Below are positions 1 to 49,994 of a DNA stretch of 49,994 nucleotides, piece by piece. The stretch spans positions 1 through 49,994 of the forward strand of contig JBAXAF010000006.1 of assembly GCA_037142675.1 (NCBI GenBank), read 5' to 3'. Both the position numbers and the translations under genes were made by a program. The notes under the pieces were generated by a model. That model was not told the DNA's origin and ran no database searches. It worked only from the letters and a program-made list of their open reading frames with translations. This DNA is from Candidatus Berkelbacteria bacterium. GTDB lineage: Bacteria > Patescibacteriota > UBA1384 > XYA2-FULL-43-10 > CAINNR01. Numbering within the stretch: position 1 is the first letter of the stretch; every line of letters begins with the position of its first letter.

Positions 1-139
1 CTGGTATATTTATCATCTATAATAGATTTATAGATGATAAAAGATGGGAACAAACTGTATTTTTAGCATTCGATTTGCGTCGAAATTTTGTTGCATAAGT
101 AAAATTTAAATAAAAAATTAATAGTCACTAGGAGGTGGG

Positions 140-535
140 ATGCCAACAGCAGATGATAAGTTAAAGGAACTCGATGTGCGCAACATTAAGGCAGCTGCAA
201 TTTTGCAGAATTTCAGCCTAGAGGAAATGGAACAGGTTTTGGAAACCAACATCTTCGAGCTTATGGGTGTTGAGTCTGAGCTAACCCAAGAGCAAAAAGA
301 TGATCTATTAAAGGTCTTCAAAGACACAATTGAAAATCGCACAGTAGCCAGGCTTCTAGACGCTTTGCCAGATGAAGATGTCGAAGAATTTAGCAAGTTG
401 GCCGAAGAAAGCGCGGAAAAGGCTGATCAATTTTTAGCCGATAAAGGAATTAATAAAGAACAAATTGCAATTGTCGAGATTGTGCTTTACAAGCTTGAAT
501 TAGCCAAGAGCAAGCAAGGAGAGGGGGTTGAATGA
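140..535 (+). CDS. Small acidic helical protein, DUF5663-like (CPR-typical)
   Basis: 131 aa ORF with RBS AGGAGG. Pattern 'IFELMGV..LTQEQKDDLL....IENRTVARLLDALPDEDVEEFSKL' resembles the DUF5663 family (recalled). Stop overlaps the next ATG (ATGA). Confidence 0.65.
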   Translation: MPTADDKLKELDVRNIKAAAILQNFSLEEMEQVLETNIFELMGVESELTQEQKDDLLKVFKDTIENRTVARLLDALPDEDVEEFSKLAEESAEKADQFLADKGINKEQIAIVEIVLYKLELAKSKQGEGVE

Positions 536-3500
536 GTGCAGAAGAAAGTCCTGACGGCGGTGCGGGCGAAGCCGCGTTTCTTGCCGAAAGAGAAGCAAAA
601 TTAAGCGGCGTGGTCTCGCGTCTCGCTGAGTTTGAGGCTGCACAAAGAGAGGCCTTTAAGCACGAAAATAATAAACCGATGTTATTTTTTGGTAAAAGAA
701 AAGCAGATTGGCAGAGCAGGCTAGCTAAACTTAAAGAAAATATACAGGCAACAGCTCACTTATTGAACACTGCTGCTGCTGAGGCCAAAGCCAAAGGCAT
801 TGATGACCCCGTTGGTGAAGTATTGAACAAACGGGGCAAACTTCCACTTGGGTACCGTGAATCGGTGCAAAAAGCAATGAAGGCCTCTGAAGCTTGGATA
901 GCTGGCCCGAAGCCTGCAATTACTGACCCAGCTGCGCCTGAAGTGCCTAAGCCGGCTGATGATGAGGTTGATATTACTTTAAATCCTGCAGCTGAAGATT
1001 TAACTGACGTAGATATTGAGCTAACTGGTGATCCAGTAGATAAGGGTGTAACCCCAGGTGATACTACACCGACTAAAGATCCGGGTGGCCCAACGCTGGA
1101 TGTCACGCTTGAGGACGAACCGCCAAAACCGCCTGCTGCGCCACCTGTTTTTGATGTTACTGAGCCACCGGCTGTTGCATCATCTGGCGGAACTCCGCCA
1201 TCACCATCTGTAGGTGAACCAACAACTGAAACTGCTCCTCCGCCAGTACCCCCAGCCCCACCGGAAGAACCACCAACGCCACCAGGGCCACCTCCATTTG
1301 GTCCAGATGGTGCACCTATCGTTCCAGCGCCGCTGGGGCCAGACGGTAAACCACTTCCTCCACCACCACTGACTGAAACATCTCCTCCTCTTGCTCCTCC
1401 GCCACCTCCACCACCAGGTGGGTCAGAGCCACCTCCGCCAACAGGGCCGGAGACTCCTGCTGGTACGCCGGAAGATCCAACCAAGAAAGAAGCTGACGAG
1501 GCCGCCAAACGACTTGAAGATGCTGTTGATAAACTTCCTGCCAGGTCCAAAGAGCTTGTAAAGTTGGCGCTTGAAACTAAGACTCGCGAAGACGCTAGAA
1601 TTGAAAAACGATATGGGAATCAGAAGAGCCTTTGGAACAAAATGAAGAAAGGCTTAAACGAGAGTTGGGGCGGTCGGGCACTTGGTGGGCTTCTAAAAGC
1701 TGGCCAAGGTGCAGGTGAGGTTATTACCGCTGGTCTTCTTGCCGGTCCTACTGGAATGCTGCTTTCGCCAGCCTTGTTTTCTCATGGCGCAATGCGTGGA
1801 ATAGAAGGTGCGCTTCAAGTCATATCCGCCTTTGGTGAAATTGGTGGCGACAAACAGATCGGTGAAGCCAACAGCAAAATTGATAAAATGACCGCTGATT
1901 TGAACAAATTAATATTAGAAACTGAAGGAAAATCCGATGCCAGTCACGAGCGATATAACGCTATTCATAAGATTGCCGAGGAAATTAGACTTGCTGAGGC
2001 TGACAAATTGACAGCGCAAGCAGGGAAGTTTTCACTTCGAGCAAAAATGAATGTTTACGGGCTTGTCGGCGGAGTCTTGGGTTCAGCATCTAGCGTACTG
2101 GTTGGTGGTTTACCAACTGGTTTCCAAAACTTCGGTGGAGCTCCGTTCTTATCTGCTGGTCACACTACGGCAATTGACGTTACAAAGGGTTGGATGTTTG
2201 GTTATAAGGGTGGTGAGTCAGCAATTGCTACTGCCCATGGAGCGCATACTTCTACTGTTGGGCTTGGCAGCGTAGCAGGTCATGGTATGGGTGCAACTGC
2301 GCTCGGAACTAAATTCTTGTTAGGTGGTGGTATAGCCATAGCTGGCGCCGCAATGATTTTGCAAGCACGTCACGATATGAAGGGCGTTGAGGAGCTAAAG
2401 GCCTCTGCTGCTGCGCTTAAGTCTGAGGCAGCTGGAATTTCTGGTGACCCGGTTGGTGATAAGGCCAGGGCCGAAGCTGCAGATAAAGCACGCAAAGAAA
2501 AAGCAGCTGTCGATAAAGCCGAAGCTGACAAAAAAGCTGCCGCTGATGCTGCCGAGAAAGAAAAAGGCAAGGGTACCGGCAAACCAGGAGAGCCTAAAAA
2601 ACCAGGGCCAGATGGTGGCACACCTCCAGGCGACGGTGGACCTAAAGATCCCGACAAAACTGGTAAAAAAGGAAAACCAGGTGAACCAGGTCCCAAAAAA
2701 GAAGGAGAAGTAGATGAAGCTCCACCAGAGGATCCAACTCCACCAGAAAAGGAAAAGCCGGTCGACGGTAGAATTGAAGTCGGCGGAACCTACAAGGCTG
2801 AGGGTTTGAAGGAAGTTAACATTAAGGAATATAACAAAAAGCACGGCTTAAAATTAAAGGGTAAAATTTACTCTGCAAAGGTAAATGGCCGAGACGTCGT
2901 AATCAATTTACCGGAAGGCGAAGTTAGCGAATCAACTACTAATGTCGTCGTCGATAAAATGCTATTCCGAGGCAAAAAGAAGGCAGAAAAAGGTTTTAAG
3001 CCAACGCCAGAATTAACAGTCCACCTAGACGGCGGAACTCCAGCTGAGGAGCCAAGTGGATCCGACGATGAAGAAGCGGAAAAAACTATAGAAAATCCTA
3101 AGGCCGAGAAAAAGCGGGTGGCAGAAATGTTGCAAACGGGTCGTTTGTGGCAGGGCATTTCCGAGGAACCAGTTAAGGCCAATCTTGTTGATTACGCCGA
3201 GAATAAAAAAGGCGACATTACTGAGTTGGAATCCATGGTTGATGTTAAAGACAAACAAATTATTATTAGGGATGTTCACAGGGTTAAGGGATCTGTTAGA
3301 TTCTCTGTTCGAGAAAAAGGTACAACAGATTTTGGCCCATCGTATCAAATGGCTGCCGCTGACTTTTTGAAGATTGCTGACCCTGCGTATTTTGCTAAGG
3401 AACCAGATAAAGCTGCGCAATTTGAAGCAGCAAAAGCAGCTTTGGCGAAATCGATAGAAAATCCAGATGAAGAAACTGCTGATGATGAAGAACCACCAGC

Positions 3501-4035
3501 AGCAGCAGATGAAGAGCCTCCAGTACTAGAGGTGCCAGCAGATGACGAAGAGGTGGCGGGTGACGAAGAAATCGTGGAAGAAAGTGAAATTCCTTTCGGT
3601 TTGAAACCCGGAGCCAAGGTAGTTGAAAAAGAAACCGGAAAAGTTTTTGTTATCAGCGAACAGGATGACGATTTCGGTAGAGTAGAAGTTAATTCACCAG
3701 ATGATGAGTCTGCAAAAGACTACTACGCACCAGATATGTTCAAAGAAGAATTTGAGCCGTACAAAGCTCCAGAAGAAGAAGCGTCGCCGGAAAAAATTGT
3801 AATTTCTACCGCTAAGGGTGATGTCGATGTTGCTCCCGGCGCAACTATCACCATGCCTCGTGTCGTAGGAGAAGAGTTTAAGGGTTCCGAGGCTAGAATC
3901 GTCAAGTCAGCTGAAAATGTCACAGACGGCGATAAATCCTTTGTGTTTATTACCTTCAACGAAGGAGAACCACTCAAGATGACGCCAGAAAATGCAGCTA
4001 AACTGATTGAAAATGATGTCCTAACTGTTTCTTAA
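532..4035 (+). CDS. Giant low-complexity protein: poly-Pro region, Gly/Ala-rich hydrophobic core, acidic C-terminal half with small beta domains; candidate secreted effector
   Basis: 1167 aa ORF, RBS GGAG/GAGGGGG, translationally coupled to the upstream gene. Function is inferred only. Confidence 0.8.
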   Translation: MSAEESPDGGAGEAAFLAEREAKLSGVVSRLAEFEAAQREAFKHENNKPMLFFGKRKADWQSRLAKLKENIQATAHLLNTAAAEAKAKGIDDPVGEVLNKRGKLPLGYRESVQKAMKASEAWIAGPKPAITDPAAPEVPKPADDEVDITLNPAAEDLTDVDIELTGDPVDKGVTPGDTTPTKDPGGPTLDVTLEDEPPKPPAAPPVFDVTEPPAVASSGGTPPSPSVGEPTTETAPPPVPPAPPEEPPTPPGPPPFGPDGAPIVPAPLGPDGKPLPPPPLTETSPPLAPPPPPPPGGSEPPPPTGPETPAGTPEDPTKKEADEAAKRLEDAVDKLPARSKELVKLALETKTREDARIEKRYGNQKSLWNKMKKGLNESWGGRALGGLLKAGQGAGEVITAGLLAGPTGMLLSPALFSHGAMRGIEGALQVISAFGEIGGDKQIGEANSKIDKMTADLNKLILETEGKSDASHERYNAIHKIAEEIRLAEADKLTAQAGKFSLRAKMNVYGLVGGVLGSASSVLVGGLPTGFQNFGGAPFLSAGHTTAIDVTKGWMFGYKGGESAIATAHGAHTSTVGLGSVAGHGMGATALGTKFLLGGGIAIAGAAMILQARHDMKGVEELKASAAALKSEAAGISGDPVGDKARAEAADKARKEKAAVDKAEADKKAAADAAEKEKGKGTGKPGEPKKPGPDGGTPPGDGGPKDPDKTGKKGKPGEPGPKKEGEVDEAPPEDPTPPEKEKPVDGRIEVGGTYKAEGLKEVNIKEYNKKHGLKLKGKIYSAKVNGRDVVINLPEGEVSESTTNVVVDKMLFRGKKKAEKGFKPTPELTVHLDGGTPAEEPSGSDDEEAEKTIENPKAEKKRVAEMLQTGRLWQGISEEPVKANLVDYAENKKGDITELESMVDVKDKQIIIRDVHRVKGSVRFSVREKGTTDFGPSYQMAAADFLKIADPAYFAKEPDKAAQFEAAKAALAKSIENPDEETADDEEPPAAADEEPPVLEVPADDEEVAGDEEIVEESEIPFGLKPGAKVVEKETGKVFVISEQDDDFGRVEVNSPDDESAKDYYAPDMFKEEFEPYKAPEEEASPEKIVISTAKGDVDVAPGATITMPRVVGEEFKGSEARIVKSAENVTDGDKSFVFITFNEGEPLKMTPENAAKLIENDVLTVS

Positions 4036-4040
4036 ATTAA

Positions 4041-5582
4041 ATGACAAAAACCACACCAACTGATTTCCGCCATGTTCGGGAGACCACTCTTAGTGATTTT
4101 GTGCCCGCAAATCCTGCTGCGGAATTAATTGGTTCACAAAAATTGGATCATACGGCCGTTCCTGAGACGACTTTTGAAGATTTAATGCAACCAGAAACTA
4201 TTAATGTTCCCGATGTTGCCCCGGAACTGCCAGCTGATGATGTTGCGATGGAAGCAAATCGAGGCTCTGCTGTTACTCTTGAACAGGGCGGGCCGGTAAT
4301 TGATCCATTAACAGTCCCTGAAACAACTTTTGAAGATCTGTTTCGGTCACCAGCTGAACCACCAGCATCTCCTGATCTTCCTGAGCCGCCGGCTCGAGAA
4401 GCCACTGTGCCACCAATCGCTGAGCCGGCAGTACCAGCTGTTCCTGCAGCGCCGATCGCTACAGCTGAACTGAGTCCAGCTGAAAATGCGATAGCCGTTA
4501 ATTTTCTAGAACAATTGCGTCCTGGTGATCGGTTGAAGATGCGAAATCCGAATGAGGAAAGCGTGAAGACGGTTCAGTCATTTGTACTATACGACCCAGC
4601 TACTCGATTGGTTACAGTTGATGTCGGCGGGATGAATCACAGGATTGAGGTCCATGAATTCTATCGCACTTTTGATACAGAAAGATCTAGACCAGATGCT
4701 GAATTAAAATCTGAATTGGAGGAAGGTCTAGACGAAATTGCCGCCGCTGAAGATGCAGTTAAGGTCAATGATATCCATAGTGATGAGGCCCAGTTGGAGG
4801 CAGCCGAAAATGAGGAACTAGAAAGTTATCAATTTCATGACAAAAATGGGGGAGTGGGCAGTGATAATTCCTCAGATTTAACAATTTACAAAGATCAGGC
4901 TTGGAAACGTGGTGACAGCCCATTGGAAAAGATTTCGGCGATCAGGTTATCAGCTGATAATGGAAAATTAGCGATTGCATTTGGCAATAATCCAGCAGAA
5001 GAAAAAACTACACAGGAATGGAAGGATGATTTTGCTGGTTGGCAGCTAATTAGTGTGGGGGTAAATAATTCTGAAGTAGCGCCGTTAAAAGAAATTGTTG
5101 AAAACTCTGTTCCAGCTCAAACAACGCAAGGGTTGAAGGATCGTTTTCGCCAAATTAACCCAGCAGAAGCCGCTGGGCAACAATATGCTGATGGTGTGCC
5201 AAATGAGCATCAGGAGTATAGTCGGGGCCGTGTAGTTGCCGAGAATATTCCTAATTTACCCGAAGTTCCTGTCGATGGCACCGAGGCAGTTGAAGTAAAA
5301 GATGCTGCTGAAACTGAAAGAGAGAAAGAAGTTGTAAAGGTAGAAGACGAGATTGATAAAGTCGTTGAAACAGTTCCAGCAGTGGCTGCGGAAGTAGTAG
5401 TTGAGGAAAACGGTGAGGCAGATGACACTGACGATGGCAAGGCGACTGGGAAAGAAAATTTACCAAAAAACGCGCAAGACGCTTTTGATCAGTTGGCAAG
5501 TGGCAGTCAAGTTAACATGCCAGTTGACCTTGCCAGACAGGCAGAAGAAATAAGATTTAAAGGCGACAGTTCCGAGAAATAG
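4041..5582 (+). CDS. Acidic Pro/Glu-rich hypothetical protein with 3 N-terminal (P)ETTFEDL-like repeats
   Basis: 513 aa ORF starting 5 nt after the previous stop; same operon. Confidence 0.8.
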   Translation: MTKTTPTDFRHVRETTLSDFVPANPAAELIGSQKLDHTAVPETTFEDLMQPETINVPDVAPELPADDVAMEANRGSAVTLEQGGPVIDPLTVPETTFEDLFRSPAEPPASPDLPEPPAREATVPPIAEPAVPAVPAAPIATAELSPAENAIAVNFLEQLRPGDRLKMRNPNEESVKTVQSFVLYDPATRLVTVDVGGMNHRIEVHEFYRTFDTERSRPDAELKSELEEGLDEIAAAEDAVKVNDIHSDEAQLEAAENEELESYQFHDKNGGVGSDNSSDLTIYKDQAWKRGDSPLEKISAIRLSADNGKLAIAFGNNPAEEKTTQEWKDDFAGWQLISVGVNNSEVAPLKEIVENSVPAQTTQGLKDRFRQINPAEAAGQQYADGVPNEHQEYSRGRVVAENIPNLPEVPVDGTEAVEVKDAAETEREKEVVKVEDEIDKVVETVPAVAAEVVVEENGEADDTDDGKATGKENLPKNAQDAFDQLASGSQVNMPVDLARQAEEIRFKGDSSEK

Positions 5583-5602
5583 GATTTCTGATAAGGAGGG
5601 GA

Positions 5603-8149
5603 TTGGATACTTATAATTATAATTCGACGACAACAACCGCCAGCAATAATATTTGGTGGTGGGTTTTGGCTGTCATTGCACTGGCAGTGGGAATTTATTT
5701 TTTGTACAAATATTTGCAACGGATAATTTTGTACTATTATCAGCTGCGAAAAACTCAGAATTGGGTGATGTTAAAAATTTCTATCCCCAAGGAGCGTTTT
5801 GCAGAAGAGAACGATCAGCGAATGGATTTTCGCGAACTGGCTGCAGTTATTGAGCCATTTTTGTCGAATATTGAGTCGCTTTTTGACCCGAACATACAAA
5901 AGAAACTTGCAGGGCAAGACCATATTAGCTTAGAAATTATTTCTAAAAAAGGTTTGGTATTTTTTTACATTGGTGCGCCGGAGATATTCCGTGACGCAAT
6001 TGAAAAAAATATTTTGGCCCAATATCCGGATGCAATTTTGGAGCTGGATAAAGACAGGGGATTTTCAGTCTTTAAAGATATGGAAGGCGAAGTTGCAGCT
6101 GGAAACCTAAGATTGCTAAAAAAGTTTTTCTTTCCAATCAAAACATATCGCTATTTGGAATATGATCCATTGAACGGAATTGTGAACGCGCTTTCAAAAT
6201 TAGGCGCTGAAAGAAATGCCGCGGTCCAGATTTTAATTCGCCCAACGGACAACACTTGGAGGTTTGCACTTGATAAGGTGGCCAAAAATATTCAGGCTGG
6301 AAAATCGGGAAGTTACTATTCATCGTCGTTTAATCGCCGAATGGGGGAGAGCTTCTTTAAATTTTTGGGTGACGTTGGCAAATCAGCCAGTGGCAAATCA
6401 CTAATGGAAGAGGAAAAAGATAAGCAGGCCCAGAACCAATTTCGCCTGAACCCTATCCAGGAGCAGCAGCTAAAGTTACTGGCTGAAAAGGGTGCAAAAA
6501 CCGGTTTCGATACTCAGGTTAGAATTATTGCCGTTGCTCCAACTGCCGAGCAAGCAAAGGAAACCTTAAAAACTATTTTCATGGCTTTTTCGCAATTCTT
6601 CGCTCCTGACAACAACGGCTTTAAGTTTAAAAAAGCTAAGCGTTTGAGGGAGACTGTTGCTAATTATATTTACAGAATTTATGGCAGAGAGCCGAGAATG
6701 CTGTTGAATACAGAGGAAGTTGCTTCACTTTTTCATTTACCGAACCGCTTCACCGAAGCACCGAATATCGCTTGGGTGTATTCGAAAAAATCTGCACCAC
6801 CACCACAAATGCCAACCGAAGGTATTATTATCGGCGAAACGAATTATCGTAGCCAGAAGCAGTCTATTCGAATAAAAGATACTGATAGGGTTCGCCACAT
6901 TTATATGGTAGGAAAAACTGGTGTAGGTAAAACCGTATTATTTGAAAACGCTATTATGCAGGATATCCGAGATGGCAAAGGCGTCGCTTATTTGGATCCA
7001 AACGGTGATGCGATTCAGTATATTTTAGAGCATATACCAAAGGAACGGGCCGAGGATGTAATTCTTTTTGACCCGTCTGATATTGAGCGTCCAATGGGGC
7101 TAAATCTCTTGGAGTGGAAGACGAACGAACAGCGCGACTTTTTGGTCCAGGAGGCGATTCAGATTTTCTACAAGCTTTTCGATCCAAACCAAACAGGTAT
7201 TGTTGGTCCGCAGTTTGAGCATTGGATGAGAAATGCCGCCCTGACTTTAATGGCTCATCCAGATGGCGGAACATTAATTGATATTCCGCGGCTCTTCACT
7301 GACCCGGATTTTGAAAAGGAGCGAGTTAAGTTCGTAACCGACCCGGTTGTTAGATCATTCTGGGAAAAGCAGATGGCCAAAACATCAGATTTTCATAAGT
7401 CTGAAATGTTGAATTATTTCACTTCCAAATTTGGTCGGTTCATGACTAATGATATGATGCGCAATATTATCGGCCAGCCAAAATCAGCGTTTGATTTTCG
7501 TGAAGTGATGGACGGCAAGAAAATTTTACTTTGCAAGCTATCAAAAGGTTTAATTGGTGAAATTAACGCCTTTTTGCTGGGAATGATTATCGTCTCAAAG
7601 ATCGCTATTGGCGCCTTTTCACGGCAGGATCAAACCGAAGAAGAGCGCATACCATTTTATCTTTACGTTGATGAGTTCCAGAACTTTATTACCGACGTAT
7701 TTTCAACGATCCTGTCCGAGTCCAGAAAGTATAAGTTAGCTTTAAGTATCACTAACCAGTATATTTCTCAGCTAGACGAAAAGACCAGAGACGCTGTAAT
7801 TGGTAACGCTGGTAATTTGATTGCTTTTAGGGTTGGTGCTGCTGACGCTGAGTTTTTAGTCAAGGAATTTGCCCCAATTGCCGTTGATGATTTAACCAAT
7901 GTCGATAAATTTAATTTCTACATTCGTGAACTAATTGATAATGCTCCGATGCCGGCTTTTAATGGTCAAAGCATGCCCCCTGATCCTAACGGCAACAAAG
8001 AGTTGGCTGAAGCTATCAGGCAGTTATCGCGTCTAAAGTACGGGAACTCAAGAGAGGTTGTTGAGTCTGAAATAAGCGAACGTTCTCAAATTCATAATAT
8101 TGATTTGCCGGGGATTGGCGAAGGGAATGCCAAAGGCCCAACCGGTTAA
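5603..8149 (+). CDS. VirD4/TraG-like type IV coupling ATPase (HerA/FtsK superfamily) with N-terminal TM
   Basis: Walker A VGKTGVGKT, Walker B LYVDEFQNF, 'LSESRKY' and 'GNAGNLIAFRVG..DAEFL' motifs. TTG start after AAGGAGGGG. Confidence 0.9.
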   Translation: MDTYNYNSTTTTASNNIWWWVLAVIALAVGIYFLYKYLQRIILYYYQLRKTQNWVMLKISIPKERFAEENDQRMDFRELAAVIEPFLSNIESLFDPNIQKKLAGQDHISLEIISKKGLVFFYIGAPEIFRDAIEKNILAQYPDAILELDKDRGFSVFKDMEGEVAAGNLRLLKKFFFPIKTYRYLEYDPLNGIVNALSKLGAERNAAVQILIRPTDNTWRFALDKVAKNIQAGKSGSYYSSSFNRRMGESFFKFLGDVGKSASGKSLMEEEKDKQAQNQFRLNPIQEQQLKLLAEKGAKTGFDTQVRIIAVAPTAEQAKETLKTIFMAFSQFFAPDNNGFKFKKAKRLRETVANYIYRIYGREPRMLLNTEEVASLFHLPNRFTEAPNIAWVYSKKSAPPPQMPTEGIIIGETNYRSQKQSIRIKDTDRVRHIYMVGKTGVGKTVLFENAIMQDIRDGKGVAYLDPNGDAIQYILEHIPKERAEDVILFDPSDIERPMGLNLLEWKTNEQRDFLVQEAIQIFYKLFDPNQTGIVGPQFEHWMRNAALTLMAHPDGGTLIDIPRLFTDPDFEKERVKFVTDPVVRSFWEKQMAKTSDFHKSEMLNYFTSKFGRFMTNDMMRNIIGQPKSAFDFREVMDGKKILLCKLSKGLIGEINAFLLGMIIVSKIAIGAFSRQDQTEEERIPFYLYVDEFQNFITDVFSTILSESRKYKLALSITNQYISQLDEKTRDAVIGNAGNLIAFRVGAADAEFLVKEFAPIAVDDLTNVDKFNFYIRELIDNAPMPAFNGQSMPPDPNGNKELAEAIRQLSRLKYGNSREVVESEISERSQIHNIDLPGIGEGNAKGPTG

Positions 8150-8171
8150 AAATCATTTCATGATTTTTAAC

Positions 8172-8240
8172 AATTTCTAAGTACTAAATTCTAATTTCTA
8201 AATAAATCTTAAATGACTAAATGCGAATTTAGAAATTTTT
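8172..8240. repeat. AT-rich heptamer-periodic intergenic element
   Basis: AATTTCT-AAGTACT-AAATTCT-AATTTCT-AAATAAA; same family as 30094 and 36334. Confidence 0.6.
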
Positions 8241-8256
8241 GTTTTAACTAAAATCG

Positions 8257-8285
8257 TTGACAAAAAAATTCTTTTGTTGTATTAT
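8257..8285 (+). promoter_or_regulatory. sigma70 promoter
   Basis: TTGACA-17-TATTAT upstream of the 8315 ORF. Confidence 0.7.
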
Positions 8286-8314
8286 CTTACTAGATTAGTA
8301 ACACAATAACAAAA

Positions 8315-8854
8315 ATGGTCAAATTAGACAAAAAAGCCTTGAATTTCCCTTCAGATGAGGATTTAGTAAGCGTGAAACAACTTTTGGATAGCGCTGAAAA
8401 TCAAATTAGAAAAGCCAAATCTTTAATTTTCAAAACCGAAATTGAAGAAATGGCCAGGGAAGTGGCCGAGACAAATGTTTCCGATAACATTATTGAAGGC
8501 ATATTTAACGGGGAAAATTTTGTTGCCCCAGATGGGACAAATTATCCGATACCGGCCAACTATGCGAGTAAGTCAAAGCTTGTTACGGGGGACTTGCTGA
8601 AATTAACAATAATGTCTGATGGCAGCTTTGTTTATAAGCAGATTAATCCCGTTGAACGGAAAAAAGTCGTTGGTGTCTTGGAAGAATTCGGTGATGGCTG
8701 GAGAATAAATGTTGACGGCCAGCTCTACAACGTACTGACTGCATCCGTTACATATTATAAGGCCAAAGAAGGCGATAAGCTCGTAGGTCTAATTCCGGAA
8801 GATGAAAAGACGGACTGGGCAGCAGTTGAAAATATAATGATTGATGAAGCATAA
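8315..8854 (+). CDS. Conserved CPR hypothetical protein
   Basis: 179 aa. Motif 'IEGIFNGE.F...DG..YPIPANYASKSKLV.GD.LKLTI..DGSFVYKQI' recognised as a CPR-conserved family. Confidence 0.8.
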   Translation: MVKLDKKALNFPSDEDLVSVKQLLDSAENQIRKAKSLIFKTEIEEMAREVAETNVSDNIIEGIFNGENFVAPDGTNYPIPANYASKSKLVTGDLLKLTIMSDGSFVYKQINPVERKKVVGVLEEFGDGWRINVDGQLYNVLTASVTYYKAKEGDKLVGLIPEDEKTDWAAVENIMIDEA

Positions 8855-8877
8855 AATAAATAATTTTGGGGAAAAGA

Positions 8878-9924
8878 ATGACAGAAGCAAAAGAAAATTT
8901 AGCTCATGCGGGCAATCTGGTCGAAATAGTCAACGACCTAATGTTGGTATTGAATGAAAAAGAAAAGCGATCAATCGTTGGTCGTTTCGGTTTTACTGGT
9001 AAGAAAGAGACATTGTCAGCAATTGGGCGAGAATTGCGCCTCTCCAGAGAGCGCGTTCGACAAATTGAAAAAAATGCCCTACGAAAGATGTCTGAATTGA
9101 TGAAGAAAAGCCATTCCTCAATGATCAATGAAGTCGCTGGGACTTTAGAAAAATCAGGCGGAGTTATTGTAGATGATCTAATTCCTGAAGATTTCCTAAA
9201 GCTTGCCAACGACCAAAAATTTGCACGCAATTATCTGCGACTTGTTCTAACTATTATTGCCAATACTGAAAAAATCAATGAGAGTGATAAATTCAAAGAA
9301 GGCTGGAGATTGAAAACTGTTACGAGTGATAAGATTTTGTCAGTTATTACCAAGGCGATTGAATATTTTAAGGCTGAAGAAATTCCACAAACTTTGGAAG
9401 GTCTAGGAAATGAAATTCCGGCCATCGGCAAAATGGATAGCAATTTTGTTATGTCCTGCATTCAAATTTCTAAAAAATTGATTGTTGCCAAAAATGGCAT
9501 GATTGGTCTTTCCGGCTGGCCTTCGGTTAATCCGAGAAATGTTAGGGATAAAATTTATTATGTTTTAAAAACATCAGGTCAGCCACTTCATTTTACGGAA
9601 ATTACTTCCTCTATTGCCAGTCTTGAATTCGACAAAAAACGCGTAGTCAGGGCCACTGTTCACAACGAGTTAATCGCCGATGACAGGTTTGTGCTGATTG
9701 GGCGAGGAATTTATGCTTTGCGCGAATGGGGATATAGTGACGGGACTGTTTATGAGGTTATTAAAAATATTCTCTCTAACAGTAAAAAACCACTTATTTC
9801 AACCGAGATTATTGAACTAGTAAATAAATCCAGAAAAGTTAAGAAAAACACAATCGTAATTAATTTGCAGACCAAAAAAGAATTCAAAAAGGTCTCTGGT
9901 GGTTACGTTTTTGAGAAGCTCTAA
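8878..9924 (+). CDS. Sigma-70 region 4 HTH plus winged-helix (HARE-HTH / RNAP delta-like) protein
   Basis: 'ETLSAIGRELRLSRERVRQIEKNAL' is a sigma4 HTH; C-terminal 'PLHFTEI...TVHNELIADDRFVLIGRGIYALREWGY'. ATG at 8878 preferred over TTG at 8866. Confidence 0.8.
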   Translation: MTEAKENLAHAGNLVEIVNDLMLVLNEKEKRSIVGRFGFTGKKETLSAIGRELRLSRERVRQIEKNALRKMSELMKKSHSSMINEVAGTLEKSGGVIVDDLIPEDFLKLANDQKFARNYLRLVLTIIANTEKINESDKFKEGWRLKTVTSDKILSVITKAIEYFKAEEIPQTLEGLGNEIPAIGKMDSNFVMSCIQISKKLIVAKNGMIGLSGWPSVNPRNVRDKIYYVLKTSGQPLHFTEITSSIASLEFDKKRVVRATVHNELIADDRFVLIGRGIYALREWGYSDGTVYEVIKNILSNSKKPLISTEIIELVNKSRKVKKNTIVINLQTKKEFKKVSGGYVFEKL

Positions 9925-10040
9925 ATTCAAATATCAAAATCTCTAGCTTTAGCTGACCCTGTGGGCAAATATCAATTGAAATCTAAATAATTAAAGCTTT
10001 AAGATTTTTAGCTTCATTTGACATTTGAGCTTTAGATTTT
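9921..10040. repeat. AT-rich degenerate inverted-repeat intergenic element
   Basis: A-rich left arm (AAATTCAAATATCAAAAT) and T-rich right arm (CATTTGACATTTGAGCTTTAGATTTT). Confidence 0.45.
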
Positions 10041-10075
10041 TTTTGATATAATATCTCTATGGGAGAGGGAAGTTA

Positions 10076-13000
10076 ATGACGTTTTTACTCTATTTAATTT
10101 ATGCTGTTCTAATAATAGGACCGGTGTATTTTTTATATCTGTGGTGGAAGGTGACTGAAACGAAAAAAAAGGTTGTTTGGTCAGAGAAACAAGAATACGA
10201 CACTTTATTAGTTGAGGTGCCTAAAAATAACGAAAAGGCTCCGCTTTCTGCCGAGCAAATGTTTGCATCAATCCACGGTATTTATACCGACGCAGCTGAC
10301 TTTCAGCCATCTCTCAGTTTTGAAATTGTTTCAATTGATAAGTTTGTTCAGTTCTATCTGCATGTGCCGAAGCATTTGGTTGATTTTGTTGAAGGTCAAA
10401 TTTACGCTCAGTATCCAACAGTGGAAATCAGTCAGGTAGCAGACTACAGCGAAAAAGTTGACTTAGGTGGCAAATTTTCGGCTGGTTGCGAATTGATTTT
10501 GACCAAGGAAGATGTTTTCCCAATTAAGATGTTTTCAGATTTCGAAGTCGACCCGCTTTCTGGTATTACGTCGGTAATGTCTAAAATTCATGCTGGTGAG
10601 GAAATTTGGCTACAGTTTGTTATTCGTCCCGTTGGCGACGAGTGGCAGGAGCGGGGGATTGATTATATCGACCGGGTTAAAAAAGGCCAGGATAAAACTG
10701 TTGGTTTTAAGGATTTTAATAAGACCATCCGAAAAGCCAGCAAAGAATTTAGTAAGAACTTTTTAAAGTTGGTTCTTAACCCGCATGCAGAGCTAGAGGG
10801 GGCAGCAGCCGCATCCGAAGTGAAGCTTTCCGGTCCGGTTGAAGAGGCTCTGAAGAGTATTGAATTTAAAATCGTTAAACTTGGCTTTGAAACTAAAGTT
10901 CGGTTGGTGGCCGTGTCTGACGACCCTACTTCTGCTAGGACTAAAGTTCAAAGTTTAGCCGCCGCTTTTAAGCAATTTAATACCACTAACGGCAATGGTT
11001 TTAGGCACTCAGAAATTGTAATCAATGATGAAAATTTTATACAGAGCTACAGGGGCCGTGAATTTGAGGATAGGGGATACGTTTTAAATATTTCCGAGCT
11101 GGCAGCAGTTTATCATTTGCCGCATCAAACAGTCGAGACTCCTCACATTGTCTGGGCCGGGAGCAAAAAAGGGGAACCGCCATCAAATTTGCCATTATCG
11201 GAAAATGTTGACCCAAAGTCATTAACTGTCCTTGGTGAAACCAATTTTAGAAATGTTTATCGTAAATTTGGTATTAAACTCGAAGATAGGCGAAGACACT
11301 GTTATATCATAGGAAAGTCAGGTACTGGAAAGTCCACACTTATAGAAAACATGGCAATCGATGACGTTGTTGAGGGCCGCGGGGTAGTTGTTGTCGACCC
11401 TCACGGAGACTTGGTGGACAAGGTCTTGGCTTGCGTGCCTGACCATCGGATTGATGATGTTATTGTTTTTGATCCTGCTGATCGATCTTATCCAATTGCT
11501 TTTAACCTACTGGACAAAGTTGAGGATGATTTTAAAGGTATGGTAGCGTCAGGCTTTGTTGGTATTTTTAAGAAAATATTTGGCGAGTCTTGGGGTCCGA
11601 GGCTCGAGCACATACTACGAAATACAGTTTTAGCTTTATTAGATTTTCCTGAATCGACTATGTTAGACATTCCTCGGATGCTTACGGAAAAAAGGTTTCG
11701 CGAAAAGGTCGTTAGTTTTGTTACAGATACGGTTATTAAAGAGTTCTGGATTAACGAATTCGCACAATATGATGCCAAATTCCGGACTGAAGCAGTTTCT
11801 CCAATCTTGAATAAAGTTGGTCAGTTTTTGTCGACCGCGACCATTAGAAATATTGTTGGCCAGCCGCATTCACGAATTAATATTCGCGACATTATGGATA
11901 CGCAAAAAATTCTTCTGATAAATCTTTCTCGTGGTAAAATCGGCGAAGACAACTCAGCGCTCTTGGGTGCAATGATGATTACCAAAATTCAACTTTCGGC
12001 TATGAGCCGTGCGGACGTTACAATCGATAAGCGCCCGGATTGTTATTTGTACGTTGATGAGTTCCAAAACTTCGCCACTGAATCATTTGCAGTTATATTG
12101 TCAGAGGCCAGAAAATATAATTTGAATTTAACAATTGCTAACCAGTATATTACTCAGATGCCGGAAATTGTGCGCGATGCGGTTTTTGGTAACGCTGGAA
12201 CAATTATCGCTTTCCGAGTTGGTGGTGCTGACGCTGACTTTCTGGTTAAGGAATTTGAGCCGATATTTGAAGCAAATGATTTGGTTAACTTGGATAGATA
12301 TCAAATCTATACCAAGTTGCTGATTGATGGCATTACTAAGCCGGCTTTTTCTGCCAGGACCCTGGCACCGGTTGAAAAGCTTTCCGGTAACCGAGATACA
12401 ATTATTGAAACGTCACGAAAAAATTATGCTGCGAATCGCAACGAAGTCGAGGCCATGATTGTTGAAAAATCCCGTGAGCTGGAAGAGGAGCTAAAAGCAG
12501 AGTCAGAAGATTATTTTGCCAATCGATCAAATCCAGCCGCTTCTGTCGACAAGGTTCCAGACAAACAGTTTGAAAGACCTAATCGACCTGTGGCCAGAGA
12601 AGCCGTACCGGAAAAGGTTGTAGCCGTTTCTCAGCCATTGCCTGCATCACCAGTAGCAGCTGCAGCGCCGCCAGTTAGTGCGCCTGTTGACCCAATTAAT
12701 CAAATTACTGAAGAAGCAGCTCAGGAGGTTCCGAAAGAGAGAAAGGCTAGATTTTTGAAATGGCAAAATATAATTGGTGATAAGATTTACAAAGAGCAAA
12801 CTGCTCGCGGTGGCGTAAAGTGGTTTGTTGGACAGAAAATTACACCTCTGATGTTTGTCGAGCAGGGGATTTCGGTTGATGAGGCGGGGAGTCAGATGTT
12901 GAAAACCATGGAAAAAGCCTATGGTGTAAAAATCGAAACCACTGGGGCAACAGTGCCAACCGAAAAAAAGGACGATGATAATAAGTCACCTGCAGGAGGG

Positions 13001-13216
13001 GTGATAGAAGTTACACCGAGGACCGATGATCCGCAACCAAGCAGCCAGCCTGAAGGTAATAATGAAATAACGACGGGCGCAGAACCAAAAGCAACAGCCC
13101 CACCAGAGATTCCCAAGGAGATTCCGGTTGATAGTCCGACTAGTTATCAGCCAGCGCAGGCTACTGCAGTTAAGGATGAAAATCCTCTGCAAGAAGGCGT
13201 AGCGGTTAGTCTCTAG
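10076..13216 (+). CDS. Second VirD4/TraG-like coupling ATPase with long disordered C-terminal tail
   Basis: Walker A IGKSGTGKS, Walker B LYVDEFQNF, 'LSEARKY', N-terminal TM. Paralog of 5603..8149. Confidence 0.9.
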   Translation: MTFLLYLIYAVLIIGPVYFLYLWWKVTETKKKVVWSEKQEYDTLLVEVPKNNEKAPLSAEQMFASIHGIYTDAADFQPSLSFEIVSIDKFVQFYLHVPKHLVDFVEGQIYAQYPTVEISQVADYSEKVDLGGKFSAGCELILTKEDVFPIKMFSDFEVDPLSGITSVMSKIHAGEEIWLQFVIRPVGDEWQERGIDYIDRVKKGQDKTVGFKDFNKTIRKASKEFSKNFLKLVLNPHAELEGAAAASEVKLSGPVEEALKSIEFKIVKLGFETKVRLVAVSDDPTSARTKVQSLAAAFKQFNTTNGNGFRHSEIVINDENFIQSYRGREFEDRGYVLNISELAAVYHLPHQTVETPHIVWAGSKKGEPPSNLPLSENVDPKSLTVLGETNFRNVYRKFGIKLEDRRRHCYIIGKSGTGKSTLIENMAIDDVVEGRGVVVVDPHGDLVDKVLACVPDHRIDDVIVFDPADRSYPIAFNLLDKVEDDFKGMVASGFVGIFKKIFGESWGPRLEHILRNTVLALLDFPESTMLDIPRMLTEKRFREKVVSFVTDTVIKEFWINEFAQYDAKFRTEAVSPILNKVGQFLSTATIRNIVGQPHSRINIRDIMDTQKILLINLSRGKIGEDNSALLGAMMITKIQLSAMSRADVTIDKRPDCYLYVDEFQNFATESFAVILSEARKYNLNLTIANQYITQMPEIVRDAVFGNAGTIIAFRVGGADADFLVKEFEPIFEANDLVNLDRYQIYTKLLIDGITKPAFSARTLAPVEKLSGNRDTIIETSRKNYAANRNEVEAMIVEKSRELEEELKAESEDYFANRSNPAASVDKVPDKQFERPNRPVAREAVPEKVVAVSQPLPASPVAAAAPPVSAPVDPINQITEEAAQEVPKERKARFLKWQNIIGDKIYKEQTARGGVKWFVGQKITPLMFVEQGISVDEAGSQMLKTMEKAYGVKIETTGATVPTEKKDDDNKSPAGGVIEVTPRTDDPQPSSQPEGNNEITTGAEPKATAPPEIPKEIPVDSPTSYQPAQATAVKDENPLQEGVAVSL

Positions 13217-13253
13217 AGATGAGTTTTTAAAAAGTTGAGCACAATTTGTGAGG

Positions 13254-13281
13254 AAAAACGCCAGATAGCTGGCGTTTTTTT
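13254..13281 (+). terminator. Intrinsic terminator (bidirectional form)
   Basis: AAAAACGCCAG-ATAG-CTGGCGTTTTTTT. Confidence 0.85.
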
Positions 13282-13500
13282 AAATATCGATAGGGGACCG
13301 CAAACAATTTGCACTTTTATATTTTGGTTTATTTTTGCTAAAAATCGAAAAAATCAGAACAAGATATTACAAAATTTAACTGTGCAAAAAAAGGTAATAT
13401 TTGATGAGTTTTTTTCGAGATAGTTATTGGCGGTTATAACAAGCATAATTTATCCGTGTATTAGGCTCAAGTTGCATGTCACATTTCCGAATCATAAAGT

Positions 13501-13528
13501 ATGTCGCATAAGATACATTATGCGACAT
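13501..13528. other. dif-like Xer recombination site (symmetric) / replication terminus
   Basis: ATGTCGCATAA-GATACA-TTATGCGACAT, 11-6-11 architecture; left arm resembles the E. coli XerC arm GGTGCGCATAA. Lies at the +/- gene-orientation switch. Confidence 0.8.
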
Positions 13529-13754
13529 ACTACGAATTGGCTACAACTAAGGCCAATTCACGCTTCTTTGACTATGGATCGCGTATCGCCATTTATATCG
13601 TTTCTTCAATATTTTTATAACTGCCTCCAATTGAGCACGTTTTCTCTCTCAAAAAGCCCCAGAATGCCCCAGTTTGATAGTTTATTACTTGGCTGACCAA
13701 TTGGTCGTATGGATAACATTACTGATGTAATTTGCAAGTCCTGGACAGGATAAA

Positions 13755-13913
13755 ATAAAAACTCGACTGAAGACATAGTCTTCAGTCGAGGGTTCGCTGG
13801 AAAGTAACGCGGCATAGGCTTTGGACGGTACGCACAACCTAGGCTCCGGTGCCTTAACGGTTGCGGTTTCACGGTTATTCCGTGCGTTTGTTCCCAGCAC
13901 GACTGTCCAAAAC
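13755..13913 (-). ncRNA. Unassigned structured small RNA (~160 nt)
   Basis: Own promoter at 13920-13948, GC-rich paired body (UUUGGAC/GUCCAAA; ACGCAC/GUGCGU), terminator hairpin plus U-tract. No RBS/ORF inside the predicted transcript. Confidence 0.65.
13756..13790 (-). terminator. Intrinsic terminator of the sRNA
   Basis: CTCGACTGAAGAC-TAT-GTCTTCAGTCGAG-TTTTTA on the - strand. Confidence 0.85.
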
Positions 13914-13919
13914 TCTTAT

Positions 13920-13948
13920 ATTGTATCATACAAATACTAATTTGTCAA
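13920..13948 (-). promoter_or_regulatory. sigma70 promoter of the sRNA
   Basis: TTGACA-17-TACAAT with extended TG. Confidence 0.8.
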
Positions 13949-14175
13949 TAGATTTTTGCACCAAAAAAAATCAGAATATTATTCACTTTATTCTGATGTT
14001 CCCTTGAACCTGTTTGGTTGTTTTATCTAGCAAAAAATAAAAAGTCAGAAAAGAGGATTGCCTACTCCCCTACTGTTGAGCATGAGGTTGGGTTAGGGCT
14101 AGGAACCCAGTTTGGCCAATGGAAGTAGATGCCCGAAGTTGGTTTTTTCTAACTTCTACTTCGAATTTGTCTCTA

Positions 14176-15093
14176 CTAAACTGGCTTCTTGACCTGTTGA
14201 GTAACTTCTAAATGTTTCTGCCAGCTGATTAAAAGCATGGTAGCGATAAAAATCGATGAATAAGTTCCAAAGGTAATACCGGCAATTAATATTAAAACAA
14301 AGTGGCTAATAGATGAGCCGCCTATCAAGAACAATGCCAAGAGAACCATAATCGTTGTTAGCGAGGTGTTAATTGACCTGGAAATTGTTTGCAATATACT
14401 GTCATTTGCCAGTGTTTCAATATCAGCCCCGGGATGGCGCACCATGTTTTCGCGCAGTCGATCGAAAACGACAATGGTATCATGTACAGAAAAACCCATT
14501 ACCGTAAGCAGAGCTGTAATGAACAGGGCATCAACTTGCATGAAGGGATAAAAGTGGCCGACAACGGAAACAAATCCGGTAGTGACAATTAAATCGTGTA
14601 TTAAGGCTGCAACAGCGGTAACCCCAAAACGCCATGAGCTAGCCGGTTTTGGAACTTTTCTGAATGCATAGGACACAAACAGAATTATGGCCAGTGAAGC
14701 TACTACAATGGCCCATATTGCCTTATTGGTGATGTCTCGACTAACTACTGGCCCGATTGTTTGATAGCTTGACTCAGTGATACCAGAGTTGTTTTTCTGC
14801 AGTTCTGAAATTAATTTATTGTGTCCATCGGGTGAAAGATTCCTTGTCCGTAGAATTACTTTATCCAATCCAGAGGTACTGGCAGTATCAACTGTTACGC
14901 CGGCACTTTCACTTTCAGATTTTAGAGTTTCTATTTGACTTGCAATACCAGGTTTCGTCAATTCAATAATTGACCCACCCTTAAAATCAATGCCAAAATT
15001 TAGTTTCCAAATGAAAATTGAAAGAATGCTCAGGATAATTAAAATCGATGAGAATATGTAAAAGTAAGTTCTTTTTTTGACTAAATTAAACAT
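14176..15093 (-). CDS. secF: Protein translocase subunit SecF
   Basis: 'LNFGIDFKGG' and 'GFSVHDTIVVFDRLREN' motifs; 6 TM. Confidence 0.97.
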   Translation of the reverse strand: MFNLVKKRTYFYIFSSILIILSILSIFIWKLNFGIDFKGGSIIELTKPGIASQIETLKSESESAGVTVDTASTSGLDKVILRTRNLSPDGHNKLISELQKNNSGITESSYQTIGPVVSRDITNKAIWAIVVASLAIILFVSYAFRKVPKPASSWRFGVTAVAALIHDLIVTTGFVSVVGHFYPFMQVDALFITALLTVMGFSVHDTIVVFDRLRENMVRHPGADIETLANDSILQTISRSINTSLTTIMVLLALFLIGGSSISHFVLILIAGITFGTYSSIFIATMLLISWQKHLEVTQQVKKPV

Positions 15094-16381
15094 GTAGATA
15101 TTTCCTTAGGTTTGTTTTTGCAAGCAAAAGTAAGAATGTTCGACTGACTGTTACAGCCGTAAAGATTGAAACTAAAACTCCGACTGCGAGGGTTAGCGCA
15201 AACCCTTTAATGATGCCTGTTCCAAATGAAAACAGAATTATACAAGTTATTAGGGTGGAGAAATTAGAGTCGCGAATGCTGTTCCATGCTCTCTTAAAAC
15301 CTTCTTCAATTGCCGTGACTATATCTTTCCCGAGTCGCAACTCTTCTCTTGTCCGCTCAAATATCAAGATGTTTGCGTCTACCGCCATACCAATGGAGAG
15401 AATAAAGCCGGCTATTCCAGCCAGAGTCATGGTGACAGGAATAATTTTGAATAGTGCTAAAGAAATCAGACTATAAATTACCAGCGCCACAACGGCGACG
15501 GCTCCTGGAAATTTGTAATGGATAACCATAAATAACCCAACAAGAATTAGACCGATTATTCCAGCTGTTAAGCTTCGTTTGATTGAATCGGCGCCAAGGG
15601 TTGCACCAACATTCTGTTGGGCAATAACTTTAGCTGGAATTGGAAGCATCCCCTCATTTAGGCGGTCGGAAAGTTTTTTTGCTTCTTTAATGTCTTTTTG
15701 TCCCGTAACTATTGCTTTACCGTCAGCAATTTCTGCTTGAACAGTTGGAGCGGAAACGATTCTGTTGTCTAGCACAATGGCGATCTGTTTGTTTAAATTG
15801 TCTTTTGTCATGGTGGCAAATTTTGATTTGCCGGCGTCATTGAATGTCAATGAAACTACCGGTGCACTGGTACCAGCGCCTGAAGAGCTATTTTGATAAG
15901 TAACATCAGAAGAGATCAAATCCTTGCCTGTTAAATCAGTTGGTTGCCAATACCCGGGGTACGAATAATCGGTTTGATAATAATCTTGTAGTTGTAGCCC
16001 GGCTGTCGCGTCTGCGGCCTGGGTCATAAAGGTTAGTTCATACGTTTGGCCAATGGTTGCAATGGCAACGTTTATATCTTTTATGCCAGGAAGTTGAATT
16101 AAAATCTGATCAGTCCCCTGCTGTTGAATTGTTGGTTCGGCTACGCCAAGTCTGTCGATTCGCTGTCTGAAAACATTGATAAGATTATTTAAGTCCTTGG
16201 ACTTATCGGTCGATTTTGACAGATCAGCAAGGTATGTTAGTTCTGTTCCACCTTGGAGGTCGAGCCCCAGGTGAGTTTTAATGTCTTTGCCAAATAAATT
16301 AGGGCCTTTTGGTACATCAATTAAGACTGCCAAAGCCAGGATTATTATTATCGAACCAAAAATATACCAAATTCTTTTCAT
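15086..16381 (-). CDS. secD: Protein translocase subunit SecD
   Basis: 'LGLDLQGG', 'GVAEPTIQ', 'IGMAVDANILIFER' motifs. Confidence 0.97.
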   Translation of the reverse strand: MKRIWYIFGSIIIILALAVLIDVPKGPNLFGKDIKTHLGLDLQGGTELTYLADLSKSTDKSKDLNNLINVFRQRIDRLGVAEPTIQQQGTDQILIQLPGIKDINVAIATIGQTYELTFMTQAADATAGLQLQDYYQTDYSYPGYWQPTDLTGKDLISSDVTYQNSSSGAGTSAPVVSLTFNDAGKSKFATMTKDNLNKQIAIVLDNRIVSAPTVQAEIADGKAIVTGQKDIKEAKKLSDRLNEGMLPIPAKVIAQQNVGATLGADSIKRSLTAGIIGLILVGLFMVIHYKFPGAVAVVALVIYSLISLALFKIIPVTMTLAGIAGFILSIGMAVDANILIFERTREELRLGKDIVTAIEEGFKRAWNSIRDSNFSTLITCIILFSFGTGIIKGFALTLAVGVLVSIFTAVTVSRTFLLLLAKTNLRKYLHV

Positions 16382-16416
16382 GCTAGTAACTATGTTAGTT
16401 TATCTTTGCGAAGAAG

Positions 16417-17046
16417 TCAATTGATTATTGGGAAAATTAGCAGTTTGTTTTGATTTATTAATTTCGGAAAAACATCTTCTTCTAGCATTGAGAAGCCATC
16501 AGGAATAAAAGAGAAAATATCTGGTTCCAAAACATAAAAACCCTTTAATAGTTTTTGGTCACTACTCGCAACTGATGCTAAGGGTTGATGATTCAAGTGA
16601 AAGTTTATAAGGCTGGAAAGATTGATTGAAATTACTTGGTCCAAATTTACTACTAAAAAAGTTTTCTTGAATTTGTTTCGAAGTTTGTTTAGCGCTCCAG
16701 CGGTTCCATCTCCACTTTCAACATAACTGATTTTTAGTCCAAATCTTTCACCCGCTCCGATGCTTTGTTTAATTTTCTCACCGAGGAAGCCAATGGCAAT
16801 TGTGATGTCGCTGAGCCCGTATTCTTTTAACTGTAGGATCGAATTTTCGATAACTGGTATCAGCCTAATGGCCCCTTTCCCCCCGGCCATTATTACTGCC
16901 GATTCTATTTTTGCAATTCCTAAGGCTTCCGAAAGTAAATGCTCAAATGCGTGCGATCTATTGCGCATTACAGTTCCGTCGACTTTTCGGTCGATTCTTT
17001 CAAGGATTTCTTTTTTAATTGAGATTGTTATTCGCTCTCGTTCCAT
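16417..17046 (-). CDS. Ribbon-helix-helix domain fused to a degenerate sugar-phosphate nucleotidyltransferase domain
   Basis: 'RERITISIKKEILERIDRKVDG...NRSHAFE' is an RHH; 'AVIMAGGKG', 'GERFGLKISYV', 'GTAGAL' are NTase motifs. Start chosen at MERER (17046). Confidence 0.75.
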   Translation of the reverse strand: MERERITISIKKEILERIDRKVDGTVMRNRSHAFEHLLSEALGIAKIESAVIMAGGKGAIRLIPVIENSILQLKEYGLSDITIAIGFLGEKIKQSIGAGERFGLKISYVESGDGTAGALNKLRNKFKKTFLVVNLDQVISINLSSLINFHLNHQPLASVASSDQKLLKGFYVLEPDIFSFIPDGFSMLEEDVFPKLINQNKLLIFPIIN

Positions 17047-17146
17047 AGTGATTATATAAAAAAGTATATGCATTTATAAACCTAGCATATACTCTTTTTC
17101 TCTGTCAAATTAGGGCTAACTGTAGACTCATATATTATATGAGAAA

Positions 17147-18109
17147 TTATGATATTTTACCCAGTATTGCTTGAAAGTCGGTCGGCAGTGTTGAATCGAT
17201 CTGGATTTCCTTGTTGTTAACCGGATGATGGAATACTATTTTGCTAGCATGCAACAGTTGTCGCTTTATCCCAAGTTCGTCCGATATTTTTTTACTTTCT
17301 TTAGAGAAATATGTTTGGTCGCCGATAACCGGCAAGCCGATGCTTTTCATTTGGACTCTAATTTGGTGGGTTCTGCCGGTCGGAATTTCAATTTTCATCA
17401 ACGAAAGTTCAGCTTTGCCATAAATGTATTTTTGAATTTTTGAGTATTTTGTTATTGCTAACTTGCCATTAGCCTCGTCCTGAACCGCCATTTTTTTTCT
17501 ATCAATTTTATCTCTGCCAAGATAAGATTTAATTTCGCCGCTTTTTGCTGCATCACCATAAACCAAGGCGGTATAAGTTTTATTAATATTTTTACTATGC
17601 ATCTGTTTTGAAAGCGATGAAAGCGACTTAGCATTTTTGGCAACAATAATAATTCCCGAGGTATCCTTATCTAGCCTGTGAACTATGCCTGGGCGCACCG
17701 CCGCGTAGGCGGAGTCATCGTTTTTAGAGCTAATGATTTCCGGCGCATAATCCAATAATGCGTTTACCAGTGTGCCAGTTAGGTTCCCGTGTGCCGGATG
17801 GACTACCATGCCCGAAGGCTTGTTAATAACAATAATATTTTCATCTTCAAACAAAACATCGAGTGGAATTTTCTCGCCAATGAGTTCAGCCGGTTTAGAT
17901 AAATTTTCAAAGAAATCAAAATTTATTTCGATAATGTCTTCGTCGCCTATCTTGAGTGAGGCCTTGCTACTTAGACCATTTACCAAAATTTGCCCGTTTT
18001 TGATAGCTTCTTGAATTTGGCTCCGACTGAAATCGACTAATTTTTTTTGCAAGAAAATATCCAATCTCTCCCCTGCTTCATTTTTGCTAACAATAATTTT
18101 TTTGATCAT
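17147..18109 (-). CDS. rluD: RluA/RluD-family 23S rRNA pseudouridine synthase with S4 domain
   Basis: 'NKPSGMVVHP', 'HRLDKDTSG', 'TGRTHQIRV'. Confidence 0.93.
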   Translation of the reverse strand: MIKKIIVSKNEAGERLDIFLQKKLVDFSRSQIQEAIKNGQILVNGLSSKASLKIGDEDIIEINFDFFENLSKPAELIGEKIPLDVLFEDENIIVINKPSGMVVHPAHGNLTGTLVNALLDYAPEIISSKNDDSAYAAVRPGIVHRLDKDTSGIIIVAKNAKSLSSLSKQMHSKNINKTYTALVYGDAAKSGEIKSYLGRDKIDRKKMAVQDEANGKLAITKYSKIQKYIYGKAELSLMKIEIPTGRTHQIRVQMKSIGLPVIGDQTYFSKESKKISDELGIKRQLLHASKIVFHHPVNNKEIQIDSTLPTDFQAILGKIS

Positions 18110-18113
18110 TGAA

Positions 18114-18971
18114 TTATTTTCCTGTTAGTTTTTTGATAAAAGTATTTAGTGTATCAGTCGGGTTAATTCGCAGTCTAGATAAAGCGTATTTATTTTCGGT
18201 GGTGGTGCTAACCCCTGGCTCCGTAGTTGTTGCTGTTAAATATCCTGCTTGCTTAACAGTCTCATCAACGGTTGTATTATGTTGACCCGAAGGGTAGCAA
18301 AAACTATTTATCGTCTTTCCAGTAACCGCTTCGAGCGAACTTTTGCTGCCGGCTAATTCGTTTATTAATTTTATTTGGTTTAGTGTTGTTAGATCTGGAT
18401 GATTGATGGTGTGAGAACCTATTTCCATGTTGCCGTCAGACATTTGCTTAACTTGATCGGCAGTTAGAAAATCTGGCCGGCCTAAAAATCCGCTAATAAT
18501 ATAGAAAACTCCAACTTGGCCGTTTTGTTTCAGTGCCGAGTAAGCGTTGGTAAAGGCATCGCTGTAGCCGTCATCAAAGGTTATAATTACAGGCTTATCC
18601 GCTAGTTTTTTTGTTGGAAATGCAAGAAGGTCGGAGAAAGTAATTGTAGAATAGCCGTTGTCTTTCAAGTATTTTATTTGAGCTATAAAATTCTCTGGTG
18701 ATACTGATAAGTTGGTACCAATTTTATCACTTTGATCATTGTAAACCCGAATATGATGGTACATTAAAATTGGCACTTCTGCTTCGGCCCTAGTGTCGGG
18801 AGCTATAGCAGTTGCGACTGAAGTCTCGGCGGTGACAGGGTTTTCCTGAGTGCTTTGCCGTCGCGCGTCCTTCATCCTTGCCGGAATAAAAATCATCAAA
18901 AATAAAATCACAAGGGCTAAAATTAGTAGTGCGGTTTGATTCTTTCTAAAGAATTTTTTCACTGGTGTCAT
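18114..18971 (-). CDS. Membrane-anchored polysaccharide deacetylase (NodB/CE4, PgaB/IcaB-like)
   Basis: 'PILMYH', 'ITFDDG', 'GSHTINH', 'FCYPSG'. Confidence 0.92.
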   Translation of the reverse strand: MTPVKKFFRKNQTALLILALVILFLMIFIPARMKDARRQSTQENPVTAETSVATAIAPDTRAEAEVPILMYHHIRVYNDQSDKIGTNLSVSPENFIAQIKYLKDNGYSTITFSDLLAFPTKKLADKPVIITFDDGYSDAFTNAYSALKQNGQVGVFYIISGFLGRPDFLTADQVKQMSDGNMEIGSHTINHPDLTTLNQIKLINELAGSKSSLEAVTGKTINSFCYPSGQHNTTVDETVKQAGYLTATTTEPGVSTTTENKYALSRLRINPTDTLNTFIKKLTGK

Positions 18972-20103
18972 CTTCGAGTAGTTTTGATGTTTCTGATAGT
19001 TCGGCTATTTCTTGATTCTTGATTTTATCAACAACTGAAGTTAGTTGGCGATTTCTGGTTGTTGCAACAACTTCGAATTGTTTGCTGGTTGATGAAATTT
19101 TGTCGCCCAATTTTGTTACTTCTTCACTGTATTTTTGATACTCGGAATCAAATTTTTGTATCAGACCGATGATATGTTGCAAGTTTTCTTGATAACGAAA
19201 ATTGGTGTAGGCCTGCTTAATCATTCGCAGAATTGCCGTAAAACTAAATGGCCCGGCCATAACGACCTTTTTTTGCATCGCCTCTTCCCAGACGTCATTC
19301 ATTTTGTCGTAAATATAACTAAAAATCATTTCATTTGGTATAAACAGAATGACAAAATCGACAGTTTTTTCTTGCGGGTTAATGTAGTTTCTGCTTGATA
19401 CCTGTTTGATTTTTTCTCTGACATCTTGACGAAAAGCTGCGAAATGTCTTTTTTTATCAGCGGCGTTTTCAGCCTCTACTGATTTTACTAGTGAGGCATA
19501 TGGAAATTTAACATCAATATTAATTTTGGTTTTGTCGGGCAGGAAGAGAGTAAAGTCAGGCCTTGTGTTATCTTCTCCCTGGGCTTTATTTTTATTGTAA
19601 TCTTGACCAATAACGAAGCCAGCCATTTTTAGAAGATTTTCGGCAACTTGTTCACCAAAAGCTCCGCGAGTCTGGTTATTCGAAAGTATTGATTTTAGCT
19701 CGTCAGTGGAAAGTTTTAACTCGCCTGTTATTTTTTTGTAATTTTCTAATTCTGATTTTAGTGCAGAAAATGAATTAATTCGCTCCTTGTCGCTTTGGCT
19801 TAAGCGTTCCTCATTTTTGTGAATATCTTTCCGGATCTCGTTTATAAGCTCCGAAATTGCTGACTTTTTTCCTTCGAGATCTGTTCTAATTTCATTTTTT
19901 TGTGACGCCAAAACTTCTTTTGCCATCTGCAAAAAACGTTCACTATTTTTATCTAGCGCGTCAGAAGCCACTCTTGATATTTTATCTTCTAGGCCAGAGT
20001 CGTCCGGTTCCGTTTTTTTTCTGCGAGTCAAAAAACTAGCAGTAATTGTGCCAATTAGAGCTGCAAGGAAAACCGCAACAATAATGATTATTGTCTGATT
20101 CAT
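18946..20103 (-). CDS. rmuC: DNA recombination protein RmuC
   Basis: N-terminal TM, coiled coil, 'RGAFGE', 'RPD...IDVKFP', 'DFVILFIPNE'. Confidence 0.92.
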   Translation of the reverse strand: MNQTIIIIVAVFLAALIGTITASFLTRRKKTEPDDSGLEDKISRVASDALDKNSERFLQMAKEVLASQKNEIRTDLEGKKSAISELINEIRKDIHKNEERLSQSDKERINSFSALKSELENYKKITGELKLSTDELKSILSNNQTRGAFGEQVAENLLKMAGFVIGQDYNKNKAQGEDNTRPDFTLFLPDKTKINIDVKFPYASLVKSVEAENAADKKRHFAAFRQDVREKIKQVSSRNYINPQEKTVDFVILFIPNEMIFSYIYDKMNDVWEEAMQKKVVMAGPFSFTAILRMIKQAYTNFRYQENLQHIIGLIQKFDSEYQKYSEEVTKLGDKISSTSKQFEVVATTRNRQLTSVVDKIKNQEIAELSETSKLLEDDTSEKIL

Positions 20104-20145
20104 GTACCAATTTTAACATATTCTAGTACCAAACAAAAGCCGAAT

Positions 20146-20195
20146 AAAAAACCCGCTTCCTCTTAACACCACGGTGTTAGTGCAAGGATGCGGGG
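20146..20195 (-). terminator. Terminator of cassette A
   Basis: CCCGC...GCGGG stem followed by TTTTTTATT on the - strand. Confidence 0.65.
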
Positions 20196-20214
20196 TGGTT
20201 CTGTTTCCGACTGG

Positions 20215-20511
20215 CTAGGTGGCCCCAAGTGGCTTGGGTACCGGGTTATGCCGCTCAGCGACCATTGAAGCCAGTTCTGTACCTAGGGCTGCGCGTGATG
20301 CGGCCTGCCATTGGGATTCGTCAATCGGGTAGCCACGGAGATTGGCGATCATTCCGGTTGAGTTCATCTCAACGGCCAGCACCATCGGGAGCATGCCGCA
20401 TGGTAGCAGTAGGTTCTGTTTGGCGCCGAGTTTGATGGCTTCTCCCACTGCTGCGGGATCTTCACTCCGAATAGCGTGTTCCAGCTTCTGCTGCAATTGT
20501 CGCCGTGTCAT
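20215..20511 (-). CDS. Small ankyrin-repeat-like protein (GC-rich cassette A)
   Basis: Start reassigned to ATG 20511 after AGGAGG. 'LEHAIRSEDPAAVGEAIKLGAKQN...GMLPMVLAVEMNSTGMIANL' follows ankyrin spacing. Confidence 0.55.
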   Translation of the reverse strand: MTRRQLQQKLEHAIRSEDPAAVGEAIKLGAKQNLLLPCGMLPMVLAVEMNSTGMIANLRGYPIDESQWQAASRAALGTELASMVAERHNPVPKPLGAT

Positions 20512-20596
20512 AGCGCGCCTCCTAACGGCTTTGCCAGGCTGCGATTGCTCTCTCTGCCCAATTGCGGAAACTCGCTGAGGTCTGGGTAACCGCCGA

Positions 20597-20839
20597 CTAT
20601 GAGGAGTCGGCTCCAACCATCTGGCCCTCGTTGATTGATGGGGCAATGTCGAGCAGCAGACGTGCAGCATCCAGCATGAAATCCTCTGACGTGATTACCA
20701 GACAGCCCCGCTCATATACGAGCAGGTAGATCTTCTTCCCGCGAATCGAAATAAGCAGTGGGCAGCCACGGACTTCGTTGCCGAACCAAGTGGCAGTTAG
20801 CTCTGGCCCGACTTCCTCGCAGGGAGGGATTGGTATCAT
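20597..20839 (-). CDS. Hypothetical protein (GC-rich cassette A)
   Basis: 80 aa, RBS GAAAGGA, downstream of promoter 20884-20913. Confidence 0.6.
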   Translation of the reverse strand: MIPIPPCEEVGPELTATWFGNEVRGCPLLISIRGKKIYLLVYERGCLVITSEDFMLDAARLLLDIAPSINEGQMVGADSS

Positions 20840-20883
20840 GGTCCGATCCTTTCGATGGTAACTGCGGAGTGATCGTCAAGTTT

Positions 20884-20913
20884 TTTATAACACAAAATAA
20901 GCTCAAATGTCAA
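20884..20913 (-). promoter_or_regulatory. sigma70 promoter of cassette A
   Basis: TTGACA-18-TATAAA with extended TG. Confidence 0.7.
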
Positions 20914-20935
20914 TGAATTTGAGCAAAATAATTTA

Positions 20936-20985
20936 AGATCCTGAATCAAGCCCACGGGGTCACCTACGGAAGATTCAGGATGACA
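20936..20985. repeat. REP/RPE-like palindromic repeat (half unit)
   Basis: AGATCCTGAATC...GATTCAGGATGACA, matching the right half of 32331..32384. Confidence 0.75.
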
Positions 20986-20993
20986 AAAGACGA

Positions 20994-23888
20994 TTATATT
21001 GCTTCGGCACAAATGTCGCGGTATGGGCAATATTTACATTGGAACATGTCTGGCTTGGCAGAGAGCTCTTTGTTTCGAATCCCCTGCTCAACGTCAGCTA
21101 TCATTTTTTTAGTATTTTCTAAATCGTTCTGGGAAAAAATTCTCTCACCCTTGAGCCCCGACTCAATAAAATGTAGGGTTGTTTTTGGTATTGTGCCATA
21201 TTTACTTTCCCAGGCTAGAGCATAAATCATCATTTGAGTTGAGTCTTTGATCCGTCTTTCAGCATCCTTTTGCTGGCGAACATCGGAGGTTTTAAAGTCT
21301 CTAATTTCTGCTAGTTCTCCACTTCGATAAACCAGATCAAATCGCCCATTTATTTTTACGTCACCTATTAGGAATTCAAATACTTCCTCAACTTTACTAG
21401 GCAGGGTTGAGTCTTTTTGATCTTCATCAAAGAAGCGAGACAAAGTATCAAGTCCCTGTTTAAATCGCAGTTCCTCTTGCTCTCTGGTAATAAAGCCAAC
21501 ATTATGAAAAGCTTGACGATAATCGGCCAGAAGTTGATTTAGCGTTAATTTTTCGCCCGCAATTTTTCTAGCAAAATAATGATCAAGCGCGGCATGGATT
21601 GCTGTACCGTACATTAATTGTTGATTCTCCAAAAGAGGAATTTTTATAATGTGGGCGTAATAAAATTTCTTTGGACATGAATAATAATCATCAATTTGTT
21701 GACGTGAAAGTTTCAGGACCTTATCGGAAAATTTATTTGGCAGGCCCTTTATTTCTTGTGGCAGTTGTTTGAATCTTTCGATTTTTTCAATAGCAGAAAG
21801 CTTGTGTTTTAGTTTTTCCGGTTTGGGTTGATCAAGAAGTTCAAGCGCAAATTGTGATATTTTCTTTGCTCGTTTGCCGCCGTAGTCCTCGGCCGCTGTT
21901 AAATATAAATAGTTTTTCGCCCTAGTTGCGGCAACATAAAAAAGTCGCCGCTCTTCTTCTAAGTGCCAGTCCCCTTCTGGCAGTCTTTCTTTGATTAGCT
22001 CCTCGGAAATTGGTAGTGGATCACGTCTTTTCCTGGACGGAAATCTGTCGGCTACACAGTTGGCGATAAAAACTACTGGCCACTCCAAACCTTTAGAGGC
22101 GTGAACGGTTAAAATATTTACAGCGTCAATGTCCGGGTCGATATCCGAAGAAACAATTTCGTCGCCGACGGAAATAATCAGCTCCAGGTTTTGCAAAAAT
22201 GCTAATACTCCCCGCTCTGAACTTGCGTGATTAAAAGAGGAAATTCGATCAAAAAATTTGGCAATATTAACAATTTTTGCTTCATCTAAGGCTGACGGAT
22301 TGCTGCTAAGCTTCTTTAGATATTTTTTTTCGGTTAGAAAATTATACAGCAGTTCACCGATTGGTTGATTAATGAGTTCGCGGTATTTTTCGATGTCGCG
22401 AATCATCTCTGACAAATTTTCAAAATCCTCAGTTTTCTCGGAGGTCTCCTTGATAACATCAAGAATACTGCGATTCTCTCTTTTGGACTTAGTGTAGTGT
22501 TCTGACAAAGTGCTGTGGGCGACGTTATAAATTTCCGATGTTGCCAGTTGGTGGAGTGCTAAATTGTCATCGGAATATACAATTGATTTCAAAAAAGCGA
22601 TTAGCATTTTTATTTCTGGCTGGGAGTAAAGTCCCGAGGCGCCAGAAAAAATTGACGGAATTCCGGCAACGTTTAGAGATTGAATAAAAGGTTCAGAGTG
22701 AATATTGGCGCGAACTAAAATGGCGAAATCATTATTTTTAAGCCCTTGTTTTTTTAAATCCTGAATTTTTTCAACAACGCTATCTGCTTCGCATGAGAGT
22801 GTGTCACAAAATATTAGTTCGGGCGCCAGACCATGTTTTTTGCTGGTTAGTTTTTTATTGATACCGTTTTTAACTTCCAGCCGATCCGGGTTATTATTTT
22901 GTATGAGCTTGTATGAAGCATCAAGGATTTCTTTTGTCGACCGGTAATTTTCCGTTAGAACAATTTCAGCAACATTTTTATAATACTTTTTAAAGTCCAA
23001 TATATTTGAAATTGCCGCGCCGCGGAAACGATAAATTGATTGATCGTCATCGCCGACCACGGTAATGTTGCCATCTTTGCCCGACAAAAGTTTGATTAGC
23101 TCATTTTGTGCAAAATTCGTATCTTGGAACTCATCTACTAGAATATATTGAAACTTTTCATGGCATTCAAAAAGTACCCTGGGGTTTTCTTTTATCAGTT
23201 TGTAGGTTAAATAAATTTGATCGCCAAAATCCAGGTTTCCCGACTGTATCATCAGCTCCTGGTACCTTGAATAGGCATTGGCGAGTTCTAGAGTTTTTTC
23301 AGCCTCAAGTTTCTCATCGGAGCTATTAGCTTTTAGCTGTAAGCTGTCAGCAAAATTCAAATAATCCTCAGGAGAAATTAATTCATCTTTTAGTCGCGAG
23401 AAATGAGTTAGAAGTTCTTGAAGATGAGAAAGCGGATCAGCAATTGGCCGAAAATGCTTAAGGTCGAAAGCGTAAATATTTTGGCGCATAAAAATTGCTT
23501 GTTCTATTGCGGTCAGCACCTTAAAATTTGCCGGCAAACCCAAATTGATGGCATAGTCGCGCAAAAATCTATCGCCAAAGGCGTGAAAAGTTGAGATCCA
23601 CATATCGGTGTAGCCATATGGCGTAAGCTCGTCAACGCGAACTTCCATTTCGGCAGCGGCTTTTTCTGTGAATGTTAGGGCCAATATTTCCGATGGTTTG
23701 GCCCATTTTTTTTCAATAATATGAGCAATCCGACGGGTAATAACAGCAGTTTTTCCTGTTCCGGCGCCGGCGATAATTAAGAGCGGTCCGGTTTTGTGAG
23801 TTACAGCCTTGTGTTGCGCAGTATTAAGCCCGGCCAAAACATCTGGTTTAGTATTTTCGAAATTTAGTTTAAGTGGTTTGGGTTGCAT
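20994..23888 (-). CDS. UvrD/PcrA-family SF1 helicase fused to C-terminal PD-(D/E)XK nuclease (AdnA/B / AddA-like)
   Basis: 'IAGAGTGKT', 'LVDEFQDTN', 'GDDDQSIYRFRGA', 'EERRLFYVAATRA'; C-terminal 'GRFD...IRDFKTS' with Cys set CPKK...CKYCPYRDIC. Start taken as ATG 23888. Confidence 0.92.
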   Translation of the reverse strand: MQPKPLKLNFENTKPDVLAGLNTAQHKAVTHKTGPLLIIAGAGTGKTAVITRRIAHIIEKKWAKPSEILALTFTEKAAAEMEVRVDELTPYGYTDMWISTFHAFGDRFLRDYAINLGLPANFKVLTAIEQAIFMRQNIYAFDLKHFRPIADPLSHLQELLTHFSRLKDELISPEDYLNFADSLQLKANSSDEKLEAEKTLELANAYSRYQELMIQSGNLDFGDQIYLTYKLIKENPRVLFECHEKFQYILVDEFQDTNFAQNELIKLLSGKDGNITVVGDDDQSIYRFRGAAISNILDFKKYYKNVAEIVLTENYRSTKEILDASYKLIQNNNPDRLEVKNGINKKLTSKKHGLAPELIFCDTLSCEADSVVEKIQDLKKQGLKNNDFAILVRANIHSEPFIQSLNVAGIPSIFSGASGLYSQPEIKMLIAFLKSIVYSDDNLALHQLATSEIYNVAHSTLSEHYTKSKRENRSILDVIKETSEKTEDFENLSEMIRDIEKYRELINQPIGELLYNFLTEKKYLKKLSSNPSALDEAKIVNIAKFFDRISSFNHASSERGVLAFLQNLELIISVGDEIVSSDIDPDIDAVNILTVHASKGLEWPVVFIANCVADRFPSRKRRDPLPISEELIKERLPEGDWHLEEERRLFYVAATRAKNYLYLTAAEDYGGKRAKKISQFALELLDQPKPEKLKHKLSAIEKIERFKQLPQEIKGLPNKFSDKVLKLSRQQIDDYYSCPKKFYYAHIIKIPLLENQQLMYGTAIHAALDHYFARKIAGEKLTLNQLLADYRQAFHNVGFITREQEELRFKQGLDTLSRFFDEDQKDSTLPSKVEEVFEFLIGDVKINGRFDLVYRSGELAEIRDFKTSDVRQQKDAERRIKDSTQMMIYALAWESKYGTIPKTTLHFIESGLKGERIFSQNDLENTKKMIADVEQGIRNKELSAKPDMFQCKYCPYRDICAEAI

Positions 23889-23924
23889 TGTTCCCAAAGT
23901 ATAGCGCAAAAGTGTTTTTTAAAC

Positions 23925-23966
23925 AAAAAAAGCCCCGAACCGCGTGAAGCACGTTGCGGTTCGGGA
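23925..23966 (-). terminator. Terminator of cassette B
   Basis: CCCGAACCGC...GCGGTTCGGG stem plus T-tract on the - strand. Confidence 0.8.
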
Positions 23967-23974
23967 CAGGTTCA

Positions 23975-24217
23975 TCATTCTGGCATCCGCGGATAAAGCG
24001 GAGCCCGGGCAGGGCGCCGTTGGCGACCTTTGTTCGAAAGATGATAGTGCCCATCGTTCCACAGTCTCGCATAGTGTAGGCCTGCCATCATGATGACGGC
24101 GAAGACCAGCGCTGCGATGAAACGAGTAGCGTCATCCTCCTCCCCAGCGAAGAAGATAGCGAATCCGAATCCTCCGCCGAGGAACAGTACTGCCAAGAAG
24201 CCGTAAAGCTTTGTCAT
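23975..24217 (-). CDS. Small 2-TM membrane protein (GC-rich cassette B)
   Basis: 80 aa, RBS AAAGGA, two hydrophobic helices and a basic tail. Confidence 0.65.
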   Translation of the reverse strand: MTKLYGFLAVLFLGGGFGFAIFFAGEEDDATRFIAALVFAVIMMAGLHYARLWNDGHYHLSNKGRQRRPARAPLYPRMPE

Positions 24218-24276
24218 CTTGAGCCACGTCCTTTGCTATGATGTATTCTGTGAGCGTTGCTACGTTGGACATGCGA

Positions 24277-24531
24277 CTATCTGGGTTTGGATCTCATTAT
24301 CGCTCTGGCCAGCCTTCGTCTCGGGCAGAACCAGCGCGACAGGAAGAAAACAATGCCTCCTAAGCAGAGTAATAGACCTACTGTCTTGAGGCTAACAATG
24401 GCTTCGGTGAAGTTACTGTCAGCTAGCGGCACTGTTAATGTGACTATCGCAAGACCAACAAAGATCCAGGACAGCCATTTTAGCAGATTGCTAAGCTGAA
24501 GCAGACTGGCCAGAGGTGATGTTGATGTCAC
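24277..24531 (-). CDS. Small 2-TM membrane protein (cassette B)
   Basis: GTG 24531 after GAAAGGAG preferred over ATG 24594; two TMs and an Arg-rich tail. Confidence 0.55.
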   Translation of the reverse strand: MTSTSPLASLLQLSNLLKWLSWIFVGLAIVTLTVPLADSNFTEAIVSLKTVGLLLCLGGIVFFLSRWFCPRRRLARAIMRSKPR

Positions 24532-24649
24532 CCAACCACTCCTTTCATGCCCCTGAAAGAGAAAACCCTGAAGCGAACTCCAGGGATTCCTCATTTAAAG
24601 GGCTTTGACTCTAAGGGCAATTTTTAATACCCTCATCGTCAACTTCTCC

Positions 24650-24678
24650 ATTGTAGCACATAAGTTTGTTGTTGTCAA
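24650..24678 (-). promoter_or_regulatory. sigma70 promoter of cassette B
   Basis: TTGACA-17-TACAAT with extended TG. Confidence 0.75.
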
Positions 24679-24689
24679 TACCCAGGCAT

Positions 24690-24751
24690 TGTCATTCCCG
24701 CGAAGGCGGGAATCTACTAATAGTGGATCCCCAACTAAATTGGGGATGACA
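24690..24751. repeat. REP/RPE/dRS3-like doublet palindrome
   Basis: TGTCATTCCCGCGAAGGCGGGAATC...GGATCCCCAACTAAATTGGGGATGACA; 62 bp, same length as 35007..35068. Confidence 0.85.
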
Positions 24752-24764
24752 GGATGAGTAGCAG

Positions 24765-25082
24765 CTATTTACTGACTTTTTTGATCATCGACAGTAGCGC
24801 CTCTTTGGGAACAGCGCCAACCGTTTGACCAGTAACCTTTCCGCCATCAAAAATTAGAAATGTTGGAACGCTCATGACATGATATTTCTCGGCAACCTCA
24901 GGATGATCATCGATATTTAATTTGCCGATGACAACATCTTCCTGTTCTTCTGCCAACTCTTCAATTGTCGGCCCCATCATTTGACATGGTCCGCACCATG
25001 GAGCCCAAAAATCTACCAGTACCGGTTTCTCACCGGCAATTATCTCTGCAAAATTTTTCCCCGTTAACTCTTTTTCTGACAC
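24765..25082 (-). CDS. trxA: Thioredoxin
   Basis: WCGPC active site. Confidence 0.97.
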   Translation of the reverse strand: MSEKELTGKNFAEIIAGEKPVLVDFWAPWCGPCQMMGPTIEELAEEQEDVVIGKLNIDDHPEVAEKYHVMSVPTFLIFDGGKVTGQTVGAVPKEALLSMIKKVSK

Positions 25083-25139
25083 ACAACCTCCTTGATTAGT
25101 AGTTTTCTCTGGGCCGCTATTTAGTGGCTCCAGTATGTA

Positions 25140-25724
25140 TTATACCACATGCTGTTTGACAGCGAGCTTCGAAACTGACTTTTTTGATGCTATATTCCTT
25201 GCGAGTAAGATCGATAGCTCCATTAATCCGAAGAAAGTTCCGACATAGAATAAATCACCAGCTATTGTGTTGCGGAAAAACGGCAGTGCTAGAACATAGC
25301 AATTTGTTATGCCTTGCAGTGTGTGAGGATAAATAGAGTGAGGAATAACCCACATGGCAAAGTTTGTAAATATGAAAAACAAAATTGAGCCGGCAAGGGT
25401 GCCACCAATAACATTTGGCAAGGTTTTGTGATTTCGAAGCCAAAGACCAATTAGGCCAATAAGCAGGAAGGAGCCATATACCGATACCAAAATGTATGGG
25501 TTATAAAATCCAATAAAGTAATCTGCGATCAGCATTGCTGCAATCGGAACTATCAAGGCATATTTCTTATTCAGATAAACGCCGCCAAATAGAGCAATTG
25601 CAGCAATTGGAGCGAAGTTAGGAATGTGTGGTAAATATTTAACCAGCGGTGCTATTGGTGCCCAGTCATGGAAACGAGTCGCGATTCGAAGTAATACTCC
25701 CAGAAAAATCATAAATAAAGCCAT
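25140..25724 (-). CDS. DUF6580 / BtuM-like solitary S-component, putative cobalamin transporter
   Basis: Multi-TM with 'PNFAPIAAIALFGG', 'FFIFTNFAMW', 'LPFFRNTIAGD'; downstream of a cobalamin riboswitch. Confidence 0.8.
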   Translation of the reverse strand: MALFMIFLGVLLRIATRFHDWAPIAPLVKYLPHIPNFAPIAAIALFGGVYLNKKYALIVPIAAMLIADYFIGFYNPYILVSVYGSFLLIGLIGLWLRNHKTLPNVIGGTLAGSILFFIFTNFAMWVIPHSIYPHTLQGITNCYVLALPFFRNTIAGDLFYVGTFFGLMELSILLARNIASKKSVSKLAVKQHVV

Positions 25725-25745
25725 GTTCCTCCCGTATTATTTATA

Positions 25746-26375
25746 TTAGAAACTCGCAAGTTGCCAAAAGATGCTATCACCTTGCTGAACTGGTTGATCC
25801 AATGCTCCAACGTTGCTGAAAGCCCCGTTATAATAAAAGGCCCAATATTGGTTTCCTGTTGGAACAATACCGCCAATACCAGTGACGAAGACGCCAAAAC
25901 TGTAAGTGTCATATTTCAAGGCAAAGTTGTTTTGTGATGCTGCCCGTTGCAAAATATTAAAAGCGTTGTCTCCTGATTGTAAATCCACTTTGTAGGAGCC
26001 GACATTTTCGATTGTGATAGTTGCCTGATTTAGGACTACTAGCCGATCAACGGTTTGGGTAATGGTTTTGGTGATTATTGTCGGCGCAGAAGCGGTTTGA
26101 ACAGCTGGTTTCGCCTGCAACCCAGAAATTTGTTTCTGTGCTGCTGATAATGATTGCTGCAAATTATCATTTAAACTTAGTGTCTGATTGACCTTGTTTT
26201 GGATCTGGCTCAGTTGATTTTGCAAATCAGCCAGGCTGCTTGATCTTGCTTGGTTTTCTTTTTTCAATTCTTTGGCTTGATTGTTCAAGCTGGCTATTGA
26301 AAGTCCACCGTAAATCAGGGTGACAATCAACAAAGACAGAGCCGGAAACATTAAACTTTTAAATAATTTATTCAT
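25746..26375 (-). CDS. Membrane-anchored coiled-coil protein with DUF4430 (transcobalamin C-terminal-like) domain; putative B12-binding
   Basis: 'FGVFVTGIGGI...QYWAFYYNG..SNVGA....VQQGDSIFW' matches the transcobalamin beta domain. Confidence 0.82.
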   Translation of the reverse strand: MNKLFKSLMFPALSLLIVTLIYGGLSIASLNNQAKELKKENQARSSSLADLQNQLSQIQNKVNQTLSLNDNLQQSLSAAQKQISGLQAKPAVQTASAPTIITKTITQTVDRLVVLNQATITIENVGSYKVDLQSGDNAFNILQRAASQNNFALKYDTYSFGVFVTGIGGIVPTGNQYWAFYYNGAFSNVGALDQPVQQGDSIFWQLASF

Positions 26376-26395
26376 AATTTTCCTTTTTAAAAAAA

Positions 26396-26420
26396 GTAAA
26401 AAACAGCGATTGGTCGCTGT
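26396..26420 (-). terminator. Attenuator terminator downstream of the riboswitch
   Basis: ACAGCGA-CCAA-TCGCTGT-TTTT on the - strand, just before the DUF4430 RBS. Confidence 0.75.
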
Positions 26421-26460
26421 AATTTCGCCCTAAACTAGATGCTGCGCATCAGTTCAGGGT

Positions 26461-26566
26461 AAACCTCTCGACCGAAGGGTTTTGTCAAATCTTGGTTTTC
26501 TGGCTCCCCCGAATTATCGGGGATACAGTAGCGGGACTGCGTCGGCATTAAACCGACTTACCCAAG
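26461..26566 (-). ncRNA. Cobalamin riboswitch (compact, class-II-like)
   Basis: - strand: CTTGGGTAAGTCGGTTTAATGCCGACGCAGTCCCGCTACTGTA-hairpin-GAGCCAGAAAACCAAG (B12 box), then a P13-like hairpin AAACCCTTCGGTCGAGAGGTTT. Confidence 0.88.
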
Positions 26567-26618
26567 AAATGATTTTTAGAAATATAAAGGTGCTAACCCA
26601 ATATAACTCATAAACTTC

Positions 26619-27146
26619 TTAGTAATCAATACCTTTTTTGGCCCCAATTCTTAGTTTGTACGGGTGCTTAATCTCTTTCATTTCTGTAACTAAATCTGCT
26701 TTGTTCAACAATTCCTTTGATGCTCCCCTGCCGGTGAAAACCACTGTCATTCCCACCGGCACAGCGTCAGTGAGCTTTATGATCTCTCCTGCCTCCACAA
26801 GACCATAATGAACTGCATTATTTATCTCATCCAAGATAACTACATCATATTTCTTACTTTTGATGATTTTTTCTACCAATCTCATTGCATCCGCTGCTGG
26901 CTTTTTGTGCTCCTCTCGTGGCTTGCCTATCCCGATTTTTTCGTCTTCAAACGTTTGGAATATATCGATTTCCGGGATTCGTTCTATAATTTTCCATTCT
27001 CCTGTATTTTTGAAACCTTTAATAAATTGAATTATTGCGACTTTTTGACCCCAGCCAGCTGCTCGAAACGCCAAGCCTAGGGCTGCGGTGGTTTTGCCTT
27101 TTCCCGATCCGGTATAGACAATGATTAAACCCTGATCTTTTTTCAT
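26619..27146 (-). CDS. cobO: Cob(I)alamin adenosyltransferase (CobO/BtuR/CobA)
   Basis: 'YTGSGKGKTTAALGLAFRAAG', 'IQFIKG', 'LDEI', 'TGRGA...ADLVTEMKEIKHPY...GIDY'. Confidence 0.95.
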   Translation of the reverse strand: MKKDQGLIIVYTGSGKGKTTAALGLAFRAAGWGQKVAIIQFIKGFKNTGEWKIIERIPEIDIFQTFEDEKIGIGKPREEHKKPAADAMRLVEKIIKSKKYDVVILDEINNAVHYGLVEAGEIIKLTDAVPVGMTVVFTGRGASKELLNKADLVTEMKEIKHPYKLRIGAKKGIDY

Positions 27147-27149
27147 CGC

Positions 27150-27238
27150 AAAATTGTTATATGGTTAAATTGTTTTATTGCTAAAAAACCAACAATTGAA
27201 CAATAAGTGAGCAAAGCGAACAACAATACAGCAATTGA
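27150..27238. repeat. AT-rich 8-mer degenerate inverted-repeat element
   Basis: ATTGTTAT-ATGGTTAA-ATTGTTTT-ATTGCTAA ... AACAATTG-AACAAT...AACAATACAGCAAT. Confidence 0.55.
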
Positions 27239-27242
27239 TTTA

Positions 27243-29639
27243 TTATCCGCATTTTGAATAACCACAGCCATGACAGACAAAGCAGCCACTTTCGTATTCA
27301 ATTTGTCCACCGCACTCAGGGCAAATTTCGGCTAAAAGCTGATCTTTGTCAATTGATGCATGTTCTTTCGGTGCCACGGTTGGATTAATATTGGTATTAA
27401 ATTCCAGATTCAACTTTTTTGAGCGTTCAATATAGCGGTCAATTGCTTTGCCAATGGCATCCGGACAGGACAATATTAGCTCGCCATTTTGCCAAACTGG
27501 GCTCGAGCCGCGAATGCCTTTTAGGTGCTTTGCCAGCACGCTCGGCTCAACTCGAGAGCGAAGAGCAATCGATATTAGTCTGCCAATTGCTTCATTCATA
27601 GCCGTGGCTTCACCGCCGGATTTTCCGTGGCTGACAAAAAGTTCGCACATTCCCTCTTCATCTTCGTTGATAGTAATGTACATGTCACCTAGTCCGGTTG
27701 GGACTTTTTCCGTTGTGCCAACTACGACTTCTGGTCTTGGCCTCGGCTTAATTTTTGTCTCGTAAACAATTTCCGTTGAAACAGTGGCTGGTTGATCATT
27801 TTTTGACTTTCCGGTCGACAGCACTTGTTCATTTCTGGATCCGTCACGATAAACAGTCACGCCCTTGCAGCCGGTTTTATATGCCAGCATATAAGCGTCG
27901 TAAATATCATCACGTGTTGATTGATGTGGAAAATTAATTGTTTTCGAAACTGCGTTATCGGTATATTCTTGGAATGCGGCTTGCAAATTAATGTGTTGTT
28001 CCGGTGTGACATCGTGGGCCGTAACAAAAAGATCTTGAATATCCTTTGGAATTTCTTCAAATTCATGAATGTTGCCGGCACTGGCGATTCGCTTCATTAG
28101 CTCAGCAGAATAGAATCCGCGGTCTCTGGCAATTTTTTCGAATTCAGGGTGAACTTCAACTAAAATGTCGTTGTCCATAACGTTTCTTTGGTAGCAAACG
28201 GCAAACAGTGGTTCTATCCCAGAGGAAGCGTTGGCGATAATACTAATTGTGCCTGTTGGAGCAATTGTGGTTGTTGTTGCATTTCGAATTGGCTCCTCTC
28301 CCCTTTTGGAGTAAACCGATTTATCAAAATTTGGGAATGGCCCGCGGATTTTGGCCAAGATTCGTGACTCCTCTTTTGATTTATCATCAATAAACTTCAT
28401 AATTTTTCGCGCCAGCGTTACCGATTTTTCCGAGTTGTAAGGAATTCCAAGCTTAATAAGCAGATCAGCAAAGCCCATAACACCGAAGCCGATTTTTCGA
28501 TTAGCCCGAGTCATTTCGTCAATCTCTGGCAGCGGATAATTGTTCAAGTCAATAACATTATCAAGAAAATGAAGCGCATCGAAACACAGCTGCTCGAGCT
28601 TGTCCCAATCGATAGATGTTTTGCCTGCAGCGTCATGCTTAATTACCTTGCCCAAATTAATTGATCCTAAATTACATGATTCGTATGGCAGAAGCGGCTG
28701 CTCACCGCAGGGGTTAGTGCTCTCAAGTTCGCCAATTTCCGGAGTTGGATTGAATTTATTCATTCTGTCGATAAAGATAATACCCGGTTCTCCGTTGCCC
28801 CAAGCGTTGTCAACAATTTTGTTAAAAACTTCACGAGCGTTTAATTTGCCAGCCGGCTTTTTGTCCCTAGGGTTTATTAAGTCATAGTCAGCATCTTTCT
28901 CTACGGCTGCCATAAATTTATCTGTTAGGGCAACTGAAGTGTTGAAGTTCGACAAATCGCCTTCAACCAATTTTGCATCGATAAAATGTAGGACATCGGG
29001 ATGATCAACGCGTAAAATACCCATGTTTGCGCCGCGCCTAGTGCCCCCTTGTTTAACGGTTTCGGTGGCGGCATCAAATGCTCGCATAAATGATATTGGC
29101 CCGGAGGATACGCCGGAGGTGCTTTTTACTCGGTCACCCGACGGTCGTAGGCGCGAAAAGGAAAAACCGGTCCCGCCACCGGATTTATGAATCAGCGCGG
29201 TGTATTTAACCGCATCAAAAATCTTTTCCATGTCATCTTCTACCGGCAAAACAAAGCAGGCCGAAAGCTGGCCAAGGTCGCGGCCGGCATTCATTAGCGT
29301 CGGTGAATTTGGCATGAATTCAAAGCTCGAGATCATGCTGTAAAATCTTTTAGCCAGTGCATCTGTGTCAGCGTTTTTATCGTAAGTTTTGTCGGCTTGA
29401 GCGATCGTCGTCGCAACGCGCATAAACATGTCTCTCGGCGTTTCGATTAGCTTGCCATCTTCGTCCTTTTTCAAATATCTGCGTTCCAAAACCATTCTGG
29501 AATTTTCGGAAATTTCCGGTTCGGGAAAATTATCACTAATTTCTGGCACATTTTTGACCAGCGTTATAGTTTCTTCAATAACTGTTTCAAACAAGGCGTT
29601 TTCAACCGTCTCTTTTTTTGCTCCAACTTTTTCAATCAT
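27243..29639 (-). CDS. nrdJ: Class II adenosylcobalamin-dependent ribonucleotide reductase with TSCPD/Zn-ribbon tail
   Basis: 'PNSPTLMNAG', 'TNPCGEQPL', 'TIAPTGTIS', 'LSCPDAIG', C-terminal CPECG...CHGCGYSKCG. Confidence 0.96.
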   Translation of the reverse strand: MIEKVGAKKETVENALFETVIEETITLVKNVPEISDNFPEPEISENSRMVLERRYLKKDEDGKLIETPRDMFMRVATTIAQADKTYDKNADTDALAKRFYSMISSFEFMPNSPTLMNAGRDLGQLSACFVLPVEDDMEKIFDAVKYTALIHKSGGGTGFSFSRLRPSGDRVKSTSGVSSGPISFMRAFDAATETVKQGGTRRGANMGILRVDHPDVLHFIDAKLVEGDLSNFNTSVALTDKFMAAVEKDADYDLINPRDKKPAGKLNAREVFNKIVDNAWGNGEPGIIFIDRMNKFNPTPEIGELESTNPCGEQPLLPYESCNLGSINLGKVIKHDAAGKTSIDWDKLEQLCFDALHFLDNVIDLNNYPLPEIDEMTRANRKIGFGVMGFADLLIKLGIPYNSEKSVTLARKIMKFIDDKSKEESRILAKIRGPFPNFDKSVYSKRGEEPIRNATTTTIAPTGTISIIANASSGIEPLFAVCYQRNVMDNDILVEVHPEFEKIARDRGFYSAELMKRIASAGNIHEFEEIPKDIQDLFVTAHDVTPEQHINLQAAFQEYTDNAVSKTINFPHQSTRDDIYDAYMLAYKTGCKGVTVYRDGSRNEQVLSTGKSKNDQPATVSTEIVYETKIKPRPRPEVVVGTTEKVPTGLGDMYITINEDEEGMCELFVSHGKSGGEATAMNEAIGRLISIALRSRVEPSVLAKHLKGIRGSSPVWQNGELILSCPDAIGKAIDRYIERSKKLNLEFNTNINPTVAPKEHASIDKDQLLAEICPECGGQIEYESGCFVCHGCGYSKCG

Positions 29640-30087
29640 TCTTCCTCCCTAATATTTTTTTCGCTTCGCTGGCAAAACTTTTCGCTGACGAAAATGATTT
29701 ATATACTGAAATAAAACGTAAGTAAGCGACATCATCAATTTTTCGCAATTTCTTTGATACAATCTCCCCGACTTCAATGCTGGCAACGGTTTTTTTGTCC
29801 AAGGAGACTATTTCGTGCTCAATGTCGTCTAGAAGTCCGCAAACATTGTGGTCATCGATTGGTCGTTTCTCCAGCGATAGCAGAATCCCAGCCTTAATTT
29901 TTTCTCGGTCATAATTTTCCAGGCGGCCGTCGCGCTTTTCAATTCGAATTATTGGAATTTCGATTTTCTCATACGTAGTGAACCTGTAGCCACACTTTAA
30001 GCACTCCCGTCGTCGACGAATGGTCTTTTCGTCATCACGGGAGTCAATGACTTTGGTGTCGCCTTTTTTACATTCGATACATTGCAT
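29632..30087 (-). CDS. nrdR: Transcriptional repressor NrdR
   Basis: Zn ribbon 'C..C...TKVIDSR...IRRRRECLKCGYRFTTYE', ATP cone, 'VAYLRFISVY'. Confidence 0.97.
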   Translation of the reverse strand: MQCIECKKGDTKVIDSRDDEKTIRRRRECLKCGYRFTTYEKIEIPIIRIEKRDGRLENYDREKIKAGILLSLEKRPIDDHNVCGLLDDIEHEIVSLDKKTVASIEVGEIVSKKLRKIDDVAYLRFISVYKSFSSAKSFASEAKKILGRKND

Positions 30088-30093
30088 AAAATC

Positions 30094-30219
30094 AAATCCT
30101 AAATTCTAATATCTAAACTCTAAACAATTTTCAAAATACAAATGCTATATTGTTCAAAATATTTGGAAATTTGATCACTTGAGTTTGTCTATAATTTAGA
30201 GTTTAGGATTTAGTATTTA
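30094..30219. repeat. AT-rich heptamer-periodic inverted-repeat element
   Basis: AAATCCT-AAATTCT-AATATCT-AAACTCT-AAACAAT ... AATTTAG-AGTTTAG-GATTTAG-TATTT. Confidence 0.75.
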
Positions 30220-30221
30220 AG

Positions 30222-30269
30222 TAACCATATCTAGTTACAACTACCATTGTCCTCTACCAGATATAGCGG
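30222..30269. promoter_or_regulatory. Tandem NrdR boxes
   Basis: TAACCATATCTAGTTA (30222-30237) and CTACCAGATATAGCGG (30254-30269) match acaCwAtATaTwGtgt, 32 bp apart, adjacent to a TTGACG -35 (30270-30275). Confidence 0.85.
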
Positions 30270-30304
30270 CGTCAACCAGGTGTCGAGCGTGAAAAGTGGT
30301 ATAG

Positions 30305-30313
30305 TTATCCACA
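30305..30313 (+). promoter_or_regulatory. DnaA box upstream of the nrdR-nrdJ promoter
   Basis: Perfect TTATCCACA. Confidence 0.55.
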
Positions 30314-30476
30314 AACAAAAAACACCACCTTGGCAGTGGAAAATTAGCTTTAGTTCTACAATTTGTGTGTTCCAGAGTAGCTAGATGGTAGATGTGGTAT
30401 GCAATAAAAAAAGAGACCACCTCGTAGGCATGGAAGCCTTTGAATTGGTGATCTCTCGGTCATGGGTGCGGTGACA

Positions 30477-30911
30477 TCAGTCGGCGTGTGGCACGTTGCC
30501 AGGCGCCAAGTGAAACTCCAGGACGTATCGCAGGCAGTAGCCGCTAGAAGGCGATGTTTTGCCATCCTTTACCCAGCTGGCTTCTTCTGGATAAGGCGCC
30601 CGTATTAGCATGTAATCCTCGTCGGAATCGACATCATGGTAGATGACATGCCTTGAGACATTGTATTGACCTCGGACACGGTTCGGCGTGCAGCCATACA
30701 CGCTGCGGTTGACCTCGCCTCCGTCTCCCTCTCTGACGTAGACGAATGACGGTTCGCCGCCATCCAGGTACAGCATGGTTATTGGGATCCGGATTGGCAG
30801 GCGAGCAAAATCTGCCCTGGTTGCCTTGATCTCGGATCGCCTAATTGCGATAGCCGCGATGGCAATTGCCACCACGAGCAGAAACAAAATCCCGTATAGT
30901 GCGCTGTTCAT
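30477..30911 (-). CDS. N-terminally anchored hypothetical protein (GC-rich cassette C)
   Basis: Start at ATG 30911 after GAGAGGAAG; own promoter 30953-30981 and terminator ~30405-30456. Confidence 0.7.
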   Translation of the reverse strand: MNSALYGILFLLVVAIAIAAIAIRRSEIKATRADFARLPIRIPITMLYLDGGEPSFVYVREGDGGEVNRSVYGCTPNRVRGQYNVSRHVIYHDVDSDEDYMLIRAPYPEEASWVKDGKTSPSSGYCLRYVLEFHLAPGNVPHAD

Positions 30912-30952
30912 GGGTAATCTTCCTCTCAATGGGTGCGGTGAATACATCGAAT

Positions 30953-31012
30953 ATTATATCAGGCTAACAGTTTTATGTCAAATAACCAGCCGCCTCCAAA
31001 TAAAAAACCGTC
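30953..31012 (-). repeat. Cassette junction repeat 1 (terminator end plus TTGACA-17-TATAAT promoter)
   Basis: ATTATATC-N15-TGTCAA-N11-CCTCCAAATAAAAAACCGTC; same length and ends as 31728..31787. Confidence 0.8.
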
Positions 31013-31040
31013 TGCGACGCGATGCGTTGCAGACGGTCGA

Positions 31041-31151
31041 CTATGGGTGAACTGGCAAATGGCCGGAACCGCCGGTTGCTATTAGCAGAGCTACCCCTGC
31101 GGCGATGCAGACGGCCAGAAACCACATCCATGCTTCAACATACCAAGGCAT
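31041..31151 (-). CDS. 36-aa single-TM small protein (cassette D; below ORF-track cutoff)
   Basis: AGGAG-N7-ATG; MPWYVEAWMWFLAVCIAAGVALLIATGGSGHLPVHP*; ends at the terminator. Confidence 0.6.
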   Translation of the reverse strand: MPWYVEAWMWFLAVCIAAGVALLIATGGSGHLPVHP

Positions 31152-31211
31152 TTTGTCACTCCTGCCTATTCTTGATGATTGTGTCTTGGCCAGACAGCTT
31201 GTTGCGTTGTC

Positions 31212-31685
31212 TCATCTGGGCATCTCAATTTCAGGTGGGCCCAGCATTACTGTGCCTCTCCCCCTGAAAACCCTCGACGGGATCAGCAGGTTATCGGTCA
31301 CGGTCACATCGCTGTCGGGTGTGAACAACCTGACGGATATATCCGTATCAGGCTCTGGCGAACCCGGAATGGCATTCTCTTTGATGGATCTGACTCGGTA
31401 GCCCTCGACCACGTTTGTGACACGCAGAAAGGTATCCACATAGCAGTGTCTAGTCTCAGGCACTGCGTCGATAGCATAGAGAGTCAGAGTGACGTGACCA
31501 TTCCGAGTCGTTCCGCGCCAGATCTCGTCGCCTTTTGTGATCCATGGCTTGGCCTTCTCTGGTGCGACTTGAGCTGAAGCAGTCTTGGGCATGTGTAGCG
31601 AAACCCACTTCTGCTGGTTGTTCGCAGCGATCAGTCCCAAGATGACGACGAAAGCGATCAGAACGACGAGTGATCTAGTGCTCAT
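31212..31685 (-). CDS. Exported/membrane-anchored beta-rich hypothetical protein (cassette D)
   Basis: Start ATG 31685 after GGAGGAGG; N-terminal TM. Confidence 0.7.
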   Translation of the reverse strand: MSTRSLVVLIAFVVILGLIAANNQQKWVSLHMPKTASAQVAPEKAKPWITKGDEIWRGTTRNGHVTLTLYAIDAVPETRHCYVDTFLRVTNVVEGYRVRSIKENAIPGSPEPDTDISVRLFTPDSDVTVTDNLLIPSRVFRGRGTVMLGPPEIEMPR

Positions 31686-31727
31686 CTCTGCTGCCTCCTC
31701 CATTGGCGGTACGGTGATTGTGCTGAG

Positions 31728-31787
31728 ATTATATCAATTAGTAATTGTTTTGTCAATCAAAAAATCACCTCCAAATAAAAAACCGTC
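31728..31787 (-). repeat. Cassette junction repeat 2 (terminator end plus promoter)
   Basis: ATTATATC-N15-TGTCAA-N11-CCTCCAAATAAAAAACCGTC. Confidence 0.8.
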
Positions 31788-31820
31788 GCGCTGAGTTGCG
31801 GACGGGTGTGTCGGCTTGGC

Positions 31821-32225
31821 CTAGAAGCCTGTTGAAGACGATGGGGTGCGGCGGTCTACCATGGACACCTTGTCGGTGAAGGCGGCGTTGGCCAGCACCA
31901 GCCAGGAGTGTCGTGTCCGATAGCACGGAGGTAGGAGCGGCGCGAATGCGTCCATGATCTTCTGGTTGCGCTTGTCCTTGTCGGCCGTCCTTGACGGGAA
32001 GTCCATGGCTTCGATGCGCAGTTCTGCATCGTAGCGCATGATGTCCAGCGGGCCGGGAGTCTCGACCTTGACCTCGATGTCGGTCTGGATGAGCTGCCCG
32101 TTTGGATCATCGCAGTTGAGGCATTCGGCGATGATTGCCGGCAGGGCCTGGACCGCCGACTGAAGTACGCTGTAATCACTGGCGTCGGTTGGAAGGAATC
32201 GCACTTTCAGGTTGGCATGGGGCAT
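31821..32225 (-). CDS. Tautomerase/MIF/CHMI-superfamily-like protein (cassette E)
   Basis: Begins Met-Pro-His, apparent tandem beta-alpha-beta layout, RBS GAGAGG. Confidence 0.55.
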   Translation of the reverse strand: MPHANLKVRFLPTDASDYSVLQSAVQALPAIIAECLNCDDPNGQLIQTDIEVKVETPGPLDIMRYDAELRIEAMDFPSRTADKDKRNQKIMDAFAPLLPPCYRTRHSWLVLANAAFTDKVSMVDRRTPSSSTGF

Positions 32226-32263
32226 GGAATTAGCCTCTCTCTCGTGAATTCAGATGCGGTGAA

Positions 32264-32329
32264 ATTATATCGAAATATTCATTGTTTGTCAATACAAAAA
32301 TCACCCGCGTTTCCTTGGGTGATTTTTTT
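32264..32329 (-). promoter_or_regulatory. Cassette E promoter (junction repeat 3) and upstream ftsZ terminator
   Basis: TTGACA-17-TATAAT (32264-32292) and hairpin AAAAATCACCC...GGGTGATTTTT. Confidence 0.8.
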
Positions 32330-32330
32330 C

Positions 32331-32384
32331 TGTCATTCCGGGCTTGATCCGGAATCTAGATCCTGAAACAAGTTCAGGATGACA
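32331..32384. repeat. REP/RPE-like doublet palindrome
   Basis: TGTCATTCCGGGCTTGATCCGGAATC-TAGATCCTGAAACAAGTTCAGGATGACA. Confidence 0.85.
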
Positions 32385-32392
32385 ATGGAATA

Positions 32393-33613
32393 TTAGCGGA
32401 GTTTGCGACGTATGAATGCCGGCACTTCTAGCTCGCCGTCATCTTTTTCGTCTTTGTCGTTTCGATCATTATTGCCATTATTGTTCCTATCATTTCGATA
32501 ATCTTCGCGTACTTCTGGCCTTGGCTCCTCGACTCGTGGTTCATATGATCCGAAATCTGGTGTATCGTAGCTTCGGCGATCTTCGCGTGTAACCATTTGC
32601 GATTGTGGAATCTCGTTGCCGCCAATTGGTCCAAAGCTTGGTCTTTTATGAAGTTTTGTATTGTCAGTTTCAAATCCGGTAGCAATAACAGTAATTTTGA
32701 CTTCGCCTTGCATTGCTTCGTCTATAATGGCACCGAAAATGATATTGGCATCCGAGTCAGCGGCTTCGGTGATGGCCTTAGCGGCTTCGTCAATCTCGTA
32801 CATCCCAAGATCTGGTCCGCCGGTAATGTTGAACAGAATCCCTTTTGCGCCATCGATTGAAAGCTCGAGAAGTGGTGAATCAATTGCGGCCCTGGCGGCT
32901 TCGATTGCTCGGTTGTCGCCTGATCCACGGCCAATTCCCATAAGGGCAGAGCCGGCATCGGCCATAATAGCCTTAACATCTGCAAAGTCAACGTTGATTA
33001 TTCCGTGCAAAGTAATTAAATCTGCAATACCTTGGACGCCTTGACGTAGAACGTCATCGACAATACCGAAAGCATCGAAAAGTGAAGTCTTTTTATCGAT
33101 AACTTGAAGCAATCTGTCATTTGGAATTGTAATTAAGGTGTCAACTTTGTCTTTCATTTCAGCAATGCCAAGTTCGGCAAGCTTCATTCGGCGCTGGCCT
33201 TCAAAAGAAAATGGTTTAGTAACAACACCAATTGTTAGAGCGCCTAACTCTTTGGCAATTTCGGCAACAAAAGGTCCGGCACCTGTTCCGGTTCCGCCGC
33301 CAGCGCCAAAAGTAACAAAGACCATGTCAGAACCTTTGAGCGCCTCGTAGACTTCTTCCTTGTTTTCTTCTATTGCTTTGCGACCAACTTCCGGATCGGC
33401 TCCGCTTCCTAGTCCCCTGGTAGTTTCTTTTCCAATTTGAATTTTTACTGGAGCTTCATTGAAGGCCAAGGCTTGAGCATCTGTGTTAACTGAAACAAAC
33501 TCAACACCGCGAAGTTTTGAGTTAATCATTCTGGTTATGGCGCTGCCGCCTGAGCCGCCAACACCAACAACCTTTATCATTGCGAAGCCTTCCATCTCGG
33601 ACCTTTTATCCAT
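32393..33613 (-). CDS. ftsZ: Cell division protein FtsZ
   Basis: 'GAGGGTGTG', 'NVDFADV', C-terminal 'EVPAFIRRK'. Confidence 0.99.
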
Positions 33614-33691
33614 TGTTGCTCCTTGAAGTAGTATATTCGATCATTAAGTCTATTTTTGGTTATTATACCAAAGGTGTCAATAGCTGAGAAA

Positions 33692-34927
33692 TTACGGCAA
33701 AAAATGCTTGAAGGCGTCTTTGACTTTATTGACCACTCCTCCTAGTTCCGGTGCGGACATTTTCTTTGGTGCCGCAACGCTTCCAGATTCAATTCCCCAC
33801 GTCATGAGTCCAGCACTTGTAGCATATACTGGGTCATTCAAGTTGTCAACAACACCGGTAAGAGGCAAAATTGGTTTACCAATCTGAGTTGGGAGACGCA
33901 AAATATCTTTAACCATTTCGGCCATACCTTCGAGTTTTGCTCCACCACCAGTCAAGACAACGCCGGCTGGTAGCATACCCTCTCGATTAATTTCTCGAAG
34001 TTCATCTCTAATCAAGACAAAAATTTCGTTAAGTCTGGCTTCAATTATTTCGGCGATGTATTTAACACTAGCGGTCCCAGTTTCTGTTTTGTCGAAGGTC
34101 GAAAGATTGATTTCTTCTTTGTCGTCAATTTTTTCGGGTGACGCGTAGCCGTATTTGATTTTAATCAATTCAGCCAAATTTATATTTGTGCGCAGACCGA
34201 TGGCAATGTCATTTGTAATATGAGCAGAGCCGATAGCCAAAACTCCGGAGTGGACCAAATCGCCTTCTTCAAAGACAACATATGAGGTTGTCCCGGCACC
34301 AATATCAATTAAAATAACACCAATTTCTTTTTGTTGTTTGGAAAGCATGATTTTAGCGGTAGCCAGTGGAGAGAAAACCATATCAGAGATTGCGAGTCCA
34401 GCTTGTGAAGCGCAGCGAGACACATTTTTTATGGCGGCTAGCGAACCGGAGATTACATTGGTATCGACTTCGAGTCTGATCCCAGACATGCCAACGGGGT
34501 CAGAAATTCCCGGCTGTCCATCGACGGTAAATGTTTTTGGAATAACGTGAAGAACTTCTCTGTTGGGTTGATTTGGGACTGCTCTTGCAGCGTCTATTAC
34601 TCTCATGGCGTCAGCTTCGGAAATTTCACCGTCGTTTTTGGAAACAGCAATAACTCCGCGGCTGATTGTGGATTCGATATGAGAACCGCCAACACCAACA
34701 ACCACGCTGTCAACTTGGCAGTCACACATTCGCTCTGCTTCTTCCAGGGCTGTCGAGATGGCGGTAACGGTTTCTTCGACATCAACAATAACGCCCTTGC
34801 GAACGCCGTTACAAACAGATTTTCCGAGCCCCAAGATATCAATATTGCCGTCTGATATTGTGCCAATACAAACAGAGACTTTTGATGTTCCAATATCAAG
34901 GCCGCAAGAGATTAGTTTTTTTGACAC
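33692..34927 (-). CDS. ftsA: Cell division protein FtsA
   Basis: 'GLDIGTSKV', 'IDIGAGTT', 'VLTGGGAKL', C-terminal amphipathic helix. Confidence 0.98.
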   Translation of the reverse strand: MSKKLISCGLDIGTSKVSVCIGTISDGNIDILGLGKSVCNGVRKGVIVDVEETVTAISTALEEAERMCDCQVDSVVVGVGGSHIESTISRGVIAVSKNDGEISEADAMRVIDAARAVPNQPNREVLHVIPKTFTVDGQPGISDPVGMSGIRLEVDTNVISGSLAAIKNVSRCASQAGLAISDMVFSPLATAKIMLSKQQKEIGVILIDIGAGTTSYVVFEEGDLVHSGVLAIGSAHITNDIAIGLRTNINLAELIKIKYGYASPEKIDDKEEINLSTFDKTETGTASVKYIAEIIEARLNEIFVLIRDELREINREGMLPAGVVLTGGGAKLEGMAEMVKDILRLPTQIGKPILPLTGVVDNLNDPVYATSAGLMTWGIESGSVAAPKKMSAPELGGVVNKVKDAFKHFLP

Positions 34928-35006
34928 TAGCCCTCCAAGAGCGAAAATTAATTATCTACCAACCTATTTTATCAGAGTAGAGCACATTTTTGCAAGCGAC
35001 AAAATT

Positions 35007-35068
35007 TGTCATTCCCGTGAAGACGGGAGTCTACTATTGGTGGATCCCCGACTGGATCGGGGATGACA
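35007..35068. repeat. REP/RPE/dRS3-like doublet palindrome
   Basis: TGTCATTCCCGTGAAGACGGGAGTC...GGATCCCCGACTGGATCGGGGATGACA. Confidence 0.85.
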
Positions 35069-35090
35069 GAATGGTCAAACAGTTCGTCAA

Positions 35091-35471
35091 TTATCCGACT
35101 AACTTGTCAAAATATGGGAAAAAAATTAGAACGCTAACCACCACAGCGATAATAGAAGTGATAAGCACAGCACCGGCCATAGCATCTTTGATAAACTCGA
35201 CTTGCTTGCACTGCTCGGGCTTTACAATATCTAAGAGTTTTTCAATTGCGGTATTGATAGTTTCCATAGCGATAACCAGGGTTACGGCGAAGAAGAGAAC
35301 AATTGCTTCAATTCTCGAAATTGATAGGATATATGCCAAGGTGGCAACGACAATTGCGTAGATTAAATGGATCCGGGCATTTTGTTCACTTTTTAATAGA
35401 TTGACGATGCCACGAGAAGCATACATAAAGCTGTTAAATAGTTTGGCGATACTCCATTTGTTGTAGCTCAT
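35091..35471 (-). CDS. dgkA: Diacylglycerol/undecaprenol kinase (DgkA family)
   Basis: 'SEQNARIHL', 'METINTAIEKLLD', 'IKDAMAGAV'. Confidence 0.92.
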   Translation of the reverse strand: MSYNKWSIAKLFNSFMYASRGIVNLLKSEQNARIHLIYAIVVATLAYILSISRIEAIVLFFAVTLVIAMETINTAIEKLLDIVKPEQCKQVEFIKDAMAGAVLITSIIAVVVSVLIFFPYFDKLVG

Positions 35472-35872
35472 AGTGTTTTAATGCCGGTTTTTGCCTCGGC
35501 ATGCTCCCATTTTTTTATGTTTGTTTCGTGATCATAGCCTAAAAGATGTAGAATGCCGTGGGTAAAAAGTTCTTTGCACTCAACGCCTTCATTCTTTGCA
35601 AATTCCGGAGCAATGAATATAGTACCTAGTGTTTGTTCGTTGCCAACCGGGAACTGCTCCTGCGGGAATGATAACACATCTGTTGCTTCATTTTTGTCGC
35701 GATGTTTTTTGTTTAAGTCCTTGATTTCATCGTCGGTAACTAAAAAAACCTCAATAATACTCTGAGGTTTTTTTAAATCAAGTTTATCTAAAATATTATT
35801 CGCAATAGATTCCAATGACTCGGCGTCAAAACTACAATCACTATCAGTCTGGATTGTTAAATCTATTTTCAT
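35468..35872 (-). CDS. ybeY: rRNA maturation RNase YbeY
   Basis: 'ATDVLSFP', 'HGILHLLGYDH'. Confidence 0.96.
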   Translation of the reverse strand: MKIDLTIQTDSDCSFDAESLESIANNILDKLDLKKPQSIIEVFLVTDDEIKDLNKKHRDKNEATDVLSFPQEQFPVGNEQTLGTIFIAPEFAKNEGVECKELFTHGILHLLGYDHETNIKKWEHAEAKTGIKTL

Positions 35873-35873
35873 A

Positions 35874-36317
35874 TTAGCTCAACAGCTCTTTGACTTTGGC
35901 TGAAATTTGTCCGCCATCGGCTCGGCCGGCAACCTGCGGCATAACATTACCCATGACTTTGCCCATATCGGCCGCCGTTGTTGCGCCAGTTGTTTCAATT
36001 GCGGCTTTTACGATAGAAGTTAACTCGTCATCCGATAACTGTTCTGGCATATATGCTGAGAGAAATTCTATTTCAACCTTTTCCTTATCAGCTAACTCTG
36101 TTCGACCACCTGCAGCGAAAATCTCGATTGAATCTTTTCGTTGCTTGATTTGGCTTTGAATGACTTTGATAATTTCTTCATCTGAAAGATCGTGACCGAT
36201 CTTAATTTTCTCGTTTTGCAAAGCTGACTTCAGCATCCGAAGAACGGAAACTTTTTCAGTTTCTTTGGCTTTTAGCGCGGCAATATAATCACTTTCAATC
36301 TGATCGATTAGAGACAT
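35874..36317 (-). CDS. yqeY: GatB/YqeY domain protein
   Basis: 'KQRKDSIE.F..GGRTELA.KE', 'DMGKVMG...GRADG'. Confidence 0.93.
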   Translation of the reverse strand: MSLIDQIESDYIAALKAKETEKVSVLRMLKSALQNEKIKIGHDLSDEEIIKVIQSQIKQRKDSIEIFAAGGRTELADKEKVEIEFLSAYMPEQLSDDELTSIVKAAIETTGATTAADMGKVMGNVMPQVAGRADGGQISAKVKELLS

Positions 36318-36333
36318 ATTTTCCTTTCAATCA

Positions 36334-36457
36334 AAGTTCTAAGCTCTAAGTTCTAAATCCTAAACAAATTCTAATTTTCAAATTTTCCAATATGTTAGAT
36401 ATTTGGTCATTTGGATTTTGATATCGTTTAGAAATTAGATATTTGAAATTAGGATTT
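36334..36457. repeat. AT-rich heptamer-periodic inverted-repeat element
   Basis: AAGTTCT-AAGCTCT-AAGTTCT-AAATCCT-AAACAAA ... TTTAGAAATTAGATATTTGAAATTAGGATTT. Confidence 0.75.
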
Positions 36458-36464
36458 GGTTGTC

Positions 36465-36659
36465 TTAATATCCTTGCTTAATTCGTCGTCGAACTGTTTT
36501 TCTAGTTGCAGTTTCGCGTCGCATAGTACGATTTGGTTCTTTTTCAAAATATCTATCTTTTTTGGCAATAGTCAAAATACCGCTTTGCTGGATTTCTCGG
36601 TTAAAGCGGCGAAGCAGTGACTCAAAACGTTCTTGTCCTTTGCGTTTTACTTCTATCAA
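36465..36659 (-). CDS. rpsU: 30S ribosomal protein S21
   Basis: 'EVKRK..ERFESLLRRF.R..QQSGIL...K..RYFEK'; TTG start after GTAGGTG. Confidence 0.88.
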   Translation of the reverse strand: MIEVKRKGQERFESLLRRFNREIQQSGILTIAKKDRYFEKEPNRTMRRETATRKTVRRRIKQGY

Positions 36660-36761
36660 GTGTAATCACCTACTCTCGAAGATATTTATCGGAATTAGCT
36701 CCGAAATCTGTATTCACTATACCGCAAAGCTTGTTATTTAGCAAGCTGTAGCAGCACCTTG

Positions 36762-36790
36762 TTGACATAATCGATAAAATATGATAATAT
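36762..36790 (+). promoter_or_regulatory. sigma70 promoter of cassette F
   Basis: TTGACA-17-TAATAT with extended TG. Confidence 0.65.
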
Positions 36791-36833
36791 GTTAACACAA
36801 GTTGATACACAGACAATACCAGGAGATCGTGCC

Positions 36834-37235
36834 ATGAGAAAACTTCCCGTGCTTCAGCCCCACCACATCCTCAACTTCTTGGACTTCTGGCCGGCGCGCA
36901 TTAGAGCATTGCAACTGGCCAATGTGGATCCCTAAGTGGTCCGCGTCTTGACCAACATGACCAAATCGTACTGCCTGGGCTATGAAGATGGGCGTATCCG
37001 CCCGGGCAGACTGGGCCAGTGGGACGTTTATCGCAACGCCCATAACTGGGGTTTGACCGAGGATCAGTGCATCTTGATCTCCGGTCTCCCCGCCGATGAG
37101 GTCGGCACCGAGAGCGAGAAGGCCAAGATCATCCTCACGGGGTTCGATCCCGACGACAATGACCAGGTCGAGGCCTACAGGTATATGACCTCCATGACCC
37201 TGGCCGAGGCTTACCGTAGGCTTGCGGAGGAGTAG
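36834..37235 (+). pseudogene. GC-rich orphan gene (cassette F) interrupted by one in-frame TAA at 36933-36935
   Basis: AGGAG then ATG 36834 (MRKLPVLQPHHILNF...) is in frame with ORF 36936..37235 across a single stop. Terminator at ~37266-37303. Confidence 0.6.
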
Positions 37236-37299
37236 AAACAAGCTGAGACGTTATCAGCAGCAGCCGATCGGCAATTGTGGCAACATAATTGCCGATTTT

Positions 37300-37776
37300 T
37301 TATTTCCATACAATTTTATATCTAATTTTAGGTTTACGAGTCGAAGGAAAGTTTTGATCTAAATACTTCTGCCAGTTTTCTTTCATCCACTTTTGCTCTT
37401 TACGTTCTAGATCCCCTATCCCGCGAAGTAGAAATTCACGCCGAATGACATTACCCTTGTGGGGGCTTTTGTGTTGTTGTGGCAGCGGAGAATTAAAACC
37501 ATGAGCATAGTGTGCCATTTCGTGGACAATCACCGCATCAATTACATACTCCGGGATTGCTTCATCCTTGAATAATCCGTTAATAACAATAATAGTTTTA
37601 AAGTCTTTTTTGAATCGATCGGCCAATGTTTTTGGTCGCTCTCTTTTGATACATCCGAGCTGGCGACGGCTTCTGCGACCCCAATTGATCTCGATTTGAT
37701 TCGGCGCTTCCAAATCAGCAAAATAAGTGCGGTAAATATGTTCGAACCTGTTTTCCAACCAAGTAATTGATCTCAT
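37300..37776 (-). CDS. SprT/YgjP-like zinc metalloprotease
   Basis: 'VIVHEMAHY.HG' HExxH plus 'PHKG'. Confidence 0.8.
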   Translation of the reverse strand: MRSITWLENRFEHIYRTYFADLEAPNQIEINWGRRSRRQLGCIKRERPKTLADRFKKDFKTIIVINGLFKDEAIPEYVIDAVIVHEMAHYAHGFNSPLPQQHKSPHKGNVIRREFLLRGIGDLERKEQKWMKENWQKYLDQNFPSTRKPKIRYKIVWK

Positions 37777-37806
37777 GCTTCTGATTGTACCACAAGTGAT
37801 TTACTC

Positions 37807-37835
37807 TCGACAAAACAAGCTCAACATGATATAAA
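37807..37835 (+). promoter_or_regulatory. sigma70 promoter of cassette G
   Basis: TCGACA-17-TATAAA with extended TG. Confidence 0.65.
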
Positions 37836-37918
37836 TAACTCATCCGAAAGGAATATCCCTAAGAAGCTGGGGAGAAACCAATCAGTGCTTCTCCGCCCTA
37901 GGCGGATCATCTGTACGG

Positions 37919-38719
37919 ATGGTGAGAATGATGAACAAGGTACATGGTTATGGCAGGCTGGATTATCTTGCGGCAGCCCACGATGGTCTCCCCTTCTACT
38001 ACGCCCCGGCGTCAGGAGACCAAGTGGTTTGTGCCCAGATGGTGCTCAAGCACTTGCCGCCGCCGCTCCTTCTCCACGTTTCCACTCTTAGTCGGGAAGA
38101 CTTGACGATAGAACGTGACGGTGGGGGCTACCGTATTGTCGAAGTTTCGCAGAAGTACAATGGCTGTCTGGCGAGAGAAGTTCCGGCTGCTGAGATGAGA
38201 ATTCCCGCTGAGTTTCGGTTCGCTTTGTGGGAGATGCTGAATTTGTACAAGGAACTCGGGTCCATTAGCTATCGCTATCTCGGCGATCGCCGTGAAATCC
38301 GACTGTTCCTGTCTGGCGCGAGCAGCGAGGCGATGATCGCCGAGCCGTGCAACTTTGCCCGGGTTTTCGCTGATAAGCTGGGCGCGGCAATATACAACAA
38401 CCCAGTAAGTCGTATTTTCACCGAGGTTTTTCTGCTGGCTGTGAGGCATTTGGGGTATCCGCCCGGTTCGCAGTATCACAGCAAGTTCGATCAGGTGATG
38501 CAGAACGAATCGCCTGCCAGTTATCGCTTCGATACGTTCACATCCTTGCCAGGGCTCAAATTTTGCCACGAGCCAGGCAAGTTCTGGTTCGATTGCCCTG
38601 CTGAATACCTCTCGGGCACGCGAGCAGATAAGTTCGCTGCTGCCAACGAGAAGTTGCCGCCTCTCGTCCAGGCATACGAAGGAATGAGGTGGATCATCGA
38701 TGGCAAAGTCAAGGACTGA
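37919..38719 (+). CDS. GC-rich hypothetical protein (cassette G), possibly frameshifted at both ends (intact gene ~37885..38834)
   Basis: 266 aa ORF. The RBS GGGGAG fits GTG 37885 in another frame, and an open shifted frame continues to TAG 38834. Confidence 0.6.
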   Translation: MVRMMNKVHGYGRLDYLAAAHDGLPFYYAPASGDQVVCAQMVLKHLPPPLLLHVSTLSREDLTIERDGGGYRIVEVSQKYNGCLAREVPAAEMRIPAEFRFALWEMLNLYKELGSISYRYLGDRREIRLFLSGASSEAMIAEPCNFARVFADKLGAAIYNNPVSRIFTEVFLLAVRHLGYPPGSQYHSKFDQVMQNESPASYRFDTFTSLPGLKFCHEPGKFWFDCPAEYLSGTRADKFAAANEKLPPLVQAYEGMRWIIDGKVKD

Positions 38720-38847
38720 GCAGAAGATGCGGCGAATCGCTTGCTCAGTCTGGAAGGATGAGCGACTCGCTGCGATGATCATCAAGATCAATCAGCAGAC
38801 CGCAAAGCGGCTGAAGTCTGGCCGTCTAACATAGGGAGGCAGAACCA

Positions 38848-38994
38848 ATGTCGCAGCGTAAGCGTCGCGCGCCCGACGGCAAGAGGCACTATCGGAAGAG
38901 TAAGTCGGCAACCACCGTCAAAAAGCCATTGCCCTGGTTGGGGCTGACGGTGGTTGGTCTGGCCGTTGCCCTTCTGGTCATATTGGGCCGATAA
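38848..38994 (+). CDS. 48-aa basic single-TM small protein (cassette G; below cutoff)
   Basis: AGGGAGG-N8-ATG; MSQRKRRAPDGKRHYRKSKSATTVKKPLPWLGLTVVGLAVALLVILGR*; terminator at 39015-39050. Confidence 0.65.
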   Translation: MSQRKRRAPDGKRHYRKSKSATTVKKPLPWLGLTVVGLAVALLVILGR

Positions 38995-39062
38995 TCGGCT
39001 GTGGTCAAAAGAACACCGCCCGTCCTTCACCGGATTGGCGGCTTTTTTATTCTAAATACGTC

Positions 39063-39091
39063 TTGACATACGTGCTTAATTGTGCTAGAAT
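39063..39091 (+). promoter_or_regulatory. sigma70 promoter of cassette H
   Basis: TTGACA-17-TAGAAT with extended TG. Confidence 0.8.
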
Positions 39092-39142
39092 TACGCACGT
39101 ACTGATACACAGTCTGCCCCCATTGGGGAGAGGATGATATAG

Positions 39143-39907
39143 ATGTGCCGCAGTAAGAGCCGCAAGAGCAAACAAGCCCAACCAGTTCAGCAGTTCAACC
39201 TACGTTGGATCTGGATAGTGCCGGTGCTGCTGTTGGGACTGGCTGTTATAGTGCTCAGCCGCCCGCATCGCCAACCAGTGGTTGTCCCTGCTTCAACTCC
39301 TGTTCAGGCTTCGCCTGAGGTTCAGGCTCCCTGGGACATGTCCAACGGGTTGACCGAATCTCAGCTGGCAAAACTACGGGAAAAGATCGGTGCTGTGCTG
39401 ATCGTCGGGACTGGTGATCCAGTGCTTGAGATCAGCCATCTGACTACCTGGCTCAAGTCGCAATTGGACTCCGGCAAGGCTGCAATGTCAGTGGTGCCCT
39501 TGGCCACTGGTGAAACTGTAGCCTTTACACAGATGACAGGGACGCCAAAGCTCCCGACAATCATCTTCGCTGGTCCGGTTTTGTGGCAACGAATGATGGA
39601 GCTTGCTCCTGACGACTTCAGCAATAACATACTGGAGTCTATCTGTCACGAGGCGCTTCACTTGCGGTTGACGCCTGCAACTTTGGGCGAATCACGCACC
39701 GATGCCAGCCACCGCCGGTATGTGGCCGGTGAGGCCAAGGTCTGGGCCTATCAGATCCCGAAGATTGTGCGTCCAATGATGAAAGCCGGACGGATGACCG
39801 ACATCGTCTCGCAGAAGGCGGAAACGGGCTTTGCGGCCGTTGGCAACAAGAACAACGCTGATTGGTACAAGTGGGTTGAGGCCAACCTCTGTGTCAAGTC
39901 TCAGTGA
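39143..39907 (+). CDS. Membrane-anchored HExxH zincin-like protein (cassette H)
   Basis: Basic N-terminus plus TM; 'ESICHEALH...GEAKVW'; RBS GGAGAGG; terminator at 39914-39953. Confidence 0.7.
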   Translation: MCRSKSRKSKQAQPVQQFNLRWIWIVPVLLLGLAVIVLSRPHRQPVVVPASTPVQASPEVQAPWDMSNGLTESQLAKLREKIGAVLIVGTGDPVLEISHLTTWLKSQLDSGKAAMSVVPLATGETVAFTQMTGTPKLPTIIFAGPVLWQRMMELAPDDFSNNILESICHEALHLRLTPATLGESRTDASHRRYVAGEAKVWAYQIPKIVRPMMKAGRMTDIVSQKAETGFAAVGNKNNADWYKWVEANLCVKSQ

Positions 39908-39981
39908 ATACAAGTGGGTGTTTGGCGGAGTTCGCCAGGCACCCACATTTTTATATAAATTTAGACAACGTGCTTGGGGTA

Positions 39982-40010
39982 TTGACAATATTTAAATCAT
40001 ATGCTATACT
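39982..40010 (+). promoter_or_regulatory. sigma70 promoter of the lytic transglycosylase gene
   Basis: TTGACA-17-TATACT with extended TG. Confidence 0.8.
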
Positions 40011-40016
40011 GGAGAA

Positions 40017-40240
40017 GTTGCTTTCGAAAGGGGGCGACGTTTTTAGTTCAAATTGGGCTCGTTTAGTCGATGAGCACAAAATGAGCTTATATTAATAACA
40101 ATTTCTGTGCGCAAGTAGTACCACTTCGGTGGCACGCATGCCCCTCGGAGCACAAGCTCAGTGGGGTTCGAACGCCAGAATAATGTACATGACCCTTCAA
40201 TCCTTCGACCGGCTCAGGACCGGCTTTGGCAAGGGGCGTG
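40017..40240 (+). promoter_or_regulatory. Long structured 5' leader (candidate cis-regulatory RNA)
   Basis: GAAA-capped stem 40017-40038, UUCG-capped stem 40121-40132, CATGCCCCT pairing with the SD-containing AGGGGCGTG. Confidence 0.45.
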
Positions 40241-40971
40241 CTGTTAAGATTCAAATTAACAAAGTCGCCAAAAGCCTTCAGGAGAGGATCAAATCGTACT
40301 TTCACAAATTATCAGTTGAAAACACACATTATACCAAAATGGCATCTTTTGCCCTTATTGGTGTCCTGATTCCTTTGTCTGTTTTGCCGGCTGTTGCCGA
40401 CCAAAACACACCTAGCTTTCAGAGTAATGTTGTGTTAACTAAGAGTTCCCAAGTCGTTGATGTTGCCTTAAAAACTCCGACAATTGTTCCTGGTGAGAGC
40501 CAAGATCAAATTGCCGCTAGAGTTGCTGCTGAAAATGCCGCGAAAGCGGCCGCAGCTGCGAGATCAGCTAAGACTGTTAAAACATCAGTTTCACGTGTCT
40601 ATGTTGACCCGTCAAGTTTCGATGGTATTTATCAGTCGGCTGGTGCCGCTTATGGCATTGACTGGCGAATTATTAAAGCTGTCCACTATGTTGAAACCGG
40701 ATGTTCCGGATCAACTTCTAAGAGAAACCCTTCTGGTGCGACAGGCCCAATGCAGTTTATTCCTTCCACTTGGAGACATTATGGTGTAGACGGTAACGGT
40801 GACGGAGTTGTTGACATTACTAACGTTAACGACGCAATTTATGCCGCCGCCAACTACCTTTCTGCTTCCGGTGGATCAATGAATGGATATAAGACTGCTT
40901 TGTGGTCATATAACCCATCAACCTCGTATTTTTATAAGGTTATGGATGTTGCAAAAAGTTTGGGATTCTAA
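40129..40971 (+). CDS. Exported lytic transglycosylase (SLT/MltB-like); true start probably near 40243-40249
   Basis: 'AVHYVET', 'GATGPMQFIPSTW..YGVDGNGDG..D.....DAIYAAANYL', 'ALWSYN'. Start codon uncertain. Confidence 0.88.
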   Translation: MARMPLGAQAQWGSNARIMYMTLQSFDRLRTGFGKGRAVKIQINKVAKSLQERIKSYFHKLSVENTHYTKMASFALIGVLIPLSVLPAVADQNTPSFQSNVVLTKSSQVVDVALKTPTIVPGESQDQIAARVAAENAAKAAAAARSAKTVKTSVSRVYVDPSSFDGIYQSAGAAYGIDWRIIKAVHYVETGCSGSTSKRNPSGATGPMQFIPSTWRHYGVDGNGDGVVDITNVNDAIYAAANYLSASGGSMNGYKTALWSYNPSTSYFYKVMDVAKSLGF

Positions 40972-40973
40972 AT

Positions 40974-41011
40974 AAAAAATCCCCTGAGATAATATCAAAG
41001 GGGATTTTTTT
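40974..41011. terminator. Bidirectional intrinsic terminator
   Basis: AAAAAATCCCCT...AGGGGATTTTTT between converging genes. Confidence 0.85.
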
Positions 41012-41130
41012 AATGTCTAATACTCTCAAATTGCTCTAATTAACCTAAAAAATAACTAATGTCTAAGTTTAGAAATTAAAGCATTGTGAATTATTTAGAC
41101 CAATTAGGTCAATTAGAATGAATTAGATAT
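41012..41130. repeat. AT-rich degenerate inverted-repeat element
   Basis: CTAAT units on the left; 9-nt-periodic AATTAG units (CAATTAGGT-CAATTAGAA-...AATTAGA) on the right. Confidence 0.5.
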
Positions 41131-41131
41131 T

Positions 41132-42433
41132 TTACTGTATTCCAGTATTTTGGCTAACGTCTCTAGTGGCGAGTTTGGCTTTATCACCCAACAATACCTC
41201 AATTTCTTTAATCCGATTATATTTCGATGTCCTTTCGCTCCTGCATGGTGCGCCAGATTTGATCATTCCCCCACCAGCAGCAACAGCTAGGTCAGCAATA
41301 AAGGTATCTTCGTTTTCGCCCGAGCGGTGAGATATCATAAATTTAATATTATTTTGCTTGGCAAAATTTATTGTCTCAATGGTTTCGGTCAGCGTGCCAA
41401 TTTGATTTGGCTTAATTAGAATAGATGTAGTGGCGTGCTGCGCAATTCCAGTTTTGAGCCGCTCGACATTGGTGGTATATAGATCGTCTCCAATTGTGTC
41501 CACCCGACTTCCAACCTCGGCCGTTAGTCGTTGCCAAGTGCGCCAATCATCTTCATCCAAACCATCTTCAATAGAAATTATTGGATATTTATCAATCCAG
41601 GTTTTATAAAAATCAATTAATTCATCTCCGGTAAAAGTTCTATTTTCTCGGTGCAATTGATAAACGTCTTGATAGAAAAAACGAGAAGCGGCTGGGTCGA
41701 GCGCGATGAACACTTCTTCGCCGGCGGAGTACCCGGCATTTTTGATTGCCATCATGATTAATTCCATTGCTTGTTCATTGGAAAAAAGTGAAGGAGCAAA
41801 CCCACCTTCATCACCGACGAGCGGTTGATAATTTCTTTCTAATAAAATATCTCCCAGTGCATGATAAATTTCAGTGCCAGCGCGGTATGATTCTGCAAAA
41901 TTTGGAAATTTTACTGGAACGACCATAAATTCCTGAAAGTCGGTGGAACCAACTGCATGTTTGCCACCATTTAGAATATTAAAATACGGGAGAGGTAAAA
42001 TGTAGGATTGCGCTTGACCAAAATACGGTGAGAGATAAGCGAACATCTCTATTTTTTTGCTTTTGGCCAGTGCGTCGGCAGTTGAAATTGAGACCGCCAA
42101 TGTCGCATTGCCGCCCAACTTTGATTTATTTGGTGTTCCATCGAGCTGGATCATTTTTTGGTCTACTGTACGAAAATCTTCAATTTCCATACCAATAACT
42201 GCCGGTGCTATTATATCGGTGATATTTTTAATTGCCAAAAGCACTCCCTTGCCGCCAAAACGTTTTTGGTCTTTGTCTCTAAGCTCCAGGGCTTCATATT
42301 TTCCGGTTGAGGCACCAGATGGAACAAACCCGAGGCCTACTGTCCCATCGTCCAGAGTGGTTTTAACACAAATTGTTGGGTTGCCCCTGGAATCAAGAAC
42401 TTCGAGTGGAATAATATTTTGAATCTTGGCCAT
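41132..42433 (-). CDS. eno: Enolase
   Basis: 'DSRGNPT', 'VPSGASTG', 'GDEGGFAP', 'SHRSGE'. Confidence 0.98.
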   Translation of the reverse strand: MAKIQNIIPLEVLDSRGNPTICVKTTLDDGTVGLGFVPSGASTGKYEALELRDKDQKRFGGKGVLLAIKNITDIIAPAVIGMEIEDFRTVDQKMIQLDGTPNKSKLGGNATLAVSISTADALAKSKKIEMFAYLSPYFGQAQSYILPLPYFNILNGGKHAVGSTDFQEFMVVPVKFPNFAESYRAGTEIYHALGDILLERNYQPLVGDEGGFAPSLFSNEQAMELIMMAIKNAGYSAGEEVFIALDPAASRFFYQDVYQLHRENRTFTGDELIDFYKTWIDKYPIISIEDGLDEDDWRTWQRLTAEVGSRVDTIGDDLYTTNVERLKTGIAQHATTSILIKPNQIGTLTETIETINFAKQNNIKFMISHRSGENEDTFIADLAVAAGGGMIKSGAPCRSERTSKYNRIKEIEVLLGDKAKLATRDVSQNTGIQ

Positions 42434-42451
42434 GAGACTCCTTTATTGATG

Positions 42452-43642
42452 TTATGAACTTGTATATGATAATTCCGGTGATATAACTTCTATCCAAGTA
42501 ACACCTGAATTGAAATCTATTTCGGCACTAGTTGCCTTGTTAAAAAATCTGGTTCTGGAACTTTCATTTTCTTTTTTCCAAGTTGCATCAATTTTAATTC
42601 CGTCCTGAAAAACAGCTGCTACTCCTGACCCGACTGTGTCCATAATATAGCCGTTTTCATTGATAGCAGTTACAGTTGGTTTGCGGTTAACGGTTTGAAC
42701 CACTACATTTTTAGCTGAAAGTTGTGTGCTGTTTTCAGCATCGAGGTGCGCTTTTCCAGCCAAGTTTCTTAGGTAATTATTTGTGGTCTTATCATAAGCG
42801 TAGGAAACATTGTAGTTTGCATTGCCAAAGTTTATGTTAATTGTTGTTGCAACAGCATAGGCTTCGGAAATTTGATTTGTTGTAGTTGCGGTTGGGTCAG
42901 CTGCCTCAGTAGCTGAAGCCGTATCAGTCTTAAATTTCCACGGGATAAAACTGTTGGCAGTCGTATATTTTTTATCCGCCGCAATGCCATATAGCTTTGT
43001 TGTGTCCGCATACATTGTGTGTTCAGATGAAACTTTTCTTGAATTATCTCTCCAGTAGGCCGAAGGATTAGCAAATTGGTCAAGATCGAGTATTCCAACT
43101 TTCTTAATCATGTCCAACGCGTCGTAATTTCCGCCAACATGAGCTAGGTAACCGTTTAGCTCACGAATCCAATCAACGTAGTAAGTTCTTGCGGACCGTA
43201 CTGGTCCAACTTTGGCAGCGCCACGTGGCCCATAGACTGCTAAAAATCTGGTTATGCCGCCTTCTGCAATTGCTTCGTAAACAACAGATGCCTGAGACAA
43301 CCCAGATTGTGGCCTTGCGTCAACATGATTTTCTACCATTACTCCAAGTGGGTGCTTGTTGGCGTCTTCGGAACTAACCATGGTGCCGTCTAGTGACGAG
43401 GCATAAAGCTGAGGTTTGGTTTCCGTAGTTTTTTGAACATCCAGGCCTAGTGGCAAACTGTCTTTTTTATAAATCAAGAAATAGAAGCCAGTTGCAAGCG
43501 CGGCCAGAATGAGAGCTATAATCACAATGATTGTGATGACACGATTGCGTTTAACTGACCAAAAATCTTTCAATTTTTGTTTAAATGATTTTTTGCCCTT
43601 AATTACAACTTCGTCACTGTCTTCTTTTAGGTCAAGATTCAT
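42452..43642 (-). CDS. DUF3048 domain membrane-anchored protein
   Basis: 'ENHVDARPQSGL..A.VVYE..AEGGITRF', 'GPVRSAR', 'HVGG'. Start ATG 43642 after GGAGGGG. Confidence 0.88.
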   Translation of the reverse strand: MNLDLKEDSDEVVIKGKKSFKQKLKDFWSVKRNRVITIIVIIALILAALATGFYFLIYKKDSLPLGLDVQKTTETKPQLYASSLDGTMVSSEDANKHPLGVMVENHVDARPQSGLSQASVVYEAIAEGGITRFLAVYGPRGAAKVGPVRSARTYYVDWIRELNGYLAHVGGNYDALDMIKKVGILDLDQFANPSAYWRDNSRKVSSEHTMYADTTKLYGIAADKKYTTANSFIPWKFKTDTASATEAADPTATTTNQISEAYAVATTININFGNANYNVSYAYDKTTNNYLRNLAGKAHLDAENSTQLSAKNVVVQTVNRKPTVTAINENGYIMDTVGSGVAAVFQDGIKIDATWKKENESSRTRFFNKATSAEIDFNSGVTWIEVISPELSYTSS

Positions 43643-43810
43643 AAAATCCCCTCCCGGGTAGTGAAAATTTGACAGCTTTCTCAATTATTCAGTCAAATTT
43701 CCTCTTTACTAAATTAATATAAAATTGCGTTGTTAATTAATGCGATTGTCAGAAAGCAGAATAATTAGTCAAATTTCTACTACCCGGCCTTGCTCTTTAT
43801 TATTATAGAA

Positions 43811-43890
43811 ACCACACTGATATTGACGCAGAGCGGTCACAGAAATTGTGGATCTGTGTTTTGTCTGCGTTATAAATCTGTGTTGTCTCT
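43811..43890. repeat. CACxGA/TCTGTG-type degenerate inverted-repeat element
   Basis: CACACTGA..ACGCAGA..CACAGA / TCTGTGTT..TCTGCGTT..TCTGTGTT; related copy at 48510-48640. Confidence 0.55.
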
Positions 43891-43907
43891 TTAATTATAC
43901 AACAACT

Positions 43908-45143
43908 TTAGTTGTCTTGCCAATATTTATGCTCGTGAATGTTTTCCGGTCGGTGATCTTTTTTCTCGTATGGTTGGTAACCTTTTCCGAAACCAAAATC
44001 TTTCATCATTTTAGTTGGGGCATTGCGAATATCCAATGGGACTGGGTCAAGTCGATTGTTTTTAACATCATCAAGGGCGGCTGAATAAGCGTCGTCAACT
44101 GCCCGAGATTTTGGTGCTTTGGCCAGGTATATTGTCAATTCGGCGATTGCATCATTGGCTTCGGGCATGCCCATAAATGATATTGCTTCACGCGTTGCTG
44201 CCGCCAAAATTAATGCTTGTGGATCGGCCAGCCCAATATCTTCAGACGCGGCTCTCATTAATCGCCGCAAAATATATAGTGGTTCTTCTCCAGCCTCGAG
44301 CATGCGGGCCAAGTAATGCAGTGATGCATCGATATCAGAGGCTCGCACAGATTTATGCAAAGCGGATATGGCATCAAAGTGGCCATCGGATGATTTGTCG
44401 TAGCGAATAAATTTTCCCTGGATAGCGTCTTCAGCATCGGCCAAAGTTATTTTTATCAAACCTGTCTTGTCCTTCTTGGCTGTCGAAATTGCTAGTTCCA
44501 AGGCATTGTAGGCATCTCTGGCATCACCCTCGCAAAGGCGGGCTATGTGTTTAATTGCCGCATCGTCTATTTTAACCTTGAATTTTCCGTATCCCCTATC
44601 ATTATCTTTAATGGCATTTTTAAGTATTCGAATGATATCTTCTTCAGATAGTTCACGGAGGTGAAAAACGCGAGCCCTGGACAGTAGTGGCGCATTAACC
44701 TGAAAGGATGGATTTTCCGTTGTCGCACCGATTAAAATAATTGTGCCGTCTTCAACTGCCGGCAAAAAAGCATCTTGCTGAGTTTTATTGAAGTGATGAA
44801 TTTCATCCACAAACAAAACGGTCTTTTGCTGATGGAATTTTTTCCGCGTTTTAGCTTCGTCCAAAGCTTTTCGAACGTCAGATATTCCGGAGGTGACGGC
44901 AGAAAAAGGCTGGAAGAATGATTCGGTTTTGTTGGCAATCAGCCGTGCCAATGTTGTTTTACCGGAGCCCGGAGGACCCCACAAAATCATTGAAAAAAGT
45001 TTATCTGCTTCAATTGCCCGGCGAAGTATCTTGTCTTTTCCGAGGATATGATCTTGACCGATATAATCTTTAAAATCAGCCGGCCGCATCCGGTCAGCAA
45101 GAGGAGCCCCCAGTTTTAGGTTCTCATCAAATAGATCTAGCAT
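43908..45143 (-). CDS. rarA: Replication-associated recombination protein A (RarA/MgsA)
   Basis: 'PLADRMRP', 'WGPPGSGKTT', 'GATTENPSF', 'SEDIGLADP'. Confidence 0.96.
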   Translation of the reverse strand: MLDLFDENLKLGAPLADRMRPADFKDYIGQDHILGKDKILRRAIEADKLFSMILWGPPGSGKTTLARLIANKTESFFQPFSAVTSGISDVRKALDEAKTRKKFHQQKTVLFVDEIHHFNKTQQDAFLPAVEDGTIILIGATTENPSFQVNAPLLSRARVFHLRELSEEDIIRILKNAIKDNDRGYGKFKVKIDDAAIKHIARLCEGDARDAYNALELAISTAKKDKTGLIKITLADAEDAIQGKFIRYDKSSDGHFDAISALHKSVRASDIDASLHYLARMLEAGEEPLYILRRLMRAASEDIGLADPQALILAAATREAISFMGMPEANDAIAELTIYLAKAPKSRAVDDAYSAALDDVKNNRLDPVPLDIRNAPTKMMKDFGFGKGYQPYEKKDHRPENIHEHKYWQDN

Positions 45144-45152
45144 TTTAATATA

Positions 45153-46166
45153 TTATTGGTTATTGATTGCTGTAAGATTTGCTACATCTTCCGCTGTTAG
45201 CAGTCTGATCCCGTGGAGCCAAAGTGGGGTGTGTGGCAATGTGTCAGTTAAATCTCGGATCGAACTTTCATAGTCCGGGACCTGCATTTGCTGATCGAAT
45301 TTTCTGTACACGTCTTTAATATGTCTTCTTGTGTTTGAGACGAAAGAGCATTTTTCATTGATTAAGTCTTGAGGGAAAATTTCTGCAATTAAACCCTTTA
45401 AATGATCTGGCACAATAATTCGATCAATATCGTCAAGAGGAACATTGCCAATGGCATTATATTCATATGGGCCATTATGAAGTGATGGCATGTTGTGCAA
45501 GGAGTTATTCGCAATTTTATTCAATGTTGAGGCGCACAATATAGAATGTTTCATTCTTTCTTCTTCGTCCTCAGGCATTAAATATTCATAATAAAGATTT
45601 CCTTGCACTTCTTGATTGGAGCTGTTCCCGTACGGTGGTTTTATCCACGGTCTTTCTGCTAAAACTGGTAAAATTGCTGAACCGCCTTCATACAACCTTT
45701 GGGGCCAACCCTCAACAATGTCTCTCATAAATTGAGCTGCTGGAGTTTCTTTTCCTAAAAGATAATCATTGTAATATCCATAATCTGATTCGCCATCCCA
45801 AATATACCGGTCATTGGGTCCATTGGTATAGATAGTTCGACCAGTATTTTTTTCTTTTAGAGTAAATATGCCTGCCTCTTCATTGAAGTCTGCTTCAACA
45901 TCAGGATCATAGGTATTTCCAACAATGATTTCAAGATTTTCACTCGACGTCGCGGAACTAAACGCGCCAGTCATCTCGATATCCTTCAATCTCTTGGGGG
46001 ATAATATCCCGTTTTTCACGAAACTGGATAGAATCTCAAGATTTTTTGCTTTTGCCTTAGCTTCAAATTTTGACCCGACTTCATTTTTTTTGGGGGCCAA
46101 TACTGACATACGTCGGTCGTTTACAGAGAGTTCATCTGAATCAATTTTTGTACCAGTTGGTTCCAT
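45153..46166 (-). CDS. Hypothetical protein, possible ADP-ribosyltransferase-like fold
   Basis: 337 aa in operon context. 'LSSFVKNGILSP' and 'YEYNAIGNVPLDDIDRIIVP' resemble DarT/ART-like motifs (weak). Confidence 0.6.
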   Translation of the reverse strand: MEPTGTKIDSDELSVNDRRMSVLAPKKNEVGSKFEAKAKAKNLEILSSFVKNGILSPKRLKDIEMTGAFSSATSSENLEIIVGNTYDPDVEADFNEEAGIFTLKEKNTGRTIYTNGPNDRYIWDGESDYGYYNDYLLGKETPAAQFMRDIVEGWPQRLYEGGSAILPVLAERPWIKPPYGNSSNQEVQGNLYYEYLMPEDEEERMKHSILCASTLNKIANNSLHNMPSLHNGPYEYNAIGNVPLDDIDRIIVPDHLKGLIAEIFPQDLINEKCSFVSNTRRHIKDVYRKFDQQMQVPDYESSIRDLTDTLPHTPLWLHGIRLLTAEDVANLTAINNQ

Positions 46167-46168
46167 AA

Positions 46169-47074
46169 TTATTTTTTTTCATCTATGTACTTTGCGGCGG
46201 AGAGGCCGGCAATCGCGCCTTCGCCTGCGGAAATAACAATTTGTTTGTAATAGGAATTTGTTAAATCCCCTGCTGCAAAAACTCCTTCGCGGGAGGTTGA
46301 ATGGTCTTTATTGGTTTTTATTTGATTGCGCTCATCCATATCGACAAACTCTTTAATGATTCCATCGGCGACAATGTAGCCAACTTCAACAAAAATACCG
46401 TCAACATCAATTTCGTTTTCCTTGTTGTTTTTGTGGTAGACAAGTGACTTTACAATTTGATCACCCTTAATCTCAGCAATGGTAGCACCGGTAATTATTT
46501 CAACATTAGACAATTTCTTAACTTTTTCAATTAAAACCTCTTCAGCCCGAAACTCTTCGCGTCTGTGAATCAAATAGACTTTTTTAGCTATTTTGGCCAA
46601 GAGAAGCGCGGCATCAAAGGCCGAATTTCCGCCACCATTAACGGCAACAATTTTATTTTTGAAAAATGGCGCGTCGCAAGTTGCGCAGTATGAAACACCT
46701 TTGCCTTTGAAATCATTTTCACCCTTAACCTTGAGTTGTCGCGGGACTTTTCCAAAAGCTAAAATCAATGACTTGGCGTGGTATTTTTCTTTTGAACCAG
46801 TTAAAACAAAATCACCAGATTTTTCTTCCAGGTGAGTGATTTCATCAAAAGCGAGTTCGGCGCCAAATTTTTTTGCTTGATCAACAAATTTAGTTGCTAA
46901 ATCTGTGCCTGCAATTAAATCAAAACCCGGGTAGTTTTCAATATCGGGGGTTTTTACCACTTGTCCGCCGACTTCTTTGGTTATAACAAGAGTTTTTAGC
47001 ATCCGACGGCTGGTATATATTGCCGCTGTCATGCCAGCTGGTCCGCCACCAACTATTATTACATCGTATAACAT
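46169..47074 (-). CDS. trxB: Thioredoxin reductase
   Basis: 'GGGPAG', CATCD, 'GGGNSA', 'FAAGD'. Confidence 0.95.
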   Translation of the reverse strand: MLYDVIIVGGGPAGMTAAIYTSRRMLKTLVITKEVGGQVVKTPDIENYPGFDLIAGTDLATKFVDQAKKFGAELAFDEITHLEEKSGDFVLTGSKEKYHAKSLILAFGKVPRQLKVKGENDFKGKGVSYCATCDAPFFKNKIVAVNGGGNSAFDAALLLAKIAKKVYLIHRREEFRAEEVLIEKVKKLSNVEIITGATIAEIKGDQIVKSLVYHKNNKENEIDVDGIFVEVGYIVADGIIKEFVDMDERNQIKTNKDHSTSREGVFAAGDLTNSYYKQIVISAGEGAIAGLSAAKYIDEKK

Positions 47075-47082
47075 TTTTCTCC

Positions 47083-47484
47083 TTAAATATCTAAAAGATT
47101 TAAACCAATTTCATCGTCGTGTTTTCGGACTAATTCAATATCCAGTTGATGCAAAATTATTTCACAAGTGGCGGCGACAACCAGCTCGTCCACATGACCG
47201 CCGAAAGCGGCAAAAGTTTTATTTGACAGCGTTGCGTGGCTATGTATGATGGTTTTATCGTCCATTTGGCTAACGTTGCCTGCATAATTTAAAATTTCTA
47301 AAATACCGGAAAGTTCTTTCCGAATATACTCTTTTTTATCTAAGTCGTAAATTGCCAATTTTGCCGACTGCGCTGCCCCTATGCCAGAGAAACTGCCGAA
47401 TTTAATATTGTTTTTCTGACAAAAACTTACAAGCGACGAGATTGCCTCATCTCCCTTTTTCAAGCGAATTATAAATGATTTCAT
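47083..47484 (-). CDS. PPC/DUF296 domain protein
   Basis: 'IRLKKGDE', 'GIGA', 'HSHATL...GGHV'. Start ATG 47484 overlaps the upstream TGA (ATGA). Confidence 0.88.
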   Translation of the reverse strand: MKSFIIRLKKGDEAISSLVSFCQKNNIKFGSFSGIGAAQSAKLAIYDLDKKEYIRKELSGILEILNYAGNVSQMDDKTIIHSHATLSNKTFAAFGGHVDELVVAATCEIILHQLDIELVRKHDDEIGLNLLDI

Positions 47485-47729
47485 AGTTGAATGTGAACAA
47501 TTAAAAATAAACCAAGAATTTCCAGAAGTCGACCAATACTCTTCAGTGCAGGCCAAGCAGCTGGAATAAAAAATAGTACCAAAACAACCCAGATGAAGTT
47601 GCCCTTGATAAAGCGCCAAAGGGACCAAACTAAAATAATTAAAATTACCAGAGAAATTAAACTGGAGTATCCGGGTGATAAGCCCATGATTACTTTGTCG
47701 TAATAGGCAAATATTTTGCTTAGATCCAT
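47481..47729 (-). CDS. Small membrane protein
   Basis: 82 aa, highly hydrophobic, coupled to the DUF296 gene. Confidence 0.7.
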   Translation of the reverse strand: MDLSKIFAYYDKVIMGLSPGYSSLISLVILIILVWSLWRFIKGNFIWVVLVLFFIPAAWPALKSIGRLLEILGLFLIVHIQL

Positions 47730-47741
47730 AGTGTTTTTTTC

Positions 47742-48497
47742 TTAAAGTTTGCCGACAACAACGACGATGTCATAGGCTGAGCCAACAACGGAAGTATTTT
47801 TTGAGACTTCAGTTTGCCGATCAGGCAAAGCGGCTTTAACCAGATTTGCTGCAGATGAATCATCGGTTTTGTAATAAATATAGGTTTTGCTGTAATTAAA
47901 TGATTTGGCGTTACCTGTGCCCTTAACGCTAAATCCGGCAGCTTTAAGCGTGTTGGCAACAGTAGTAGCAGAATTTTTTACTCCAGATCCATTTAAAACG
48001 GAAATTGCGATAGTTGATTTATCGACTGTTGGCACAGCAGTTACTGTTGGCGTCGCTGTGACTGCTGGGGTGCTGCTGGCCCCAGACTGACTGTTATAAT
48101 TTTTAGCTGAGTCAGTGGTAGTATTAATAATATCACTTAAGTTTTGACTGCTCTTCTTTTTGTATGAACCATCAACATAACTTTTTATTGTGGCATAATT
48201 TTGCCAGACAACTAAACCTATTAAGGTGCAAACTGCTAAGGCTATAATAGTCGGATAAACCCAACGATGTTTTTTAGTTTTGCTGTTTTTTGGGTCTCTT
48301 ATAGCTCGCTTATTGCCAACGCTGTTGCCGTTACTCATGGGAGTATTAGCAAAAAAATCACCTTCGTGTGACTCCTGAAATAAATTGCCCTCGTCTTTTT
48401 CTTCTATCTTTTTTCTGGCAACTTTAATCTCGGCCTGAACGACTTTTTTAGAGATTGGCCTGTAAGTTTTTGGACGAATATCATCTGAAATACCCAA
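47742..48497 (-). CDS. LytR C-terminal domain-containing membrane protein
   Basis: TM plus 'ISVLNGSGVKNSA...L...GF...TGNA...DIVVVVGK'; TTG start after AGGAGGGG. Confidence 0.88.
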   Translation of the reverse strand: MGISDDIRPKTYRPISKKVVQAEIKVARKKIEEKDEGNLFQESHEGDFFANTPMSNGNSVGNKRAIRDPKNSKTKKHRWVYPTIIALAVCTLIGLVVWQNYATIKSYVDGSYKKKSSQNLSDIINTTTDSAKNYNSQSGASSTPAVTATPTVTAVPTVDKSTIAISVLNGSGVKNSATTVANTLKAAGFSVKGTGNAKSFNYSKTYIYYKTDDSSAANLVKAALPDRQTEVSKNTSVVGSAYDIVVVVGKL

Positions 48498-48641
48498 ATC
48501 CCCTCCTGACTACACGGACGAAATACATCACTGAAAATAAAGATAGGCCAGCAATAATATTGTAGCAAATTTTAGCAACTCGAACAATTTGATGACTTTT
48601 GATTTCCGTGTTGTGTCCGTGTGCAAAATCTGTGCAGTTAT

Positions 48642-48872
48642 TTACCAGCGGGATTTTTTCATCGTTACAGTTTTAAGCGGCTTTTTGGCTAATTTTTTCT
48701 CTATCTTAGCTGCATGGGCCTTTTTAATCAAAATCTCACCCTTCTTTTCGTCAACAACCATTTGGACGACGTCACCTTTGTTCCACTTTAGTTCCCTGGT
48801 AACTGATTTAGGTAATGTAACGCATAAGCTGTAGTTAGAAAACTTAATCAATTTTCTGTTTTCTGATTCCAT
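48642..48872 (-). CDS. AbrB/MazE/SpoVT-family DNA-binding protein
   Basis: 'RKLIKFSNYSLCVTLPKSVTRELKWNKGDVV'. Confidence 0.88.
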   Translation of the reverse strand: MESENRKLIKFSNYSLCVTLPKSVTRELKWNKGDVVQMVVDEKKGEILIKKAHAAKIEKKLAKKPLKTVTMKKSRW

Positions 48873-48948
48873 AGTTCGCCCTCCAATAAAAATATACTAA
48901 TTGTTACTAGTATATATTGCGTGTCAACTTTTTTCAATTAGGAGCGAT

Positions 48949-49560
48949 TTACTGGTGGAATTTTCGAATTACACCCTTAACTTTTCCTTGAATTGTGACC
49001 CTGCCTTTGGCAAAACGCATTGGTCTCATGGTTTTATTGGCTGGCTGCAAACGAATACCGCTTGGCTCGTTGTAATAGCGTTTAAGAGTGGCGTTTTCAT
49101 TGTCGATTAGGGCAACAACTATTTCTCCATTTCGTGGGTTTTGTGATTGCTCAATAATTACATAATCACCATCGAGTATGCCGTCGTCTATCATTGATTC
49201 GCCGCGGACGCGCAGGGCGAACGTTCGGCGCCCCATCATGTCTTTAGGGATATCTATTGTTTCGTTTGTGCGAATGGCTTCAATTGGCTTGCCGGCATCG
49301 ATGACTCCCGAGAGGGGTATTTCGAAAGTGTCGATGCCGGATGCGAACGCCGGTGTCAGCTGGATTGAACGAGCCTCCATCGCCTCTTTGGTCAGATAGC
49401 CTTTCTCTTCTAATATAGAAATGTACTCGGCCACTGTGGAGACCGATGAAAGCTCAAAATAATATGCAATTTCTCTAAAGCTTGGTGCATAACCGTTTTC
49501 CGTAATGAAATTGCGGATAAAGTCGAGAATCTCTTTTTGTCTTTTGGTTAAACTCTCCAT
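48949..49560 (-). CDS. lexA: SOS repressor LexA
   Basis: 'LTKRQKEILDFI', AG cleavage site 'IDAGKP', catalytic 'GESM' and 'ATLKR'. Start MESL (49560) after AAGGA. Confidence 0.97.
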   Translation of the reverse strand: MESLTKRQKEILDFIRNFITENGYAPSFREIAYYFELSSVSTVAEYISILEEKGYLTKEAMEARSIQLTPAFASGIDTFEIPLSGVIDAGKPIEAIRTNETIDIPKDMMGRRTFALRVRGESMIDDGILDGDYVIIEQSQNPRNGEIVVALIDNENATLKRYYNEPSGIRLQPANKTMRPMRFAKGRVTIQGKVKGVIRKFHQ

Positions 49561-49594
49561 ATTTTCCTTATTCCAAAAACCCGCCATTGAATGG

Positions 49595-49667
49595 TTCGGT
49601 TTTTATTCTATTAATGTTTGGTTTGTGTTCGGTATTCATGTATACAGTATACCAAACACAACCCGAA
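49595..49667. promoter_or_regulatory. LexA operator array (TTCGG-N6-TTCGG-type direct repeats)
   Basis: + strand: TTCGG/TTCTA/TTTGG/TTCGG at 49595/49606/49617/49628 (11-bp period). - strand: TTCGG-N6-TTTGG at 49667-49652. Confidence 0.75.
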
Positions 49668-49737
49668 CACTGTCAAGAATATTTTAAAAAATATATCTGC
49701 ACTAGTAGAAGATAATTTAGGCATAAAAAAAGCAGCG

Positions 49738-49878
49738 CTACCGTAGTAGAGCTGCAAGGCCAAGGTGTTGGTGGTCAGGGAGCGGTGCTGGTGACAACAG
49801 CCAGATAACGGCCACTGTTGTCAGGATCAGTCCGCAAACCGACAAAACTAACAAGAATCTGTATTTGCGTGTGGACAT
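49738..49878 (-). CDS. 46-aa single-TM small protein (GC-rich cassette I; below cutoff)
   Basis: GGAGGTGG RBS; MSTRKYRFLLVLSVCGLILTTVAVIWLLSPAPLPDHQHLGLAALLR*; promoter TTGACT-17-TATAAT (49903-49931); terminator at ~49724-49755. Confidence 0.65.
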   Translation of the reverse strand: MSTRKYRFLLVLSVCGLILTTVAVIWLLSPAPLPDHQHLGLAALLR

Positions 49879-49994
49879 ATGCCACCTCCATTTACTATTA
49901 ACATTATATCATACATATTAAAAAAAGTCAATAGCAGTGTGGTGAATTCTACTCCGAAATGCAACTTTTAATGAAAACCTCGTGTGGCGTTAGA

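Follow-up and report, generated by a model that had tools for sequence, protein, structure and literature searches.

The window, by which we mean the whole stretch of 49,994 nucleotides analysed here, holds on its minus strand the genes secD and secF and, between secF and a dif-like palindrome, an intergenic slot that carries a promoter, a GC-rich stretch and an intrinsic terminator (Table 1). Beyond the terminator lie conserved non-coding blocks, dif and a converging gene for a protein that resembles a VirD4/TraG-type coupling protein; there is no gene downstream on the unit's own strand. This agrees with an earlier, sequence-only reading of the locus, which had called the unit stand-alone, and it speaks against a riboswitch or other cis-regulatory leader, as no regulated gene lies 3′ on the same strand.

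Table 1. Features of the region around the secF-dif slot, in window coordinates
Feature	Position	Strand	Remarks
secD	15086-16381	minus	upstream of the unit, same strand
secF	14176-15093	minus	upstream, same strand; two terminator-like elements before the unit
AT-rich hairpin + T8	13963-13996	minus	conserved, terminator-like; bounds the variable slot on the left
Segment replaced in the nearest species (G002)	13762-13962	minus	promoter, RNA and terminator stem; flanks align, segment does not
-35 box TTGACA	13948-13943	minus	best site in 13000-14600
Extended -10: TG (13928-13927), a, TACAAT (13925-13920)	13928-13920	minus	17-nt spacer after the -35 box
Candidate RNA body	13914-13791	minus	124 nt; no credible ORF; fold at chance level
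Predicted 5′ domain	13912-13819	minus	closing helix nt 3-10/89-96 (13912-13905/13826-13819); MFE and centroid
Candidate crossing or alternative helix	13898-13884 with 13810-13796	minus	GCUGGGAA-CAA-ACGC / GCGU-UAC-UUUCCAGC
Intrinsic terminator	13790-13752	minus	13-bp stem, 3-nt loop (13790-13762), then TTTTTATTTT (13761-13752)
Direct repeat CTGGGGC-ATT-CTGGGGC, then T5	13656-13672	minus	conserved; between slot and dif
dif-like 34-bp palindrome	13498-13531		two 14-bp arms, 6-bp centre
Gene for a 1046-aa protein resembling VirD4/TraG-type coupling proteins	10076-13216	plus	converging

The order of secD-secF, dif and the converging coupling-protein gene is conserved across the taxonomic order. 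The palindrome occurs once in the genome and is conserved downstream of secF throughout that order, which bears out the placement of the unit beside dif. No second dif-like site was found: the next best in the genome matches at 19 of 28 positions, and within 13200-14200 none exceeds 16 of 28. With a single dif and no second flanking site, an element integrated by Xer at dif was rejected.

The two signals that bound the unit are strong, and the sequence-only reading had described both correctly, as a consensus promoter (TTGACA-17-TACAAT with an extended TG) driving about 160 nt that end in a 13-bp hairpin and a U-tract. The promoter scores 11/12 plus the extended TG and is the top site within 13000-14600. 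Sites of at least 11/12 number 88 in the genome, 32 of them with TG, as against 24-40 in five shuffled genomes, of which only 1-4 bear TG; the promoter of the unit is therefore more than a chance occurrence. Sites of this strength, with or without TG, also stand directly 5′ of RNase P RNA, tmRNA and tRNA genes in the genome. Judging by promoter spacing, transcription would start near 13913. The terminator hairpin has 13 pairs, seven of them G-C (-20.6 kcal/mol), and is followed by the tail TTTTTATTTT. Between the two signals the body has a GC content of 54.8%, while the neighbouring intergenic stretches have 37.4% and 34.8% and the entire genome 42%. The edges of this GC island coincide exactly with the promoter and the terminator. 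At least one further GC-rich unit running from promoter to terminator occurs elsewhere in the genome (C12:5800), so the secF-dif unit is not unique in kind. In the reading that we develop below, and on which as a whole we are evenly divided, 13948-13752 on the minus strand would be an autonomous unit in which a near-consensus sigma-70 promoter with an extended -10 drives some 152-160 nt of non-coding RNA up to a strong terminator.

Coding potential, predicted fold and known RNA families

Evidence for a coding function is absent. Four ORFs that are 20 aa or longer overlap with the unit, and inspection of their translations showed none to be a short hydrophobic peptide. A 104-aa ATG ORF (13615-13929) crosses the terminator, begins in the promoter spacer upstream of the predicted transcription start, and had no match in a Pfam search. 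A 71-aa GTG ORF (13685-13900) reads through the terminator, has no Shine-Dalgarno sequence in view before the GTG, and had 0 matches among 1.84 billion representative proteins. A tblastx comparison of the unit with its own genome and all fetched loci gave nothing below E 0.7 except the unit itself, and blastn-short against the same genome and loci, which served as a check for gene remnants, gave nothing. Based on these results it is highly improbable that the unit is the mRNA of a small protein, whether encoded by the 71-aa GTG ORF, by an internal TTG start behind GGAG (about 50 aa) or by a 17-aa GUG ORF. Open frames do exist, and by eye a GGAG stands 6-8 nt 5′ of in-frame TTG and GTG codons, but the long ORFs need read-through of the 13-bp terminator, the 71-aa ORF has neither a match in the protein collection nor translated similarity in the genome or loci, the downstream part is out of frame by eye in two family genomes that carry units of their own in the slot (G003 and G010), and none of the four overlapping ORFs (0/4) looks short and hydrophobic. 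The statement of the sequence-only reading that there is no Shine-Dalgarno sequence or plausible ORF was thus nearly right: no frame is credible, but the 71-aa and 104-aa frames do overlap the unit.

The case for a structured RNA is much weaker than the case for a unit. Taken whole, the unit folds at a minimum free energy (MFE) of -59.4 kcal/mol with a z-score of -4.5 against shuffles, but it is the terminator hairpin that contributes it. The 124-nt body alone reaches -38.1 kcal/mol, with a z-score of -1.3 against mononucleotide shuffles and -1.0 against dinucleotide shuffles, 15.7% of 300 of which fold equally well; its reverse complement reaches -37.3 kcal/mol as against -38.1 forward, so that strand asymmetry is absent. 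A body fold at chance level without strand asymmetry gives no sign of selection on structure. The MFE and centroid predictions both place a three-way junction before a single-stranded 3′ tail and the terminator, and the predicted 5′ domain encloses one hairpin formed by CACGG/CCGUG (13884-13870) and a second formed by CCGCAACC..GGC-ACCGGA-GCC..GGUUGUG(C)G (13867-13830). This body fold is a prediction without statistical support. The helices listed in the sequence-only reading are all present in the sequence, but the fold that they make is no better than that of shuffles, and the description of the RNA as structured did not survive. Much the same applies to the crossing helix, which was proposed to give a pseudoknot or an alternative fold: the pairing exists (nt 17-31 with 105-119, -16.8 kcal/mol), and a nested alternative that includes it comes very close to the MFE fold in energy (-36.6 as against -38.1 kcal/mol), but 25.7% of 300 shuffles contain a long-range duplex that equals or surpasses the best one in the body. 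These results are a caution that helices spotted by eye in a GC-rich island of AT-rich intergenic DNA can be at chance level.

The candidate RNA is an orphan in every collection that was searched. BLAST of the 201-nt unit against 60 relatives matched only three of them, through the first 31-34 nt (the promoter) and at unrelated genes, and when the body was compared by BLAST with the remaining 43 genomes of the order, a single 24-nt match appeared, in G011, within an unrelated coding region. A covariance model of the RNA, built from the single sequence with 27 pairs, had 0 matches at E ≤ 0.1 in the 60 relatives and, with filters off, nothing above 10.5 bits in nine syntenic slots. Collections of phages, plasmids and viral contigs contained no match to the unit. 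The locus is carried without differences by three lake-water DNA metagenomes, two of which are possibly the source of the assembly; in contigs of the one further lake-water DNA study 13362-13898 and 13914-14088 show zero differences. Identical contigs without variants supply no covariation information. On the sequences compared, the RNA is species-specific. The sequence-only reading had made its structural claim depend on a conserved covarying structure, and this claim fails, there being no homolog in anything searched, whether relatives, phages, plasmids or viral contigs, and a fold at chance.

Membership of a known family was not found under any threshold. Rfam had 0 matches at gathering scores in the whole window; in E-value mode, 701 nt and 181 nt of the locus gave eukaryotic snoRNA and miRNA noise and terminator look-alikes only, at E 2-9, and nine syntenic loci of relatives gave two noise matches only. 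ARAGORN detected no tRNA and no tmRNA in the window, and the RNase P RNA (C7:46253-46724) and tmRNA (C9:45054-45436) of the genome lie on other contigs. These searches confirm that the RNA matches no tRNA, tmRNA, RNase P RNA, SRP RNA or known riboswitch, as the sequence-only reading had said, and that it belongs to no known family. Its phrase "novel CPR ncRNA" thus keeps the non-coding character and the lack of a family, but loses the structure that it implied.

The same reading had offered a highly diverged 6S- or SRP-type RNA as the other possibility, and neither part survived a check against the rest of a genome of 989 kb (37 contigs, rated 100% complete). An SRP-type RNA is a very unlikely identity for the unit, and we give a diverged 4.5S RNA next to no weight. 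In its favour are the position of the unit beside secDF and the lack of any other SRP RNA found in the genome. The SRP models RF00169 and RF01854, however, matched nothing genome-wide at E ≤ 1 and nothing at the locus at E ≤ 10, while in controls small-SRP was detected in 13 of 14 genomes and large-SRP in 11 of 14. The protein partners were not found either: the Ffh M domain (PF02978) and the SRP54-type GTPase domain (PF00448) had 0 matches in the genome, the ffh and ftsY models TIGR00959 and TIGR00064 reached 19 and 16 bits where the cut-offs are 473 and 261, which is P-loop noise with RecG as the best weak match, and motif scans for SRP-type GTPases in six-frame translations of the genome found none. 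In addition, the unit is unconserved, with no homolog in the 60 relatives, RF00169 is silent in all 41 genomes searched with it (0/41), and by eye there is no GNAR-capped motif of helix 8.

Components of the SRP pathway (RNA, Ffh and FtsY) were not found anywhere in this genome; should this hold up, it may prove more important than the RNA. Of the titles listed in a literature search, none addressed whether CPR, Saccharibacteria, Berkelbacteria, Patescibacteria or Parcubacteria possess SRP, Ffh or FtsY. A two-organism study lists ftsY and SRP genes under APY09_ locus tags (PMC10768705).

A 6S-like RNA that binds the sigma-70 RNA polymerase holoenzyme has a slender chance at best. 6S RNAs are poorly conserved in sequence, no other 6S RNA is detectable in the genome, and the size and strong promoter of the unit would fit. 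Against this, RF00013 had no match in the whole genome and none even at E ≤ 10 on the locus, a silence to be read with the detection of 6S in only 5 of 14 control genomes, as the model has little power beyond a few phyla. In prediction the RNA folds into a three-way junction followed by a tail, with the 5′ end pairing with nt 89-96, and not into a rod whose ends pair and which has a central bubble. Moreover, the unit is absent from the rest of the genus, which argues against 6S RNA, since a housekeeping RNA should be present in every species of the genus. A literature search on 6S RNA in Patescibacteria found nothing relevant in the excerpts that it returned (PMC8321541).

Turnover of the slot between secF and dif

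The absence of the unit from close relatives is best seen in the nearest species, G002, which together with G001, G003 and the genome studied here (G000) makes up the species of the genus. SecF of G000 and G002 is 98% identical as protein and 94.8% as DNA, and 113 of 138 fourfold sites are identical (82%). When the two slots are aligned, the left flank matches at 106 of 138 positions and the right flank at 111 of 124, whereas the unit, from the -35 box through the terminator stem, matches at 70 of 197 (35.5%), near the random level, and the edges of the mismatched segment are sharp. Because neutral drift would leave an identity of about 80% and the unit retains about 35%, the segment was replaced and did not drift. 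The filler of G002 looks like a unit that has neither a promoter nor a terminator hairpin. Its residual similarity to the unit of G000 is faint, the global score being reached by 3.3% of shuffles and the local score by 7%, and extreme divergence instead of replacement keeps a small probability.

Farther out, G001, G003 and the other genera each hold a different sequence in the slot, and no pair of these can be aligned. Across 15 pairwise local alignments of slot RNAs the lowest shuffle fraction was 0.035, and neither the covariance model nor the alignments found a motif or fold that these RNAs share. Nine genomes of this Berkelbacteria-like family could be evaluated; contig ends truncate two others, and one (G006) keeps an ancestral gene in the slot. 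A promoter (11-12/12), a GC-rich RNA (115-308 nt) and a terminator occur together in four of the nine, namely this genome, G003, G010 and G008, with whole-unit z-scores of -4.2 to -5.4 (-4.4 to -5.4 in the three relatives), and the unit of G008 is likewise an orphan. The other five (5/9) have no promoter-terminator unit in the slot. A search of JGI metagenomes with SecF gave a best match of 69% identity and none near enough to be a closer relative; the slot of that best match (L056) has the same architecture with an AT-rich filler.

The gene kept by G006 encodes a small membrane protein of 126 aa, which also occupies the slot in 17 loci of other families. It was not found in G000, and tblastn revealed no trace of it in the slot. 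Its presence in other families and in G006, together with its absence here, points to the membrane-protein gene as the ancestral content of the slot, which the family probably lost, the gap having turned over quickly since then. The unit itself may well have arrived, or been swapped in, after the nearest sequenced species had branched off, an event that belongs to the evenly balanced reading introduced above. As it is missing in the closest species, it is dispensable for the genus.

Candidate functions of the unit and comparison with known systems

We propose, with about equal belief and doubt, that the unit is a recently acquired, lineage-specific gene for a regulatory sRNA. We infer the transcription, ends and fold of the RNA, and any function, from its sequence and surroundings. 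In this proposal the species would have gained the unit recently in the secF-dif slot after loss of the ancestral membrane-protein gene, the promoter would drive an independent non-coding transcript of about 152-160 nt up to the terminator, and the RNA would act in trans, presumably without Hfq or ProQ. The regions through which it could make contact are those predicted to be open, namely the AAUAA loop (nt 36-40), the ACCGGA loop (nt 65-70) and parts of the linker (nt 97-124). The unit has the combination of its own promoter, its own terminator and non-coding sequence that is expected of a trans-acting sRNA, and the trans-acting sRNA is the best guess because it is the commonest kind of independently transcribed, recently gained non-coding RNA gene. 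Hfq, ProQ and CsrA were not found in the genome. In a k-mer complement search of 852 putative translation-initiation regions, for which gene starts were called crudely, the longest perfect complement was 13 nt, in a 5′ UTR on contig C15, and 7 of 100 shuffled RNAs matched this length.

The main rival to the sRNA reading, although an unlikely one, is that the unit is filler without function, i.e. foreign or scrambled DNA in a recombination-prone gap near the terminus, which happens to contain, or to lie behind, a leftover promoter, has a terminator and is perhaps transcribed. Much of what is seen in the slot would fit filler, including the absence of the unit from the nearest species and the different content in every relative, a body fold at chance with no strand asymmetry, the lack of a target above chance, and the five of nine evaluable family slots that have no promoter-terminator unit, along with the filler of G002, which has neither promoter nor terminator hairpin. 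What filler explains poorly is the quality and arrangement of the signals. That a promoter of 11/12 with TG and the strongest terminator of the region should stand on one strand at a distance of 160 nt is unlikely to be an accident, the GC island fills exactly the interval between them, and complete units occupy the same slot in four genomes. Genomes of about 1 Mb also have little spare DNA.

The recurrence of complete units in the slot could alternatively mean that it is a hypervariable RNA locus under diversifying selection, a fixed expression site from which each species expresses a different RNA. Conserved flanks surround contents that differ in all four species of the genus and in all nine evaluable genomes that lack the ancestral gene (9/9), the divergence of the slot is far above neutral (35.5% identity as against 82% at fourfold sites), and in four genomes RNAs that are unrelated to one another lie between a complete promoter and a terminator. 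This is nevertheless decidedly unlikely, in that five of the nine slots hold no such unit, the promoters follow the general consensus of the lineage and need not be orthologous, the slot RNAs have no common motif or fold, and the locus has no linked partner gene, no flanking recombination site and no second dif. With the same low probability, the roles of such a locus might include RNA-based interaction with host cells or phages, or discrimination between self and non-self, possibly tied to the type IV coupling-protein genes; the RNA described here would then be one allele of such a system, with a turnover far faster than neutral drift.

The unit is a candidate orphan sRNA gene in a fast-changing gap beside dif, ordinary in kind and modestly interesting for a CPR genome. 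If it is transcribed, it would mean that CPR bacteria with genomes of about 1 Mb gain and lose sRNA genes of their own on the timescale of speciation, and that a defined spot beside dif is a repeated site of such gain and loss. The locus thereby offers a concrete target for metatranscriptomes of lake water.

Several known systems share part of this picture. IMEX and pdif modules, which Xer mobilizes at dif, likewise involve variable DNA near dif, but the replaced segment lies 230 nt from dif with conserved sequence between them, no second dif flanks it, and at about 200 nt it is far below the size of such elements. The bacterial small SRP RNA (RF00169) is similar in being a short stand-alone RNA, here beside protein-export genes, and differs in that the unit matches no model, has no Ffh or FtsY to bind and is unconserved. 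The 6S RNA (RF00013) is likewise stand-alone, strongly promoted and about 150-200 nt long, in a genome where no other 6S was seen, but the unit has no model match, no rod with a central bubble and no conservation in the genus.

The sponges CsrB and RsmZ resemble the unit in a sequence and length that vary between species, in a strong promoter and terminator, and in GGA motifs in or beside loops. Unlike them, the unit lies in a genome in which no CsrA was found, and by count it has four GGA in 124 nt where about two would be expected from composition; the CsrA-sponge reading was rejected on the ground that no CsrA/RsmA was found in the genome. Type I toxin-antitoxin loci are similar as short, strongly promoted units of about 150-200 nt at variable intergenic sites, with possible long-range pairing between 5′ and 3′ parts, and differ in that the unit has no short hydrophobic ORF on either strand and no comparable convergent antisense promoter. 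The search for a toxin ORF was negative too, as on inspection none of the four overlapping ORFs reads as a short hydrophobic peptide. Accessory genes for trans-acting sRNAs differ from the unit in that here no Hfq or ProQ was found, no target rises above chance, and the body fold is at chance. What the unit has in common with such genes is a sigma-70 promoter of its own, a length of about 150 nt, an intrinsic terminator, no ORF, and an intergenic site whose content varies between close relatives.

The surroundings of the dif-like site

The gap between secF and dif, a slot that in the genome under study (G000) holds the orphan sRNA candidate (window 13948-13752, minus strand), is bordered by several elements that recur in relatives (see table). 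The dif-like sequence itself is a perfect palindrome present in a single copy in the genome, where the next best match reaches 19/28; it lies 3′ of secF in 7 of the 11 family loci with at most one mismatch of 18, and it is still recognisable order-wide. Every family locus keeps the CTGGGGC direct repeat between slot and dif, and at the position of the repeat some genomes of other families carry a perfect hairpin terminator 3′ of a small membrane-protein gene. The repeat could be the relic of a terminator, or it could be a protein-binding site directed at dif. The 126-aa small membrane-protein gene is conserved 3′ of secF in other families and in the relative G006; it is absent from G000 and from most of its family.

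The (A)GGGGA...GCAA element, which also is found again in relatives, occurs as two copies, one 3′ of secF and one 3′ of the 1046-aa gene that converges on it, each directed toward dif, and is a lineage-typical 3′ element. Upstream along the plus strand, a pair of paralogous genes encodes VirD4/TraG-like coupling proteins; the gene lying between them codes for a protein that contains sigma-70 region 4 together with a HARE-HTH domain. Because its 3′ end occupies a conserved position across relatives, the second coupling-protein gene looks, from sequence comparison, like a core gene rather than a part of a mobile element.

Coordinates of the features discussed (C, contigs of G000; L, loci from relatives; promoter scores, match to the -35 TTGACA and -10 consensus, with +TG for an extended -10)
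Feature	Location	Strand	Remarks
Coupling-protein region, three genes	window 5603-8149, 8866-9924, 10076-13216	+	
3′ element (A)GGGGA...GCAA...	window ~13270-13330	+	3′ of 1046-aa gene
dif-like perfect palindrome, 34 bp	window 13498-13531		two 14-bp arms; centre TGTATC (minus strand)
Direct repeat CTGGGGC-ATT-CTGGGGC, then T5	window 13656-13672	-	between slot and dif
3′ element (A)GGGGA...GCAA...CTTTTTAT(A)TTTT	window 14031-14070	-	3′ of secF
126-aa gene in secF-dif slot	L011, L019-L024, L026, L029, L031, L032, L034, L035		
Leader, ~110 nt, terminator-like hairpin	window 24560-24678	-	11/12+TG promoter upstream; 84-aa ORF downstream
Leader counterpart, listed with the preceding	L002 ~1530-1650		
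Three perfect 12/12 promoters within 1.3 kb	window 30981, 31756, 32292	-	
Three similar leaders, GTGT(T/C)GTTACG(A/G)T...(A/C)TCGTAA(A/G)GCA	C15:6641, C4:10482, C10:35558	-, +, -	near-consensus promoters upstream
Promoter-to-terminator unit, 124 nt, 56% GC	C12:5800	+	no Shine-Dalgarno sequence or ORF

Components of the SRP pathway

Searches of the G000 genome for SRP RNA, the Ffh M domain, an SRP54-type GTPase, ffh and ftsY found none of them. Matches to RF00169 were lacking in all 41 genomes searched from the order, and matches to PF00448 in all 61 searched from the class and all 61 sampled phylum-wide (G000 being counted in both sets); all 14 control genomes matched PF00448. That none of these components was found points either to a striking loss or to a blind spot in the searches. 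Literature searches on SRP, Ffh or FtsY in CPR, Saccharibacteria, Berkelbacteria, Patescibacteria or Parcubacteria gave no account of whether the pathway is present or absent in these groups.

Further candidate RNAs

The unit at C12:5800 is a candidate for a second sRNA of G000; an AT-rich long hairpin RNA of about 156 nt is also predicted at C1:73618 (minus strand). The three similar leaders on C15, C4 and C10 form a putative repeated RNA motif. Downstream of each of the three perfect promoters lie a GC-rich leader, a Shine-Dalgarno sequence and an ATG.

A leader clearly similar to that at window 24560-24678 is present in the relative G009 (GTTGAC...GTCAAAGCCCTTTAAA..GAG..ATCCC...), and one hairpin differs between the two by apparently compensating changes. 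The Rfam search of the whole window at gathering scores gave no match to this leader; it is possibly a cis-regulatory RNA, a candidate that would stand outside the Rfam families.

Follow-up and report, generated by a model that had tools for sequence, protein, structure and literature searches.

GC-rich expression cassettes in slots between AT-rich core genes of a Candidatus Berkelbacteria genome, and their variable content in relatives

The window, i.e., the whole stretch of 49,994 nucleotides analysed here, contains nine GC-rich blocks scattered among AT-rich genes, which raises the question of what these blocks are and how their content is exchanged. The initial annotation regarded them as mobile, moron-like units that stem from a common donor pool and diversify the cell surface. 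The features of the blocks, hereafter cassettes, are collected in Table 1. The source genome (G000) was compared with three congeners (G001, G002 and G003) and with a more distant relative, the metagenome contig L065, and the comparison of alleles covered two regions (about 40 kb).

A sliding profile and per-ORF values separated the 14 cassette ORFs (GC 0.494 to 0.600, median 0.554; GC3 0.52 to 0.81) completely from the 29 host ORFs of the window (GC 0.365 to 0.462, median 0.402; GC3 at most 0.465), without any overlap in GC (Mann-Whitney U = 406 of 406, p = 7.7e-8) or GC3. The proposal that all nine blocks are GC-richer than the host genes, and distinct from them in composition, is thus borne out. 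ORF GC is also bimodal across the genome, with modes near 0.41 and 0.55 (1031 ORFs of at least 60 amino acids, called by a greedy longest-ORF heuristic). The GC-rich class, defined by an ORF GC of at least 0.49, comprises 172 of the 1031 ORFs, and 13.5% of the genome's bases lie within 201-nucleotide windows with a GC of at least 0.49; it should be noted that these class statistics are blurred because some GC-rich ORF calls are on the wrong strand (e.g., 36792-37241). The nine blocks probably represent, locally, a class of expression cassettes that occurs throughout the genome, each with a single gene or sometimes two to three.

Every cassette has a sigma-70 promoter (TTGACA-N17/18-TATAAT) with zero to two mismatches, and five of the six best promoter-like sites between 20.1 and 40.1 kb are cassette promoters, three of them matching at 12 of 12 positions; this region contains 63 promoter-like sites, compared with 32 +/- 4.5 in shuffles. 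A hairpin directly precedes a U-run at all nine 3' ends (z at most -2.8 in six), and eight cassettes end in U5-7 followed by AU. The same signals mark the class as a whole: among GC-rich ORFs with an upstream gap of at least 80 nucleotides, a promoter with at most two mismatches was found upstream of 43.5% of 115, compared with 14.6% for host ORFs (n = 343) and 6.7% for shuffles (n = 300), and terminators follow 59 of the 172 GC-rich ORFs versus 79 of 859 host ORFs, with T5+AT tails in 31 of the 59 and 8 of the 79, respectively. For all nine blocks, the boundaries proposed at the outset differ by no more than about 20-30 bases from the coordinates of the promoters and terminators, and the description of the blocks as self-contained, moron-like transcription units, each with a near-consensus promoter, a terminator usually ending in TTTTT(T)AT and a distinct composition, was confirmed. 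The claim of a strong SD motif per block is clearly borne out, as read by eye only, for about nine of the 14 ORFs; that of one or two orphan ORFs per block holds mostly, as judged by Pfam and PHROGs, one cassette having three ORFs. Cassettes occur in tandem in island 3 (c3a, c3b, c3c) and island 5 (c5a, c5b), and an unassembled IS30-type element occupies the contig end (49941-49994), its edge 9 nucleotides away from the -35 box of c6.

Table 1. Positions and properties of the cassettes and their elements in the window
Feature	Position	Strand	Description
Cassette c1	20146..20913	-	between UvrD/PD-(D/E)XK helicase and RmuC
c1 promoter	20884-20913	-	TTGACA-N18-TATAAA
c1a ORF	20597-20839	-	80 aa
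c1b ORF	20215-20511	-	98 aa
c1 terminator	hairpin 20152-20194, T-run 20146-20151	-	fold z=-3.15
Cassette c2	23924..24678	-	between thioredoxin and helicase
c2 promoter	24650-24678	-	TTGACA-N17-TACAAT
c2 conserved leader	24548-24663	-	92-99% identical in G001-G003
c2a ORF (doubtful)	24277-24594	-	105 aa
c2b ORF	23975-24217	-	80 aa, TM
c2 terminator	23924-23967	-	z=-4.19
Cassette c3c	30406..30981	-	perfect promoter 30953-30981
c3c ORF	30477-30911	-	144 aa, N-terminal TM
c3c hairpin and T-run	30406-30449	-	weak hairpin, z=-1.6
Cassette c3b	30999..31756	-	perfect promoter 31728-31756
c3b ORF	31212-31685	-	157 aa, N-terminal TM
c3b2 small ORF	31041-31151	-	36 aa, TM
c3b terminator	30999-31037	-	z=-4.98
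Cassette c3a	31777..32292	-	perfect promoter 32264-32292, terminator 31777-31805
c3a ORF	31821-32225	-	134 aa, invariant Met-Pro start, candidate tautomerase-like fold
Cassette c4	36762..37304	+	between rpsU and SprT-like gene
c4 promoter	36762-36790	+	TTGACA-N17-TAATAT
c4 short upstream ORF	from 36835	+	within c4
c4 ORF	36936-37235	+	99 aa, GC3 0.81, no TM
c4 terminator	37266-37304	+	z=-4.22
Cassette c5a	37807..39048	+	three ORFs
c5a promoter	37807-37835	+	TCGACA-N17-TATAAA
c5a ORF	37919-38719	+	266 aa, soluble orphan
c5a2 ORF (doubtful)	38700-38834	+	44 aa
c5a3 ORF	38848-38994	+	48 aa, TM
c5a hairpin and T-run	39016-39048	+	z=-1.58
Cassette c5b	39063..39953	+	promoter 39063-39091, TTGACA-N17-TAGAAT
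c5b ORF	39143-39907	+	254 aa, N-terminal TM, invariant CHExLHLxxTP (family alignment)
c5b terminator	39914-39953	+	z=-6.4
Cassette c6	49724..49931	-	promoter 49903-49931, TTGACT-N17-TATAAT
c6 ORF	49738-49878	-	46 aa, TM, GC 0.52; SD GGAGGTGG
c6 terminator	49724-49755	-	z=-2.77

The products are a mixed bag of small membrane proteins, a zincin-like peptidase, a tautomerase-fold protein and orphans. None of 12 cassette ORFs reached the Pfam cut-off or matched PHROGs, whereas a Pfam match at E <= 1e-5 was obtained for 25 of 26 host ORFs in the window. The predicted structure of c3a has CHMI/MIF/tautomerase neighbours in the Atlas (TM 0.54-0.66), so that c3a looks like a soluble tautomerase-fold protein; its family has seven members in two allele classes. 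The core of the c5b model resembles minimal zincins (selecase, probability 0.92-0.97, E 9e-3; 3e11, TMt 0.57), and c5b looks like a membrane-anchored zincin-like peptidase. For c5a, structure searches gave no fold match, and only two relatives were found among 1.84 billion representatives. A transmembrane segment (Kyte-Doolittle test) is present in eight of the 14 cassette ORFs versus 11 of the 29 host ORFs; "mostly membrane-anchored" thus comes down to just over half of the ORFs and does not amount to an enrichment over host genes, either in the window or genome-wide (0.26 in the GC-rich class versus 0.29). A role in diversifying the cell surface gained no specific support, c3a looking like a soluble protein, c5a being soluble and two families looking like enzymes.

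The relatives contain the same host genes, and the cassettes differ. Islands 3 and 5 are absent from G001 and G003; the slot of island 4 is empty in G003 (38-bp gap) and holds a different 1.1-kb insert in G001, while the contig breaks there in G002; and c5b, absent from G001-G003, follows SprT at the corresponding site of L065 (66% identical) and L066 (47%). In the sister genome G002, which is only 72% complete, identity ranges from 88.8 to 99.75% (median 98.4) for 14 host proteins, whereas seven of 13 cassette queries match at 31-59%, four have no match, and two (the c2 leader and the small ORF c3b2) match over 17-19 residues only, at 84-88%. The G002 orthologues of the two c1 ORFs (GC 0.55 and 0.58) are 36% and 31% identical, those of c2b and c5a 42% and 41%; c2a is missing there and remains doubtful as a gene, because its start sits in a leader that is kept in relatives without c2a. 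A second region (19 kb, contig C4) gave a similar picture: four of 11 GC-rich ORFs were detectable in G002, at 53-84% identity, versus eight of 11 host ORFs at 80-97%. At four-fold sites, p between G000 and G002 is 0.62-0.79 in c3a, c3c and c5a versus 0.13-0.34 in seven flanking core genes, i.e., the silent sites of the cassettes are saturated.

The alignments also indicate that the relationships of the alleles conflict with the core genome: c3a is 74% identical to the allele of L065, whose core proteins are 84-96% identical to those of G000, and 45% to that of G002, and one contig C4 cassette is 76% identical to its counterpart in G003 and 63% to that in G002. As judged from these comparisons, the slots are common to the congeners, and their content may be nothing, another cassette or a homologous ORF that coalesces far deeper than the core. 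The cassettes are accessory, given their presence/absence and their 31-59% identical alleles among congeners, and of the supposition that they might be syntenic core genes in relatives, synteny applies and core status does not, the genes being hypervariable or missing. In the comparison of G000 with L065, c3a and c5b show silent divergences (JC 0.82 and 0.98) close to the core median of about 0.97, so both may have been inherited vertically there, and replacement would be rare rather than constant.

Where does the divergence begin? The transcribed 5'UTRs of cassettes are 82-87% identical to G002 (82% for c5a). The G002 orthologue of c3c is 50% identical, and the last approximately 50 nucleotides of the ORF and the 3'UTR are about 93% identical, a sharp switch that points to a breakpoint near the 3' end; in both c2b and c3c, identity falls from about 93% to unalignable inside the ORF, within about 50 nucleotides of its end. 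Thus, promoters, 5'UTRs, inter-ORF junctions and terminators retain near core-level identity, and the ORF bodies appear to have been replaced. Near-identical terminator tails, ACGGTTTTTTATTTGGAGG, bound c3b on both sides, and the modules around it are alike (terminators 80%, promoters 83%). In G002, c3b is missing and the promoter that drives it in G000 drives c3a' instead; a contig of run X5 joins 31766 to 31002, i.e., across c3b.

No sign of autonomous mobility was found in the units. Only seven of the 172 GC-rich ORFs have any paralogue, the promoter spacers differ, and neither a shared end repeat nor an att-like word was found. The presence of homologous cassettes in the same slots of relatives argues for exchange in place, not transposition. 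We therefore favour, as the probable explanation, that whole ORFs would be gained, lost and swapped by homologous recombination, for which conserved sequences, both the flanking genes and the expression signals, would provide the homology arms, and that the cassettes would form a flexible gene pool of a CPR/Patescibacteria genus. Their movement would not depend on a recombinase of their own, and the likeliest route would be the uptake of DNA from related cells. G000 encodes ComEC (163 bits) and DprA (264 bits), but the two are likewise present in 10 of 14 control genomes, which counts against them as specific support for uptake. Natural competence of Saccharibacteria is described in the accessible parts of PMC10633639 and its preprint.

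The initial annotation's donor pool implies that the cassettes are recent horizontal acquisitions from one higher-GC lineage that have not yet been ameliorated. Several observations would fit: the tight composition of the class (mode 0.54-0.56), with Arg, Ala and Pro up and Lys, Ile and Asn down, its patchy distribution, the inclusion of cellular genes (PlsX, a PlsY fusion, a FabI-like reductase, NDK, MFS and a second DnaA), and AT-rich homologues, as after amelioration, of c3b at the same site in G001 (33% identical, GC 0.43) and of c5b in G005 (GC 0.40); in addition, up to 13% horizontally acquired DNA is reported for Patescibacteria in the part of PMC12455944 that was available. Nevertheless, the silent sites are nearly fully randomised (strong/weak differences between G000 and L065 cassettes 0.456, versus 0.469 expected at saturation), and GC4 is 0.61 and 0.64 in these cassettes and 0.68 in both of the deeply split G000/G002 alleles, which indicates a maintained equilibrium rather than decay. 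In relatives, homologues occupy the corresponding slots; in several genera of the order, PlsX exceeds its flanks in GC; and no abundant donor appeared among 1.8-5.8 billion proteins, in which the cassette families have three to seven members, all readable contexts being from this lineage. The import from a donor is thus unlikely; a GC of about 55% in a 40% GC chromosome looks like a stable property of the pool, for which recombination with relatives does not account. What stands of the common donor pool is the common pool, the cassettes being compositionally alike, and not the donor, since none was found and GC looks stationary.

Delivery as morons or prophage remnants by phages of the lineage, left behind in the chromosome, is quite improbable. 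The independent transcription units and deviant composition are moron anatomy (PMC3594210, as far as available), and a 172-aa protein of the phage-like contig L069 (uniform 55% GC; two phage-type methyltransferases, a DUF7296/PHROG protein, otherwise orphans) shares an ExxCHEALH region with c5b (hhalign probability 92%, 43 columns). However, PHROGs gave no match, no other G000 protein matches phage-like contigs, and five protein scans of a viral collection (two family alignments, three large GC-rich proteins) revealed no usable relative, four queries having no match and the third large protein matching only a near-self record; contig C18, home of the cassette that matched this record, is ordinary chromosome. 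The flanks are the Pfam-assigned core cellular genes, and integrase and phage structural genes are absent from the window. A GC-biased hypermutation in place, be it retroelement-driven, DGR-like or transcription-coupled, could explain ORF bodies that are hyper-diverged, including silent sites, next to conserved DNA, and the genome does carry reverse transcriptases at four loci with classic DGR template/variable repeat pairs (mismatches at template adenines 15/15, 16/16, 12/13 and 13/14), the targets of which belong to the GC-rich class (GC 0.48-0.62). Yet no template-like repeat of the window cassettes was found anywhere in the assembly, whole ORFs rather than a variable region of about 130 nucleotides have diverged, the transcribed 5'UTRs are conserved, and contigs of the independent run X3 cover c3c and c5a with zero differences; moreover, mutation in place cannot produce a c3a that resembles the allele of a distant relative more than that of the sister genome, so this explanation is highly improbable. 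There is hardly any chance that assembly or binning joined GC-rich sequence from another organism to the contig: dispersed repeats do bound island 3 (30108-30128 and 32358-32384), and Logan contigs break there, but single Logan contigs (X1) span ftsZ-island 4-SprT and SprT-c5a-c5b-SLT and onward, homologous GC-rich genes occupy these slots in two independent sources, G002 and L065, and the expression signals of the cassettes (promoters and terminators) are in register with host genes.

The whole-ORF replacement and gain/loss proposed above has parallels in known systems. Phage morons, as described in the available part of PMC3594210, likewise have their own promoter and terminator, one or few genes of mostly unknown function, deviant composition and presence/absence variation, but the cassettes lie between core cellular genes of a bacterial chromosome rather than in a phage or prophage, number about a hundred per 1-Mb genome, lack phage relatives in PHROGs and the viral scans, and have homologous alleles in the same slot across species. 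Integron gene cassettes are also small, mostly single-ORF, mostly orphan, highly variable and arrayed in tandem, as in islands 3 and 5; unlike them, the window cassettes share no attC-like repeat, own promoters and terminators, and occupy many dispersed slots instead of a single integrase-side array. Replacement-type flexible genomic islands of free-living aquatic bacteria have divergent or non-homologous, often envelope-related content at the same locus in close relatives and show up as gaps where metagenomes are mapped to a genome; such islands typically comprise clusters of multiple genes, span several kb or more and often have lower GC, whereas the cassette unit is a single gene of 0.25-1.3 kb, of higher GC and spread genome-wide. 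In the minimal mobile elements of Neisseria, different whole genes lie between the same conserved flanks without mobility genes of their own, and the exchange is credited to transformation and homologous recombination. The cassettes share the whole-gene differences and the lack of mobility genes, but each carries conserved consensus expression signals that seem to act as junctions, identity between alleles within a family is 31-59%, and the deviant higher GC persists. Recombination-driven variation of gene content is described for the naturally transformable Neisseria in the accessible part of PMC3787668. The genome share of 13.5% resembles that of the genomic islands and horizontally transferred genes of Patescibacteria, transferred mostly among Patescibacteria, and the available part of PMC12455944 mentions neither single-gene units running from promoter to terminator nor conserved slots, replaced alleles or a stable offset in GC. 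The DGR variable proteins elsewhere in this genome are also accessory, diversified genes of the GC-rich class, unlike which the window cassettes have no template repeat, differ over whole ORFs and are identical between samples.

The diversity of the cassettes is plausibly maintained by pressure from hosts, phages or neighbours. In this tiny lake bacterium, the variable genes take the form of compact GC-rich units, each with its own expression signals, that occupy fixed slots among the AT-rich core genes.

The initial annotation had described nine GC-rich blocks with their own promoters and terminators, and all nine (cassettes c1 to c6, with 14 open reading frames, ORFs) are present where it had placed them. 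The genome concerned (G000; 989 kb in 37 contigs, 42% GC, completeness 100%, contamination 1.15%) is represented in runs labelled as lake-water metagenomes, and between 14 and 48.5 kb the window carries core genes, e.g. SecDF, RmuC, a UvrD/PD-(D/E)XK helicase, thioredoxin, class II ribonucleotide reductase, NrdR, FtsZ, FtsA, YbeY, S21, enolase and others. In this stretch 25 of 26 host ORFs, i.e. AT-rich ordinary genes, reached Pfam at E <= 1e-5, plus LexA and an SLT transglycosylase, and the direct neighbours of the cassettes are RmuC, the UvrD-type helicase, thioredoxin, NrdR, FtsZ, S21, a SprT-like protein and SLT. The proposed difference in composition is clear-cut: the 14 cassette ORFs have a GC content of 0.494-0.600 (GC3 0.52-0.81) versus 0.365-0.462 (GC3 <= 0.465) for 29 host ORFs, so that the GC ranges do not overlap (U = 406 of 406, p = 7.7e-8).

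Every block has a promoter of the form TTGACA-N17/18-TATAAT with zero to two mismatches (perfect in three), and five of the best six promoter-like sites within 20 kb are cassette promoters. Likewise, a hairpin abutting a U-run is found at all nine ends (z <= -2.8 in six), and in eight of them the tail reads U5-7 and then AU. The units are 0.2-1.3 kb long and the blocks at most 2.2 kb. The products were rightly called orphans, as none of 12 cassette ORFs reached the Pfam cut-off and none matched PHROGs; two sub-threshold Pfam rows, MscS_TM (16.3 bits) and TM_ErbB1 (13.3 bits), were treated as TM-segment noise. The notion that they are mostly membrane-anchored comes down to TM segments in 8/14 cassette ORFs, which is no more than in host genes, and an enrichment was rejected on window counts and on the genome-wide comparison; no evidence for a specific role in surface diversification was found.

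Two further kinds of element accompany the genes of the window (see the table). The promoter and the leader of about 90 nt of cassette c2 are 92-99% identical in three congeners versus 74-78% for the flanking coding genes, and the first bases of the leader (GGAGAAGTTG) are found again in that of the SLT gene. A small RNA or a regulatory function of the leader is conceivable; no Rfam family was found for it (two chance-level rows only at E <= 1), nor did the whole window match Rfam at the gathering threshold. In addition, there are two dispersed host-type repeats, one AT-rich, CTAAAnTCTAAA-rich and with inverted symmetry, the other a palindrome on TGTCATCCTGAAC...GTTCAGGATGACA and relatives (with 12-mers repeated as many as 26 times across the genome). 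Both lie at gene ends, occur also in congeners, and are sites where independent assemblies break.

The cassettes of the window belong to a much larger class. The GC content of ORFs is bimodal in G000, with 172 of 1031 ORFs at GC >= 0.49 and GC-rich windows making up 13.5% of the bases. By codon position the class has GC1 0.58, GC2 0.45 and GC3 0.61, and this pattern, together with in-frame conservation at the protein level in relatives, shows that most members are real genes. Near-consensus promoters precede 43.5% of 115 GC-rich ORFs versus 14.6% of 343 host ORFs (6.7% in shuffles), and terminators follow 59/172 GC-rich versus 79/859 host ORFs, with a T5+AT tail in 31/59 and 8/79, respectively; 27 of the 72 promoters with at most one mismatch face GC-rich DNA. 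Only 17 of the 150 members scanned with Pfam matched at E <= 1e-5, with PlsX, a PlsY fusion, a FabI-like reductase, NDK, an MFS transporter, a second DnaA (33% identical to the host-type DnaA), a ParA-like protein, radical-SAM/SPASM proteins, ankyrin repeats and an Lcl_C protein among them. Any paralogue was found for only 7/172, and the members are therefore singletons; a paralogue or repeat family was rejected on this count and for want of a common end word. PlsX occurs in 10/44 genomes of the order and exceeds the GC of its flanks in several genera (e.g. 0.56 versus 0.44 and 0.58 versus 0.41). It is 96% identical in the sister genome G002, so hypervariability is not universal in GC-rich genes. 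A 3.3-kb GC-rich block beside an IS end encodes two radical-SAM proteins, one with SPASM, and a CxxCxxCC protein, and looks like a peptide-modification cluster.

In relatives, five slots were compared, in the congeners G001-G003 and in L065, a metagenome contig of a more distant congener, and the same conserved flanking genes were found to enclose differing content. Island 3 and island 5 are absent from G001 and G003; island 4 is absent from G003, where a 38-bp gap remains, and G001 has other DNA in its place. The contigs of G002 are interrupted at islands 1 and 4; the DNA in its slots is GC-rich (0.53-0.58) and hardly resembles that of G000 at the nucleotide level. Syntenic homologues could still be recognized for c1a (36%), c1b (31%), c2b (42%), c3a (45%), c3c (50%), c5a (41%) and c5a3 (59%), only short matches for c2a (17 residues, at the conserved leader) and c3b2 (19 residues), and no protein match in G002 for c3b, c4, c5a2 and c5b. 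Fourteen host proteins of the same loci are 88.8-99.75% identical between the two genomes (median 98.4). A second region of 19 kb on contig C4 gave a similar picture: 4/11 GC-rich ORFs could be traced in G002, with identities of 53-84% (FabI-like reductase 53%, MFS transporter 60%), and 8/11 host ORFs are 80-97% identical. L065 keeps the complete gene order, its core proteins being 84-96% identical, and carries c3a (74%) and c5b (66%) in the same slots at a GC of 0.60 and 0.56.

Such differences could arise by fast evolution in place or by replacement. At four-fold silent sites, seven flanking core genes differ between G000 and G002 at p = 0.13-0.34 (JC 0.14-0.46), and c3a, c3c and c5a at p = 0.62-0.79, i.e. 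they are saturated; protein-level selection therefore cannot be the cause. The c3a protein of G000 is nearer to that of the distant L065 than to that of the sister genome, in spite of the greater distance of the L065 core, and G002 and L065 also share only 45%. Two classes can be told apart among the seven known c3a proteins by their identity to that of G000 (100/81/74/71% and 45/44/42%), and one cassette of contig C4 is 76% identical to G003 and 63% to G002. Less than about 50 nt from the 3' ends of c3c and c2b, the identity between G000 and G002 drops sharply, while promoters, 5'UTRs and junctions are 82-99% identical. The c3b promoter of G000 drives c3a' in G002, where c3b is missing, and a contig from sequencing run X5 joins 31766 to 31002, skipping c3b, a unit bounded by near-identical terminator tails. 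This contig is the only evidence taken from X5, which gave no cover at 37999-39999 and little at 30662-31995 and 36665-37331 but covered core genes, and the missing cover carries no evidential weight. Contigs of the independent run X3 cover c3c and c5a with 0 differences, which argues against ongoing diversification. Diversification by a DGR was also considered: no template-paired repeat was found for any window island, and reverse transcriptases are confined to C2, C13 and C23, where a similar search found four classic template/variable repeat pairs. Their target genes are ORFs of the GC-rich class (GC 0.48-0.62), including an Lcl_C-domain protein. Taken together, these comparisons speak for replacement of the cassettes and not for fast evolution in place.

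An import from a common donor pool, as suggested in the initial annotation, would predict a composition that fades, and neither this nor a donor or reservoir was found. Silent divergence between G000 and L065 is JC 0.82 and 0.98 for cassettes and thereby equal to that of core genes (0.40-2.15, median about 0.97). Strong/weak differences at four-fold sites of cassettes amount to 62/136 (0.456), versus 0.469 expected for full randomisation, and are balanced in direction (29 versus 33). Nevertheless, GC4 (GC at four-fold sites) of the cassettes is 0.61 and 0.64 in the two, versus 0.41 and 0.35 for seven core genes, and the deeply split G000/G002 alleles both have a GC4 of 0.68. On these figures the high GC, about 15 points above the chromosome, is stationary in the pool and not a fading import signal. 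It is also not forced by protein needs, as c3b and c5b have homologues with a GC like that of host genes (0.43 in G001 and about 0.40 in genome G005, respectively). A tentative reading, to which we give clearly less than even weight, is that two stable composition equilibria coexist at single-gene resolution in one 1-Mb chromosome, with cassettes being actively held at about 55-60% GC (GC4 0.61-0.68) and the core at about 40% (GC4 0.35-0.41) by a directional force tied to copying or exchange. Candidates for this force would be GC-biased repair of imported DNA, retroelement-linked copying (there are four reverse transcriptases with known targets in the GC-rich class), or selection on transcripts.

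Predictions of function are limited to two products. The four known sequences of the c5b family have an N-terminal anchor and an invariant CHExLHLxxTP (CHExLHL in 4/4), and no Pfam match was found. The core of the c5b model (pLDDT >85 over much of residues 70-180) resembles minimal zincins in the predicted fold, with a selecase probability of 0.92-0.97 but an E of 9e-3 and TM of 0.23/0.47, and a TMt of 0.57 against 3e11. The c3a protein, also without a Pfam match, starts with an invariant Met-Pro in 3/3 sequences; in the structure atlas its neighbours (CHMI, MIF and tautomerase, TM 0.54-0.66) all stay below the threshold, and a CHMI/MIF/tautomerase-like fold is a lead only. An assignment as tautomerase by sequence was rejected (best E 0.5, profile against PDB sequences). 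For c5a, two relatives exist among 1.84 billion representatives, and neither its model (pLDDT 65, TM <0.2) nor the atlas gave a fold match. The remaining products are small TM or soluble orphans.

No evidence was found for the mobility of their own that had been proposed for the cassettes: no recombinase was found among the window ORFs scanned with Pfam, paralogues are rare, and no end word is common to the cassettes, similar terminator and promoter modules occurring only inside island 3. There is also no attC-type site shared at the ends, as in integron cassettes, and genomic islands are a poor match for units this small in a window with no tRNA gene in the tRNA scan. A viral origin was sought in five protein/alignment scans of a viral contig collection, with no usable relative, one query matching a near-self record only. 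The contig whose cassette matched that record (C18) is ordinary chromosome, 15/19 of its host-class ORFs having Pfam matches at E <= 1e-4. At its very end lies a serine recombinase split into two ORFs (a Resolvase N-terminal domain and a zinc-ribbon recombinase domain), which may explain the near-identical record. Two phage-like metagenome contigs, L069 and L067 (uniformly 54-55% GC, up to 89 kb), encode two phage-type DNA methyltransferases, a DUF7296 protein and otherwise co-directional orphans, and a 172-aa protein with the same ExxCHEALH motif as c5b. They were rejected as donors, as only a 43-column motif region is common with c5b and no other G000 protein matches. ComEC and DprA are encoded in the genome, natural competence has been reported for Saccharibacteria (PMC10633639 and a preprint), and a type IV secretion-like cluster lies at the start of the window; for these reasons uptake and homologous recombination would be the simplest route. 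The breakpoints near ORF ends and the discordant alleles would fit such an exchange, as indirect signs. The 1167-aa orphan of that cluster has a stretch of GC 0.53-0.57 at 0.8-1.9 kb and is present in G002 at 87-88% DNA identity, and it was not found in G001 and G003; rpoB was ruled out as its identity (no Pfam family, position in the cluster).

An IS30-type element abuts c6, outside the cassette, and eighteen contig ends of the genome stop at four exact words of 50-55 nt (U1-U4). U1 combines the 3' end of a transposase gene of the IS30 type with a short terminal repeat, and in G000 it reads ...TPHEVFIKSCISE*; the homologue in genome G040 scores 39.7 bits for HTH_38 and 29.9 bits for rve, and the transposase itself is not in the G000 bin. 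A TTGACN -35-like hexamer is fixed 5-9 nt from the repeat end at 13/13 ends of U1-U3, and the next 400 nt have GC >= 0.51 at 9/13, so insertion beside cassettes could be promoter-directed or palindrome-directed. The repeat has no match in three congeners, and an exact-word scan of the viral contig collection gave no usable relative.

Coordinates of features in the window and on other contigs of the genome (C, contig; L, locus label)
Feature	Contig	Position	Remark
Type IV secretion-like cluster	window	140-13216	
Large orphans	window	532-4035 (1167 aa), 4041-5582	type IV secretion-like cluster
VirD4/TraG-type coupling ATPases, two	window	5603-8149, 10076-13216	type IV secretion-like cluster
Sigma-70 region 4 + HARE-HTH protein	window	8866-9924	type IV secretion-like cluster
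c2 promoter and leader	window	24548-24663	
SLT gene leader	window	39982-40128	
Two dispersed host-type repeats	window	30089-30219, 36330-36460, 32323-32390, 24690-24760, 20960-21000	
U1	window, C2, C29, C21, C12	49941-49994 (window)	contig ends
U2	C20, C25, C16		contig ends
U3	C5, C22, C10, C14, C24		contig ends
U4	C5, C4, C27, C17, C13		contig ends
PlsX (L072)	C8	4398-5507	GC-rich, known family
PlsY fusion	C21	3981-5705	GC-rich, known family
FabI-like reductase	C4	19010-19885	GC-rich, known family
Second DnaA	C4	36839-38320	GC-rich, known family
ParA-like ATPase	C4	32819-33595	GC-rich, known family
Radical-SAM block (L051)	C14	25.7-29.0 kb	
Serine recombinase, split (L106)	C18	44-1561	
Reverse transcriptase, DGR repeat pairs	C13	22.1-26.4 kb	mismatches at template adenines 15/15 and 16/16
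Reverse transcriptase, DGR repeat pair	C2	40.7-43.8 kb	mismatches at template adenines 12/13
Reverse transcriptase, DGR repeat pair	C23	3.1-6.8 kb	mismatches at template adenines 13/14
Reverse transcriptase, DGR repeat pair	C2	1.0-2.7 kb	mismatches at template adenines 7/8

The literature searched did not describe such cassettes, GC-rich and running from promoter to terminator, for CPR chromosomes; the nearest report puts horizontally acquired DNA in Patescibacteria at up to 13%, with most of the exchange occurring within the group (PMC12455944). The two nearest concepts are phage morons (PMC3594210) and the minimal mobile elements of Neisseria (PMC3787668). Like morons, the cassettes are independent transcription units, differ in composition from their neighbours and are present or absent among relatives, but they are flanked by cellular core genes and not by a phage or prophage. 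With minimal mobile elements they share the fixed flanks with differing content and the lack of a transposase, integrase or terminal repeats of their own. The initial interpretation is right in part, the units being moron-like, accessory and from a common pool, and the cassettes might best be filed as recombination-exchanged flexible islets of a new variety.

CPR/Patescibacteria have tiny, streamlined genomes and must still cope with hosts and phages. The cassettes would represent the variable pool of such a genome, with about a hundred plug-in units in fixed slots, the exchange of which needs no mobility genes of its own. Their hypervariable products, among them small membrane proteins, a putative zincin-like membrane peptidase and a protein with a possible tautomerase fold, form a short list for host or phage interaction, and the slots and the compact consensus promoters and terminators are candidate landing sites and expression parts for the few genetically tractable Patescibacteria. 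It should be noted that deviant GC content is not equivalent to recent transfer, since here it lasts through about one substitution per silent site. If two composition equilibria indeed exist, deviant GC would mark the mode of inheritance and not a recent foreign origin.

Follow-up and report, generated by a model that had tools for sequence, protein, structure and literature searches.

A variable slot of small gene units with predicted terminator and promoter modules between ftsZ and nrdR in Candidatus Berkelbacteria

Introduction

Bacteria of the CPR have tiny genomes with few classical mobile elements, and the acquisition and turnover of their accessory genes are poorly understood. Head-to-tail series of unrelated small orphan genes that vary between strains are familiar from integrons, where they depend on the integrase IntI, on attC sites and on promoterless cassettes read from a common Pc promoter. 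In the flexible genomic islands of free-living bacteria, which are of either the replacement or the additive type, one core-flanked site differs between close relatives in the genes that it contains or has alleles that are deeply divergent.

Two further systems are known from phages. In the hyperplastic regions of T4-type phage genomes, PeSL (promoter-early stem-loop) modules lie between small ORFans and combine a sigma-70-consensus promoter with a terminator hairpin; the indels and replacements by which close relatives differ are tied to these modules, each gene obtains its own expression and insulation, the motif measures about 100 bp and occupies about 50 sites, and neighbouring modules recombine to produce mini-circles (Arbiol et al. 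2010, PMC2839356; Comeau et al. 2014, PMC4122927). Phage morons are independent units, each equipped with a promoter and a terminator of its own and deviating in GC content, at sites where the neighbouring genes adjoin one another in relatives (Cumby et al. 2012, 'The moron comes of age', PMC3594210).

The locus described here belongs to the genome of an uncultured lake bacterium of Candidatus Berkelbacteria (G000; 989 kb, mean GC 0.42) and lies in the window, that is, the whole stretch of 49,994 nt that was examined. All array features are located on the minus strand, on which ftsZ is followed by three autonomous units (D, then C with a short peptide ORF, then A) and these by nrdR.

Comparison with the PeSL modules reveals a similar design, as each of the three promoters of the array, all matching the consensus at 12/12 positions, immediately follows a stable hairpin and its U-run; as in PeSL, the modules would provide every gene with expression and insulation of its own. 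Indels and replacements may be associated with modules in the array too, two of the four mapped breakpoints lying at module edges and two elsewhere. Unlike PeSL, the repeats of the array measure 20-52 nt and are restricted to one locus, the setting is a CPR cellular chromosome between ftsZ and nrdR with no PHROG match instead of a T4-type phage genome, and the hairpin of the array is upstream of the -35 only. With morons, the array shares units that have their own (predicted) promoter and terminator, a GC content unlike that of the neighbours and an addition between genes that adjoin each other in related genomes, the slot being empty in four relatives (G004, G011, G009 and G005); it differs from them in its position outside a phage or prophage, in the tandem arrangement with shared junction modules and in a pattern that extends over the genome.

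Like an integron, the array consists of unrelated small orphan genes placed head-to-tail at one variable chromosomal site, but no intI is found nearby and every cassette has its own promoter in place of a common Pc; moreover, its junctions, as judged by reading and without an attC model, correspond to a terminator plus a promoter and not to attC. Like a flexible island, the ftsZ-nrdR slot holds different genes or divergent alleles between core genes; unlike one, it is miniature (0.2-2.3 kb, single-gene units), lacks a tRNA or integrase anchor and contains shared regulatory modules. In a literature search, PeSL appeared in virus papers only among the matches listed, and Berkelbacteria cassettes or CPR morons were not found among the matches listed.

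Layout of the locus

By sequence prediction, each of the units D, C and A has its own promoter, a perfect TTGACA-17-TATAAT in all three, as well as a hairpin terminator (Table 1). Exact TTGACA-N17-TATAAT sites on the minus strand (P3, P2 and P1) number three in the window vs 0.01 expected (100 shuffles), in agreement with the preliminary description of this locus, which had placed such a promoter at each of the two 60-bp junctions, and they represent three of the 11 perfect sites of the whole genome. All four hairpins with a U-run (Tz, T2, T1 and T0) give stable predicted folds. The array was also present at 100% identity in contigs from two further lake-water runs, which indicates that it is real; runs X4 and X5 (small share) contained array fragments only. 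The Logan contigs of run X2 stop at 30945-30960 and leave 31736-31775 uncovered, positions that correspond to the P1 and P2 modules, and these gaps could be due to graph branching at the shared modules or just to low depth (5-9x).

Table 1. Position of the array features and of the conserved flanks in the window, in the order of the minus strand
Feature	Position	Strand	Remarks
ftsZ	32393..33613	-	conserved upstream flank; 406-aa ORF
Tz, ftsZ terminator	32296..32327	-	hairpin AAAAAAATCACCC...GGGTGATTTTT; abuts P3; -14.1 kcal/mol, z -4.7
P3, perfect TTGACA-17-TATAAT promoter	32264..32292	-	predicted to drive D
ORF D	31821..32225	-	134 aa, soluble; predicted tautomerase-superfamily fold; GC3 0.77
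T2, terminator of D	31776..31805	-	hairpin 31783-31805 plus U-run; -15.4 kcal/mol, z -2.9
20-nt repeat, copy 2	31768..31787	-	GACGGTTTTTTATTTGGAGG on the minus strand; exact copy
P2 module	31719..31770	-	GGTGATTTTTTGA (3' arm, ftsZ-type terminator), TTGACA-17-TATAAT at 31728-31756, 9 nt
ORF C	31212..31685	-	157 aa, N-terminal transmembrane helix; ribosome-binding site GGAGGAGG
36-codon hydrophobic peptide ORF, putative	31041..31151	-	AGGAG ribosome-binding site
T1, terminator after the peptide	30998..31038	-	14-bp stem plus U-run; -22.9 kcal/mol, z -6.2; inverted repeat I11
20-nt repeat, copy 1	30993..31012	-	G000/G002 identity stops exactly at its GGAGG end
P1, perfect consensus promoter	30953..30981	-	predicted to drive A
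13-nt direct repeat	30929..30941 and 30462-30474	-	TCACCGCACCCAT; in the leader of A and just past the A stop; family D16, 100%
ORF A	30477..30911	-	144 aa, N-terminal transmembrane helix
T0, last terminator	30404..30457	-	long hairpin plus U-run; -24.8 kcal/mol, z -4.2
Conserved region upstream of nrdR	30228..30400	-	fixed right border; aligned in 7 genomes; 70-93% identity
nrdR	29632..30087	-	conserved downstream flank

At the ftsZ side, the junction of Tz with the promoter is retained in five relatives (G002, G001, G003, G007 and G010), and the P3 region shows 87% identity over 63 nt to the promoter that occupies the same position in G003. The ftsZ protein itself is 99.75% identical to the copy of G002 and 77-96% identical to those of other family members. 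At the opposite side, T0 constitutes the right edge of the variable slot, and homology with all relatives returns just downstream. For the conserved region upstream of nrdR no convincing structure was obtained by Alifold (-6.5 kcal/mol; compensatory change in 3/20 pairs), and an Rfam scan of positions 29000-33500 detected no relevant RNA family. Palindromic repeat elements occur at both ends of the slot (32331-32384 and 30094-30219).

Junction repeats

The sequence of the two 60-bp junctions (30953-31012 and 31728-31787) is exactly as the preliminary description had it, including the identity of their last 20 nt, CCTCCAAATAAAAAACCGTC, which has exactly two copies in the window and zero expected. 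Their equal length, claimed as a property of the array, is true of G000, where both measure 60 bp, but it is not conserved (from GGAGG to the -35 there are 12 nt in the homologous junction of a congener vs 11 nt in G000). The two junctions are 80% alike over 40 nt (repeat family D1) and barely alike outside the 20-mer and the two hexamers; T2 is a degenerate copy of T1 (repeat family D2). The proposed third copy of the junction was recognized by two stretches shared with the second, one of 21 nt (90%) and one of 17 nt (82%) (D5, D12), and TCACCG does follow every -10, at a distance of 3, 13 or 14 nt.

The internal junction consists, in this order, of the hairpin, TTTTTTATTT, GGTGATTTTTTGA and then the -35, an arrangement that was also detected, with 2 mismatches, in a member of another genus (G010). 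The alignments show the internal junctions to be copies of the resident 3' arm of the ftsZ terminator plus promoter, fused behind the terminator of a cassette. When the whole genome was searched for the junction motif, the repeats proved to be locus-specific and 20-52 nt in length: the composite junction is confined to this locus in the 12 family genomes, and within the genome the 20-mer and the 13-mer are confined to it as well, with no further copies of the latter at <=1 mismatch beyond the two in Table 1. Other loci share solely the promoter consensus and the fusion of a T-run with the -35. As the module is locus-specific in the 12 family genomes, it does not represent a universal site like attC. 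The statement that no integrase is present was corroborated, since tyrosine recombinases (PF00589) had no match in the window and a single one in the genome, on contig C10; the ORF list of the slot contained no recombinase or transposase.

Cargo of the array

No significant match to A, the peptide, C or D was obtained in Pfam, NCBIfam, PADLOC or PHROGs, and no relatives of D, A or C were found among viral contigs. Both A and C are predicted to span the membrane once. Regarding D, a profile search collected 342 representatives at E<=1e-3; 68 members of the family were compared with Pfam and none of them matched any model at E<=0.01, and a PDB sequence-profile search produced chance-level hits only, with nothing below E 0.7. 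The AF2 model of D built from 68 sequences (pLDDT 95.4) displays the topology E-H-E-E-H-E and a beta-alpha-beta fold in tandem, as MIF does, and Foldseek comparison of this model with the PDB returned 52 matches at E<=1e-3, the top ones being MIF, D-DT, cis-CaaD, Cg10062 and CHMI (TM 0.41-0.68). The N-terminal proline P2 (Pro1 once Met is removed) is invariant in 5/5 close homologues and conserved in at least 90% of the 68 family members. D had been termed "tautomerase-like" from its sequence, and at the level of the fold the model and the Foldseek matches bear this out: as modelled, D is a protein of the tautomerase-superfamily fold. An initial AF2 model from 5 sequences was poor (pLDDT 57.5) and was replaced by the one from 68.

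ORF A occurs in 3/44 genomes of the order, at this slot only; a word-index homologue search with A recovered A itself only, and in the ESM Atlas there were leads below 0.9 only for A, with a poor Atlas model, and nothing for C. The homologues of C are P0007, at 45% identity, and a protein of G001 at 33%, in the same slot. The coding status of the 36-codon peptide ORF is uncertain; its region shows 87-90% DNA identity in G002, where a 1-nt indel shifts the frame after codon 19. The cargo, made up of small membrane-anchored proteins and a protein of tautomerase fold, probably fulfils an accessory, environment- or host-facing function under rapid turnover.

The GC content of the array (0.50-0.61) departs from the genome mean; it amounts to 0.54-0.60 in ORFs A, C and D vs 0.41-0.46 in the surrounding genes, and the corresponding GC3 values are 0.62-0.77 vs 0.39-0.43 in ftsZ, ftsA, nrdR and the RNR gene. 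The D family also has AT-rich members (GC 0.38-0.43), which occur in two other genera at other loci, and C' in G001 has a GC content of 0.415, therefore the cargo is not uniformly "foreign GC-rich DNA".

Variation of the slot among relatives

The adjacency of ftsZ and nrdR is preserved in 12/12 genomes of the family, with ftsZ/ftsA and nrdR/RNR as flanks in all of them, and the slot enclosed by these genes ranges from 241 to 2305 bp. Seven of the 12 slots harbor cassettes that have a TTGACA...TATAAT promoter, between one and three per slot, four are empty (241-597 bp) and one contains an AT-rich ORF, whole cassettes being present or absent among the genomes. Eight cargo families were distinguished, with no cross-family similarity (best blastp E 0.16), which bears out the view of three mutually unrelated small-gene units in the nrdR-ftsZ gap; sister species and genera carry different cargo in this interval. 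Altogether, the compared sequences support the site as a variable, integrase-free cassette slot. The occurrence of different genes in the same gap of related species suggests that shared control sequences help genes to swap in and out. The 80 loci that a metagenome scan with NrdR brought up (43-53% identity) belong to unrelated organisms, and a scan of genome contigs with alignment A1 yielded the G002 contig only.

The comparison of G000 with the congener G002 reveals a mosaic. DNA identity amounts to 92.6-94.1% in the flanks, 58% in A and 54% in D, and along the array it alternates from 100% (P2 module) to unrelated cargo, 87-90% (peptide and T1), 37-67% (P1 and the body of A) and 92% (3' end of A with T0). 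All 52 nt of the P2 module recur without a mismatch in the ftsZ-proximal module of G002; by prediction this sequence drives D' in that genome and C in G000, and the identity ends 9 nt past the -10 in both. In other words, the alignment shows one 52-nt module of terminator arm and promoter in two genomes, with unrelated cargo attached at the same nucleotide in each; as the genomes are about 93% alike and the module is a presumably functional promoter, purifying selection could explain part of this identity. Homology sets in again precisely where C and D' have their stop codons and from there spans the peptide and T1 up to the GGAGG end of the 20-mer, and within A it is about 92% in the last 17 codons vs 37-67% in the rest. 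The four breakpoints thus mapped, a small number that is resolvable in this one close comparison only, lie at module edges in two cases, exactly at a stop codon in one and within ORF A in one.

Possible origin of the array

On a slightly better than even chance, the ftsZ-nrdR slot is hyperplastic and its regulatory modules serve as homology arms for a RecA-dependent exchange of cargo that does not involve a site-specific recombinase. According to this model, the slot would gather single-gene units consisting of a strong sigma-70-type promoter, a short leader with a Shine-Dalgarno sequence, a GC-rich orphan ORF and an intrinsic terminator, which would amount to "morons" in a cellular chromosome. 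Cargo would be swapped between strains by homologous recombination, probably after DNA uptake (ComEC, DprA and RecA are encoded in the genome), with crossovers in the short conserved non-cargo parts, namely the terminator/promoter modules, the peptide-T1 segment and the 3' end of A with T0. The modules would thereby become portable homology arms that secure an insulated and strong expression of the incoming cargo. The preliminary description had envisaged an integrase-free gene-capture array with the module as the recombination unit; the variable integrase-free slot, the internal junctions as copies of the ftsZ-terminator/promoter junction, the identical module joined to other cargo and the existence of a second locus (see below) agree with it, whereas the restriction of the short module repeats to one locus and the two breakpoints away from the module do not; the failure to see circles or alternative junctions in contigs, which drop rare forms, weighs weakly against it. 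The "capture" of foreign genes is what we infer.

Vertical inheritance accompanied by fast divergence and by losses that differ between lineages, in which the repeats would reflect functional constraint and an old local tandem duplication and exchange would be absent, is unlikely. It would be compatible with the locus-specificity of the modules, with the two breakpoints located outside them, with the functional constraint on the consensus hexamers and their 17-nt spacing, and with the contigs of four runs (X2-X5), which drop rare forms and in which neither alternative junctions nor excised circles, comparable to the mini-circles of PeSL, were seen. On the other hand, the A protein is as divergent within the genus (50% identity to the G002 copy) as between genera (43-47%; 43% to the G007 copy), whereas the values for ftsZ are 99.75% vs 86%, and A is therefore no simple ortholog in G000 and G002. 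The sharp switches of DNA identity inside the slot, from 92% to 37-67%, and the identical promoter module that meets unrelated cargo at the same nucleotide likewise argue against inheritance without exchange, and a single deletion cannot explain the difference between G000 and G002.

It is also improbable that the locus is an ordinary replacement-type flexible island, in which whole-slot alleles would be swapped through ftsZ/nrdR homology after transformation with the internal repeats as mere passengers. Long flanks with 93-94% identity, slot borders fixed in all genomes and the genes for ComEC, DprA and RecA fit such a process, but the alternating identity inside the slot does not, and this mosaic therefore indicates crossovers inside the array, in two cases at the edge of a module. 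That the locus is what is left of a mobile element (prophage morons, an integron, or IS/MITE cargo) is very improbable, for the promoter-gene-terminator design and deviating GC content that fit morons (PMC3594210) and the palindromic repeats at both slot ends are outweighed by a slot without recombinase or transposase ORF and with the sole PF00589 match on another contig, by 0/4 proteins with a match in PHROGs or PADLOC and no viral-contig relatives of D, A and C, by the presence of ftsZ and nrdR as flanks in every family genome, and by the absence of the 32331-32384 palindrome from G002 although that genome carries the array.

A wider pattern in the genome

The exchange of cargo through regulatory modules may extend beyond this slot. 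Near-consensus promoters stand ahead of DNA with GC >= 0.53 in 21/61 cases vs a background of 6.3% (p 7e-11), or in 18/58 when the array is left out; GC-rich islands represent 11% of the genome, and in two test regions congeners cover only 15-31% of these islands vs 73-94% of the remainder. A second array is located on contig C1 (91.1-92.7 kb), where repeated 48-nt terminators (81%) flank two ORFs that are unrelated to each other (E 0.98), and each promoter is preceded by a copy, 19 nt long (95%), of the 3' arm of the upstream terminator; in G001 another cassette occupies this slot, which in G003 has no cassette. This array is built by the same design as the one between ftsZ and nrdR. A shuffling of the PeSL type, known so far from T4-like phages only, as the general route of accessory-gene turnover in Berkelbacteria (CPR) can be proposed tentatively, as a possibility that is still doubtful: about one tenth of the 1-Mb genome would consist of self-promoted, self-terminated GC-rich cassettes in fixed slots behind core-gene terminators, with the cargo installed by transformation and RecA, possibly via circles, and free of integrase.

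The locus provides a concrete and testable picture of pre-wired cassettes, of fixed slots by essential genes and of one module that sister species combine with different cargo. Should the modules indeed serve as homology arms, they would represent the first cellular counterpart of the PeSL/moron shuffling of phages and would explain the mosaic GC of these genomes. The modules are also candidates for strong promoters and terminators in CPR genetics, and the slot may be regarded as a natural "landing pad" for gene insertion.

As a minor observation, TCACC is found eight times in the slot and GGTGA twice, and a split terminator of the form TCACC...GGTGA might enclose each cargo in its loop.

Layout of the array

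The contig (C6) belongs to a metagenome-assembled genome of 989 kb in 37 contigs (GC 0.42), and the sequencing runs containing the stretch are lake-water metagenomes. The minus strand carries throughout, in this order, ftsA, ftsZ, the array, nrdR and the gene of a class II ribonucleotide reductase (RNR).

Features of the ftsZ-nrdR slot and related elements (window coordinates unless another sequence is named)
Feature	Position	Strand
54-nt palindromic element, between ftsZ stop and ftsZ terminator	32331-32384	
Tz, ftsZ terminator	32296-32327	minus
P3, promoter	32264-32292	minus
ORF D, 134 aa	31821-32225	minus
T2, terminator	31776-31805	minus
P2, promoter	31728-31756	minus
ORF C, 157 aa, TM helix at N terminus	31212-31685	minus
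Peptide ORF, 36 codons	31041-31151	minus
Peptide ORF of the same-genus genome G002	L011, 2811-2930	
T1, terminator	30998-31038	minus
P1, promoter	30953-30981	minus
13-nt direct repeat, copy in leader of A	30929-30941	minus
ORF A, 144 aa, TM helix at N terminus	30477-30911	minus
13-nt direct repeat, copy 2 nt past stop of A	30462-30474	minus
T0, terminator	30404-30457	minus
nrdR upstream region, conserved; fixed right border of slot	30228-30400	minus
Inverted repeat directly upstream of nrdR start	30094-30219	
D-family member of G005, 133 aa, N-terminal MP, GC 0.38	G005:C1 (L042), 1390-1791	minus
Second tandem array	C1, 91100-92700 (L123:7100-8700)	

What the preliminary description had observed of the array was confirmed. 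The window holds three exact TTGACA-N17-TATAAT promoters vs 0.01 expected, which are 3 of the 11 in the whole genome; both 60-bp junctions have the sequence described, and the 20-mer common to them occurs in exactly two copies (0 expected). The hairpins of the array fold well below shuffled controls. GC3 is 0.62-0.77 in A, C and D vs 0.39-0.43 in the flanking genes, a contrast that supports the called reading frames. The array proteins, described as mutually unrelated, have no similarity among them and are thus not tandem paralogs. The equal length of the junctions did not hold in the homologous junction of a congener.

The perfect 13-nt direct repeat TCACCGCACCCAT bracketing ORF A, whose two copies are the only ones in the genome, may be the scar of a recombination event, a motif of the leader or a product of chance. 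Both the Tz and the T0 hairpin have TCACC as their 5' arm, and the slot contains it eight times.

Variable content of the slot

All 12 family genomes keep ftsZ directly upstream of nrdR, and the interval between them varies widely. In every occupied slot the ftsZ terminator (AAAAATCACC...GGTGATTTTTTGA) directly adjoins a TTGACA...TATAAT promoter.

Slot content in the 12 genomes of the family (primed letters, counterparts of the window's ORFs and of G)
Genome	Slot	Content
G000 (window)	2305 bp	D, C + peptide, A
G002 (same genus)	1654 bp	D', peptide, A'
G001	1046 bp	C' alone
G003	694 bp	83-aa ORF, unrelated
G007	on two contigs, 55-nt overlap	105-aa ORF "G" + A''
G006	seen at nrdR side only	G'
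G010	cut by contig break	40-aa TM peptide + 96-aa ORF
G004, G011, G009, G005	241-597 bp	empty
G008	1604 bp	AT-rich ORF

Between G000 and G002, DNA identity is 92.6-94.1% for ftsZ, ftsA, nrdR and the RNR gene, and just 58% and 54% for the cargo genes A and D. Protein A is 50% identical in the genus and 43-47% across genera, vs 99.75% and 86% for FtsZ; on these values A is as divergent in the one comparison as in the other, unlike FtsZ. The slot alignment is a mosaic of alternating high- and low-identity segments. A 52-nt module, composed of GGTGATTTTTTGA, P2 and 9 nt beyond the -10, is 100% identical in both genomes, identity ending at the same nucleotide. It serves in G002 as the native junction between ftsZ terminator and promoter, upstream of D', and in G000 as an internal junction, upstream of C, which is unrelated to D'. 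Homology restarts exactly at the C and D' stop codons, stays at 87-90% over the peptide ORF, T1 and the following stretch as far as the 20-mer's GGAGG end, drops to 37-67% over P1, the leader and most of A, and is back to about 92% from the last 17 codons of A through T0. The mosaic therefore places two of the four breakpoints at edges of terminator/promoter modules and two elsewhere. As aligned, neither arrangement could be turned into the other by one single deletion.

The G000 internal junction reads T2 hairpin, TTTTTTATTT, GGA, GGTGATTTTTTGA, -35; of an ftsZ-type terminator it has the 3' arm but not the 5' arm. It is the resident Tz/promoter junction in a second, transposed copy that has been joined to the end of a cassette terminator. 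G002 has this composite too, upstream of A', and a decayed version is present in G010, of another genus. Across the 12 genomes the motif was found at the ftsZ-nrdR locus only, so the repeat is specific to this locus and does not represent a universal recombination site.

Proposed mechanism of cargo exchange

The signals, composition, variable cargo, identical module on different cargo, copied terminator arm and recurrence at a second locus are directly established. The best-supported reading treats the interval as a hyperplastic slot that holds moron-like units, with cargo exchanged by homologous recombination. Exchange between strains would proceed in short conserved non-cargo segments, the terminator-arm/promoter modules being prominent among them. 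ComEC, DprA and RecA are encoded in the genome, so uptake and RecA recombination are available and an integrase is not needed. Recombination may start inside the modules, circles or transformation may be involved, and the array promoters are presumably active; a role of the cargo proteins is likewise presumed.

Two other explanations, vertical decay combined with functional constraint, and replacement of the whole slot anchored in ftsZ and nrdR, keep substantial weight, since one close comparison alone resolves the breakpoints and the modules, besides being short, are confined to this locus. An origin from a phage, an integron or a transposon is unlikely: as the preliminary description held, no integrase accompanies the array, the single tyrosine recombinase of the genome sitting on a different contig, and no PADLOC, PHROGs or viral-contig relatives were found. 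The proposal of an integrase-free gene-capture array is altogether partly supported: a variable slot without integrase and a module on different cargo stand, and the module is only a candidate for the recombination unit, given the breakpoints elsewhere and its confinement to one locus.

In its way of working the array most resembles the PeSL cassettes known from T4-type phages (PMC2839356, PMC4122927), and each unit answers to what has been described as a phage moron (PMC3594210); the array belongs to neither class, being part of a cellular chromosome and having no long genome-wide conserved motif. Nor is it an integron, from which it differs in lacking intI and in providing every cassette with its own promoter. 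Among the papers searched, "PeSL" led to virus papers only, and none of the top-ranked matches dealt with cassettes in Berkelbacteria or morons in CPR bacteria.

Cargo proteins

A, C and the peptide gave no assignable family in searches that included Pfam, NCBIfam, PADLOC and PHROGs, and ORF D had no sequence-family match. D is part of a family with 342 representative proteins, and Pro at position 2 is nearly invariant in the 68 members aligned; the AF2 model of D from this alignment (pLDDT 95.4) has MIF, D-dopachrome tautomerase, cis-CaaD, Cg10062 and CHMI as top PDB matches, and the earlier label "tautomerase-like" is thereby borne out at the level of the predicted fold. Family members of G008 and G005 are AT-rich and occupy other loci; that of G005 lies between secY and adk behind its own promoter (TTGACA-17-GATATATT), so the fold family is native to the lineage, with different slots from genus to genus. 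ORF A is present in three of 44 genomes of the order, in this slot every time.

The hydrophobic peptide ORF, with a good AGGAG site, follows C in G000 and D' in G002. Its coding status is uncertain, as a 1-nt indel in G002 shifts the frame after codon 19 and produces a different tail.

Genome-wide pattern and a second array

A strong association links near-consensus promoters to GC-rich DNA downstream of them: 21 of 61 precede DNA of GC >= 0.53, vs 6.3% of random windows (p 7e-11), and 18 of 58 do so with the array left out. Many GC-rich ORFs behind such promoters (e.g., on contigs C4, C1, C15, C2 and C10) have signal-peptide-like, lipoprotein-like or TM-like N-termini, suggesting a variable cassette pool enriched in surface or secreted proteins. 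GC-rich islands, which may include RNA genes or conserved genes, make up 11% of the genome; coverage by three congeners, determined for two test regions of 17 kb, is 15% and 31% for island bases vs 94% and 73% for the rest.

The second tandem array comprises two unrelated GC-rich ORFs of 184 and 200 aa (E 0.98), enclosed between 48-nt terminators with 81% similarity, with a 19-nt copy (95%) of the 3' arm of the upstream terminator before each promoter. Its slot contains a different GC-rich cassette in G001 and none in G003. Built alike and variable in content, it indicates that the architecture is a recurring design.

Repeats at the slot borders

The 54-nt palindrome (TGTCATTCCGG...GGATGACA) reaches a depth of 100-2000x in lake metagenome contigs vs 5-9x for neighbouring sequence and has variant inner loops on other contigs, which makes it a multi-copy MITE/REP-like element common to many organisms; in G002 it is absent, and the equivalent place is taken by a different palindrome. 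At the other border, roughly 170 nt between T0 and nrdR are conserved in seven family genomes (70-93%); they match nothing in Rfam and gave no convincing structure in a consensus fold. This region contains TTGACG-18-GACAAT and two ACATCTAG-type palindromes, which we take to resemble NrdR boxes. The inverted repeat next to nrdR (36-nt arms, 75% complementary) belongs to a palindromic repeat of roughly 120 nt that has copies on many contigs of G000 and congeners, its many matches including stretches of C1, C4 and G002:C62:1854-1979.
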